Source: a virus (taxonomy: Duplodnaviria; Caudoviricetes). Taken from it: DNA of 46,443 nucleotides. Below, piece by piece: positions 1-46,443 of this stretch. Made by a program: the position numbers and the translations under genes. The stretch lies in IMG/VR virus record IMGVR_UViG_3300039916_000015, positions 1 through 46,443 of that record, one strand, 5' to 3'. How positions within the stretch are numbered: the first letter of the stretch is position 1; each line of letters opens with the position of its first letter. The notes beneath the pieces were generated by a model. It was given only the letters and a program-made list of their open reading frames with translations, did not search any database and was not told the DNA's origin.

Positions 1-66
1 TTACAGCCGTTGGGCCGCAAATGTTCTTTTGGTGGAGTTGCGGGAGAATCGCCTGTAAGTGGACTG

Positions 67-1188
67 ATGCGTCGAGTGGTGGGAAAACGGAAAGGCCGTC
101 TCGTTCGGCTGGCGCGCGAGCGTGAGCGGCATCGTATTCGGCGTAAGATGGATAGAGGATTGCGCCGGGCCCGGCTGTTGACGCTTATCGCTCGTCACCA
201 GCATCAACTTCCACCCGACGCTCCGCGTCGTCATCGGATTCCTTTGAAAGTTCCTCGTGTCTTGTCCTTAAAGGACAACTACGACGCAACGCTCAAGCTA
301 ATCGAAGACATTCGGAGCTATGCGTTAGAGGGTTACCATCCGGTCGACCTCTTCTTTGATGACGTGGAGTACCTCGAGCCCGCGGCCCTTACCGTGCTGA
401 CTGCGGAGATACATCGCTGCCGAAACTTGCGAAAGGTGAATGGGAAACCTGCCGTATCGGGCTATTATCCGTCCAACGCAGAGATTTATCGGCAGCTTCA
501 TGAGATCGGATTTTTTCGTCTCCTAGAGATCAAGGATTCACATCCGCCCTTGGAGGACAAAGGCGCTGCTCGCACGCGACTCGTATTGCCTTTTCTGACA
601 GATGCCGTTGTGACAGCCGAAAGATCTGCTTGGTTCATCGATCAACTGGCGGCTTTGATCGAGGATGCTGTGCCTATGGACGCGAAAAGCAAGCGCTACC
701 TTCAGGGCGCAATTGTTGAAGCGATGAAGAACGCTGGTGAGCATGCCTACAAGCTCAAGCCTCAATATCAGGCATTGGGTCACCGATGGTGGTTGACGGG
801 AGCCTTCGATCTTGAGCGTCGCGAAGTAGCCATTTTGCTGTTCGATCAAGGCGTCGGCATTCCAGCGACGTTGGAGCCAGACCTTAGGGACAAGCTCGAG
901 TCAGTGACGCGGGCTGAGGGAGTGACGCCGCGTGACAGCCTTATGATTGAGATTGCCACCCGTCCAGGGGAGTCCTCGACAGGTCAATCAGGTCGAGGTC
1001 AGGGCTTCAAGACCATGCGAAAATTTGTAGATTTTTGCGATGACGGCGACCTTATTGTTTACAGCAATAACGGCAACTATCTATACGCACGTGCCGGAAC
1101 GGCGCGTAACGATCGTACGTTGTCGCTCGGTGGAACATTGATACAATGGCGCTTCAGACACTCCGAACCGGTGATGGTGGCCGCGTGA
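67..1188 (+). CDS. STAS-like N-terminal domain plus HATPase_c (anti-sigma-factor-kinase-like) ATP-binding protein
   Basis: GHKL boxes EAMKNAGEHAY (N), DQGVGI (G1), GRGQGF (G2), GGTLI; STAS-like VDLFFDDVEYLEPAALTVL; start uncertain (TTG at 10 or ATG at 67). Confidence 0.8.
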   Translation: MRRVVGKRKGRLVRLARERERHRIRRKMDRGLRRARLLTLIARHQHQLPPDAPRRHRIPLKVPRVLSLKDNYDATLKLIEDIRSYALEGYHPVDLFFDDVEYLEPAALTVLTAEIHRCRNLRKVNGKPAVSGYYPSNAEIYRQLHEIGFFRLLEIKDSHPPLEDKGAARTRLVLPFLTDAVVTAERSAWFIDQLAALIEDAVPMDAKSKRYLQGAIVEAMKNAGEHAYKLKPQYQALGHRWWLTGAFDLERREVAILLFDQGVGIPATLEPDLRDKLESVTRAEGVTPRDSLMIEIATRPGESSTGQSGRGQGFKTMRKFVDFCDDGDLIVYSNNGNYLYARAGTARNDRTLSLGGTLIQWRFRHSEPVMVAA

Positions 1189-1505
1189 CGCACACAATCT
1201 CAGTGGCGCGTGATTTCTCGAAAACCCCTGGGCCTCGCTTTATCAAGCAGGGCAACTGGAGCGGCGAGAAATTTAGGAAGTTGTTGGAGGACCGTCTTCG
1301 TCGGCATGGACAGATCGTGGTCGATCTCGATGGCACGCGCGGATACGGATCGTCGTTCTTGGATGAGGCGTTCGGCGGACTTGTGCGCGAATGCGTTCTC
1401 AAGCGCGAGGAGTTTACACGCTGCGTTGATATTGTGTCCGCAGAAGATCCAACATATCGCCAAGAAGCTTTGGACGCTGTTCAGAAGGCCGAGCCTCGGC
1501 AATAG
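1185..1505 (+). CDS. STAS-like domain protein (DUF4325-like)
   Basis: ISVARDFSKTPGPR...SGEKFR...VDLDGTRGYGSSFLDEAFGGL signature; GTG start overlaps the upstream TGA (GTGA). Confidence 0.85.
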   Translation: MTHTISVARDFSKTPGPRFIKQGNWSGEKFRKLLEDRLRRHGQIVVDLDGTRGYGSSFLDEAFGGLVRECVLKREEFTRCVDIVSAEDPTYRQEALDAVQKAEPRQ

Positions 1506-1516
1506 GGCTGGTCAAC

Positions 1517-2086
1517 ATGACCGCTCCAAGCGACTTACGAAGCGCCGATACCGAGGTGTCTAAGCCTGAAACTTCATCGCCAGCAGCACCCACGACATTG
1601 CGGTGCGAAGAAATCGATGTTCGGGGCCAGTCGGCGTTTCTATGCGTGAACAAGCCCAAGCTTTGGGAACCCTATCTAATAGGGTTTCCTGGCGTAGTGG
1701 TTGCTATCATTGGCTTCATAATCGTTCATTGTCTGTCGGTTCGCCGTCAACAGCGTGACGAACAGTTCAAGATGGTTCAGTCGGCTCGCGAATTGATTGC
1801 CGCAGTCGCATCTGAGGCAGAAGAGGCTTGGTTGAGTCGCCGAGATCGCGATTCGACAGGGCCGGTATTGATACAAAGGGTCGGCCGGGTCGGCCGCGTG
1901 GTCCACCAGTTGAAGGTCCGTCACAAGCGGCTGAATGTGGGTTCCCTCGTTACCGGGTTTCGGCAGGCGGTAACGCTTGATTTTGAGGACGGCAGTCCTT
2001 CGCCCGAACGTCGAGCTGAGATATCGATTGCAGCCGCCGAACTGGATGAAGAAATAATCCTCCAGTTCTTGAAAAAATACGGCTGA
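1517..2086 (+). CDS. Single-pass membrane protein, putative effector of the cassette
   Basis: Hydrophobic LIGFPGVVVAIIGFIIVHCL followed by a charged helical domain; 11 bp after the STAS gene. Confidence 0.7.
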   Translation: MTAPSDLRSADTEVSKPETSSPAAPTTLRCEEIDVRGQSAFLCVNKPKLWEPYLIGFPGVVVAIIGFIIVHCLSVRRQQRDEQFKMVQSARELIAAVASEAEEAWLSRRDRDSTGPVLIQRVGRVGRVVHQLKVRHKRLNVGSLVTGFRQAVTLDFEDGSPSPERRAEISIAAAELDEEIILQFLKKYG

Positions 2087-2087
2087 C

Positions 2088-3215
2088 TTAACGGCTTGCA
2101 GCGATGCGGGCCGAAATAAGCAGTGCGATGCGGTCTCGATCGACGTAGCGACGGCGGATCTTCTTCACGTCATCGGTGTCCCAGCCCATCATGTCTGCGA
2201 TCATCTCGTCGCTGAGGCCGGTCGCCATCAGCAGCGTCGCGAAGTTGCCGCGTAGGTCGTGAAGGTGTTTGTCGATGCTCGACGCATCGGCGGGTGCGTC
2301 CTCGGCCGGGACCGTGGCCTTGATCCAGGCGCCGGTCGGGCCGTCCTTCGACCACTGTTTGCCGGCGGCCGTCGTCATCACGAACAGGGGGAGGAGCACC
2401 GGCTTACCCTTCGCTTCGGCCTTGGCGGTGTGGAGGCGCTGTGCCTCGCGGCATTCCGCCAGCACGACCTTCGCCTCTGGGAGGAGCGGCACGATGATGC
2501 GCTTTCGACCACGGCTCTTGCCGGTCGGCATCTCGATCGAGGTCTCGTTGATGTGGGACCACTGCAGCTTGCGCAGGTCGCCACGGCGCAGCCCGGTCGC
2601 GGCGGCCATGCGGAAGAAGCGCGACGCCGGCGCTGTCGTGCGTGAGAGGATGGCGGCGAACTCGTCCGGTTCGACGATCTCGGCCGAGCGGTCGACCTCG
2701 TAGAGGTTAGGGATGCCTTCGGCGGGATTGGCTTCGGTCAGCTCGTTGTCTTTCGCCCAGGCAAACAGGCGACGCAGCACCTGGACGCCGTAGTCGGCCT
2801 TGCGGGGCGTCGCGGCGAACTCGTTACGCCAAGCGATGATGAGGCGCCGCGTTCCCTTGGCCTTCAGCGCGACGACGGGCAGGGCGCCAAAGCGGGCGTT
2901 GATGACGTCCAGCCATCGCGCCCATTCTTTCTTCGTGCTGTCGGCGAGCTTCTGGTAGCCGTCCGGGGCGGCCTTGAACTGCGCTACCAAACCCGAGACC
3001 AGATCCTTCGGCACATCGGTGCGTCTGGCAGCGGCATAGGCCTCGGCGAGCCTGTCGGCGCCTGCCGCCTCGACCTTGATCAGATCCGCAAGCGTGTCCG
3101 CTTCGAACCGCCCGATCGCGGGACCGCCGCGCCACGCCTGCCAATAGGCCAGCACGCGGCCTGAGCGGCGGCGAATGAGCCTATGCGCGCCTGGCAGTTT
3201 CACCTTGGCTTCCAT
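2088..3215 (-). CDS. int: Tyrosine recombinase / phage integrase
   Basis: TGLRRGDL (catalytic R), HDLRG (HxxR), MMGW, RRRYV (catalytic Y). Confidence 0.95.
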   Translation of the reverse strand: MEAKVKLPGAHRLIRRRSGRVLAYWQAWRGGPAIGRFEADTLADLIKVEAAGADRLAEAYAAARRTDVPKDLVSGLVAQFKAAPDGYQKLADSTKKEWARWLDVINARFGALPVVALKAKGTRRLIIAWRNEFAATPRKADYGVQVLRRLFAWAKDNELTEANPAEGIPNLYEVDRSAEIVEPDEFAAILSRTTAPASRFFRMAAATGLRRGDLRKLQWSHINETSIEMPTGKSRGRKRIIVPLLPEAKVVLAECREAQRLHTAKAEAKGKPVLLPLFVMTTAAGKQWSKDGPTGAWIKATVPAEDAPADASSIDKHLHDLRGNFATLLMATGLSDEMIADMMGWDTDDVKKIRRRYVDRDRIALLISARIAASR

Positions 3216-3465
3216 GTTCCTCGATCCACCTGGCCAGCGCTACGTCGGGATCGTCATCTGCGGACGTCGCCGGCGGGGCGGCCGAGGGCGTAGAGGGACT
3301 CAGACCGGACAGCTGGTCAAGCCAGGCGTCCAGGGCGCGGAGGTCGTAGCGGACAAGCGACCCGATCTTGCACGGCGGCACCGGCACAGCGGACATAGTT
3401 TTCAGGGCCAGATACTCGCAGGCCTGCTCCTTCGTCAGCAGTCGCGGATTGATCACCATTCCCAT
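3181..3465 (-). CDS. Excisionase-like HTH protein
   Basis: PRLLTKEQACEYL...VRYDLRALDAWLD (MerR/AlpA-type xis pattern); overlaps the int start; ATG at 3465 or 3459 within track ORF 3181..3849. Confidence 0.8.
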   Translation of the reverse strand: MGMVINPRLLTKEQACEYLALKTMSAVPVPPCKIGSLVRYDLRALDAWLDQLSGLSPSTPSAAPPATSADDDPDVALARWIEEHGSQGETARRA

Positions 3466-3497
3466 GGTCAGGCGGCCTTGGCCATGCCAATCAAACG

Positions 3498-4286
3498 TTG
3501 CTGAGTCGAACCGGAGAGATTGCGTTGAGGGTTGTGGATGCGTGGGTCGTGACGATGGTCGCCATTGCGACGGTTGCGACGTGCCTTTTGGTATATTGGG
3601 CGGCAAAACCATCCTGGTCGGTTGGGTCGATGGGTGAGTGGATCTCGGGCTTGGGCAGCTTCGGGGCAGTGATCGTTGCGGTCGTTGTGGCAGGACGACA
3701 GCAAGCGCTGGCGAGAGCTCAGTTCCAAGATGAGCGAGATCACATGGCAGATACCATTGCAGAGGAGCGACGGTACCAAGAGCGGCTCCAGTCGATGGAG
3801 CATTCTGCAAGGAAAGCTGCGCAGGCCGATGAAGACTTTCGCACCGCAAACTACATTCTGAGAAGGCTCAGCAGCGGTATGGAAGTGGCCACAAGCGTTA
3901 TGCCGCACATCCAGGCAACGCCCGCCGACTGCAATCACCGAGCGCAAATCGTTCTGGATACTAAGGCTTTTCGAGCCGCAGAGGAGGCGGCTGCCCTGTA
4001 CGGCCCGCATACATTTAAAAGTGACCGCCTCAGCCGAGCTTTTGATATTATCGTGCATGTTTGGGGCCGAGTTGTAACTACCTACACGATACTGGCAACT
4101 CCGGAACCGGGACTTATGTCCGAGGCTGTCGCACATCTTACGCTTGACGGTGATCTTGAGACGAAGCTGGCGGCATGTGCGAGTGTTGTGTTCCTGTCTG
4201 AGCCGGGGACAGACATGTCCGAGATGGACGCGCAGCAGGCGGGTGTGCTCTGGGCGAAGCAATCGCTTCGTGGCGGCACGGTCTGA
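3498..4286 (+). CDS. Membrane-anchored moron protein (two N-terminal hydrophobic segments)
   Basis: Opposite strand to the flanking operon, lower GC; WISGLGSFGAVIVAVVVAGRQQ TM segment then coiled coil; true start may be downstream (~3556). Confidence 0.65.
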   Translation: MLSRTGEIALRVVDAWVVTMVAIATVATCLLVYWAAKPSWSVGSMGEWISGLGSFGAVIVAVVVAGRQQALARAQFQDERDHMADTIAEERRYQERLQSMEHSARKAAQADEDFRTANYILRRLSSGMEVATSVMPHIQATPADCNHRAQIVLDTKAFRAAEEAAALYGPHTFKSDRLSRAFDIIVHVWGRVVTTYTILATPEPGLMSEAVAHLTLDGDLETKLAACASVVFLSEPGTDMSEMDAQQAGVLWAKQSLRGGTV

Positions 4287-4291
4287 GGCCA

Positions 4292-5422
4292 TCAGACCCT
4301 CACCGGCATGACGATGTTGACCAAGCCCTCGGCATTCTTCGCGCCCGGTCCGGGGTCGAGGCGAGCCGGGCTGCCGGGGTCGGTGACGCGAAACAGCATC
4401 TGGTCGGCGTCGGTCTGGTCCAGCAGGTCGAGCAGATACTTGGCGTTGAAGCCGGTCTCGAATGCCGGACCTGCGCCGCTGACCTCGATCTCCTCGGCCG
4501 CGACGCCCGCCTCCATGTTTCGGACGGTCAGGGTCAGCACCTCCTCCGCGATCGTCATCTTCACCGATCGGGCCTTCTCGCCGCTGATCAGGGAGACGCG
4601 TTTGATCGCCTCCTTCAACAGGGCGCGGTCGATGGTGATCTCGCGGTCCCACTGACGGGGCGTGATCCGCTCATAGTCAGGATAGGCACCGTCCAGCGCC
4701 TTGGTGATCAGGCGACCTGTGCCGGTGTGGAGCGCGAGGCCTGTGCTGGCGACCTCCAGCGTGACCGGATCTTTCAGGTCGGCGAGGATCCGACGCATCT
4801 CATTGGCGGCCTTGCGGGGGATGGTGACCGAGGGCATCCGGTCGGTGGCATCGAAGGCCACCTGGTCCCGGACCATGCGGTGTCCGTCGGTCGCGACCGT
4901 CCGCAGCACCCGCTCGCCTTCGTCGGACACCATGCAAAGGTGGACGCCGTTCAGATAGTAGCGGGTCTCATCCGTGCTCTGAGCGAAGTGGACGCGGTCG
5001 AGCAGGCGGTGCAGCACCGCCGCATCCAGGGTCAGGCTGACGGCCTCGCTCAACTCGCCGCGAATGGGAAAGTCGCCGGCAGGCAGGACGGGCAACTGAT
5101 ACCGCGAGCGCCCGAACTTGACGGTGGCGCGGGGGTCGTTGTGATCCGCCCATTCGATCGCCAGTTCCGCGCCGGCCGGGGCGTTGCGCGCGATCTCGGC
5201 CAGGGTGGCGGCGCTGACCGTGAACTCTCCCTCCTGAGCGATGTCGGCCGGCAGCTTCTCGACGACCTCGATGTCCAGATCCGTGGCGGTGATCGACAGT
5301 CGGTCGCCCTCGGCACGGAGCAGCACGTTGGATAGGATCGGGATGGTGTTGCGGCGTTCGACGGCACTGACGACGCGGGCGGTAGCGCGTTGGAGCGCGG
5401 GCTGCTGGACCAGAACTTTCAT
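4292..5422 (-). CDS. dnaN: DNA polymerase III beta sliding clamp (phage-encoded)
   Basis: VERRNTIPILSNVLL, ATDLDI, DETRYYLNGV, VATDGHRM, YPDYERI, GFNAKYLLD, C-terminal MPVRV; 376 aa. Confidence 0.95.
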   Translation of the reverse strand: MKVLVQQPALQRATARVVSAVERRNTIPILSNVLLRAEGDRLSITATDLDIEVVEKLPADIAQEGEFTVSAATLAEIARNAPAGAELAIEWADHNDPRATVKFGRSRYQLPVLPAGDFPIRGELSEAVSLTLDAAVLHRLLDRVHFAQSTDETRYYLNGVHLCMVSDEGERVLRTVATDGHRMVRDQVAFDATDRMPSVTIPRKAANEMRRILADLKDPVTLEVASTGLALHTGTGRLITKALDGAYPDYERITPRQWDREITIDRALLKEAIKRVSLISGEKARSVKMTIAEEVLTLTVRNMEAGVAAEEIEVSGAGPAFETGFNAKYLLDLLDQTDADQMLFRVTDPGSPARLDPGPGAKNAEGLVNIVMPVRV

Positions 5423-5775
5423 TCGTCTTCCGCCTCAAGGCATTCGTTGATCGTCAGCAGCTGGCGACGCAGGCTGATGAGGTGTTCTTTCGCCGTGCTC
5501 ATGACGGGCGCATCGCGATGGAGCGCACCGTGGAGGTTGGCGGCGATCTCGGTCGCCCGGCTGGCCGCCTGGAGCAGCCGTTCGCTGGGTCCGCCCTCGT
5601 CCCAGTCAGGCGAGACGCCCTCGGCATGGGTGAGCGCCGCTTCGCCCCAGTTCCGGCTCCAGGCGGCCTGCTCAGCCTCGCCGCCCCGGTCGATTGCCTT
5701 GTGCAGTTCGTAGCGGGCCTGGGTCAGATTGCCGTCGAACGACAGGTCACGGTTGGATGGGATCATCGGCGTCAT
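5419..5775 (-). CDS. Hypothetical phage protein
   Basis: Translationally coupled on both sides (TGATG and ATGA overlaps). Confidence 0.7.
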   Translation of the reverse strand: MTPMIPSNRDLSFDGNLTQARYELHKAIDRGGEAEQAAWSRNWGEAALTHAEGVSPDWDEGGPSERLLQAASRATEIAANLHGALHRDAPVMSTAKEHLISLRRQLLTINECLEAEDE

Positions 5776-6431
5776 CAGGCGGCCTCCGCCTCAGCGACCA
5801 TCGCCTTCGCCGCCGCGATCTCTTCAGCAAAGCGGGCGGCGTCGATGACGACGACGGTCGAGCCGGGCCAGTAGGTCGTGACCGTCTCGGTCTTCTTCCA
5901 CTCGTTGAAGAAGTCGATCAGCTTGGGGAGGTCCCGGCACTCCGCGTCCTCATGGTGCTCGTCCATGAGGTAGTTCTCGATCGCGTCTTCCAGATCGAAG
6001 TCGAAGCCCTTCGCGGTCGTGACGTAGCAATAGCTGGGTGCTCCGGCGCCGATATCGGTGAGGTTCTCGACAAGCTCCTCGATGCTGCCGGCGTAGGTCT
6101 CTTCGCCATCGCAAACCCACTTCGCCCATTCACTGGACGCCGCCCACTCTTCGGGCGTCAGGGTTGGCGCAGCGATCAGCGCCTTGGCGGCCCGGACGTT
6201 GGCCGCGCGTTCGCGCGCCTCAGGAGAGCGCTCGGCGGCGGCGCGCTCGAGGTATTCAGCGCCCGTCAGATCGACCGCGAAGCGTTCCGCGTTCGGGGCG
6301 TAGAAGACGTTCGGGGTTTCCCCGTCCTTCGCCACCTTGATCAGGATCGGGATTGGTCTCGACGTATCCACGCCCTCTTTCAGGCTGAGACGCGGGAAGT
6401 TCAGGACCGGCAGTTCCACGGTGTCGGCCAT
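5775..6431 (-). CDS. Hypothetical acidic phage protein
   Basis: Coupled TGATG junctions at both ends; 218 aa. Confidence 0.75.
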   Translation of the reverse strand: MADTVELPVLNFPRLSLKEGVDTSRPIPILIKVAKDGETPNVFYAPNAERFAVDLTGAEYLERAAAERSPEARERAANVRAAKALIAAPTLTPEEWAASSEWAKWVCDGEETYAGSIEELVENLTDIGAGAPSYCYVTTAKGFDFDLEDAIENYLMDEHHEDAECRDLPKLIDFFNEWKKTETVTTYWPGSTVVVIDAARFAEEIAAAKAMVAEAEAA

Positions 6432-6754
6432 CAGGCGGCGTCCTTCATGTCGTCGGCCATCACGAGGCGGTTGCGGCGCAGGGCGGCTTGCAGGACGTCG
6501 CGGCCTTTGCCGTCGAGGTAGGCGTGGCCGATGAGGCGGTCGCGGTCGTTGCCGGCGTCCAGGGCGAAGACGGAGACGGCGCGGCGGTTCTGCGTGTCGC
6601 CGTCGATTTCAAGGTCTTCGATCTCGACCAGTTCGAGCGCCTGAAGGCCGCGCTCGCGCTGAATGTGGCGGGCCAATGCCTCGAGGTCGGGGAAGGCTTT
6701 CGGCTTGTCGGCGGGGTTCGCCGTCAGGATGGCGAAGCGGACATCATGGGACAT
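6431..6754 (-). CDS. Hypothetical phage protein
   Basis: ATG at 6754 preceded by a GGAGA RBS; alternative coupled start at 6847. Confidence 0.7.
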   Translation of the reverse strand: MSHDVRFAILTANPADKPKAFPDLEALARHIQRERGLQALELVEIEDLEIDGDTQNRRAVSVFALDAGNDRDRLIGHAYLDGKGRDVLQAALRRNRLVMADDMKDAA

Positions 6755-6846
6755 GCGGTATCTCCGGCGATACAGGTTGCGGGGTGCGGGGGTCGGCAGA
6801 TTGTGGGCGCCCAGCAGGGCGACGCCTTCGGTCCAGGACGGGCGCA

Positions 6847-8802
6847 TCAGGCGGCCTGGTCCTGGTCGTCGTCGGCCTGAGCCGATCCGTCGTCGCCGGT
6901 CGGCGTGTCGTCGGCGGCGGCAAGGTGTTCATCGGTCAGGGTGACGGCGCCCTCGTGGGTCCAGTCGAAGCCGTCCTCGCCGAATGCGACGCCGTTGTCG
7001 TCGAGGAAGCTGGTTAAGATCTGCACAGCCAGTTCGTTCGCCTGCTCCTCGGTCAGGTCGGGGCGGCGGTCGGCGGCGACGGCGGCGATCGCCTCGACGA
7101 ACGCCTCTTCGCTGGGCGCGTCAGGCTGAGCGGGCGTCGGGGTCAGGACGCCGCCGGCGGCGTTGGCGGCGACGACGATCATCTGATTGATCGTCAGTTC
7201 CTGCTCGCTGGGCGCTTGATAGTGGTTACGGTCCTTCACCGTCTTGCCGTTTGCGGCGACGATGACGCCGGATGGCAAGGCCTGCCACGGCAGGGGTCGG
7301 TCGAGGTCGCTGGCGATGCTGACGACCTCCTGCGGCTGACCGGCCTCAGGCCGTTCCTGGGCAACCGCCAGAAGGCGAAGGTGGCGTTGGCGCGCCTTAG
7401 CCCAAACCGCATCACGCGCGGCGAGCGCGGCGGTGCGATCGCGGTCCTGCTGCTCGCGCAGCGCAGCCTCGGCACGGGCCGCCTCGACCAGGGCGACGCC
7501 CTCCTCTGTCATTTCGCCCGGCTCAGCCAGCCATGGCGTCGCAAGGATCGGAGTCTCGGCATCCCAAGCCGGGGCGTTCTCGCCAAACACCTTGGCCTGG
7601 GCCTCGCGCAGCATGGCGATGCGCGTGCCGCTGTCCCCATGGAGACCGGCCGGCAGATTGGGTGTGCACCAGTCGACGCCGTGCGGGGCGCTGTAGGCGC
7701 GCTTGACGGTGTAGCGTCCAATGTCTGCGCCGTAGGCCTGAAGGCCGCAAAACTGCAGGACGCCCAGCTCTTGGAGGCGCTGTCCCTCGGGGGTGATGCT
7801 GGCTTCGGGCGCCACCACGACCTCGTTCCAGAAGTTGCCGTATCGGGTCATCTCGTAGGCGGCGAAAAAGGTCTCGACGGTCGCCAGCCATTCGGCCGGG
7901 GTCAGGTCGATCGGCTTCGGCGCATTATCCTTCGCCGTCAGCTTCTGACGGGCGTCGCGCACCGACAGATGTTTGGGGTCGTCGCGCGGCAGGGTCATGC
8001 GCTGCTGGTCGGCCTCGTCCAGCTTGAGGAAGCGACGGTGCTGCTGAACGTGTTCGGGGGTGTAGCCGAGGCGTTCGGCGATCAGCTTGTTCTCAAAGCC
8101 CAGCTCCGACAGCTGTTCGAACCCCTTGGCCTTTTCGATCGGGTTCAGCTTCCGACGCAGCAGGTTTTCAGCGATGGCGGCGAAGCGGGTTTCCTTGGCG
8201 TCGCGGTCCAGCAGGCGGGCCAGGATCGGCTCTTCGGCTTCCCAGTCGCCGTCGCTGATCGCCTCGCCGATCGCGCGCCAGCGGCGTTCGCCGGCGACCA
8301 GGCGATAGCGCGGCAGGGTCTGTTCGCCGGCGGGCGTCGTGACGGTGATGGTCGCATCCTGCAGGTCGTCATCGGCCATGGGGCGCACGACCAGGTTCTG
8401 CAGGAGGCCGTTCTTGACGATGTCGGCGCGCAGGGCGTCCAGCTCGTCTTTCGCCTCATCGCTGGTCCAGTCCTGACGGGCGTTGTCGGGATCGGGCAGG
8501 ATTTGATCGTGGCGCAGGGTCAGCAGGCCTTCTGGCAAGGCCTCGCCGCCGGAGGCCGTCTCCGCACGATTGATCGCCTCAAGTTGCAACAGACCGTCGG
8601 AGGTCAGGCCGTCCGCCATTGGATCCGGCAACAGCAGGCCGGCGGTGACCATGCCCTTCAGCGTCTTGCCGAGGTTGGAGTCATCGCGGCCGATGGCGGC
8701 CGCCAGCATCTTGATCGTCGGCGTAGCGCGGCGGGCGGCCGGCGAGGCCAGGGCGCGCAGGACGTCGGCGTTCTGGACGGCGAGGATGTTCAGGTCGAGC
8801 AT
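6847..8802 (-). CDS. ParB/Spo0J/KorB-family protein (N-terminal HTH, ParB CTPase domain, central HTH, long C-terminal extension)
   Basis: LRADIVKNGLLQNLVVR, LVAGERRWRA (arginine patch), ENLLRRKLNPIEKAKGF, HTH NKLIAERLGYTPEHVQQH. Confidence 0.9.
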   Translation of the reverse strand: MLDLNILAVQNADVLRALASPAARRATPTIKMLAAAIGRDDSNLGKTLKGMVTAGLLLPDPMADGLTSDGLLQLEAINRAETASGGEALPEGLLTLRHDQILPDPDNARQDWTSDEAKDELDALRADIVKNGLLQNLVVRPMADDDLQDATITVTTPAGEQTLPRYRLVAGERRWRAIGEAISDGDWEAEEPILARLLDRDAKETRFAAIAENLLRRKLNPIEKAKGFEQLSELGFENKLIAERLGYTPEHVQQHRRFLKLDEADQQRMTLPRDDPKHLSVRDARQKLTAKDNAPKPIDLTPAEWLATVETFFAAYEMTRYGNFWNEVVVAPEASITPEGQRLQELGVLQFCGLQAYGADIGRYTVKRAYSAPHGVDWCTPNLPAGLHGDSGTRIAMLREAQAKVFGENAPAWDAETPILATPWLAEPGEMTEEGVALVEAARAEAALREQQDRDRTAALAARDAVWAKARQRHLRLLAVAQERPEAGQPQEVVSIASDLDRPLPWQALPSGVIVAANGKTVKDRNHYQAPSEQELTINQMIVVAANAAGGVLTPTPAQPDAPSEEAFVEAIAAVAADRRPDLTEEQANELAVQILTSFLDDNGVAFGEDGFDWTHEGAVTLTDEHLAAADDTPTGDDGSAQADDDQDQAA

Positions 8803-8815
8803 GGTCAGGGTCCGG

Positions 8816-9286
8816 TCAGGCGAAGGCGCGCAGGGCCAGGACGGCCGTCGCGATCAGAATGGCGAGGATGAGGAAGCGGCCGCCGGCGCCGTTCGGCCGC
8901 GGATCGAGCGGTCCGCCATTGGGCGGGCGGCGATCCGCCTGGTCGGCGGCGGTATCCAGCCGGAAGGCGGTCATCCAGCCACCGGCGATGCTGTTGTCGG
9001 CGCGCAGGGCGTTTGCGACGGCGCGCGCCTCGGTCGGCGTCAGCAGCCGATCGTAACCGGGCATGACGACAGCGACGCGCATTTCGCGGGCGACGTTGCG
9101 GGCGGCGAGGATGCAGGGGTCGTGGAGGCAGGACGCCTCCAGGGCCAAAACGCAATCCGCGACGCGGTCGACGCCCGGGCGGGCCGATCGGGCCACGACA
9201 GCGTCGACGCGATGCGCCAAGCGCAGGGTTGAACCGAGAGACAGGTGACGAACCGGGTTCGTCGGATAGGGCAGGACATTGGTCAT
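8816..9286 (-). CDS. Hypothetical protein with C-terminal TM segment; first gene of the leftward operon
   Basis: GGGAG RBS upstream; C-terminal FLILAILIATAVLAL. Confidence 0.65.
   Translation of the reverse strand: MTNVLPYPTNPVRHLSLGSTLRLAHRVDAVVARSARPGVDRVADCVLALEASCLHDPCILAARNVAREMRVAVVMPGYDRLLTPTEARAVANALRADNSIAGGWMTAFRLDTAADQADRRPPNGGPLDPRPNGAGGRFLILAILIATAVLALRAFA
9247..9263. repeat. Dispersed palindrome copy 1 (GACGAACCGGGTTCGTC)
   Basis: 8-bp inverted arms around a central G; the core recurs at 12985, 19838, 26309 and 39557. Confidence 0.85.
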
Positions 9287-9382
9287 GGCGCGGACACTCC
9301 CGTGGGTGGGTGTCCGCAGTGACCCGGCTACATCGGAGCCGGTGGCGGAGGGAGAACAACGCCTGTCGCTGCGGACAGGGCG

Positions 9383-9412
9383 AACATAGGCCCGGTAATT
9401 TTACCGCGTCAA
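9383..9412 (-). promoter_or_regulatory. pL-like promoter (TTGACG -35, TATGTT -10)
   Basis: Minus-strand TTGACG-N18-TATGTT with an operator in the spacer. Confidence 0.7.
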
Positions 9413-9434
9413 GCATAAACCGGTATTCTTACCG
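9393..9434. promoter_or_regulatory. OL operators: CGGTAATTTTACCG (9393-9406) and CGGTATTCTTACCG (9421-9434)
   Basis: 14-bp palindromes matching the three sites between cI and cro. Confidence 0.85.
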
Positions 9435-9470
9435 GGTGCGGGTGATGGTGGCTGATGGTCATCTGGGGCT

Positions 9471-9911
9471 ATGGGGCTCTCAGACGGATGGAAAGGTGTG
9501 GCGCAGGCGACGGGGTTGGCCGTTTTGGTCATCGTCGTTGTCGTGGGCGTCGCGATCGCCATTGAGGGGCCTCGCGCCTTCGAATGGCGGACGCCAGAAC
9601 CGACCGTGACCAATGAAACGACGGCGGCATCGGCTCTGGCTGAAAAGGTCCGACGTGGCCCCATCACGGATGCCCAGCACCGCAAGATGGAAGAGGCGCT
9701 GGTGAACCGCTTTCCAAAGGGCAGCAGGGTCGCCGATGGGAATGTGACGTTCTACTTCGACGGCGGCGCCACGGGGTGTGGAATGATCTCGCCTAGAGGA
9801 CAGGCACCCCGGCGTTACATCTATCGAAACGACTTCGTCATGGTCGAGGGCGACCAGTCGGCCTCGGACTTCGCAATGTTCTGGCAGATATGTGAAGCCG
9901 GCGGAGCCTAA
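9471..9911 (+). CDS. Membrane-anchored exported protein in the immunity region
   Basis: N-terminal TM LAVLVIVVVVGVAIAI, two Cys in the C-terminal domain; convergent with cI. Confidence 0.7.
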   Translation: MGLSDGWKGVAQATGLAVLVIVVVVGVAIAIEGPRAFEWRTPEPTVTNETTAASALAEKVRRGPITDAQHRKMEEALVNRFPKGSRVADGNVTFYFDGGATGCGMISPRGQAPRRYIYRNDFVMVEGDQSASDFAMFWQICEAGGA

Positions 9912-10529
9912 TCAGCGCGGCGTCATCCGCTTGACCTTCGCGGCCCACAAGATCTCCTGATCCAGCATCGGGCCTTCCAGGTTGGAAATGAGGTGGAACA
10001 GGCCGTTACTGGCTTGGCGCAACTTCTTCACCACGATCCGACCGTCCGGCAAACCAATCACGCACAGCTCGCCGATAAGGTCTGAAGTGACGGGTGAGCG
10101 CACGTCGTCCCAATAGACGAGCCAGGTGTCGAAGATCGGCCCAAGCGAATCGCCCCGGATCTCGGCCGCCACCGTCTGGGGCGTGCTACCTTCGGGTGCT
10201 GGAACCATGTCGAACGGGCCCTGTCCTGCGTCATACAGCACCGCGACGGCGCCCGCAGAGACGTAGCCAACGACTGGGACAGAATCGGTCGTGGGCTCAA
10301 CAAGCTCGTCTCCAGCCGCCTCCATGAGCCATGCGACGGTCGTTTCCAAAACCGGCGCGAGCGCGGTCAGGGTCTTGGTCGACGCGCCATTTCGAGCGTC
10401 ATTTTTGACCGCGCGCTCCATGTTCCGAATGGCGTCCTCACTCAAGCCCGCCTCAAGCGAGGCGGCGCGCGCCGACTTCCCGAGGGCGTTGAGGCGTTGG
10501 TGAACGCGGGCGACAACTTCTTTCAACAT
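9912..10529 (-). CDS. cI: CI-like repressor (HTH plus S24 autopeptidase)
   Basis: HTH SARAASLEAGLSEDAIRNME; cleavage site VSAG; IRGDSLGP (Ser) and VVKKL (Lys); start ATG 10529 within track ORF 9912..10841. Confidence 0.92.
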   Translation of the reverse strand: MLKEVVARVHQRLNALGKSARAASLEAGLSEDAIRNMERAVKNDARNGASTKTLTALAPVLETTVAWLMEAAGDELVEPTTDSVPVVGYVSAGAVAVLYDAGQGPFDMVPAPEGSTPQTVAAEIRGDSLGPIFDTWLVYWDDVRSPVTSDLIGELCVIGLPDGRIVVKKLRQASNGLFHLISNLEGPMLDQEILWAAKVKRMTPR

Positions 10530-10533
10530 CGTT

Positions 10534-10605
10534 CGGTAATCTGACCGGACACCGGGGTGACGACGACCGGTAAGATAACCGTTGACGGGTGCGGTAAAAT
10601 TACCG
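10534..10605. promoter_or_regulatory. OR operators: CGGTAATCTGACCG (10534-10547), CGGTAAGATAACCG (10568-10581), CGGTAAAATTACCG (10592-10605); pR -35 TTGACG at 10582-10587
   Basis: Three related palindromes between divergent cI and cro, lambda-like layout. Confidence 0.85.
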
Positions 10606-10616
10606 ATCAATGGGGC

Positions 10617-10946
10617 ATGGATTTCATCGCATCCCTTATCCGGGCCGCCGAAGCGTTTCGCGAGGCCACCGGACTCGAGCGAACAACTGTCAGCTGGCGG
10701 TTGTTCGGCGATAGCAAGAAGCTCGACGCCTTGATCGCGGGGAGCGACATCCAGGTCCGCCGCTATGAGGGGGCCATGGCCTGGCTGTCCGGCAACTGGC
10801 CGGAGGCCGTCGATTGGCCGGAAGGTGTGGTTCGTCCGCATGGAGGTGGCCCGCTGTCGTCTGATGACGAGGTTGTGGCGCCGGGCGCGGATGGTGGCGC
10901 CGAGAAAAGCTTGGCCGTTTTCTCCCCGGCGGAGGATGCGGCATGA
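10617..10946 (+). CDS. Cro-like regulator
   Basis: Divergent from cI; TVSWRLFGDSKKL...AMAWLSGNWPEAVDWP pattern typical of alphaproteobacterial prophage Cro-like proteins. Confidence 0.75.
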   Translation: MDFIASLIRAAEAFREATGLERTTVSWRLFGDSKKLDALIAGSDIQVRRYEGAMAWLSGNWPEAVDWPEGVVRPHGGGPLSSDDEVVAPGADGGAEKSLAVFSPAEDAA

Positions 10947-11410
10947 GCGGCGTTGAACCCAACCGCTGGCTGAAGCTGAAAACGAAGCTGCTGATCAAGG
11001 CCTGCGGCGGACTTGAGGAGGCCTCAGCCGCCTGCGCAGCGTCTTGCCGGCCGTATTCGGTGCCGCATCTGTCGCGGTGCCAGCGTCCCGATACGCCCGA
11101 CTTCCTGCCGATCGACATCGTCCTGTGCCTAGAAGCCTATTGCGGCGAACCGATCGTCACCGCCGCCATGGCCGAGGCCCGTCCGGCCGGGGACGCAGTC
11201 GGCTGCTTGCGCGACGAGGTCGCCGATTTCATCGAGCGCGGCGGCGACGTTTCCAAGGCGGTTCGGGCTGCCTTCGCCGACGGGGTGATCGACCCGCGCG
11301 AAGGCGCCGAGATCGGCGTGATGCTGGATGCCGCCTTCCAGGATTTGCATCAGGCGCGCCAAGCCTTGGCGGACGCCATGCGGCCGAAGGATGCGGCGGC
11401 GGCGCGATGA
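10943..11410 (+). CDS. CII-like phage regulatory protein
   Basis: Position after cro; FLPIDIVLCLE and AFADGVIDPRE motifs. Confidence 0.65.
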   Translation: MSGVEPNRWLKLKTKLLIKACGGLEEASAACAASCRPYSVPHLSRCQRPDTPDFLPIDIVLCLEAYCGEPIVTAAMAEARPAGDAVGCLRDEVADFIERGGDVSKAVRAAFADGVIDPREGAEIGVMLDAAFQDLHQARQALADAMRPKDAAAAR

Positions 11411-11649
11411 GGGACAATAGCTTCCACACCGGCCTGGGTCTTTGCCCGACGACGCCGACGAAGGACATGGCGGCCTTTGACGCCCTGCCGCCGATGGTGC
11501 GGGCGCGATTGCGCGAAGCCCCGATCAAGGTCGCCAGCGAGCCGCTGTTGAGGTTCTGGCGATCGGACGTCGGCGACGCGTCGACGCGCCATGCCGCCCT
11601 GATCGACGGGCTGGATCGCAAGCTGGGTCAGATGGGAGCGGCGGCATGA
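11407..11649 (+). CDS. Hypothetical protein (DUF6525-like)
   Basis: MAAFDALPPMVRARL motif; ATGA coupling at both ends. Confidence 0.6.
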   Translation: MRDNSFHTGLGLCPTTPTKDMAAFDALPPMVRARLREAPIKVASEPLLRFWRSDVGDASTRHAALIDGLDRKLGQMGAAA

Positions 11650-12095
11650 CGCGGGCGGATTTCGTGGATGCGAACTTCGTCGCCTCCAAGCGGGCGATGC
11701 GCGCGAGTTGGAGCGCGATCGCCGCGATGACTGGATGTTCGGAGATCGAGCTGCGGAAGAAGTTCGATCCCGGGCTGACGATCCAGGTTCCCTCGACGGT
11801 TTCGCCCCTCTCGCCGCGCATGAAGGCCGAGCGCGCCTTGATCCAGGCGGGCCTCGGCCGTGACGCCGCAGTCGTGGTCGCGCGCCTGTGGCATGCCGGC
11901 GGCGCCATCGTCGGCAGCGAGCAGTTGGCGCGCGGGATCGCCGGCGGCGGTGCGGCGCGAGACGTCTGCAAGGCGGCGCGCGACGATGCGAAACGGAGGC
12001 TGGGTCTGACGTTTTGCGTCAAGGGCTTCGGCCTGACGCCGGGCGACCTGGTCGCGGTGTCTCGGATGATCGACGCCTGGGAGGCCGAGCAGTGA
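11646..12095 (+). CDS. Hypothetical protein, possible DNA-binding (HTH-like segments)
   Basis: Coupled ATGA start; WSAIAAMTGCSEIELRK HTH-like. Confidence 0.6.
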   Translation: MTRADFVDANFVASKRAMRASWSAIAAMTGCSEIELRKKFDPGLTIQVPSTVSPLSPRMKAERALIQAGLGRDAAVVVARLWHAGGAIVGSEQLARGIAGGGAARDVCKAARDDAKRRLGLTFCVKGFGLTPGDLVAVSRMIDAWEAEQ

Positions 12096-12493
12096 ACCGG
12101 CGCCCCGGCAAATCGCATGCGCGGCCGGCCGGGGTGAAGAGCCGGGCCGATTGGCGTGGTCTGGTCGAGCTGGCCAAGGCCTGCGCCGACGATGCGGCCG
12201 AAGAGGCGTGCGGGCAGGATGCGGAACTGCGGCTGGCGACCCTGGGCAACCGGGTCAACGCCGCCTCGACCGAGGTGTTCGCGCGCGAAGCCGGGGCGGC
12301 GACCACGGATGCGGCGAAGGCCTTCGTCCTGACCGCCAAGGCCTTTGCGAGGCGGGAAACGCCCGGCGAGGTGCGGCAACGTCTCGCGTCCTCGGTCGCG
12401 GACCTATCGATGTTTTTGGATCAGCAGCTGACCGGCCTGGCGGACCGGGATTTTCGACAGGCCCATCGCGGCCGACCGGAGGTGTGGGGATGA
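12092..12493 (+). CDS. Hypothetical phage protein
   Basis: GTG start overlapping the upstream TGA; 3' part of track ORF 11888..12493. Confidence 0.6.
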   Translation: MNRRPGKSHARPAGVKSRADWRGLVELAKACADDAAEEACGQDAELRLATLGNRVNAASTEVFAREAGAATTDAAKAFVLTAKAFARRETPGEVRQRLASSVADLSMFLDQQLTGLADRDFRQAHRGRPEVWG

Positions 12494-12530
12494 GCACGAT
12501 TCTTGATGGCGCTATCGGCCGGTGGCCTAC

Positions 12531-13184
12531 ATGAGCGCCGGTGGATTTACCGCCGGCCATGTGGCGCTGGCGGTCGTGGCGGCGTGTCGGATGACGGGGG
12601 CCGATCCTCAGGGCGTTTTCGGCCCGGCGCGCGGCAACAAGCGGGTTCGGTTGATTGCGGCGGCCGGGTTGATGTCGGCGCTGAAGCTGAAACCAAAGGA
12701 TGTCGCCACCGTCTTCCAGGTCGATGCGACCCGGCTTGCCCCCTCGATGCTGCGCAGTGCGGACATCGAGGCGGACCAGCTGCTGACCATCGCGGAGGCG
12801 CTGCGCGGCGGCGGTTTGCTGGACGACGCGCGCCCACAGGAGAAGGCGGCGGACGCGGATGCGTCGGCGCGTAAGCCCTCGCCGGTTCAGACGCGCCCTC
12901 ATCGCCCAGCGGATCCGCCGCCTGCGACTATGCCGGCTTCGCCTGTCATCCCGCGTGATCCCGACCGGCTCCGCCCTGTCGCGGCGAACCCGGTTCGTTC
13001 GCGGCCGTCGCCGGCGCGATCGAGCGCGGTCGAAACGCTGAAGGCCGTTAGCGACAATATCGTCCGATGGTCGCGGATCTACGTCTCGCGCGGCGTGCCC
13101 ATCGGCGACCTAGCCGACCTGTTCGACGTCGATGTCGAGGCGCTTGCGGATCGTCTGAAACCCGAACTGGCGAGGGCGGCATGA
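12531..13184 (+). CDS. Two-HTH protein; N-terminal domain resembles DnaA domain IV
   Basis: VVAACRMTGADPQGVFGPARGNKRVRLIAAAGL...KDVATVFQVD; Pro-rich linker; C-terminal HTH VPIGDLADLFDVD. Confidence 0.55.
   Translation: MSAGGFTAGHVALAVVAACRMTGADPQGVFGPARGNKRVRLIAAAGLMSALKLKPKDVATVFQVDATRLAPSMLRSADIEADQLLTIAEALRGGGLLDDARPQEKAADADASARKPSPVQTRPHRPADPPPATMPASPVIPRDPDRLRPVAANPVRSRPSPARSSAVETLKAVSDNIVRWSRIYVSRGVPIGDLADLFDVDVEALADRLKPELARAA
12985..12997. repeat. Dispersed palindrome copy 2 (CGAACCCGGTTCG)
   Basis: Exact 13-bp core, in the Pro-rich linker of 12531..13184. Confidence 0.8.
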
Positions 13185-13891
13185 GCGCGTCAGAACGCGG
13201 CCTGATCTCGGCGGCTAAAGAGGTCATCGCCATCCTCCGCTCCGATGATCCGCTTTCGGTTCAAGAAGGCGCGCTGGAGCGGCTCGAGGCTGCAACGGAG
13301 CAAGAACCGGCGGTTTTGGACGAAGGGGCGGCGGGGGAGCGCGACAATGAGCCCCTGAAGACTGACGACACAGGCTGCGTCACCAAACGGTTCGTCATCT
13401 TCAACCGGCCGGGCATGGCTCCAGAGAAGAAGGGCGGTTGGCTGAAGGATGAGTATCTCATCGACTTTCTGCGCGAGTCCATGCTGCTCGATTGCTGGAC
13501 GCCCGGCTTCAGGGCCACGGTCCTGGAGCTGACTTGGGACAACGACCTATGGGCGTCGTCAGCATCCGAATATCTGTCCATGCACGACCACGCCATCGGC
13601 CCAAGGCGCGCCCAAAAGGCATGGCGTGAAGCGCGGGATAAGCACGAGCGCATCTACAAAACCCCGCCATCGATGCCTCTTGGGCAGGAGATCGCGACCT
13701 ACCACGTCCGCACTGCGCCATCTTCGGTGCCCCCCGCCGATGAAGACAGAGTGCGGTCGGAGATCAAGGCGTGGACCGACACGCAGTTTCCAAAGTCGTG
13801 CCGGGTCGGTTCTTCGAAATGGGTTGATGGCCTGACCCGTCGTGTCTTCGCCGCCCTAAAATCGACTTACGACGGGCAGGCCAAGCCATGA
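13181..13891 (+). CDS. Hypothetical protein (lower GC, mosaic insertion)
   Basis: ATGA-coupled at both ends; more A/T-ending codons than its neighbours. Confidence 0.6.
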   Translation: MSASERGLISAAKEVIAILRSDDPLSVQEGALERLEAATEQEPAVLDEGAAGERDNEPLKTDDTGCVTKRFVIFNRPGMAPEKKGGWLKDEYLIDFLRESMLLDCWTPGFRATVLELTWDNDLWASSASEYLSMHDHAIGPRRAQKAWREARDKHERIYKTPPSMPLGQEIATYHVRTAPSSVPPADEDRVRSEIKAWTDTQFPKSCRVGSSKWVDGLTRRVFAALKSTYDGQAKP

Positions 13892-14238
13892 CCGCCGACA
13901 TCGTCAACTTCCCCGCTCGCCCGGCCGGCGAGCCTGTCAGCGTGCGCCGCGTCGCCGCCGTCGGCGACATCGTCGTCGTGTGTCTGAATGCGACCGTCGG
14001 CCTATGGGCGGCTTGGCCCGTGGCCGTCGTCGATGATGACGGAGTGGTGCTGGGCGTCACCAGTCGCGCCGGAAAAATGCTGGGCGTCGATCGGCTGAAC
14101 TGCGCGGCTGAGGTGCTGGCCTTCCGCGCAGACGAGCATGACCCCGAGGGCTTCGCCGCAATCCGGTGGCGGACCTGGTCCGACATGGGCGAGGCCGTGA
14201 TCGCCTTCGCCGAGATCGCGAGGCCCGAAAATGTGTGA
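13888..14238 (+). CDS. Hypothetical phage protein
   Basis: Coupled start; beta-rich 116 aa. Confidence 0.65.
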   Translation: MTADIVNFPARPAGEPVSVRRVAAVGDIVVVCLNATVGLWAAWPVAVVDDDGVVLGVTSRAGKMLGVDRLNCAAEVLAFRADEHDPEGFAAIRWRTWSDMGEAVIAFAEIARPENV

Positions 14239-14653
14239 TCGTTGCGGGCTGCTCGCGGCCGAGAACGCCCAGTTGAAGGATGAGCTGGCCGAATGGCGGC
14301 GGCAGGGGCGTGAGAACGCCAGCATCGTCGTCCAGGGCGAGGTGCGGATACGCTGGGCCAAGGCGTTGAACCTGCCGCCATTGTTGGTCCAGGGGGCGAT
14401 CCTGCTCGCCGAGCGAGAAGATCGTCTAGTCCGCGCGGATACCATCGCCAGCGCCTGTTGCCTCGACTTCGAGCAGCTGACCGATCCCGGATCCAGCGCC
14501 AAGGTGTGTGTCCACAAACTCCGTCGCGCCATGACGGCAGCGGGCATCGCTGGTCGGATCGAGACGGTGTGGGGCGAAGGCTATCGCATGTCGGCGGCGA
14601 CGGCGGCGGAGCTGCGCCAGCATGTCGATCACGAGGTGCGCCATGCCGCGTGA
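14231..14653 (+). CDS. Receiver-less OmpR/CtrA-type winged-helix DNA-binding protein
   Basis: KVCVHKLRRAM...IETVWGEGY (Trans_reg_C signature); N-terminal CxxC plus coiled coil. Confidence 0.75.
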   Translation: MCDRCGLLAAENAQLKDELAEWRRQGRENASIVVQGEVRIRWAKALNLPPLLVQGAILLAEREDRLVRADTIASACCLDFEQLTDPGSSAKVCVHKLRRAMTAAGIAGRIETVWGEGYRMSAATAAELRQHVDHEVRHAA

Positions 14654-14873
14654 TCTGTTCGGCGAGACGCCGAAGCTTGAGTCGAAGGCCGGCGAGGTGG
14701 CGCTGGCGATGGTGCTGCACGACCAGACCGACAAGGCCTGGCTGCTGGCCGAGACCATCGATCGGCGCGAGGCGCAGTGGGCGCCCAAGTCGCAGGCGAA
14801 ACGCGGCGAGGGCCGCGACGAGAACATCTGGACCATGCCGATTTGGCTGGCCCAGGAACGGGGGTGGATGTGA
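14643..14873 (+). CDS. Hypothetical phage protein
   Basis: TDKAWLL...WAPKSQ...MPIWLAQERG pattern seen in small phage proteins. Confidence 0.7.
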   Translation: MPRDLFGETPKLESKAGEVALAMVLHDQTDKAWLLAETIDRREAQWAPKSQAKRGEGRDENIWTMPIWLAQERGWM

Positions 14874-15211
14874 GTAAGCTTGGGGAGGCCGGCGCGTATG
14901 AGGCGGCCTTGAACCTGCTGCGCGAGCAGCTGAGGGCGGTGGCGGACGTGCGTCGCCAGATCGCCAGCGATGAGGCGTTGCGGGCCGAGGATCCGAAGCA
15001 CCAGCATGCGCTGATGGTGCAGACGCTGAATGAGATGGGGCAGCTCGGACGGGCGATCAGTACGTTGGAAGCCGTCGAAGCCGGACGCATCGTCGTCGCG
15101 CCGGAGACGGTGCTGCGACCCCGTGTGGCGGCGGCTGACCTGCCGCCGCTTGAGCGGACCAGCGGCTTGGCGCTGAAGACGTCCAGTGCGCCGTTGGGGC
15201 CTCTGACATGA
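14870..15211 (+). CDS. Hypothetical phage protein
   Basis: GTGA-coupled start, ATGA-coupled end. Confidence 0.6.
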   Translation: MSKLGEAGAYEAALNLLREQLRAVADVRRQIASDEALRAEDPKHQHALMVQTLNEMGQLGRAISTLEAVEAGRIVVAPETVLRPRVAAADLPPLERTSGLALKTSSAPLGPLT

Positions 15212-16185
15212 GCGACGTGGCGGTGACCTGGGCCAAGGCGCAGGAGTGCGTAGACGAGGCCGGGCGGAAGGATCGCAACGCCAAACAGACGCTGGTGCAC
15301 CTGGCGTCCTACGTGGATGCGCTGGGCGTGGGCTGGGCCTCGGTGCCCGTCCTGGCCATGGAGATGGATGTCTCGGAGCGGTCGGTGCAGCGCGGCCTGC
15401 GGGCGCTGGAAGCCATGTCGTTGATCAAGGCGACCGGCGAGAAGAAGAATATGGAGGGGCGTCTCTACCCCTACTATCAGCTGCCGCTCGAGACGGGACA
15501 CGCCAGCACGGCGCGTCGTCGCAAGGCCGAGCGGGCGGCGGCGCGGGGTGACAGGGTGTCACCCCAAGGCGGCGAAAATCCGGGGTCGCCGGGTGACACT
15601 GTGTCACCCCAAGATGTCGCATCTGTCACCCCGCGGGGTGACACGGGTGTCACCCAAATAGGGAAGGGAATTACTCAAGGGTTTAAACCCTCCGCGAGCG
15701 TGCGCGCGAGCGAGGCCGCTGGGAAGGCTTGGGCCGTGAAGGCGCCGGAGCGGGTCGCCCCGCCACGGGTCGAGGCGTCTTGGCTCAACGCCGTCGAGCG
15801 CAGCCGTGAGACCGACGACCGGATGCTGAGCGCGGTCCGGGCCTGCGTCGCCCGTGATCCCGACTTCGGCCGGGGCAAGGCGATGAACCTGGACCGCTGG
15901 CTGGATGAGGATCGGTTCATGGCCTGGCTGCCGGACGATGGGGCGTTGGCCCAGGCGCCAGTCGTCTCGGGCTGGGCCGGACCGGCGAACGTCAGGGCGG
16001 CCGTCATGGATGCGATGGGGGAGGCGGGCGTCGTCAGCTACCTCAACCATGCGAGCTGGGACGATGGGCTTGGCGCGATCGTGGCGGCGACGAAGATCGC
16101 GGCCGGTCGGCTGACGGACGGAGCGGGCTCGGCGCTGAGGGCGCTGGGCGTCAAGGTCATCGCAGGGGGTGCGGCGCGTGGGTAA
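15208..16185 (+). CDS. Replication initiator (lambda O-like, N-terminal wHTH)
   Basis: LVHLASY...WASVPVLAMEMDVSERSVQRGLRALE HTH; internal iterons. Confidence 0.85.
   Translation: MSDVAVTWAKAQECVDEAGRKDRNAKQTLVHLASYVDALGVGWASVPVLAMEMDVSERSVQRGLRALEAMSLIKATGEKKNMEGRLYPYYQLPLETGHASTARRRKAERAAARGDRVSPQGGENPGSPGDTVSPQDVASVTPRGDTGVTQIGKGITQGFKPSASVRASEAAGKAWAVKAPERVAPPRVEASWLNAVERSRETDDRMLSAVRACVARDPDFGRGKAMNLDRWLDEDRFMAWLPDDGALAQAPVVSGWAGPANVRAAVMDAMGEAGVVSYLNHASWDDGLGAIVAATKIAAGRLTDGAGSALRALGVKVIAGGAARG
15545..15690. promoter_or_regulatory. Replication origin: palindromic GGGTGACA-Nn-TGTCACCC iterons plus AT-rich segment
   Basis: Palindromes at 15545-15565, 15591-15609, 15624-15643, 15636-15655, then AAATAGGGAAGGGAATTACTCAAGGGTTTAAACCCT. 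Confidence 0.8.
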
Positions 16186-16975
16186 GGCAGCGGTGTCGAT
16201 GCGACTGAGCGCGGATCAGATCGCGCGGATGGAGGCCAGTCGGGCGCGGCGCGTCGCCGGGCCGGTCGATGTGGTGGTGTCAGGCGTGACGTTGCGGCCG
16301 TCGCAGCGTGACGCGTTGGCCGAGGCTGAACGCCTGGCGGCCGGCGGGCTGGCTGAACGCCGCAAGGCGGCCTCGCTTGTGCGTCTGGTCGAGGCGCAGT
16401 TGAGGGCGGCGCGCGAGGGGGCGGCCGTCGAGGCGGCGATCGAGGACACGCTGCTGCGGGCTGAGATGCGCGGCGAGGTCTTCGAGATCGAGACGGTGGA
16501 CGTCGGGCAGTTCCGGCGAGACGAGAACGGCGGGCTGGCACGGATCAAGGGTCAGCCGATCTTGGACGTGCAGACCGTGCGGCGCGCGCGTCGCGTCGAT
16601 GGGATCGCCAGCCTCTACCGGGCCGGGCACCTCGACGACGACCAGGTGCGGATCGCGGACGAGTATCGTCAACTGGTCGAAGCGGCCCGTCCGCCCGTCG
16701 GCGTCGCGACGATCGAACCGCGCGTGGGTCGGGCGTGGGCGGATCCAGAAGCGCCAATGGCTGCGGCGATCGAGCGCGGACAGGCTGGCGCGCTGCTGTC
16801 GAGGAAGCATGAAGCCTTAACGCCGGGACAGGCCGCCGTGCTCCAAGCCGTCGCCGGTCGCGGTGAGAGCATTCGGGGGCTTGCGGGCGGCGGGCGGCGG
16901 TGGCAGGCGAATCGGTCCCTGCTGATCCAGGCACTTATACTTTCCGACAAAGTTCGGTCGGTCGAGAAAATGTAG
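16178..16975 (+). CDS. Putative late-gene regulator (Q-position, DUF6456-like)
   Basis: Last gene before cos/terminase; SLYRAGHLDDDQVRIADEY motif and C-terminal HTH-like region. Confidence 0.55.
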   Translation: MGKAAVSMRLSADQIARMEASRARRVAGPVDVVVSGVTLRPSQRDALAEAERLAAGGLAERRKAASLVRLVEAQLRAAREGAAVEAAIEDTLLRAEMRGEVFEIETVDVGQFRRDENGGLARIKGQPILDVQTVRRARRVDGIASLYRAGHLDDDQVRIADEYRQLVEAARPPVGVATIEPRVGRAWADPEAPMAAAIERGQAGALLSRKHEALTPGQAAVLQAVAGRGESIRGLAGGGRRWQANRSLLIQALILSDKVRSVEKM

Positions 16976-17034
16976 GTTGTCGGACGGGAACGCTAAGTGC
17001 ATCCGTTCCCTCACTTCCAGAGCTGCGACCCCAG

Positions 17035-17061
17035 CCCGCCCGGCCCTGCCGAGGCGGGTTT
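17035..17061 (+). terminator. Possible tR'-like hairpin upstream of cos
   Basis: CCCGCC-CGG...CCG-A-GGCGGG followed by TTT; short U tract. Confidence 0.4.
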
Positions 17062-17093
17062 CGCATGCCCGCCCTGCCTGCCCTCCCCATTTT

Positions 17094-17220
17094 GGGTCCT
17101 CCCCAGGCGTCGAAACCAATACGGTCGGGCTGGGCGCAGATGTCTCTCGCGGTCGCGTTTCTGAAAAACCTTATGGGTCGTAGCCTTATGACCTTATGGC
17201 CTTCGCCTTATGGCCTTATG
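17094..17220 (+). other. Lambda-type cos site: cosQ GGGTCCT (17094-17100), cosN nick after TACG at 17123, cosB-like CCTTATG repeats
   Basis: Lambda cosQ heptamer, 23 nt to TACG as recalled for lambda; five CCTTATG copies at 17169, 17184, 17192, 17206, 17214 just upstream of terS. Confidence 0.75.
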
Positions 17221-17232
17221 ACGTGAGGGCCT

Positions 17233-17847
17233 GTGATGACAGAATGGGTCTCGCAAGCTGAGGCGGTCCGGCTGTTGTCCGATCTGGGCGACACGATCAG
17301 TCAGCCGGCGCTCTCGCAATATTTGAAGGGGCACCCCGAGGTCGTGCGACGCGACCAAGGGCCGGGTCGATCGCAGTTGATTGATTGGGATACGCTAAAG
17401 AAGTCGCGAGGGACCAGGGCTAGCCGAGGGCCTGCGTCGCAGGCTTCTCTTCCTCGATCGGAGCCATCCGCGCCGCCCATGCTGCCGCTCGAACGGGCGC
17501 CGGAACGGTCTGGGGAGACGGTCGATCTCAGCGCTCGGCGCGCGCGGGCCGATACAGACCGGGCCGAGTTCGAAGCCCGTCGCGCCCGCATCCTTGCGGA
17601 GCAAGCCGAGGGCAAGTTGATCTCGCGCGACGATGCGGTCTCAGCGTTCACGGCTGCCGGCATCGCTCTGACGCGTGCGTTTGAAGAGGGGCGTTTGGTC
17701 TCGGTGGATGACATCAGGGCCGCGCCGGAGCGACGTGACGCACTGCTGGCCATGAAGGTGTACGAGCGAAAGGTCAGGCTAGCCTTCGTCCAGGCGCTGC
17801 GTGAGATCGCGTCAGACGCGGTCCCTGAGGTCGTCGCCGCCGAATGA
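17233..17847 (+). CDS. Terminase small subunit (Nu1-like)
   Basis: N-terminal wHTH, coiled coil and GKLISRDD motif; directly upstream of terL. Confidence 0.8.
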   Translation: MMTEWVSQAEAVRLLSDLGDTISQPALSQYLKGHPEVVRRDQGPGRSQLIDWDTLKKSRGTRASRGPASQASLPRSEPSAPPMLPLERAPERSGETVDLSARRARADTDRAEFEARRARILAEQAEGKLISRDDAVSAFTAAGIALTRAFEEGRLVSVDDIRAAPERRDALLAMKVYERKVRLAFVQALREIASDAVPEVVAAE

Positions 17848-19997
17848 CGGAGCCGATTGTGGGAGCAGGGGCGGCCCCTCTTCTCCTGGCGCTGGCTCGC
17901 GCCGCTGAACCCAAAAAGGACCGGCCGCCTTGGGAATGGGCGGAAGGTCGCATCGTGATCCCGGCCGAGGCGAACACCTCACGACCAGGCCCTTTGTCGT
18001 GGGAAGGTTTCGAGTACTGCCTGGAGCCGCTTGAGAAGCTCGATTACAGCTGCGCCGCGCCGCGCGTTCCGATCATGGCGGCGGGCCAGACCGGCAAGTC
18101 GAACATCGGCGTCGTCTGGGTCGCCTGGACAATCGTCGAACAGCCGCGCCCGATGGGCTTGGCGGTGCCGTCCCGGCCGAAAGCGTCGGCGTTCAACTCG
18201 AAGAAGCTGCAGCCTGTCATCGACAAGACGCCCGATCTATCGGGCGGCGGGCCGGAGGAACTGCCGGCGCTGGTGAACGCCGAGACCTCGACGTCATCAC
18301 AAAAAAATTATCCAGGCGGCGCACTGACGATCTTCTCTGCCGGGTCGGTCAACGACCTCCAATCAGAATCGTTCGGCGCTGTGTGGATCACCGAGTCGCC
18401 GAACTTCCTTCAGGACGTGGGCGGCCGTGGCTCTGCGATGACGCAGATCCGTGTGCGTATGGATGGCTGGGAGGCCGTCGGCACGAAGGAGCTTCATGAG
18501 AGTACGCCCGGCGAAGAGGGGTCGTGCCCCGTCTCGGCGGACTTCGACGCGGGGGATCAGCGTCTGCTCTATCTCCCGTGCCCGCATTGCGATCAGGCAT
18601 TCACGATCGAGTTCGACGACTTCGTTGTTCCCGACAATCCTCATGAGGAGCCGCACGTCATCCCGCCCTGTTGCGGCGACGTCCTGGGCGCGGTCATCGA
18701 AGAGCGGCACATGCCGGCTCTCAAGCGGAGAGTACGCAATCGGTTGGTCGCTGAGAGGATCGGGGTCGTCATCGACGACGACTCCTCGGCCGCTGGTTAT
18801 CTTCCGACATTCGTCTCCGAGAACCCAGCTAACCCAGCGCCGGGTCGGTTCGTCCCTAAGGCGTTGTTCAGCCAGTGGCGAGCGCGTGACACTGAGGGCC
18901 GCAATCCGAGCTACCACTTCTGGCAGATCGTCTCGCCGCTGAAAACGTGGCGCGGTCTGGCGCAGGACTGGCGCGACGCCAAGGGGAAGCCGACTGAGGA
19001 AGCGGCGTTCCGACAGCAGAAGCTGGGGCGGCCGACCGAGGCGGCGATCAAGGCTCCTGGGCACTCGGACATCTACCAGGCTGCGCTGGTGTTCGGTCGC
19101 CGGCGTGGCGAAATCCCGCCGGGCACCTGCTGGCTGTCAGGCCAGGCGGACATTCAAGGCGATCGGATCGAGTGGACGGTCATGGCGCACGGACCGTCGT
19201 TCCGGGCGCGCATCGATCGCGGCGTCATCGAAAAGGATCCGCTGAGCGTCGAAGCCTGGGCCGATCTTGGCAAGGTTCTGGCCCGGCGATGGGAAGGCCC
19301 TGAATGCAGGCCGATTGGACTGGACGCCTTTGGCGTCGACTCGGGCGGCGCGGACGGTGTGACGCCTCGGGCCTATGAGTTCGTTCGCGGTCGGCATAAC
19401 TGCTACGCCATCAAGGGTGCATCGACTTCCCTGCCGCTGCCGACTGATGTCAGTCGTCTGAAGGGCAAGGATACCCGAGGCCGGACGATCAAGGTCTCGC
19501 TTCTGCGCGTCGATACTTACGTCTTCAAGAAGTTCACGGCGTATAGCCTTCGCAACCTGGTCGCCGGCGCAAACACGAAGCCCGAGCCGACGATCATGCC
19601 GGGCACCGTCCTCTATGAGGACGACGCCACGGAAGAGGATTTTCGTCAGCTCACGGCCGAGGCCTTCAAACGCCCCGCCGGAGCGAAGCCGGGGCAGCGC
19701 GGCGAATGGGTGAATGTCGATAGCCGAGCCAACGAGCAGCTCGATCTCGACGTCTATGCCCAGGCGCTCGCCTACCAGAAGGGCCTTCAACGCTGGGACG
19801 CTGCGCGCTGGGATCAAGAGTTCCATGCCCGCGCTCGCGAACCGGGTTCGTCAGAGACGCCCAACCTGTTCGATGCGCCCCCGCCTCCGGTCGAGGATGA
19901 GGGGCCGCAAGCGCCGCGTGCGGCCGAAGTCGGCAATCGTCGCGCCGCCGCGCCAGCCCGCCGTCGGCAAGTCCGAAGCGGATACATGGGAGCCTGA
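17844..19997 (+). CDS. Terminase large subunit (lambda gpA family)
   Basis: Walker A AAGQTGKS, ESTP, GDQRLLYLPCPHC, ADIQGDRIE, VDSGG, NEQLDLDVYA. Confidence 0.95.
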   Translation: MTEPIVGAGAAPLLLALARAAEPKKDRPPWEWAEGRIVIPAEANTSRPGPLSWEGFEYCLEPLEKLDYSCAAPRVPIMAAGQTGKSNIGVVWVAWTIVEQPRPMGLAVPSRPKASAFNSKKLQPVIDKTPDLSGGGPEELPALVNAETSTSSQKNYPGGALTIFSAGSVNDLQSESFGAVWITESPNFLQDVGGRGSAMTQIRVRMDGWEAVGTKELHESTPGEEGSCPVSADFDAGDQRLLYLPCPHCDQAFTIEFDDFVVPDNPHEEPHVIPPCCGDVLGAVIEERHMPALKRRVRNRLVAERIGVVIDDDSSAAGYLPTFVSENPANPAPGRFVPKALFSQWRARDTEGRNPSYHFWQIVSPLKTWRGLAQDWRDAKGKPTEEAAFRQQKLGRPTEAAIKAPGHSDIYQAALVFGRRRGEIPPGTCWLSGQADIQGDRIEWTVMAHGPSFRARIDRGVIEKDPLSVEAWADLGKVLARRWEGPECRPIGLDAFGVDSGGADGVTPRAYEFVRGRHNCYAIKGASTSLPLPTDVSRLKGKDTRGRTIKVSLLRVDTYVFKKFTAYSLRNLVAGANTKPEPTIMPGTVLYEDDATEEDFRQLTAEAFKRPAGAKPGQRGEWVNVDSRANEQLDLDVYAQALAYQKGLQRWDAARWDQEFHARAREPGSSETPNLFDAPPPPVEDEGPQAPRAAEVGNRRAAAPARRRQVRSGYMGA
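19836..19854. repeat. Dispersed palindrome copy 3 (core CGAACCGGGTTCG, 19838-19850)
   Basis: Reverse complement CTGACGAACCCGGTTCGCG is identical to 39553-39571. Confidence 0.85.
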
Positions 19998-19999
19998 TC

Positions 20000-20203
20000 A
20001 TGCAGACACGCGAAGAACTGTCCGCCGAACTGGCGGTTCTGAACGGCCGCCTTTCCGAGGGTTTGGAACGGATCAGCAAGGGTGATCGGTCTGCGCAATA
20101 CAACCTCGATACCATCCGCCGCAGGCGTGATGAGGTGCAGGCCAAGCTTAACCTGTGCGCTCCGACCCCGATGGTTCGGCGTGTCTATGTGAGGGGCTGC
20201 TAG
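20000..20203 (+). CDS. Head-tail adaptor (gpW-like)
   Basis: 67 aa between terL and portal; GDRSAQY. Confidence 0.8.
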   Translation: MQTREELSAELAVLNGRLSEGLERISKGDRSAQYNLDTIRRRRDEVQAKLNLCAPTPMVRRVYVRGC

Positions 20204-21753
20204 TGAGCTGGCTGGACCGGCTCTCGCGACGCAATCCGCCGGCAAGCGCGCTGAAGCGGGCGGGCAAGCGGGACGGTGCGACTGCGATGGTTGGTCAGGC
20301 CGTTGGGCGCCTTGGTCGGCGCCTTGCTGGCTGGAAGGCGGATCGGCGCAACATCAACGCCCTGATGGCGTCAGGTGGTGAAGATCTGCGCGCACGGGCA
20401 CGTCAGATGTGCCGCGAAAATCCTTATGCCTCCAACGCCCTGGAGGCCTTCGTTGCGGCGGCAGTCGGCGCGGGGATCAAGCCGTCATCCATGATTGCCG
20501 ACACGGCGAAGAAGAAGGCGGTCCAGGCAGCATTCCTGATCTGGACGGATGAGGCAGATGCGGACGGCCTGACGGATTTCTACGGTCTTCAGGCCTTGGC
20601 GGCCCGCGCGATGTTCGAAGCGGGCGAGTGTTTCATACGCTTCATCATCACGCCGTCGTCCGATGGGTTGAGCGTGCCGCTCCAGCTGCAGGTGCTTGAG
20701 GCCGAGCATCTTCCATTGAACCACAACGAGGTCTTGGCGAACGGCCACATGATCCGGCACGGGATCGAGTTCGACGCGCGCGGCAAGCGTGTGGCCTATC
20801 ACTTCCTGACGACCCACCCTGGCGAAGGCGCTATGCGCTGGCGTGGATTGAACCGCACCGTTGTGCCGGCGGGCGACGTCATGCATCTGTACCGACCGCT
20901 ACGTCCGGGGCAGGTCCGTGGTCAGCCAGGCATCACGCCCAGCATGATCCGGCTATACCTGCTTGATCAGTACGATGACGCCGAACTGGATCGTAAGCGG
21001 ACGGCCGCCATGTTCGCCGGCTTCATCACGAAGAAGGCGCCGGAAGACGCCGATCCGATCTCGGGGCAGCAAGCAGAGACAGCAGGAGAGACCGCCGTCG
21101 CGCCGATGGAGCCTGGCGCAATGCAGGTTCTGCTCGAAGGCGAAGACGTGAAGTTCTCCGAGCCGACAGAAGTGGGCGGGTCTTACGAAGCATTCCAATA
21201 TCGTTCGCTCTGCGCGATCGGCGCAGGTTGCGGCGTTCCCTATCACCTGGTCAGTGGCGATCTGTCCAAGGCCAACTACGGCAGCCTGCGCGGCGGTCAA
21301 GTCGAGTTCCGCCGTCGCGTCGATCAGTTCCAGCACATGACGCTTGTGTTCCAGTTCTGCCTTCCGGTCTGGCGCCGCTTCCTCGATATGGCGGTTCTCG
21401 TCGGTGCGGTCCCGGTTAGTCCGGCCGAGCTGAGGACTGATCCGACCACGCGCGCCGCGAAGTGGATTCCGCCGCGTTGGGAGTGGGTCGATCCCGCGAA
21501 GGATCGGAACGCCGAACTCATGGCGGTGCGTGCTGGGTTCAAGCCTTTGTCCGACGTGATCGAGGCCGAGGGTTACGATGTTGACGACGTGCTCGATGAC
21601 ATCGCGGCCATGAATATCAAGCTCGATGAACGTGGGATCATCACCGATAGCGACCCGCGCAAGGTGTCCAAGGCCGGCCTGACCCAAGCCCGCGCTCCCG
21701 GCAGCGAGCTGCCTGACAATGTGACCGAACCCGCCGTCCAGTCGGCGGCCTGA
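20203..21753 (+). CDS. Portal protein (lambda family)
   Basis: LRARARQMCRENPYA, GIEFDARGKRVAYH, GQVRGQP, NYGSLRGG, WEWVDPAKD; GTG start at 20203. Confidence 0.95.
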   Translation: MSWLDRLSRRNPPASALKRAGKRDGATAMVGQAVGRLGRRLAGWKADRRNINALMASGGEDLRARARQMCRENPYASNALEAFVAAAVGAGIKPSSMIADTAKKKAVQAAFLIWTDEADADGLTDFYGLQALAARAMFEAGECFIRFIITPSSDGLSVPLQLQVLEAEHLPLNHNEVLANGHMIRHGIEFDARGKRVAYHFLTTHPGEGAMRWRGLNRTVVPAGDVMHLYRPLRPGQVRGQPGITPSMIRLYLLDQYDDAELDRKRTAAMFAGFITKKAPEDADPISGQQAETAGETAVAPMEPGAMQVLLEGEDVKFSEPTEVGGSYEAFQYRSLCAIGAGCGVPYHLVSGDLSKANYGSLRGGQVEFRRRVDQFQHMTLVFQFCLPVWRRFLDMAVLVGAVPVSPAELRTDPTTRAAKWIPPRWEWVDPAKDRNAELMAVRAGFKPLSDVIEAEGYDVDDVLDDIAAMNIKLDERGIITDSDPRKVSKAGLTQARAPGSELPDNVTEPAVQSAA

Positions 21754-21764
21754 AGGAAACCACC

Positions 21765-22805
21765 ATGTCCGTAATCGTCGAGAACTCGACGATCGTGCTC
21801 TCCGGCACGGTCGGCGATATGTATTGGGATGACAGCTTCTCCGCTGCTGAAGTCAGCCTCGCGCTGGCGCAAGTTGGGCATGCGAACGATGTCACCATCC
21901 GGCTCAACAGTGGTGGCGGTATCGCGTCCGAAGGGGCTGCTATCCATGCGGCTATAGCTCGCCACGCGGGGCGTAAAACGATTGTCGTCGAAGGGATCGC
22001 CGCTTCGGCGGCGTTCACGGTCGCCATGGCTGGGGACGAGATCATCGCGACCCCTGGCTCTGTCATGATGATGCACGATCCTTCTGGCTTCACGTTCGGA
22101 ACCGTCGCCGATCACGAAGTTCAAATCCGCGCGCTGACGGCGATCGCAGCCAGCATGGCTGGCGTCTATGCCGCACGGTCCGGCGACGCCCTGGATGTCG
22201 TGCGTGCCGACATGATCTCCGAACTTTGGCTGACGCCAGAAGAGGCGGTGCAGCGCGGCTACGCCGATCGCGTCGGCAACGACGTCGCTGCTGGAAGCGG
22301 CGCGGAGATCATCCAGTTTCCTGAGCGTGAGCCGGCGCCATTCGCCTACGCCCAGTACCAGAACGCCCCCGAGCCGCTCCGTGCGCTCGCGAGCGCAAAC
22401 GGATGGGGCGCCAAGCCTCGTCCATCCCAGGCGGCTAACCCCGTCGTCCCCCAACGTCAGGAACCCATCATGACGACCACACCCCAGGGCGGCGGCCAAA
22501 GCACCGCGCCCACTGCTCCGGCAAACAATGTTGTCGACCTGGACACTGCCCGATCGACGGCCCGGACGGAGGCGCTGACTTACGCGCGCGCTGTCAACGA
22601 GTTGTGCTCGCTCGCCGGTCATGCCGATCGCGCCACGGCGTTCATCGAAAAAGAGACGACGCTGGACGATGTCCGCACGGCCTTGGTCGACATCAAGGCT
22701 CAGGCCGCAGCGACCAACACCATCACCAATCAACCGGCGCCAGGCAAGGGGCGGTTCAGCCTCGCCGGAAATATGCGCGGCCGGTTCGGCCAGAAGGAGG
22801 CCTAA
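21765..22805 (+). CDS. ClpP-type head maturation protease with C-terminal scaffold
   Basis: IRLNSGGG, GIAASAA, MMMHDP, ELWLTPEEAVQRGYAD. Confidence 0.92.
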   Translation: MSVIVENSTIVLSGTVGDMYWDDSFSAAEVSLALAQVGHANDVTIRLNSGGGIASEGAAIHAAIARHAGRKTIVVEGIAASAAFTVAMAGDEIIATPGSVMMMHDPSGFTFGTVADHEVQIRALTAIAASMAGVYAARSGDALDVVRADMISELWLTPEEAVQRGYADRVGNDVAAGSGAEIIQFPEREPAPFAYAQYQNAPEPLRALASANGWGAKPRPSQAANPVVPQRQEPIMTTTPQGGGQSTAPTAPANNVVDLDTARSTARTEALTYARAVNELCSLAGHADRATAFIEKETTLDDVRTALVDIKAQAAATNTITNQPAPGKGRFSLAGNMRGRFGQKEA

Positions 22806-22808
22806 GAC

Positions 22809-23186
22809 ATGGACGCCATCCAGCTTAAGACGGAAACCGACGTCGTTAAGACCGAGGGTCCGAACCGCTACTCGCGCGACGAAGTAACGATCGCATCCGG
22901 CTCGGGTGAGATCGAGATCGGCGAAGTTCTGGGCAAGGTCACTGCCACGGGCAAGTACAAGCCTCTGGCCCCTGCGGCGTCCGACGGCACTCAAACCGCC
23001 GCGCGGATTTCGCTGCAAAGCGCTGATGCGACGGCCGCCGATGCCGTCCGCGTCGTCGTGCTCTCGCGTCACGCCGAAGTCGTTCGTCAGGCGCTGATCT
23101 GGCCCGCCGGCATCACTGACAGCCAGAAGGCCTCGGCCCTGGCCCAACTTGAAACTGCGGGCATTGTCGCTCGCCGGGGGGTTTAA
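22809..23186 (+). CDS. Head decoration protein (gpD-like)
   Basis: YSRDEVTIASG...GEVLGKVTATGKY; between protease and capsid. Confidence 0.9.
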   Translation: MDAIQLKTETDVVKTEGPNRYSRDEVTIASGSGEIEIGEVLGKVTATGKYKPLAPAASDGTQTAARISLQSADATAADAVRVVVLSRHAEVVRQALIWPAGITDSQKASALAQLETAGIVARRGV

Positions 23187-23189
23187 ACC

Positions 23190-24224
23190 ATGGCTACTGT
23201 TCATGACTTGATGAGTGCGCCGGAGTTCGCCGACGACCAGCTGACGATCGCCATCAACATCCCGCCTTACCAGTCTGGGATCCTGGCGCGTCTCGGCCTG
23301 TTCGCCGACACGCCCATCGCCACCACCTATGCCAAGATCGGCATCAAGGATGGGGAGCTAACCATCATTCCCTCGCGTGAGCGCGGCGGCCCTTCGAACA
23401 AGAATATGGGATCGAAGCGTGGCGAGGTTCTGGTCAACGTCCCGCACTTCCCGCTGGACGATGCGATCACGCCGTCGGATGTGCAGAACCTGCTGGTCTA
23501 TGGTGAGGACCGCGTGTTCGAGTCGTTCGGCAATGTGTTGAACGGCAAGCTGATCGAGATCCGTGGCAAGCACGACGCGACCTGGGCGCACATGGATTGG
23601 GGCGCACTCAACGGCCTGGTGCTTGACGCCGACGGTTACGAGATCCTGGACATCTACGAACGCTTCGGTGTGACCCAGGAAACCATCAGCTTGGCGCTGG
23701 GTACAGCCGGCACCGACGTCGCGGAGAAGACCCGCGACGTGAAGGCGCGGGTGCGTAAGGAACTTAAGGGTTCGCCCATGAGCGGGATGCACATCCTAGC
23801 CGGGCCTGAATGGTTCGCGGCCTATACGGCGCACGCGTCCGTCAGGGACGCCTATAAGTTCTTCGCGAACCAGGGGCCCAACCCGAACCGCGACGGCTTG
23901 GAAGATGGCTTCTTCCATGCTGGCTCCGTCATCGAGCGAGTGGATGAAGAGTTCACCGTCCGCCTCGAAAACGGGACGCTTGAAACTCGTCCTGCCATCG
24001 AGCCTGATGAAGCGCTGGCGGTGCCGCTGGGCACCAGCTTCTTCAAGCGGTTCATCTCGCCGCCCGATACGATCGCCGATGCGAACACGGCGCCGAACCC
24101 GACCGACAAGGTCTTCATCTCCACGGCCGAGCGCGATCACGGCAAGGGCTACGACATCCACTCGGAGTCGAACGTTCTGCCGGCGAACCTGCGTCCGCAG
24201 GCCGTCAAACGCCTGACCCTGTAG
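23190..24224 (+). CDS. Major capsid protein (lambda gpE family)
   Basis: LTIAIN.PP...LGLF, VPHFPLDDAITPSDVQ, SESNVLP...RPQAV. Confidence 0.93.
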   Translation: MATVHDLMSAPEFADDQLTIAINIPPYQSGILARLGLFADTPIATTYAKIGIKDGELTIIPSRERGGPSNKNMGSKRGEVLVNVPHFPLDDAITPSDVQNLLVYGEDRVFESFGNVLNGKLIEIRGKHDATWAHMDWGALNGLVLDADGYEILDIYERFGVTQETISLALGTAGTDVAEKTRDVKARVRKELKGSPMSGMHILAGPEWFAAYTAHASVRDAYKFFANQGPNPNRDGLEDGFFHAGSVIERVDEEFTVRLENGTLETRPAIEPDEALAVPLGTSFFKRFISPPDTIADANTAPNPTDKVFISTAERDHGKGYDIHSESNVLPANLRPQAVKRLTL

Positions 24225-24233
24225 GAGGGACCG

Positions 24234-24521
24234 ATGTTCATTCGAATGAAGCGCGACTTTCCCTATCCGGTCGAAGGTCAGAAGGGTGTCACGCGCACCC
24301 TTCCGGCCGGTTGGTCCGGCGAGGTGGACGACGTCGTCGGCAAGGCTGCCGTCAAGGCCGGGTCGGCCGTCACCCAAGGGAAAGCGAAAAAGTCCCGCCG
24401 CTCTCAGGCGAGTGGCGAGCCGTCCCCCGCGCCTGAAGGTGAAGGCGGCGGCGAGGGCCAGGGTGATGGCGAAGGCGGCGGCGCCGAGGGCGAAGGCCCT
24501 GGCGGCGAAGGCAGTCAGTAG
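24234..24521 (+). CDS. Capsid-associated / packaging accessory protein (gpFI position) with Gly-Glu tail
   Basis: GGAGG RBS; low-complexity GEGGGEGQG tail. Confidence 0.65.
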   Translation: MFIRMKRDFPYPVEGQKGVTRTLPAGWSGEVDDVVGKAAVKAGSAVTQGKAKKSRRSQASGEPSPAPEGEGGGEGQGDGEGGGAEGEGPGGEGSQ

Positions 24522-24535
24522 GGCTGACCTCTGAC

Positions 24536-24569
24536 GGGGGGCCGGTTTGTCCGGCCCTCCACCTTTTTT
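24536..24569 (+). terminator. Rho-independent terminator after the capsid genes
   Basis: GGGCCGG-TTTGT-CCGGCCC stem-loop followed shortly by a T run. Confidence 0.7.
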
Positions 24570-24581
24570 ACGGAGGCCGCC

Positions 24582-24911
24582 ATGGGTTTCGCTGACCACC
24601 TCGTCGCGCTCGATGCACAGGCTTTCGTGCACCTGGCTGATGACACAGCCGCCGTTTGGACGTGTGCTGATGGGTTTGCGGCGACCCTTGGCGCCATGCT
24701 TGACACGGTCGAACGTCCCTCGGCCGAGTATGGGGTCTCCATTCTTGAGGCCGCCGACATCGTGCGGTTTGCTCTCGTCCAGATCGATCTCGTCGGCGGC
24801 GGGCGGAAGCCTTCGGCGGGCGATACGATCTCCGTTCGGGGTCGCGCTTATGTGCTTCACGGCGAGGGCTGGCGCGAGAATGACGACTGGCTCTGTCCGG
24901 TTAGTCGCTGA
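24582..24911 (+). CDS. Head-tail joining protein (gpFII-like)
   Basis: GGAGG RBS; PSAGDTISVRGRAY...W motif; synteny. Confidence 0.75.
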   Translation: MGFADHLVALDAQAFVHLADDTAAVWTCADGFAATLGAMLDTVERPSAEYGVSILEAADIVRFALVQIDLVGGGRKPSAGDTISVRGRAYVLHGEGWRENDDWLCPVSR

Positions 24912-25756
24912 TGGTCAGCCTTTCGGGCCGCTCGGCCTGGGGACTGGCGACGGCGGATAGCAGCGCGTCGCGGCCGTCGCGGATTGGCCGCTACAGCGAG
25001 GGCGGCGCAGCCGTTAAGCTGACCGTCGAGAGCGCGTCAGAGGGGGATCTGGGCCTCGCTCTACAGGGCAAGCTTCAGGCCTCGATCGACGACCAGCTGA
25101 AGGCGCTGCACGGCGCCTACTGGCGTGCGATGGACCGGGTTGTTGAAGCCGGCAAGGGGCGGCTGCGGGCGGACATCATCGCTGGCGGCTTCCACAACGC
25201 CCGCTCGCTGGCGAACACCTGGCGCGGCAACGCCTATCCTCGTGACAAGAACAGCCTCGACGTCGCCGGCTGGATCTACACCCGCGCCGGGATGCTGATC
25301 TCGGTGTTCGAGGAGGCGACCGTCATCAAGGTCGCGGGCAACGCCCAGTTCCTGGCCATCCCCTTGGGACCGGCAAAGGCGATCGTCCGTCGCCTGCAGA
25401 AGCAAAAGAATAAGGGCCTAATCGGGCGCAACGCCTGGGGCCGGTTCGAGAAGGATGATTCCTACGTCGAGCAGGTGGCTCGCGCCATGGGCGTGGACCT
25501 TGTGCCGATCATCGCGCCCGATCGTCAGACGGGCGTCCTGGTCGCCGCCGACAAGCGCGCTCTGACCCCGACAGGCCGCAAGGCCAAGGGCCTGTCCAAG
25601 CCGCCCACGCCCCTGTTCGCCCTCGCCAAGACGGCGACCCTGCGCAAGCGGATCAAGGGCCAAGCCCTGCTTGACGAGATCATGAAGAATTTCCCCAGCG
25701 ACTTCGTCCACGCCCTGATGGGCGAACTGGCCGTCGACCAGAGAGAGGCCGGCTGA
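24911..25756 (+). CDS. Neck / tail completion protein (DUF6441-like)
   Basis: RSLANTWRGNAYP...FEEATVI...FLAIP; synteny; start uncertain. Confidence 0.7.
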   Translation: MVSLSGRSAWGLATADSSASRPSRIGRYSEGGAAVKLTVESASEGDLGLALQGKLQASIDDQLKALHGAYWRAMDRVVEAGKGRLRADIIAGGFHNARSLANTWRGNAYPRDKNSLDVAGWIYTRAGMLISVFEEATVIKVAGNAQFLAIPLGPAKAIVRRLQKQKNKGLIGRNAWGRFEKDDSYVEQVARAMGVDLVPIIAPDRQTGVLVAADKRALTPTGRKAKGLSKPPTPLFALAKTATLRKRIKGQALLDEIMKNFPSDFVHALMGELAVDQREAG

Positions 25757-26265
25757 TGACCACTCGTGAGGCCTTGCTCAATGCTCTGGTCGTCTTGGCC
25801 GCCAGCGATCCGTCGCTGCCGCCGGCCGAGCTGGATGAACCCGAGCCGACGCGGTGGGCGACACGCTTGGGCGGCGCCGCCATCGCCGGTGAACTGCAGC
25901 ACGCCATGGCCGTCCAGGACGACACGCCGGAAAGCCTCGCCTTTGTGAGGGGCGCAGAAATCGACGAGGCGGGCGAAGAACTCGAGTTCACGCCTGTCAT
26001 CGCCTACGCCGTCCAGGCCAAGCCGGGCGCTGGCGATACGACGGCTGCGCTCAGGGAAGCGCGTCGTCTCGCGCGCGACGAAGGCGTCAGGCTGATCGCG
26101 GATCTGATCGCCAACGACCGCACCCTCGGCGTGGAGGCCGAAGTCTATGCGGAGGTGATGCCGCCGGTCCGCGACGACGACGTCGCCTTCGCAAACGCCC
26201 TGCCCGCCGCCACGGCGCTGATCCCTGTCCGCATTCTCTACACCGGCCGCGACGCGGCCTCCTGA
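25756..26265 (+). CDS. Tail terminator (gpU-like)
   Basis: MTTREALLNAL...LIANDRTLG; synteny. Confidence 0.7.
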   Translation: MTTREALLNALVVLAASDPSLPPAELDEPEPTRWATRLGGAAIAGELQHAMAVQDDTPESLAFVRGAEIDEAGEELEFTPVIAYAVQAKPGAGDTTAALREARRLARDEGVRLIADLIANDRTLGVEAEVYAEVMPPVRDDDVAFANALPAATALIPVRILYTGRDAAS

Positions 26266-26276
26266 AGGAGACCTCG

Positions 26277-26570
26277 ATGACCAAATCCGTTGCAAATGCC
26301 GGCGCCGACAAACCCGGTTCGTCAGTTCCACCGGAACGCGATCCCTTGGATCACGACGGAGATGGCCGCAAAGGCGGCGCCGCGCCGGTCCCGGCGGTCC
26401 AGCATCTCGCCGTCGTCAAGGATGACGCCGAACACGGCCTCTCCCATGGCCAGGTGATCGGCGTCTCCGACGACGATGCCAAACTGCTGCTGGCGACCGA
26501 CAGCGTCCGCGTCGCCACCGACGTCGAGGTCGAGCTGGCCCAGCCCTTCGTCCGTCTCTGGACGGCCTGA
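26277..26570 (+). CDS. Hypothetical virion-module protein
   Basis: AAGGAG RBS; DPLDHDGDGRKGG motif. Confidence 0.7.
   Translation: MTKSVANAGADKPGSSVPPERDPLDHDGDGRKGGAAPVPAVQHLAVVKDDAEHGLSHGQVIGVSDDDAKLLLATDSVRVATDVEVELAQPFVRLWTA
26305..26325. repeat. Dispersed palindrome copy 4 (core CAAACCCGGTTCG, 26309-26321, one mismatch)
   Basis: Reverse complement TGACGAACCGGGTTTGTCGG matches copy 1 TGACGAACCGGGTTCGTCGG at 19/20. Confidence 0.8.
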
Positions 26571-26595
26571 CCTTCCCCTAACCGGAGCTTCCGCC

Positions 26596-27585
26596 ATGAC
26601 GACTTCGAACGATCCGCGCGGCCGTCTGGCCGAACTCTACAGCGCCTCACAGACGGCCCTCATCACCCCGGCCGCCGCGCCAGGTCAGACCTTCTACCGT
26701 CGCCATTTCTACGATTGGACGCCGTCGCCGCAGGAAGAGCCGCAGGACGACGAGCTGATGGGCGGCGGCTTCGCCAACTCGATCGACGCGCGCCCGGCGG
26801 CGCCCGATATCCACCGCGCCTCGCTGCGCGTCGCCTGGCCATTGGATCTGGCGCAGATCGGCTTTGTCCTGAGCGAACTGCTGGGAACGCCGACGACGAC
26901 CGGAGCGTCGCCCTATGTCCACACCTTCGACAGCGCGAAGACCGTGGTCCCGAGCCGCACCTTCGAGCGTCGCCTTGCGGCCGGTCAGTTCGACGGCGCC
27001 GTCGGCGCGGTAGCACGATCGCTTCAGTTTCCGATCGGATCTGATCGCGGCTACACCCGCGTGACGGCCGACTATTTCGCGCGGGAGGCTCTCGAGCAAT
27101 ATGGCGCCTCGGTCGCGGGCACGCCGGAAACGCCGACGATCAACAGCCGCGTGCCTCGGGCTGTCGGCACGATCAAGCGCGCCGGCACGCAACTGGCGGC
27201 CGTCATTTCCGGCGACGTGACCATCGCCAACGTTCTGGGCGAAGACAGCTACGCGGGATCCAAGTTCGTCGATGATGTCGCGCTGGAAGGCCGGACCGCC
27301 GCCATCAACATCACGGGTCGCTTCAAGGGCTCGGCCATGCGGGATCTCGGCAAGGTGCCGGTCGGCGGCGTCATTCAGGACGCCTCTGATTTCGATCTGG
27401 AATGGGTGCTGTCGGCAAACCTGAAACTGACCCTGACCGTCCGCAATGTCCGGTTCGCCCGGGTCGGCATCGGCACCAGCGGCCCCGCCCGCATTGATGT
27501 GCCGTTGCGCGGTCGCGCCGAAATCGGCGCCAACGCCTCCATGGTCACAGCGGTGCTGACCAATACGACGGCGAGCTACAGCTGA
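26596..27585 (+). CDS. Major tail tube protein
   Basis: GGAG RBS; PYVHTFDS...PSRTFE pattern; synteny before chaperone and TMP. Confidence 0.8.
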   Translation: MTTSNDPRGRLAELYSASQTALITPAAAPGQTFYRRHFYDWTPSPQEEPQDDELMGGGFANSIDARPAAPDIHRASLRVAWPLDLAQIGFVLSELLGTPTTTGASPYVHTFDSAKTVVPSRTFERRLAAGQFDGAVGAVARSLQFPIGSDRGYTRVTADYFAREALEQYGASVAGTPETPTINSRVPRAVGTIKRAGTQLAAVISGDVTIANVLGEDSYAGSKFVDDVALEGRTAAINITGRFKGSAMRDLGKVPVGGVIQDASDFDLEWVLSANLKLTLTVRNVRFARVGIGTSGPARIDVPLRGRAEIGANASMVTAVLTNTTASYS

Positions 27586-28424
27586 TGCAGCCCAAGCATG
27601 ACGCCTGGGCGCCGGCCGAACCGGAATGGGTCCGGCTGGCGCCCGGCGTCAAATGGCTGCTCCGACGCCCGGACGGCGCCGACAAGATGGTGGTGTCCTC
27701 GGACGTCTCCCAGATTATGTCGCGCATCTATCAAGGTCGCGCCGAGCTGGAGGCGCTGGGCCTCGAAAACGAGATGGGCGGGGGCGACCACGTTCTCAGC
27801 CTTGATCAGATCATGGGTTACAGCTCGCTGCTGACGGCGAACCGCTATGCCCGTCTCTGTCTGCTGGACTGGGAGGGCATCGACCATCCCGAAACCGGCG
27901 AGAAGCTGGACCCTACCGATCCTGACGCCGTCCACGACGCCCTCGTCTTCGGCGCCCCGGGCGGCGGGTCGCCCTTGCTGTCGCCCTTCCTGGCCTGGAT
28001 CGACCAGCCGCGCCGGCCCATGGGCGCAGAGACGGTGCGTCTTCGCGCCCTGGCGAAGGATCATTGGAGCGGCGGCGCCGAGCGTTGCCGAACCTGCGCC
28101 GACGAATCCGATCCCTGCGCAAAGGGCGGTTCGATCGAAGGCGAGATCTGCCCGCGATTGAAGAACACGCCTCTGACGCCTGAGGGGGTCGCGGCGTGGG
28201 AGATCACCAGTGGTGCGGCCGGACTGTGGGAGCGCGGAGGCATGTCCGGCGTCGTGACCGGCCTTCACTACCGCGACGCCTTGCTGGTCTTCGAGGCCCA
28301 GTTCGCCGGCGGGCGCGAGCCCTTGGATTTCGGCGCCGCCTTCACCGCCTTCCGCGCGATCGAGGCGGGCCGCCTGGAAGCTGAGGCTGAACAGGCCAAG
28401 GCCGAAGCCGACCTGAAGGACTGA
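27585..28424 (+). CDS. Tail assembly chaperone (G and T-like halves in one ORF)
   Basis: LLDWEGI motif; C-terminal GGMSGVVTGLHY; between tube and TMP. Confidence 0.65.
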   Translation: MQPKHDAWAPAEPEWVRLAPGVKWLLRRPDGADKMVVSSDVSQIMSRIYQGRAELEALGLENEMGGGDHVLSLDQIMGYSSLLTANRYARLCLLDWEGIDHPETGEKLDPTDPDAVHDALVFGAPGGGSPLLSPFLAWIDQPRRPMGAETVRLRALAKDHWSGGAERCRTCADESDPCAKGGSIEGEICPRLKNTPLTPEGVAAWEITSGAAGLWERGGMSGVVTGLHYRDALLVFEAQFAGGREPLDFGAAFTAFRAIEAGRLEAEAEQAKAEADLKD

Positions 28425-28428
28425 ACGC

Positions 28429-30930
28429 ATGGCGGATGGCGGCGGCATCAACCTTCGGCTCTCGCTGAAGGGCGCGGAACAGGTGCGCGCCGAGCTGGCC
28501 AGCATTGGGCCTGCCGGCAACCGTATGGCGCGCGACCTGGACCGCGCGCTGCGTCAGCCTTCTGGCGGCATGAAAGCGCTGGATAGCGGGATGCGCGAGG
28601 CTCGGAGCGGCCTGGACGGTTTCGCATCTCGGGCCGGTCCGGTTGGATCCGTCTTGCAGTCGTTCGGCGGTTGGGGTCTGGCGGCTGCCGCAGGATTCGC
28701 CGCCGTGGCTGCCGGCGCCGCCGCTGCGATCCAGGTTGCAAATCAGGCGACGACCGCTGCGGCTGACCTAACGGACGCAGCGGATCGGATCGGGGTCGGC
28801 ACGGAGGCCTTGCAACAGTGGCGCTATGTGGCGGACGAAGCCGGCGTGCCGGTCCAGGCGCTGGAAGCGGATCTGGAAAAGCTGAACGGCGTTCTCGGCA
28901 AGTTCAAAATGGGTATCGGCGACGCCAAGCTTAAGCCGTGGTTCCAAGAGCTGGGCATCAGCAAGGCCGACCTCGACAGCATCACCACGGCCGATCAGCT
29001 GATGCTGATGCTGGCGGATCGCCTGGGCCAAATCACGGACCGTTCCAAACAGGTGGCGGCCGCTCGAGCCTTCGGCATCGAGGCCTCTCTGCCCGCCCTC
29101 CGTCTCGGCGAGCAAGGCATCCGTGACCTCTTGAATGCGTCAGTGGAGCTAGGTGTAGTCCTAGATTCTGAAACTGTCGCGAAGCTGGATGCTGCGGACC
29201 GAAAGGCGGAGCTTGCTGGACAACAGCTAAAGACACTCTCTCACGCCGCAGTCGAGCCGCTTGCTACCGCGATGGCGAACTTGGGGTCGTGGATCGCTAA
29301 TGTTTCTGTAGAGTTCGGCCGCATCGAGTCTGGCGCGCCGCGATGGTTGCAGGTGTTGGGTTCAATCACTCGGGCTTTGCCCGGGGCGGGCATCGCGCAG
29401 CGTGTCGGGGAAATGGCCTTTGCTGAGGCCAGCCGTCGAAATGGGGGCGCACGCAGCGGGGTCGATCTCGCTGGCGCGTGGAACCGCAACGACGTTATGC
29501 GTGGGCTGCTTGCTATCGGAACGACCCCAGGCGGCGGCTTCGACCCCAGAGGTCACGATGCCAAGGGCGGAGGCGGCGGAGGCGCGGGTGATGGCGGCGC
29601 CGCCCGTCGTGCCGCCGAAGCCGAACGAAAGCAGAGGGAGATCGAGCGGCTCTATGAGCAGCTTGACCGCGAGGTCACGTCGTCTCGTCGCGACGTTACC
29701 CGCGAACGGTGGGCCGGGGATGCGCCCGAAGACCGCGCGCAGCTGGCGAAGAGCCTTGCCGCGCTGGAGCGGAAACAGCGTGACGACAAGATCGAGGAGA
29801 TGCGCAAGGAATTGGACACGAAGGGCGCGCTCGATGAGCGGCGGCAGCTTCTGTTCCAGCAAATTGCCGAGATGAACGCCGAGGCTGATGCGGCCGAAGA
29901 TAGCCGGATCATCCGCGACATGACCCTGGCGCAACAGCAGGCGATCCTTGAAGCCGAGCGAGCCGTCTCGGAGATCCAGAGCGAGATCCTGTCCCTGGCG
30001 TCGGCGAATGCGCGAACGTCGGACGAGCGTCGGGCCATCGAACTCGACCTTTTGGAAATCGCGCAGCGGCGGCAGAAGGCCGAGCTTGAGGCTGCCATTG
30101 CGGCTGAGGAAGACGCCGTGAAGCGCGCGGGCCTGGTCGCCGCCCTTGATCGCTTGCCGGCACTGCACGCCGCCCAGCGGGACCGCGTCGAGCGCGACAC
30201 CGCCGGGCCGGTTGCGGCTTGGCAAAACGCGCAAATGACAGGTCCGCAAACCCAAGAGTGGCTACAAGGCGAGGCCCTGGACGCCCTTGACGGCATGAAC
30301 AAGGGGCTGATGGATGCCTGGAAGAATGCGGAGGGCGCAGGCGACGCCCTTAACCGGATGGGCCGCGTCGGGATCGACGCTCTCGGTCAGATCAAGGATG
30401 CGCTGCTGGAAGTTGCGATCCAGCAGATGTTCATCCAACCGCTCACCAACGCCCTGTTCGGCGGCGGCAAATCCAGCGGCGGCGGCGGCGGATTCCTCGG
30501 CAACCTGGTGAACAACATCATGGGGTCCGTGGGCTTGGGCGGATCCGGCAAGGCGCCGATCAAGGCGGGCAAGGCGCGCGGCGGTTTGAACCCTTCTCGC
30601 GGCCTAGTGCCCGTCGGCGAATACGGCATCGAGCTGATGGACATGCCGGCGGGCGCGCGGATTTATGACACCGAGCGGACCGAGCGGATGCTGCGCGATG
30701 CGACCACGGGCGGCGCTCGGGGCGGCGCCGGCGTCCTGCAGCCGACATTCAATATGCCGGTGACCGTCGTGAACAACGGCTCCGAGAAGCTTCAGGCCAC
30801 GACGCGCCAGACGCCGGATGGGATCGACGTCCTGCTCGAGCCGATGGTTCGCAAGGCCGTGGGCAAGATGGGCTCGGACGGCTCCCTGGCAAAAGCGCAT
30901 CACCAGACGCCAAGAGGAAAAACGCGCTGA
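28429..30930 (+). CDS. Tail tape measure protein
   Basis: Ala-rich helical 833 aa; ADRIGVGTEALQQWRY; C-terminal ARGG...VGEYGIE. Confidence 0.9.
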   Translation: MADGGGINLRLSLKGAEQVRAELASIGPAGNRMARDLDRALRQPSGGMKALDSGMREARSGLDGFASRAGPVGSVLQSFGGWGLAAAAGFAAVAAGAAAAIQVANQATTAAADLTDAADRIGVGTEALQQWRYVADEAGVPVQALEADLEKLNGVLGKFKMGIGDAKLKPWFQELGISKADLDSITTADQLMLMLADRLGQITDRSKQVAAARAFGIEASLPALRLGEQGIRDLLNASVELGVVLDSETVAKLDAADRKAELAGQQLKTLSHAAVEPLATAMANLGSWIANVSVEFGRIESGAPRWLQVLGSITRALPGAGIAQRVGEMAFAEASRRNGGARSGVDLAGAWNRNDVMRGLLAIGTTPGGGFDPRGHDAKGGGGGGAGDGGAARRAAEAERKQREIERLYEQLDREVTSSRRDVTRERWAGDAPEDRAQLAKSLAALERKQRDDKIEEMRKELDTKGALDERRQLLFQQIAEMNAEADAAEDSRIIRDMTLAQQQAILEAERAVSEIQSEILSLASANARTSDERRAIELDLLEIAQRRQKAELEAAIAAEEDAVKRAGLVAALDRLPALHAAQRDRVERDTAGPVAAWQNAQMTGPQTQEWLQGEALDALDGMNKGLMDAWKNAEGAGDALNRMGRVGIDALGQIKDALLEVAIQQMFIQPLTNALFGGGKSSGGGGGFLGNLVNNIMGSVGLGGSGKAPIKAGKARGGLNPSRGLVPVGEYGIELMDMPAGARIYDTERTERMLRDATTGGARGGAGVLQPTFNMPVTVVNNGSEKLQATTRQTPDGIDVLLEPMVRKAVGKMGSDGSLAKAHHQTPRGKTR

Positions 30931-31853
30931 TGGCGAATGGTCTGTGGAATGCCGGCTTTCTTCAAGGCTCCGATCGCTGGGTCACGGTCGGCGGCGGCGC
31001 GCTGACCGTCGATGAAACCCTTCGGGGCGCGCCCGGGCGAGCTGTCCTTAAGGCCTCTCGATTGGCCGCGACCGTTGGCCTCACCGCGCCGGTCGAGCCG
31101 GCGACCGCCGATCGCGTCGCGGTCGCGGCCGGCGACGTCGTGGAGTTCTCGGCCGGCGCTCTGGGCCTGCTGGGCGTGGTGGAAGCGCCAACCGCGCCGC
31201 GCGCCTGGGCGGTCTTTTACAACGCGGCTGGCGCGACGTTGGAAACCCGACCGCTGGTCGTCCGTCCGCCCGAGGTTACGGCCCACGGTCTGGGTCTCGC
31301 CGGCGTTCGCGCCAGCTTCTACGGCATTCAGCAACGGGAGACAGCGCCGGCGGGCGCGGCGAAGGCCACGATGCGGATCGAGGCGGTCTCGACCGCCGCA
31401 AACCAGACCGTCGCGGCGCTGTTGCTCAAGCCGATGGTGACGAAGGTCTCGGCGTCACGGCTATTGCCGCTGCCTTGGACGCCCGGTCAGCATGACAACG
31501 CCGATTTGGTGTTCACGGCGTGGCCCGAGATCCTGCGGCCCTTCCGGGCTGGCGCTGGCGGCGAGGTCCAGCCCGGAAGGGTCGAGTATCAGGCAGGGGC
31601 GGGGCGGCCGAAGTCGCGACGCCTAGCTTTGGACCCCGTGCGCAAGTTTATGGGCCAGGTGCGATGCGACGGCATCGAACGCGCGGCCTTAGAGCAGTTC
31701 TGGCGCGAGGGGCCCGGCGACTTCTGGATCGTCGAGCCGGACACGGATCGCCTGTGCATCGCCAGTTGGACCGCCGACGGCGCGCCGATGATGGTCGAAC
31801 AACGCGGCCTGACGTGCATGATGCAGGTCGGTCTCTGGATGGAGACGGCCTGA
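30930..31853 (+). CDS. Distal tail protein with N-terminal carbohydrate-binding-like domain
   Basis: C-terminal GRPKSRR...LEQFWRE Dit-like; N-terminal NAGF...W beta-sandwich-like. Confidence 0.55.
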   Translation: MANGLWNAGFLQGSDRWVTVGGGALTVDETLRGAPGRAVLKASRLAATVGLTAPVEPATADRVAVAAGDVVEFSAGALGLLGVVEAPTAPRAWAVFYNAAGATLETRPLVVRPPEVTAHGLGLAGVRASFYGIQQRETAPAGAAKATMRIEAVSTAANQTVAALLLKPMVTKVSASRLLPLPWTPGQHDNADLVFTAWPEILRPFRAGAGGEVQPGRVEYQAGAGRPKSRRLALDPVRKFMGQVRCDGIERAALEQFWREGPGDFWIVEPDTDRLCIASWTADGAPMMVEQRGLTCMMQVGLWMETA

Positions 31854-32326
31854 TGGCTACGCCTGTCAGCGAAGACATGGTCGAGGCGGCTTGGCGTCGT
31901 GAAGAGGATCCTGTCGCCCAACTGATCGTCATCAGGTCCGACGCGAATCCCGAGCCGATCACCGTCACGGACTGGCCTGAAGGCATTACGTCCAACGGTG
32001 TCGACTATCCCCACTATCCGTTCGAGTTGGTCTGGCACGGCGCTAGCAAGGATGAGCCCTTCGGCAAGGGCAAGCTGACGATCGGCAATGTCGACAAGCG
32101 GATCGAAGAGGCGTGCGACGCCGCCTTGACGCCGCCTGAGGTCGATCTGTCGCTGGTCCGGGTTGAGGCTCCCGACGTGGTCGAGAAGGCCGTCCTGGGG
32201 GCCAAGGTGCCTAACGTCGAGGGTGACGCCATGCGGGTGAGCGCCGTGATCCGGCCGCGCGACTTCAGCGAGGAACCGGCCTGTGCTGTGAAGTATGTTC
32301 CCTCGACCGTGCCGGGCATGTTCTGA
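31853..32326 (+). CDS. Minor tail protein (DUF1833/gpL-like)
   Basis: YPFEL...LTIGNVD...APDVVE...PGMF; TGATG-coupled start. Confidence 0.75.
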   Translation: MATPVSEDMVEAAWRREEDPVAQLIVIRSDANPEPITVTDWPEGITSNGVDYPHYPFELVWHGASKDEPFGKGKLTIGNVDKRIEEACDAALTPPEVDLSLVRVEAPDVVEKAVLGAKVPNVEGDAMRVSAVIRPRDFSEEPACAVKYVPSTVPGMF

Positions 32327-32328
32327 CC

Positions 32329-32781
32329 ATGGAGATGGTGGTGCCGGCAGACCTGGAACACCAGGTCGCGGCGCTGATCGGCGTTCCCTTCCGGGTCAAG
32401 GGCGATGACTTGGACGGTTGGGACTGCCGGGGCTGCGCGCGCTGGTGTCTCAAACATCTGTGCGGCGTGGACGTGCCTAACTATCTCGACCTCTATGCTT
32501 CGGCGATCGTCGCCGTATCTGGGCGGCGCGAGCGCGCTCGTTTGCTGGGCGAAGGTCTGGCCCAGACTTGGCGGCCTGTGCCGCCCCAAGCTGGGGCCGT
32601 CGCCCTTCTGTCCTGGCTCGGATCGGCCGGGCATGTCGGCTTCATCCTCTCGCCGACCAGAATCCTTCACGCGGACATCCGCGTCGGAACGGCGGTGCTG
32701 GATCTCGACGATCCGGCCGCCGCCTACAGGCTGAGGGGCGCATTCGTCCCGGCCTTCGTCACAGACATTCGCCACGCCTGA
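32329..32781 (+). CDS. NlpC/P60 tail assembly protein (gpK-like)
   Basis: IGVPF...GWDCRG (Cys), GHVG (His), ILHA. Confidence 0.85.
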   Translation: MEMVVPADLEHQVAALIGVPFRVKGDDLDGWDCRGCARWCLKHLCGVDVPNYLDLYASAIVAVSGRRERARLLGEGLAQTWRPVPPQAGAVALLSWLGSAGHVGFILSPTRILHADIRVGTAVLDLDDPAAAYRLRGAFVPAFVTDIRHA

Positions 32782-32809
32782 CGGCGCGGCCTGATTTTCG
32801 CGAGGTCCT

Positions 32810-35800
32810 ATGGCTGACGGCAGCGTTCCTATTGTGCTGTCGCCTGAGCCGTTCGCGCGCACCACGACCTATGTCGAGGCGCCTGCGGGCTGCACGGTGC
32901 GGACCATGCTGGCCTCGGCGATCACCCACGGTCATCTGAAGCTCGACGACCTGCCGCGCACGAACGTCTACGTCGATGGCCAGCGCATCGATCGCGAAGA
33001 GACGTTGTCACTCGTCCTGGCCGAGGGGCAAATCGTCAACGTCGTGGTCGAGCCGCTGGGCGGCGGGGGCGGCGGCAAGAAAGACATCGGTCAGATTCTG
33101 CTGACCATCGCCGTCATCGCCGTCAGCATGTGGGTCGGCGGGCCTGCCGGTCCGCTAAACGCATGGCCGATGCTGGCCCGACAGGTCGCGGCGGCGGCAA
33201 TCCTGACGGCCGGACAGATGGCGGTCGCCGCCATCTTCAAGCCGGAGACCAACGTCTCAAAAGCCAACGATCGCTACGCCCTGTCTTCGGCTTCGAACCA
33301 ATACCGCCAGTGGGGGTCGATGCCGCTGGCCTTGGGCGAGGTCGTGGTCGCGCCCGACCTGGCCGTGAAAACCTTCACCCAGGCGCAGGGAGAAGATCAG
33401 TGGATCTACGGCATACTCGGCCTTCACTACGGCCCCTGCACGGCCGAAGATCTGAAGATCGGCGACACGCTGGTCGATTCGATGGGCGCGGGCGATGTGC
33501 GGGTGGCCTATCACCTCACGCCTGGCCCTCGAACCTTCTCGATCGTCGCCAACGATACCGATCAGCTGGACCTGCAAGAGGAGCTGGCGGCGACGCCCGG
33601 CGGATCGACGCCCGTGACGCGCGCCGCTTCGGCCGAGGGCGAACGGTTCGAGTTCGACTTCTTCATGCCGCAGGGGCTGTATTTCGCGAAGGACGACGGG
33701 CGGAAGATCGGCGCGTCGCTCACCGTCACCATTCGCTATCGGCCCATCGACCAGAACGGCGTGCCGACCGGATCGGGCGCTTGGGCCAACGGCCTGACGA
33801 TTCCCCTGTCGTCGGCGTCCAGCGATCCATGGCGGATCATGCGCGCACTGACGCTGCCCTTGGGCCGGTATGAGTTTCAGGTTCAGCGGTCGAAGCTCGA
33901 GGACGACAACGCCAAGCGCAAAACCGACATCGGCTGGACAGCCATCCGCGCCATCGCCTTCCGCAAGCCGGTTCTGGACGAGACCCTTTCGCTGATCGAG
34001 TTCGCGGTTCGCGCGTCGGCCCTGAACCAGGGCAATCTTGCGCCCTTCACCTGCCGGATCACGCCCGTCTGCGAGACTTGGAGTGGCTCGGCGTGGGGCT
34101 CGCCTGCGCCCACCTCGAACCCAGCCGCGATCACGCGTTGGCTGATGACGGGTCCGGCGCCAGCGATTCCGCTGACAAAGCCTCAGGCGGATGTCGGCCT
34201 TCGCACTTGGGCGGCCCTGTGCGACCAGTATAATTGGAAGACCCACATCTATCTGACCGAGGACCGCAAACAGGATGCGGTCATGCAGCTTCTCGGCATG
34301 AACGGTCGGGCCAGCCTGTTCTGGGATGGGACGCAGCTGGTGTCCGCGCCGTGGGTCGAGAAGCCCGCGCCGCGCCAGCTCTTCGCCGGGTCGAACCTGA
34401 AGGATCACCGCTGGGAGATCGTCTATCCTGATCCGGTCCATGCGCTGCGAGTCGAGTTCCAGAACATCGATCAGGGCGGCGAGGCCGACGAAATCTACGT
34501 CTATGCCGACGGCTATGGCGAGACGGCTGACCCCGCCAACAACATCCTGCCGGCGACGCTGGTCGAGGCGCTGCGGCTGGAAGGTCAGCAAACGATCGAG
34601 CGCGCCTATCGCGACGGACGCTGGAACCTGGGCGCCCGGATGCATCAGCGCCGGGTGGACAGCTGGTCCACGGACATTGAGCACATCGTCTGCCGATACG
34701 GGGACCGGGTGCGCCTGGCCTGGGACCGCGTCGGCACCGCCAACGCGACGGTGCGCAATCGCCTCTGGTCCGGCGCCTTGGTGTCGGGTCTGCGGCTGAG
34801 CCAGCCGGTGCGGATGGAGCCGGGCCGGACCTATGCCCTGGACCTTCGTCTTCCCGATCAGGTCATCACCGGCGTGCCGATCGTCAATCCGGCGACCACG
34901 GCAGATGTCGTGACCCGCTCTATCCTGTTCGCGGACCTGCGCAACGCCAACGTCTCGCCGCGCGGCGGCGATCTGGTGGCCTTTGGCGAGCCCGAGCGGA
35001 TCAGCGAGGATGTCGAAATCATCGGGATCACGCCGGGCACGGACCTGACGGCGAACATGGTCGGCATCCGCTATGTCGCGCCGCTGCTGATGGCCGGCGA
35101 GACGGGGCCAATCCCGCCACTGCAAAGCCGCCTGACGCGCGACCGGGCCATGGACCCGCCCATGCCGACCCTGCTGGGCTGGCAGGCGAATGAAGAAGGC
35201 GTGCGCATCGGCTTCTCCATGCCGCCCTGGCGCGGATCGCCGATCACCGGGTTTACCGTCCGCTGGCGGCAGACGCCGGCGCCGGGTCAGTCGTCGGCGT
35301 GGCTGCAACTGCCGGACCTGCCGGCCAACGCCATGACGGCCGTGACCCCGCCGCTGCGTGAGTTGCCGGCCGAAAGCACGAACGTAACAAGCGCCCAGGT
35401 GCAGATCGTCGCCGTGACGGCCGACGGCCGCGCCTCGCCCGCCCTTCAGGTCACGGTGCAAGAGGCGGCTGTCGAGCAACCGCCCGAAGGCGACTGGTCG
35501 ATCACGCCGATGACGTCAGGCCCTGACGGCGCGCGCCAGTCAGGCTTCCTTGTGATCGGCACGGTCGCCAGCCTCAATGCGCGAAGGGTGACGGTCGAGT
35601 TCGGCGCGACAGCGGAGGGGCCGTGGGTCTCGGCCTTCGACGGCCCTCCAGTCGACGGCGTCGTGCGGGCGTCCATCGTCGGCGTTCAGCCCGGGTCGCA
35701 GAACTATATCGCGATCACCTACTGGACCGCGCAGGCTGTTGCGCCGAGCGAGCGGCTGATCCGCGGACCTCTCACGGCGCCGCCTTTGGTCGCTGACGAC

Positions 35801-38035
35801 ACGCTGAACATTGGCGGCCGCCCGACTCCGGTCGTGATCCAGCAGCTCGAAGACATCCTGATCGACGTGGACGCCATCGCGGTCGATGTCGGCGAGGCGC
35901 TAGAGCAGGCGTCCGAGGCGCGAACGCTGGCCGCCTCGGGGGGCTATGCGTCCATGAACCCCAACCCGGTGTTCGCAAAAAACTGGGACAGCGGGCAAAT
36001 CCCGCCCGACTGGCAGGACTGGGCGACGGGCTGGGACAACACGCGCGTTGCCGGCGTTGAGAGCCCCAACGGCTATCGCATCAGCGTGCCCGCCACAGGG
36101 ACCGTCACTCAGGCCGCGCGTGGCATCGCCCAGGCCGGCGGCGTCGGATCGCTGGGGACCGCTCAGGGCGAGGCCTGGTATGTCCAAGAACTGACGATCA
36201 AGCTGATCTCCGGCTCGCTCGTCGGCGCGGGCTCGCACATTCAGTTCTGGAACGGGACCGACCTCCTCGGGTCGACCAACATCAACTGCGCCGCTGACAA
36301 GCCGCTTGGGCAGGTCGCGCCCGGCGCAGGTATTCCCGGCCAGGTGTATCGCTACGCCAAACTGTTCAAGACGGCAGCGAACACGAAGACGATCGTTCCC
36401 TACGCCATGGCTTTCTGGGAGGGCTATTGGAACGTCGCGCCGGTCGCCAAGGACGTGGTCATCACGAAGTGCCTCATCCGCCCAGCGACAGCTGGCGAGG
36501 TCGAGGAAGCCGAGGCGCGGGGCTCCTATCCGTCGATCGAAGCGCGGCTGACGGATCAGAACAATGCCCTGATCTCCGCGACGGCGGCGCTGGCGACACG
36601 CCAGAGCCTGACCGAAGCGAAGGCCGTCACCTACCCGAACCTGCTGCCCAACTCGAATATGGCCGAGTGGCCGGCGAAGTGGGAAGCGCCAGCCTGGGCC
36701 TCCTACCCCCACAAGGCCTTCGGACCGCTCGCTTACTGCTCGGCGTCTGGCGACAACTACATGCTGACGCAGGACATCCCTGTGAACGGCGGGGACACGA
36801 TCACCGTGTCCATTGCGGGCGACCCCGGCTCTAACCCCGGCGGCGGCGGGTTCTACGTCCAGTTTCTGCACGCTAACCGGTCGGTGATCTCGGACGGCAA
36901 CGGGTTCAAAAACTACAACGGCATGAGCTGGGTGAACCGGCTTTCGACCACGTTCACCACGCACCCGGAAACGGCCTTCATCAAGATCGTCTTCTGGAAG
37001 GGCCCGACCCAAGACATCGTCCACATCGGCGGATCGGTCATGGTCAACTTCGGACCGGTGGCGTTGAACTGGAACGACGCCGCATCGGCGCGTGAGATCG
37101 CCGGGCGGGTGAAGACCAGCGAGGGCGTGCTCGCCACGGTCAGCGGCCGGGTAATGTCGTGGTTCGAGAAGCTGCTGCAGGCTGGTGATGGAACCGCATT
37201 CATCCAGGCCAAGGCGCTCGACGATAACGGTGACGTCACGTCGGAAGTGAACCTCGGCGCTCGCAAACTCGGCCTGTTCACCCAGATCGGGAACGGCTGG
37301 GTCGAGGTGCTGAAGGTTGTGGGCACGGCCGCCCACTTCGCAGGCAAGGTCTTCATCGGCGGGCTTCAAGAGATCACCCTCGACCCCGATCTGCCCGGCA
37401 TCGTTTGGAAGATCGGCGGGGCGAACCTTGTCATTGGGCGCCTGCCATATGACGGCATGATACTGTGGTTCGGCCCGGCCATGGCGCCGACATCGATGCG
37501 CAAAACCAATGCGACGATGTGGCTCGATAACGCCGGCAACGCCCGGTTTCTCGGGTCGATCTTTGCTGGCCGCTTGTCGAACAGCGTCCAGGGCACCAGC
37601 CTTATCGCGCCGTCGTCCTCGACGGTCGGCCCCTTCGTCACCGAGGGCGGGCCGATCAACATCGCATGGTCTTACAATTACTATCGCGAAGGCTTCCGCA
37701 TCGGGAACCAGGGCACGTCAGGCCAGAGCTGGGCGATCGTCAAGTTGTTCCAGACCATCGGCGGTGGCGCGGAGACGATGGTTTCACAGCAGACCATCAA
37801 CGGCTCCTCGTCGGCCGAGGTGGTGAACGTCGCCGATCCGTTCGAGCCTCCGTCCTATCAGACGACGCTGCGCGAGACGATCACCGGCAGCTTCACCTTC
37901 ATGGACACGGCTGGCGGCACAACCCCGCGCACCTATCGCATGGAAGTCACCGCCCGACAGAACGCCACGTTCGGCGGGAACCCCGCAGGCGACACCCAAA
38001 GCCAGCGCTCCAGCATCGTCACCAGCGAAGGATAG
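32810..38035 (+). CDS. Central tail fibre / host-specificity protein J with fused N-terminal gpI-like domain
   Basis: 1741 aa; SNPA, YGDRV, FN3-like region, two NPxF/NLLPN CBM-like modules separated by coiled coils. Confidence 0.9.
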   Translation: MADGSVPIVLSPEPFARTTTYVEAPAGCTVRTMLASAITHGHLKLDDLPRTNVYVDGQRIDREETLSLVLAEGQIVNVVVEPLGGGGGGKKDIGQILLTIAVIAVSMWVGGPAGPLNAWPMLARQVAAAAILTAGQMAVAAIFKPETNVSKANDRYALSSASNQYRQWGSMPLALGEVVVAPDLAVKTFTQAQGEDQWIYGILGLHYGPCTAEDLKIGDTLVDSMGAGDVRVAYHLTPGPRTFSIVANDTDQLDLQEELAATPGGSTPVTRAASAEGERFEFDFFMPQGLYFAKDDGRKIGASLTVTIRYRPIDQNGVPTGSGAWANGLTIPLSSASSDPWRIMRALTLPLGRYEFQVQRSKLEDDNAKRKTDIGWTAIRAIAFRKPVLDETLSLIEFAVRASALNQGNLAPFTCRITPVCETWSGSAWGSPAPTSNPAAITRWLMTGPAPAIPLTKPQADVGLRTWAALCDQYNWKTHIYLTEDRKQDAVMQLLGMNGRASLFWDGTQLVSAPWVEKPAPRQLFAGSNLKDHRWEIVYPDPVHALRVEFQNIDQGGEADEIYVYADGYGETADPANNILPATLVEALRLEGQQTIERAYRDGRWNLGARMHQRRVDSWSTDIEHIVCRYGDRVRLAWDRVGTANATVRNRLWSGALVSGLRLSQPVRMEPGRTYALDLRLPDQVITGVPIVNPATTADVVTRSILFADLRNANVSPRGGDLVAFGEPERISEDVEIIGITPGTDLTANMVGIRYVAPLLMAGETGPIPPLQSRLTRDRAMDPPMPTLLGWQANEEGVRIGFSMPPWRGSPITGFTVRWRQTPAPGQSSAWLQLPDLPANAMTAVTPPLRELPAESTNVTSAQVQIVAVTADGRASPALQVTVQEAAVEQPPEGDWSITPMTSGPDGARQSGFLVIGTVASLNARRVTVEFGATAEGPWVSAFDGPPVDGVVRASIVGVQPGSQNYIAITYWTAQAVAPSERLIRGPLTAPPLVADDTLNIGGRPTPVVIQQLEDILIDVDAIAVDVGEALEQASEARTLAASGGYASMNPNPVFAKNWDSGQIPPDWQDWATGWDNTRVAGVESPNGYRISVPATGTVTQAARGIAQAGGVGSLGTAQGEAWYVQELTIKLISGSLVGAGSHIQFWNGTDLLGSTNINCAADKPLGQVAPGAGIPGQVYRYAKLFKTAANTKTIVPYAMAFWEGYWNVAPVAKDVVITKCLIRPATAGEVEEAEARGSYPSIEARLTDQNNALISATAALATRQSLTEAKAVTYPNLLPNSNMAEWPAKWEAPAWASYPHKAFGPLAYCSASGDNYMLTQDIPVNGGDTITVSIAGDPGSNPGGGGFYVQFLHANRSVISDGNGFKNYNGMSWVNRLSTTFTTHPETAFIKIVFWKGPTQDIVHIGGSVMVNFGPVALNWNDAASAREIAGRVKTSEGVLATVSGRVMSWFEKLLQAGDGTAFIQAKALDDNGDVTSEVNLGARKLGLFTQIGNGWVEVLKVVGTAAHFAGKVFIGGLQEITLDPDLPGIVWKIGGANLVIGRLPYDGMILWFGPAMAPTSMRKTNATMWLDNAGNARFLGSIFAGRLSNSVQGTSLIAPSSSTVGPFVTEGGPINIAWSYNYYREGFRIGNQGTSGQSWAIVKLFQTIGGGAETMVSQQTINGSSSAEVVNVADPFEPPSYQTTLRETITGSFTFMDTAGGTTPRTYRMEVTARQNATFGGNPAGDTQSQRSSIVTSEG

Positions 38036-38041
38036 AGCCCC

Positions 38042-38368
38042 ATGGCAAAGAAAACTGAAGAGCAGTTGCGCACTGAACAGGCGGAACTGGCGGCGTCGAA
38101 GGCGGCCGTTGATCGCCAGATCGCCTCGCTCGAGTTGGGGAAGGTCCAGGCCTTCGTCGACGCCCTCGCAATCGTCATCCCAGCCGAGGGCCTGACCACG
38201 CTCGAGCTGGCCGCCAGCGGCCTGCCCGACTTCGCCGGGCGCTATGCCGCTAACCTAATCGACGTCTTCAAGGCCACGCCTTCGCTGATGGCGATGGAGG
38301 TCGATCGGCTTCAGCGCGCGGCTGCTGAACCGGTCGCGCCGCCTGTCCAGCCCGAGCCTGTCGCGTAA
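38042..38368 (+). CDS. Hypothetical protein
   Basis: Directly follows J; coiled-coil N-terminus. Confidence 0.7.
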   Translation: MAKKTEEQLRTEQAELAASKAAVDRQIASLELGKVQAFVDALAIVIPAEGLTTLELAASGLPDFAGRYAANLIDVFKATPSLMAMEVDRLQRAAAEPVAPPVQPEPVA

Positions 38369-38404
38369 CCCTCAACCCACCCCTGAAACCGAGAGACCAT
38401 CACC

Positions 38405-38548
38405 ATGGACCACAATCTGATCGCCATTGCCCTGATCGCTGCCGCTGTCATTGGAGCGGTCGTCTTCATCCGCAGCCGCTCGAAGCGCGCCAACAGCTCC
38501 GGCAAGCCCGGCGGCTCGCCCTTCGGCATCGATAACAACGAGCGCTGA
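38405..38548 (+). CDS. 47-aa single-TM protein (not in the ORF track)
   Basis: MDHNLIAIALIAAAVIGAVVFIRSRSKR...; GAGAG upstream; phage-like codon usage. Confidence 0.65.
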   Translation: MDHNLIAIALIAAAVIGAVVFIRSRSKRANSSGKPGGSPFGIDNNER

Positions 38549-38606
38549 TCCAACCAGTAAGCCGCCCAACGGCTGTTCCACCACGGCCTGACTATCGGAG
38601 ACCTCC

Positions 38607-39086
38607 ATGGCTCGTTTCATCCGCTGGGTGGCGGAACCCTTCACCGTGTTCGGGATCGGCGCCACGCTGAACCTGATCCTCAGCGCGGCGGCCTATGCCG
38701 GCGTAATCGGCGCCGACCGGATAGACCCGGATTGGGTCTTTCTGGCGGGCGCGGCGGGGGGCATCGTGTCCGCCCTGGTCCACGTGGGCGTCGTGTCCCT
38801 CGGGTCCGAACCGGCGACCTCGCGCGAGATCATGCGCGCGGTGATAGAGGGCCTGTTCGCGGTCGTCGTCGGCGCTCTGGTCGCCCGGTTCTGGGCCGCA
38901 CCTATCGCCCTGAGGCTGGCGCCCGACATCAACCCCTCCGATCTGCGCGCCATCGGCTTCGGGATCGGCATGGGGGCCTGGCGGTTTGCTCCGGGCCTGT
39001 TCGGGGCCGTCAAACTGCTCTCCAACCCCGCCACCCTCCGCGACCTGGCCCTGCGCTGGTTGGGCGGCACGCGGGCAAACACGTGA
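38607..39086 (+). CDS. Holin-like multi-TM protein
   Basis: About four hydrophobic segments; GGAG RBS. Confidence 0.55.
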   Translation: MARFIRWVAEPFTVFGIGATLNLILSAAAYAGVIGADRIDPDWVFLAGAAGGIVSALVHVGVVSLGSEPATSREIMRAVIEGLFAVVVGALVARFWAAPIALRLAPDINPSDLRAIGFGIGMGAWRFAPGLFGAVKLLSNPATLRDLALRWLGGTRANT

Positions 39087-39556
39087 CCTCCGCCGATATC
39101 GTCACCGTCATCGCCGCCGGCATCGTCGGCCTGACCGTCTTCGCGCGGGCGGAGGTGGTCTCGCCGCGCGTGCGAAGTTCCTACGCGAGCAATGTATTCG
39201 TGCGCTTCGGCATGGACGCGGTGGCGCTGGTGACGGTCTTCGTCATTTTCGAAATCTGCGGCGGCGGGCATGTGCTTGATGCTGTCGCCTGGTTCTTCGT
39301 CATCGCCGCGCTGACCTCGACCGCCATGCTGGTCAGCATGTTCGTGCATGACGGGCGCGAGGTGCTGGAGGTGCGCCGGGCGGAGACGCGAGCCGCCGAC
39401 GTTCAAGACATGAAGGAGGCTGTCGCCGAGACGGTGCCGCCAGTCGTCGAACGCTCGCTGGAAAAGGTCGTCACCGCCTTTGCTGAACCCGCGCCGGACT
39501 ATGATCGCCTGATCCGGGTCGAGCCCGTCCAGCCATCGCCGCCTACCGCCGACTGA
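39083..39556 (+). CDS. Three-TM protein (holin/antiholin-like)
   Basis: GTGA-coupled start; three hydrophobic segments, charged C-terminus. Confidence 0.55.
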   Translation: MTSADIVTVIAAGIVGLTVFARAEVVSPRVRSSYASNVFVRFGMDAVALVTVFVIFEICGGGHVLDAVAWFFVIAALTSTAMLVSMFVHDGREVLEVRRAETRAADVQDMKEAVAETVPPVVERSLEKVVTAFAEPAPDYDRLIRVEPVQPSPPTAD

Positions 39557-39571
39557 CGAACCCGGTTCGCG
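39553..39571. repeat. Dispersed palindrome copy 5 (core CGAACCCGGTTCG, 39557-39569), intergenic
   Basis: 19-bp identity with the reverse complement of copy 3. Confidence 0.85.
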
Positions 39572-39620
39572 CGCGCCGTTCGCACCCACCACGAAATCTG
39601 ACCTGCCCAACGGAGACGCC

Positions 39621-40256
39621 ATGTCGCCCGCCGCCCTGAAGCGCGCCCTCGACCCAGCCTATATCGGGTCTCCATTTGTTCAGCCGTTCCAGTTTTTCGA
39701 CGGCGACGCGTCGATGCCGATGGATCTCGTCGGACGCTCGCTCGTCCTGTTCTTGCAGCAACAGGCGGCGCCTCATACGCACATCGAAATCCAAGGTCAG
39801 ATCTCTGCAGGCGGTCGCGTCACATTCGGCGTGACTGATACGTCAGCCTGGTCCAGCGGCGGCTATTCTGTGGAAGTACGGCTTGACGGTTCGTCGGTCG
39901 TCGTGGGTCGGATCTCCGTCGCCCAAGGCGCGGCGGCGCTCGGCCGCGATACGATGGGCGCGACGCAGCCCTTGTCTGCACCAGGCGTCGTGATCGCCGG
40001 CGCCGGGGTCGTGCAACTGGTCAATGTCGCCATCGTCATCGGCGGCGGGTCGGGCGGCGGGACGGCTGCTTACGTCCACACCCAGGCCTCGCCATCGGCG
40101 CTTTGGAACGTGAACCACAATCTGGGCCAGCGCCCCACGGTCAGCCTTCAGACCACGGGCGGCGTCGAGTTCGAGGGGGCGGTCACGCACCTCTCAGCCA
40201 ACCAGCTCCAAGTCCAACTCTCCTCACCCCAAACCGGCTTGGCCCGGTGCATCTAG
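39621..40256 (+). CDS. Fibre/baseplate-anchor-like virion protein
   Basis: BppU-like N-terminus; C-terminal YVHTQASPSALWNVNHNLG module. Confidence 0.55.
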   Translation: MSPAALKRALDPAYIGSPFVQPFQFFDGDASMPMDLVGRSLVLFLQQQAAPHTHIEIQGQISAGGRVTFGVTDTSAWSSGGYSVEVRLDGSSVVVGRISVAQGAAALGRDTMGATQPLSAPGVVIAGAGVVQLVNVAIVIGGGSGGGTAAYVHTQASPSALWNVNHNLGQRPTVSLQTTGGVEFEGAVTHLSANQLQVQLSSPQTGLARCI

Positions 40257-40266
40257 GAATCTGATT

Positions 40267-41061
40267 ATGTCCAAGCCTGTTCTCTCGGATCTCGACTTCG
40301 GCGGCGTCAGCCGCGTCCTGGCGCTGCCTCAGGCCGTCGCCGCTGGGCAACCCGTCACCTACGAGCAGTGGCTCGCCGCCCAAGAGGGCATGGCGTGGAA
40401 GAACCCAGTCGACGCCGCGTCGGTCGGCAACATCAACCTCGCCGCCCCAGGCACGACGATCGACGGCGTGACGATGACGACCGGCGGCCGGTTCCTCGCC
40501 AAGGATCAGACGACCAGCACCGACAACGGCATTTACGTCTGGAACGGCGCCTCCACCGTCGCCACGCGCGCCAGCGACCTGAACGCCTCGGCAGAGTTCA
40601 ACTCGGCAATCGTCCCTGTCCGCGCAGGCACCGCGAATGGCGGCACGCAATGGCGCCAGACCGCTTCGAACCCGACCGTCGGCACCACGCCCATCGTGTT
40701 CGTGACCTTCTCGTCGGGCGCGCCCGCCGCTTCAGAGTCGGCGGCCGGCATCGCCGAGATCGCAACCCAGGCGGAAACCGACGCCGGCGCCGACGACGCC
40801 CGGTTCATCACGCCGCTGAAGCTGAAGTCTTCAGCGCTGCTGCTCAAGAAGCTGTCGGCCCTGATCGGAGACGCTTCGGCGACGCAGTTCGTCGTCACGC
40901 ACAACCTGAACACCAGAGACGTCCAGGTCGCGGTCTACCGCAACTCCGGCGCCTATGACGAAGTCCTGGTCGACATGGAGCACACGACGGTCAACGCGGT
41001 GACCATTCGCTTCACCACGCCGCCGGCGGCGAACGCCTTCCGTGTCGTGGTGATCGGCTAA
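40267..41061 (+). CDS. Fibre protein (head or tail fibre type)
   Basis: LAKDQT...NGIY...RASD, GIAEIATQAE, ITPLKL, VTHNLNTRDVQV. Confidence 0.65.
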   Translation: MSKPVLSDLDFGGVSRVLALPQAVAAGQPVTYEQWLAAQEGMAWKNPVDAASVGNINLAAPGTTIDGVTMTTGGRFLAKDQTTSTDNGIYVWNGASTVATRASDLNASAEFNSAIVPVRAGTANGGTQWRQTASNPTVGTTPIVFVTFSSGAPAASESAAGIAEIATQAETDAGADDARFITPLKLKSSALLLKKLSALIGDASATQFVVTHNLNTRDVQVAVYRNSGAYDEVLVDMEHTTVNAVTIRFTTPPAANAFRVVVIG

Positions 41062-41744
41062 TGCCGAAGCTCCTGACAGCCCTCACGCCTGAGGCCGGCG
41101 GCTCGCTTCCGTCGTCGGGCGGTGACGCCGCTGCGGTGATCCTGAAGCCGCGCCTCTACGCAAACCCGACCGTTCATCGTCTCGGCTCGCGCTGGAACAG
41201 GCGCGGCGGAAGCTCGGGTTCCTATGCCGCCACGACGCAGGTCAAGGCTGTTCCGATCGATGTCGTCGGGCTGGATATCGTCGGCGTCACCATGCACGTG
41301 CAGGGGGGGCTATCGGGCACGGTCTATTTCGAGGCCGGCATCTATGACAGCGACGAGCAAGGGATGCCCCGGAACCTGCTGGCCAAGGAAGACTTCCAGC
41401 TGACGAGTGGCGGGGGGAAGAACTTCACCTTCACCACGCCGATCCTCGCCTCAGCCCACAACGGTCGGCTCTGGCTGGCCTATGCCATCAACTATGGATC
41501 GGGGGGCGGGGTCCAGCTTTCCAACTGTATCCCTACCGGCATAGCATCGTTGGAAGTCGGCAGCTTCGACGCCGCCCAGGATCTCAACTTCGAAGTCGCG
41601 GCACAGTCGGTCATCAGCGCCAATGCGATCGGGGGCACGCTGGGGACGGCGGGACGTCCATGGCCGGCAGCCTTTGGCGCCTACGGCATCGCCGCCAGTG
41701 AACAGTTCCCCAATATGGCGGTTCGCGTCAGGAGACCGGCGTAA
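41061..41744 (+). CDS. Putative fibre tip / receptor-binding domain
   Basis: TAATG-coupled; beta-rich GIYDSD..G.P..LLA pattern. Confidence 0.5.
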   Translation: MPKLLTALTPEAGGSLPSSGGDAAAVILKPRLYANPTVHRLGSRWNRRGGSSGSYAATTQVKAVPIDVVGLDIVGVTMHVQGGLSGTVYFEAGIYDSDEQGMPRNLLAKEDFQLTSGGGKNFTFTTPILASAHNGRLWLAYAINYGSGGGVQLSNCIPTGIASLEVGSFDAAQDLNFEVAAQSVISANAIGGTLGTAGRPWPAAFGAYGIAASEQFPNMAVRVRRPA

Positions 41745-42052
41745 TGGGCTCGGTATATTTCCCCCAAGAGGACCGCTGGGACCACGGCACGGTCGAGGAG
41801 CACAGGGCGAGCCGCAAGGCGTCTATCCGCGCGGAGGCTCAGGGCCGGACCCTGTCTATTTGGCCACTCTGGAAACAGGCGAACGCTGCGCTGGGCCTGT
41901 ACGACCAGGACAAGGCAGACCGTTGTCGGGACTACCTCGCCCGCGTGCAGGGATATGTCGAGGCGCTGGACGTCCAGATCGACGCGGCGACGGACCACGA
42001 AGCCATTGAGGCTGTCGAGTATCGGTCCGACGACCACGAGGGCTTGGCGTGA
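41744..42052 (+). CDS. Putative fibre assembly chaperone
   Basis: PLWKQAN...IDAATDHEAIEAV pattern of Tfa-like small proteins. Confidence 0.5.
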   Translation: MGSVYFPQEDRWDHGTVEEHRASRKASIRAEAQGRTLSIWPLWKQANAALGLYDQDKADRCRDYLARVQGYVEALDVQIDAATDHEAIEAVEYRSDDHEGLA

Positions 42053-42180
42053 CTGCGTGGGCGATGCGGCGCCGGACTCGGCATCGTCGCCTGCGCCTGC
42101 GTTGGGACCGCATTGGCCCGCTCATCCTGTTTCCGCTCGCGTTCTGGGGCGCTGTCGCCGGCATCATCGCTCTGGCCTGA
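42049..42180 (+). CDS. 43-aa Arg-rich single-TM peptide (not in the ORF track)
   Basis: GTGA-coupled; MTAWAMRRRTRHRRLRLRWDRIGPLILFPLAFWGAVAGIIALA. Confidence 0.55.
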   Translation: MTAWAMRRRTRHRRLRLRWDRIGPLILFPLAFWGAVAGIIALA

Positions 42181-42200
42181 TAACGAGCGGCGGAACGTCA

Positions 42201-42464
42201 TCAGGGCGAGCGAAAAGGCTGGGCCATCAGATCGCCCAACCACTGCGAGCGCTGCCGAAGTTCAGGGCGTAGTTCGGCGATCTGCTGCAGCAGATCGGCC
42301 GTGCGCTGCATATTGTAGAGCGCGCGGCTGAGTTCGCTGTCCTGCTGATCGCGATCCAGTCCCCTGCGCGCGGCTCGTCTGATCGAACGATCCAGGCCGG
42401 CCGCGAATACGGCCGCCACCCGCACCTTTGCGTTGACGCTGTCCTGCTCAGTCGCCGAGGTCAT
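42201..42464 (-). CDS. Hypothetical protein (antisense moron gene 2)
   Basis: ATGA-coupled to the upstream gene, GAGG RBS. Confidence 0.6.
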   Translation of the reverse strand: MTSATEQDSVNAKVRVAAVFAAGLDRSIRRAARRGLDRDQQDSELSRALYNMQRTADLLQQIAELRPELRQRSQWLGDLMAQPFRSP

Positions 42465-42709
42465 GAGACACCTCGCAAATAGTGCTGCACCGCCCGCAAA
42501 CCCTCAATGTCCGCCCGATCAAGGCGAGGCTGCTGGTCCCGCTTCAAGCCGCTGATCACGAGGTCGATCAGAGCGACGCAGTCGGCGGACGTTTTGGGCG
42601 ACTGGCGCAAGGCGAGCAAGACCAGGTCGTCAATGGCGTCAGCGGTGTCTTCGGGGTCATCAATCTGGTGAAGCCGAAGGGCAGATGAAGAAATAGCGGC
42701 CCGGCGCAC
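42461..42709 (-). CDS. Hypothetical protein (antisense moron gene 1)
   Basis: AGGAGG RBS 6 nt before the GTG. Confidence 0.65.
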   Translation of the reverse strand: MRRAAISSSALRLHQIDDPEDTADAIDDLVLLALRQSPKTSADCVALIDLVISGLKRDQQPRLDRADIEGLRAVQHYLRGVS

Positions 42710-42795
42710 GACCGTCCTCCTGAACGATGGGGGCGTTCGCAGCTGTCCTGCCCGTTCGCCTCCCTGACGAGAGCCAGCGTTGGCTCAACCCTAAA

Positions 42796-42822
42796 GTTAT
42801 AGCGCGCATCCGACGCGAGCAA
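42796..42822 (-). promoter_or_regulatory. Housekeeping-sigma promoter for the antisense moron
   Basis: TTGCTC-N13-GCTATAAC, fitting the Caulobacter-type TTG...GCTANAWC consensus. Confidence 0.6.
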
Positions 42823-42846
42823 TTCTCACAATCTGGAGACTGAACC

Positions 42847-43326
42847 ATGGCCTATGCACTGGGCGCGGCTTCGCGCGCAAAACTCGAAAGCGTCCATCCC
42901 GACCTGGTGCGGGTCGTGGTTCGCGCGATCTCGATCTCCAAGGTGGATTTCAAGGTGATCGAGGGCGTGCGCTCTCGTGAGCAGATGATGATCAATTACG
43001 GCAAGGGCCGCACGGCCGCCCAGCTGGCAGTCAAAGCCATTGCAGCGAAATACGCCAAGCCGGGCGACGCCAAGGTGACCTGGCTCGCGGACCCGTTCAA
43101 CACGAAGCACGCCATCCAGAAAGACGGCTTCAGCCATGCCGTAGACTGCCTGATCGCCCCCTACGATTGGAAGGAAGGGCCGGGCTGGAAGTTGATGTAT
43201 CAGGCCTTCATGGAGGCTGCTCGCATCGAGAAGGTCCGTGTCCGCTGGGGCCGGGACTGGGACGAGGACGGCGTGATCGGAGAGAAGGGCGAGACTGACG
43301 GTCCGCACTTCGAGTTGGTCCGATGA
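42847..43326 (+). CDS. Endolysin, M15 family (L-Ala-D-Glu peptidase-like)
   Basis: VHPDLVRVV...EGVRS, H...HAVD, RWGRDW, DGPHFEL. Confidence 0.92.
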   Translation: MAYALGAASRAKLESVHPDLVRVVVRAISISKVDFKVIEGVRSREQMMINYGKGRTAAQLAVKAIAAKYAKPGDAKVTWLADPFNTKHAIQKDGFSHAVDCLIAPYDWKEGPGWKLMYQAFMEAARIEKVRVRWGRDWDEDGVIGEKGETDGPHFELVR

Positions 43327-43769
43327 GCGGCCTCGCCGGTGTCGCCTGGCGCGGCCTGACCTCTCGGCTCGGCCTCGGGATCATCTGTGTCCTGCTGATC
43401 GCCGCGTCCGTGACGGCCTCCTACCAATGGGGCGTGACGCACCGCGATCTGGTCCGGGAAGAGCAGCGCGGCGACGGCCTCTATGCCGCGATCAACACCG
43501 AGGGCACCGGCTACAAGGATCGGCTGACCATGTGTCACGCCAACCTAGCCGGCGCGCAGTCAGCCTTGTCCCGGCAGAACCAGGCGGTCGATGACCTGAA
43601 GGCCGCCAGCGACGCCGCCGCCGATCGAGCGCAGGCCGCCGTCAACGCCGCCCAGGCCCGCGCCACGGCCGCCCAGCAGCGTGCCCAGCAGCTGCTGCTC
43701 GAAACACCCCGCCCCGGCGAAACCCGCTGCGAAGCGGCCGACCGGCTTATCCTGGAGCAAGTCCGATGA
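43323..43769 (+). CDS. Inner-membrane spanin (Rz-like)
   Basis: N-terminal TM, coiled coil, QNQAVDDL, terminal Cys. Confidence 0.8.
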   Translation: MSGLAGVAWRGLTSRLGLGIICVLLIAASVTASYQWGVTHRDLVREEQRGDGLYAAINTEGTGYKDRLTMCHANLAGAQSALSRQNQAVDDLKAASDAAADRAQAAVNAAQARATAAQQRAQQLLLETPRPGETRCEAADRLILEQVR

Positions 43770-44059
43770 ACCGCGTCCTGATCCTGTCCGCCCTGCTGAT
43801 GGCTGGGTGCACGCCAATGCCAAAACCCGCGCCTGAGCCGGTCGTGGTGTTCAAGGAGGTCAAGGTGCCGGTCGCCATCGCCTGCGACCCCGACATCGGC
43901 CCTGAGCCCGCCTACGTGGACACGCCCGAGGCCATCACCGCCGCGCCGGACATCTTCGCCCGTACCGTCCTGCTGCTCGCTGGCCGGGCCCAGCGTATCG
44001 CAAGGGAGGGGGTGAAGTCGGCGGCCCTGGAGGAATGTCGACGTTCCTCGAGCCCATGA
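43766..44059 (+). CDS. Outer-membrane lipoprotein spanin (Rz1-like)
   Basis: Lipobox LMAGC, Pro-rich, VKVPVAIAC. Confidence 0.85.
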   Translation: MNRVLILSALLMAGCTPMPKPAPEPVVVFKEVKVPVAIACDPDIGPEPAYVDTPEAITAAPDIFARTVLLLAGRAQRIAREGVKSAALEECRRSSSP

Positions 44060-44349
44060 ACGTTGCCGGGCTAGGGTGGCCGGAATAGGAGGCTGTGATA
44101 TTTAGGGATCTCCCTTAATACCATGACGGCTGCTACGCATTGTTGCCGCCTCATTTCGGGCAATGAACGGGACCCGCCTACGCCAACGGCACGTCGCTTG
44201 ATCTTCTCCTTGGCTTGCCTAAATGCCGATGACAACGTATTGCGCCGCCGCTTCGACATGTTTGGAGCGTATTAGCATTTTGCGCGCTTAATCGTTTGAC
44301 AGAGAGTCTCAATCGGATTCGTATGCGCATTGACCAAGGGAGCAGCGCG

Positions 44350-44538
44350 ATGAACTGGAACATTTTGGCTAGCGTCAAGGTCGACGATATTACGCGCACG
44401 CGAGCCTCGGGACGCCCCGTGAACACTCACGTGACTCCAGCGCGCGCGCCGAATAGACCGAACTACGAAATGATGCAGCGGATGGTGCACGACCGTTCTA
44501 TGGTCGTGGAAACTAAAACCTACGAGCCCACCGCTTGA
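44350..44538 (+). CDS. 62-aa hypothetical protein coupled to the protease
   Basis: AAGGGAG RBS; stop overlaps the TTG start of the next gene; TTGACA upstream at 44296. Confidence 0.6.
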   Translation: MNWNILASVKVDDITRTRASGRPVNTHVTPARAPNRPNYEMMQRMVHDRSMVVETKTYEPTA

Positions 44539-45386
44539 GCAGCGACGCGGCTCTGAGCCAGTTTCCTCGGACCGCTGATCTTCCCACACAAAGTCCTCTT
44601 CATTGGGTTGCGCAAAAAGACCGCTATTTGCGCCAAGTGATGATCCGAGACATAGAAGCCATCACTGGGCGCCGGCTTGTCGTCTATTTTGCCAATCGGT
44701 TTCGTGACGATGCCGGTATTGATGACGCCGATCCAGCTTACATCGTTGAGCTCTTGGGCGACATTGCAGAAGGCGAGCCGGTCGACCTGCTGATCGAGAC
44801 CAACGGCGGGAAGACCGATTCCACCGAGGCGCTGGTCGCGATCATTCAAAACCAACTCGCCGATTTCCGCGTCATCATCGCAAATGCCGCAAAAAGTAAC
44901 GGCACGCTTATCTGTCTAGCTGCCAATACGATTGTCATGGGCCCGGCGTCCGAGCTAGGTCCAATCGATCCTCACCTAAACGGCGTGCCTTGCACGGTTT
45001 TGTCGAACCCGATTGTGGCGAACACGAACTTTCCGCTGCATCAGCTTGCAGTGCTCGGCCTCAAACAAACGCGGAAGCTGGCTGAGCGCTTGCTTCGTGA
45101 CGGCATGATGAAGGGCTCTCAGTCCGATGAAGTCGAACGGGTGGTCAACTCGCTTGCGACTCGAGACACATACTTCTCGCATGGTTCCGCAATTGATCAT
45201 CGGGAAGCTGCTGCGCTGGGGTTGAAGGTAAAATATGTCGCCGGCGGTGATCCACTATGGGATCGGATTTGGCTGCTCTATTGCATGTATGACTTTGATA
45301 CACGCAGGGATGGCTACCTGAAGGTCTTCGAAGGTCGCGCACGCAGCGTTGCTGTAAGCGCGCCACCCCTTCTTGCGACCTCCTAA
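44535..45386 (+). CDS. SDH-family Clp-fold serine protease
   Basis: VDLLIETNGG, AKSNGTLICL (Ser), LGPIDP (Asp), SHGSAI (His). Confidence 0.85.
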   Translation: MSSDAALSQFPRTADLPTQSPLHWVAQKDRYLRQVMIRDIEAITGRRLVVYFANRFRDDAGIDDADPAYIVELLGDIAEGEPVDLLIETNGGKTDSTEALVAIIQNQLADFRVIIANAAKSNGTLICLAANTIVMGPASELGPIDPHLNGVPCTVLSNPIVANTNFPLHQLAVLGLKQTRKLAERLLRDGMMKGSQSDEVERVVNSLATRDTYFSHGSAIDHREAAALGLKVKYVAGGDPLWDRIWLLYCMYDFDTRRDGYLKVFEGRARSVAVSAPPLLATS

Positions 45387-45399
45387 ACAGAGACGGTTT

Positions 45400-45717
45400 C
45401 TAGGCTCCGCTATCGGAGCCCATTATCCTCCGAAGGTGGCCGTTCGGCTTTTGAGGTTCGAGATCGCGATACGGCTCGCCGCGATCTCCGGCCGCTGCTC
45501 GGGATAGCACAGACGTCGCCGCCGCCGTGCTCACTGAAACCCTGCTTTCCCTGATCCGTATGCCGTCTGCGATAGTCTGTAGGCGGCTGGTTTGCATCGT
45601 GCTCAGCCGGTTGATCCAATCATCTGTCTGCGCGGTGATGAGGCCGGGCTTGAGGCTATCGTCGCCAGCGGCCATCAGCATGGCATCCAGGTTGTCGTTC
45701 AGTTCGTCATCGGTCAT
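45400..45717 (-). CDS. Hypothetical protein
   Basis: Follows SRAP on the same strand; 105 aa. Confidence 0.55.
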   Translation of the reverse strand: MTDDELNDNLDAMLMAAGDDSLKPGLITAQTDDWINRLSTMQTSRLQTIADGIRIRESRVSVSTAAATSVLSRAAAGDRGEPYRDLEPQKPNGHLRRIMGSDSGA

Positions 45718-45741
45718 GACCGTCGCTATAATCCGAGTCGA

Positions 45742-46443
45742 TCATATGTATTTAAGCGCGCCGTCCGGCAGAGCGCGCTGCAGTTCCTTAGCGATCTCCC
45801 ACGGCTCCGACATCCACGTCTCGATCTCGTCCGGCTTTGTCAGGATCACGGGCATGGCCTTCGGGTGAACGGCTCCGACCTCGGCGTTCGGCTCGGTCGT
45901 CAGGAAGGCGAAGACGTCGATCGTCTCCATGCCGGTCTTGATCTTGCGGACGCCAGTATGGGCCTGAAGGTGGATGCCGGCAAAGAAGGCCAGCGGATCG
46001 GGATCGTCGCCCGCCAGCTTGAACCAGATCGGCCGGTATTTGCCCGCCGCGTCCCGGCCGGGTTCGCTGAAGGCTGTAAATGGGACCAGGCAGCGGGACG
46101 CCGGCGAAAGGTGCGGGCGCCAGTGCGTCGAGCTGGTGTTGCGGACGTTGGTCGTGCCGCTGTCGGGTTCGAACTCAAGGATCTTCTGGAAATCGACCTC
46201 GCCGCCCTTGGCGCGCAGCTTGTCGGCCCGCTTGGTCGCGTTGTCGAAGATCATCTTTTTGGACGACGGCATGCCCCAGCGTGCGGACGCGAGGATGCGC
46301 TCGTCGCCGTCCCATCGAACGATCGGTGCGGGGTAGTCGGGGTAGATGTCGCCAGGCGCCAGATTGCCGACGGTCGACCGCGTGGCCTGAGCCATGTCCA
46401 TGATGGCCTGGGGGCCGGCGCGCTGGCGATAGAGGTTGCACAT
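45742..46443 (-). CDS. SOS response-associated peptidase (SRAP/HMCES/YedK family)
   Basis: N-terminal MCN, RWGMP, TNVRN, RCLVP..F.E, FLTTEPN, HPKAMPVIL. Confidence 0.95.
   Translation of the reverse strand: MCNLYRQRAGPQAIMDMAQATRSTVGNLAPGDIYPDYPAPIVRWDGDERILASARWGMPSSKKMIFDNATKRADKLRAKGGEVDFQKILEFEPDSGTTNVRNTSSTHWRPHLSPASRCLVPFTAFSEPGRDAAGKYRPIWFKLAGDDPDPLAFFAGIHLQAHTGVRKIKTGMETIDVFAFLTTEPNAEVGAVHPKAMPVILTKPDEIETWMSEPWEIAKELQRALPDGALKYI

What the first reader, a model, noticed from the sequence alone, without database searches (positions are those of the whole stretch)
9247..39571. Genome-wide dispersed 13-bp palindrome CGAACC(G/C)GGTTCG: candidate parS/KorB-operator-like sites for the phage ParB
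Seen: exact cores at 9249-9261, 12985-12997, 19838-19850 and 39557-39569, and a one-mismatch core at 26309-26321. Similarity extends beyond the core. Copies 3 and 5 share 19 identical bp (CTGACGAACCCGGTTCGCG), and copies 1 and 4 match at 19/20 (TGACGAACCGGGTTYGTCGG). Four copies are inside unrelated genes, in termini or linkers, and encode different peptides (TNPVR, ANPVR, REPGS, DKPGS), so selection looks DNA-level. A rough independent-base estimate at about two-thirds GC gives well under 0.01 expected copies. The motif differs from the CI operator, the iterons and the cos repeats. Established: RK2 KorB, a ParB CTPase, binds dispersed 13-bp TTTAGC(G/C)GCTAAA sites and silences genes at a distance, and phage N15 uses dispersed centromere repeats. 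Inference: a ParA-independent ParB clamp-loading system spread across a temperate phage genome, used for long-range transcriptional control, DNA compaction or protection, or tethering of the excised circle. Copy 1 lies in the first pL gene just upstream of parB, which fits autoregulation.
Basis: partly seen in the sequence, partly recalled or inferred. Interest (0 to 1): 0.9.

Follow-up and report, generated by a model that had tools for sequence, protein, structure and literature searches.

The report
Phage ParB tags copied by satellites
This prophage carries five spread-out copies of a 13-base palindrome that are likely loading sites for its own ParB DNA clamp, and small integrated elements that lack ParB, likely parasites of such phages, carry the same words, likely to borrow the phage's clamp.

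Summary
In detail: four exact copies and one near copy, against 0.004-0.02 expected. All six nearest parB-bearing relatives carry 5-9 copies, in unrelated modules. Sites cluster at the prophage (about 0.25 per Mb elsewhere in Brevundimonas) and are evenly spaced about 5.5 kb apart. One lies in or beside parB in 39 of 45 loci. Distant ParBs come with variant words (CGAACG, CGCACG, CGAGCG). Six ParB-less lambdoid regions hold 5 sites in 360 kb. There is no ParA, so this is not partition. New here: ParB-less satellite-like islands carry the words densely. Six of 7 primase-defined islands in the genus do, as does an unrelated capsid-forming island, and one island family has switched word class. 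Best reading: ParB coats phage DNA after induction, and satellites copy the tag to borrow it. Binding and function are untested. The scan noted phage ParB with dispersed palindromes on other DNA before; no listing there mentioned satellites.

The parts
9249..9261 (.). Site 1, inside the first leftward gene (TNPVR), 447 bp upstream of the parB start
12985..12997 (.). Site 2, in a Pro-rich linker of ORF 12531-13184 (ANPVR)
19838..19850 (.). Site 3, near the 3' end of the large terminase gene (REPGS)
26309..26321 (.). Site 4, one-mismatch CAAACC variant near the start of ORF 26277-26570 (DKPGS); 21 bp kept in relative G002
39557..39569 (.). Site 5, directly after the TGA stop of ORF 38732-39556
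6847..8802 (-). Orphan ParB, 651 aa: MarR-like winged helix (1-85), ParB_N with GERRWRA and ENxxR motifs, central ParB HTH (about 220-292), long C-terminal part of no known family
6431..6847 (-). Small gene that travels with parB (phrog_30753; 32 of 45 loci); candidate partner, function unknown
9383..9440 (-). Leftward promoter-like site (9412-9383) overlapped by CI-operator-like palindromes (9393, 9421); puts parB in the early leftward operon (inferred)
9912..10841 (-). CI-like repressor ORF (real start probably near 10530); no tblastn hit in G001-G005, which keep the word
2088..3215 (-). Tyrosine integrase: an integrating prophage

Best explanation
The five palindromes are spread along an integrating lambdoid prophage and are likely loading sites for its own ParA-less ParB, which would close into CTP-dependent clamps, slide a few kilobases each way and coat the whole phage genome after induction or infection, while ParB-less satellite-like islands carry the same words, likely to capture that coat. 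Shown: the sites, their confinement, their even spacing, their linkage to parB, the word classes and the sites in islands. Inferred: binding by the central HTH (about 0.85), borrowing by satellites (about 0.7), and a protective or organising coat rather than promoter control (about 0.5). The coat would carry the variable C-terminal cargo (a MucR DNA-binding domain in several relatives) only to self-marked DNA.
For: ParB-type protein with invariant GERR and EN..R motifs in 65 homologues and best matches to Spo0J, Noc and KorB. 6 of 6 nearest relatives have 5-9 sites, in non-homologous modules, while CI is not detectably shared in the five aligned. In 4 of 5 host genomes 7 sites lie within 33-43 kb around parB. 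Genus scan: 11 of 18 genomes with this ParB have 6 or more sites, against 2 of 183 without, and both exceptions hold satellite-like islands. ParB-less lambdoid regions have 5 sites in 360 kb. Ten other ParB-domain loci have 0. Mean spacing CV is 0.38 against 0.80 at random in 19 genomes. A site lies within 1.3 kb upstream of the GERRWR codon in 39 of 45 loci, and 76 of 120 homologues encode the site's peptide in the linker. All three reading frames are used. Word class clusters on the ParB tree (12 changes against 27.7 shuffled). Two classes coexist in one genome, G202. The winged helix is missing in 7 of 45 site-bearing ParBs. R or K at residue 282 occurs in 20 of 28 CGAACC ParBs and 0 of 14 CGAACG ParBs. 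It aligns with the Noc arginine position (46) that reads a C:G pair (PMC7383237, passages). Island sites lie in core genes, 5 of 7 within 80 bp of the primase start.
Against: There is no binding, CTP or expression data. The 45 loci were chosen by ParB, so only the genus scan and prophage controls test the reverse direction. Related phages are not independent. Several ParB-positive genomes have 0-3 sites (G010 1, G013 1, G018 3, G155 2, G237 0 strict); remnants, contig ends or degenerate words explain the ones examined. The residue-282 rule could not be checked on 5 held-out ParBs because that helix did not align, and Thr occurs in both classes. 8 of 14 further primase loci in the family have no site. 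S084 has only hybrid words. In G202 the island's class differs from the resident prophage's. The companion gene 6431-6847 is nearly as linked as parB. No C-terminal function was identified for this ParB.
Confidence: 0.62

Rival explanations
1. The binder is the same ParB, but the job is transcriptional. The clamp slides to promoters and represses them (KorB/KorA-like, with the 6431 protein as lock) or activates or counter-silences them (BisD- or VirB-like). Satellites use it as a sensor of helper induction.
For: Site 1 is about 120 bp downstream of the leftward promoter. MucR DNA-binding domains are fused to several ParBs. An island site lies within 80 bp of the primase start in 5 of 7. Precedents: PMC11790492 (introduction and passages), PMC12409273 (passages), PMC10676424 (abstract).
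Against: Most sites lie mid-operon and evenly spaced, whereas BisD uses two sites and spreads 50 kb (PMC12409273). The 6431 protein has no HTH by Pfam or model.
Confidence: 0.3
2. The satellites' sites are decoys that titrate helper ParB and interfere with the helper, not a borrowed benefit.
For: Island sites are denser (3-7 in 9-20 kb; 4 in 10 kb) than phage sites. Class switching would fit an arms race.
Against: Sites are spread singly rather than arrayed, and one is kept at the primase start. This suggests local use.
Confidence: 0.2
3. A different protein reads the word: the 6431 protein, CI, ParB's own winged helix, or a host factor such as LexA (GAAC half-site, recalled).
For: 6431 lies beside parB in 32 of 45 loci. 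The word occurs without parB in islands. The winged-helix RDxSNL motif is conserved.
Against: 6431 is undetected in 13 of 45 loci and the winged helix in 7 of 45. Near-identical winged helices go with different classes. CI has its own operator and diverges. Host chromosomes have about 0.74 sites per genome, and two classes coexist in one genome.
Confidence: 0.1
4. The sites are centromeres for segregating an extrachromosomal prophage (N15- or P1-like), using host ParA or a polar anchor.
For: The protein belongs to the ParB family. Dispersed N15 centromeres are recalled (only titles seen in a reference list).
Against: No ParA among 54 proteins, and no Walker-A KGGxGK[TS] in six frames. ParB lacks the ParA-binding motif. 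An integrase is present and relatives are integrated. parB lies behind the CI operators.
Confidence: 0.07
5. The islands' sites are passive relics of captured phage genes, or the word is an RNA hairpin or protein motif.
For: Some islands carry homologues of the window's tail-chaperone, tape-measure or head-decoration genes.
Against: Sites lie in island core genes, and in islands with no hit to the window's structural genes (S183, G440). Three frames and intergenic places are used. The one-arm variant mostly puts a mismatch, not G-U, in the transcript (8 against 2 by a rough gene caller).
Confidence: 0.05

Closest known systems
KorB-OB (with KorA) of plasmid RK2 (PMC11790492; introduction and passages read)
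   Same: ParB-type CTP clamp with a palindromic operator acting at a distance; structural and profile match (8qa8, 8qa9, 1r71).
   Different: Integrating phage, no ParA/IncC, extra N-terminal winged helix and long C-terminus. Sites evenly spaced and mostly intragenic. No KorA-like HTH partner found.
BisD-bisS of ICEclc (PMC12409273; passages read)
   Same: Orphan ParB on an integrated mobile element; odd-centred palindromes inside genes; extra C-terminal domain.
   Different: Two sites 2 kb apart with a BisC activator partner, against 5-10 sites across the whole element; no parasite copying described in the passages read.
VirB-virS (PMC10676424; abstract only)
   Same: Orphan ParB clamp on mobile DNA; the MucR-domain fusions point to a link with the alphaproteobacterial silencer (MucR's role recalled).
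   Different: Counter-silencing was not tested, and the window's own ParB has no MucR domain.
Noc-NBS and chromosomal ParB-parS (PMC7383237; passages read)
   Same: Best sequence and fold matches; residue 282 aligns with the Noc specificity arginine.
   Different: 13-bp odd palindrome; the N-terminus is a winged helix; acts on phage DNA.
Phage N15 SopAB with dispersed centromeres (recalled; titles only)
   Same: Dispersed palindromes on a temperate phage.
   Different: No SopA here; integrates.
PICI and cf-PICI satellites (PMC10085698; passages read)
   Same: The islands have an integrase, a small HTH gene, a primase and tRNA att repeats; one has capsid, portal, protease, TerL and HNH without tail.
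   Different: Several carry tail-chaperone and tape-measure homologues, which PICI models forbid, and they carry helper-type ParB words, which I did not find described.

Membership tests
ParB-CTPase family | ParB N-terminal domain with GxxR and ENxxR motifs | tested here: met
   PF02195 30.2 bits over cut-off 26.3; G171, E172, R173, R174, R176, E212, N213, R216 invariant in 65
ParB-CTPase family | Central ParB HTH domain | tested here: met
   PF17762 25.4 over 22.6; 6s6h Z 10.0, rmsd 2.4, 89 aligned
ParB-CTPase family | CTP binding, site-stimulated clamp closure and spreading | not testable with these tools
   needs biochemistry; some homologues bind ATP or GTP (PMC12704722, passages)
ParABS partition (incl. 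N15 Sop) | Co-encoded ParA ATPase | tested here: not met
   none among 54 proteins; no KGGxGK[TS] in six frames
ParABS partition (incl. N15 Sop) | ParA-binding motif (L/F/I)G(K/R)G(L/F/I) in ParB | tested here: not met
   two hits in the window, neither in parB; motif from PMC12704722
ParABS partition (incl. N15 Sop) | Extrachromosomal maintenance | tested here: not met
   integrase; relatives lie inside chromosomes
KorB/KorA silencing | Dispersed palindromic operators confined to the element | tested here: met
KorB/KorA silencing | DNA-binding clamp-locking partner with its own operator | tested here: inconclusive
   6431 gene linked in 32 of 45; model has only weak PH-like matches, best Z 5.0, rmsd 3.9, 82 aligned
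KorB/KorA silencing | Repression of promoters at a distance | not testable with these tools
   needs reporters or RNA-seq
BisD/VirB long-range activators | Activation or counter-silencing through an extra domain or partner | tested here: inconclusive
   window's C-terminus unassigned; MucR domain in some relatives
Noc | N-terminal membrane-binding helix (recalled) | tested here: not met
   residues 1-85 model as a MarR-like winged helix, Z 9.4, rmsd 2.4, 77 aligned
PICI (for islands S133, S172) | Integrase, regulator, primase, att repeats | tested here: met
   PF00589, HTH_17 (not AlpA itself), DUF927; 40-43 bp repeats at tRNA-Ala (63, 118)
PICI (for islands S133, S172) | Small terminase and capsid-morphogenesis gene; no tail genes | tested here: not met
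   no TerS hit inside them; tail-gene homologues present; so PICI-like only
cf-PICI (for G169:C224) | Integrase, capsid, protease, portal, TerL, HNH, no tail or holin | tested here: met
   51-bp repeat bounds a 10.1-kb element; head-tail connector not tested
Phage satellites | Mobilisation by a helper phage | not testable with these tools
   inferred from gene content only

The most novel reading that the evidence does not exclude
A self-tag system in alphaproteobacterial lambdoid phages: the phage writes a ParB loading code every 5 kb so that a CTP clamp coats and licenses or shields only its own DNA. At least two unrelated satellite families forge the tag to use the helper's clamp, and this arms race drives the code through several classes.
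Probability: 0.4. Interest if true: 0.92.

Novelty: new variant of a known kind. Interest (0 to 1): 0.8.

Why it matters
Orphan ParB-CTPase proteins are common on prophages, and their targets are mostly unknown (PMC12704722, passages). This gives a family with predicted sites in several classes and natural switch pairs, so binding, spreading and specificity can be tested at once. Satellites are known to hijack capsids, tails and repressors. Copying a helper's DNA-clamp loading code would be a new kind of hijack, and it implies the clamp does something valuable during lytic growth. Distinct ParB/site pairs could also serve as DNA-labelling tools.

Tried and rejected
Whole-collection scan for the 13-mer: not run, so its frequency across all viral contigs is open. 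Satellite primase in viral contigs gave no locus; the metagenome scan gave no answer. Complex prediction of ParB 1-560 with the 6431 protein: no verdict. RNA: no RNA holder listed. Atlas searches of ParB 295-560 and 485-635: only unnamed clusters under 0.9. Foldseek of the 6431 model: nothing at E<=0.001. Annotated phage collection: 12 weak ParB_N matches, none covering 80%. A broad degenerate pattern was dropped as too common (2.2 per 18 kb; also 94), and four strict classes were used instead. Two window ORFs (starts 10618 and 12490) were in the wrong frame in the query set, so their rows are void; 12531-13184 was redone and is present in only 12 loci. The tree's 'none' group included L069 and L074, later found to carry degenerate words. 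Unresolved site-bearing fragments without parB on the contig: G101:C40 (a family parB lies on C168), G169:C190, G226:C8. G136 and G177 clusters were not examined. 4 of 15 terminase loci were not fetched. The host-factor, CI, partition, RNA-hairpin and passive-relic readings were rejected as under rivals. Literature: searches returned nothing; searches listed nothing on this phage family's sites or on satellites copying ParB sites (listings and abstract starts). Subscription papers and supplements (for example of PMC12704722) were not seen and could bear on novelty.
Full report
Observation. The window is a 46.4-kb lambdoid temperate phage record with integrase, CI- and CII-like genes, a replication initiator, lambda-type terminase, portal and capsid, and tail genes. 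Named homologues of its ParB come from Brevundimonas. CGAACC(G/C)GGTTCG occurs exactly at 9249, 12985, 19838 and 39557, and with one mismatch at 26309. Markov expectation for exact copies is 0.004-0.022, and no other odd 13-bp palindrome repeats. The CI-operator-like word is different.

The candidate reader. ORF 6847-8802 has ParB_N and HTH_ParB above Pfam cut-offs. Its GERR and EN..R motifs are invariant in 65 aligned homologues. A model (pLDDT 87.5) matches Noc, Spo0J, ParB and KorB, and residues 1-85 form a MarR-like winged helix. There is no ParA and no ParA-binding motif. The gene is second in the leftward operon, behind a promoter-like site overlapped by operators, so by lambdoid logic it is expressed on induction or infection (inferred). 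A 138-aa gene lies beside parB in 32 of 45 loci; its function stayed unknown.

Relatives keep the word. The six nearest viral relatives have 5-9 copies with controls of 0-1. In the five aligned, sites sit in swapped, non-homologous head and tail modules, and CI has no tblastn hit. Of 44 sites, a rough gene caller put 14, 10 and 7 in the three frames and 13 between genes; it miscalled at least three window sites. Spacing is more even than random: mean CV 0.38 against 0.80, 0 of 2000 simulations, in 19 selected and partly related genomes, with a median gap of 5.45 kb. A site lies within 1.3 kb upstream of the GERRWR codon in 39 of 45 loci, and 76 of 120 homologues encode the site's peptide in the linker after the winged helix.

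Host and negative controls. In 4 of 5 host genomes 7 sites cluster within 33-43 kb around parB, with 1-2 elsewhere; G009 also has a 10-copy cluster in 1.1 kb, and G010, a remnant, has 1 site. Across 201 Brevundimonas genomes there are 233 sites: 97 in the 18 genomes with this ParB profile and 136 in the other 183. Six or more sites occur in 11 of 18 against 2 of 183 (my tally). Of 15 lambda-type terminase loci in profile-negative genomes I fetched 11. Five hid a distant family ParB and had 9, 9, 9, 3 and 3 sites of a variant class; six had none and held 5 sites in 360 kb. G050 shares the capsid module but not this ParB and has no site. Ten other ParB-domain loci have none.

The word changes with ParB. 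Distant members carry CGAACG-N-CGTTCG, CGCACG-N-CGTGCG or CGAGCG-N-CGCTCG, and G237, G047 and L074 carry degenerate forms. On a tree of 60 of 93 ParB cores the labels need 12 changes against 27.7 shuffled; kinship inflates this. All classes occur within Caulobacteraceae-like DNA, and G202 holds a CGAACC prophage and a CGCACG island together, which argues against a host reader. The winged helix is missing in 7 of 45 site-bearing ParBs, so the central HTH is the common part. Residue 282 is R or K in 20 of 28 CGAACC ParBs and in 0 of 14 CGAACG ParBs, and sister clades L051 (K) and L052/L056 (H) differ in class. It aligns with the Noc position at which arginine reads a C:G pair (PMC7383237, passages). 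The rule could not be tested on five held-out ParBs, so it is a lead.

Sites without parB. The two profile-negative genomes with six sites hold integrated islands. G133 and G172 have 18-kb elements at tRNA-Ala with integrase, HTH_17, DUF927 primase, 40-43 bp att repeats and some tail or head-decoration homologues, but no ParB; they carry 6 and 4 CGAACC sites. A primase search found 7 such islands in 201 genomes. Six have 3-7 strict sites and the seventh has 4 hybrid words, with none in 133 kb of flanks. S202 and S089 use the same tRNA and a 70% identical primase but the CGCACG class. In 14 further family genomes, 5 loci have 2-4 sites, a 1.7-kb fragment has 1 and 8 have none. G169:C224 is an unrelated 10.1-kb capsid-forming, tail-less island with a 51-bp repeat and 4 CGAACC sites. 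Island sites lie in core genes, 5 of 7 within 80 bp of the primase start, so they are not just relics of captured phage genes. That these islands are helper-dependent is inferred from gene content (PMC10085698, passages).

Mechanism. Established: ParB-type dimers load at a palindrome, close on CTP and slide (PMC11790492, introduction). Inferred: with a site every 5-6 kb, the clamps would cover the whole phage and stop near its ends. Partition is unlikely without ParA in an integrating phage. Promoter control remains a real rival (0.3), helped by MucR-domain fusions in several relatives. I favour a coat that protects or organises replicating phage DNA and delivers the C-terminal cargo to self DNA, because even mid-operon spacing fits coverage and because satellites replicating in the same cell copy it. 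The decoy reading of the island sites is not excluded.

Known and new. It works like KorB-OB, BisD-bisS and Noc-NBS, and belongs to the ParB family by sequence and fold, but fails ParABS membership. Ten paper searches found no account of this phage family's sites or of satellites copying ParB sites. Earlier unchecked notes of this scan describe phage ParB with dispersed palindromes on other DNA; a sequence look-up found none for this protein. Verdict: real, a new variant of a known kind, interest 0.8.

Noticed in passing
window 4292-5422 (-): The prophage encodes a full-length DNA polymerase III beta clamp (DnaN) in the same early operon as parB; detected in 10 of 45 related loci.
   Followed up: partly
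L058, L029, L039, G237, G082, G170 ParB C-termini; P0042, P0045, P0046, P0063: Several ParBs end in a MucR/Ros DNA-binding domain; others end in different cargo domains.
   Followed up: partly
G133:C1 about 642.5-645.7 kb; G089:C80; G202:C40; G509:C1; G608:C12: PICI-like islands carry tape-measure homologues (some with tail chaperone or head-decoration genes), suggesting tail hijack or interference.
   Followed up: partly
G169:C224:10560-20697: 10-kb capsid-forming, tail-less island at tRNA-Thr in Brevundimonas.
   Followed up: partly
G009:C30:356968-358075: Ten copies of the word, eight with an A/T centre, at spacings near multiples of 60 bp on the host chromosome; probably a repeat gene.
   Followed up: no
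window 10-1188, 44535-45386, 45742-46443: Accessory genes at the ends: a HATPase-like protein (homologue also in island S089), an SDH/ClpP-like protease and an SRAP protein.
   Followed up: no
window 26310-39556: A 13-kb gap without a site across the tail genes, twice the usual spacing; may mark a recently swapped module.
   Followed up: no
L073, L078, L081, L082, L087: More distant ParB phage loci show other repeated palindromes (for example TTGCTA-N3, TAACCA-N3).
   Followed up: no
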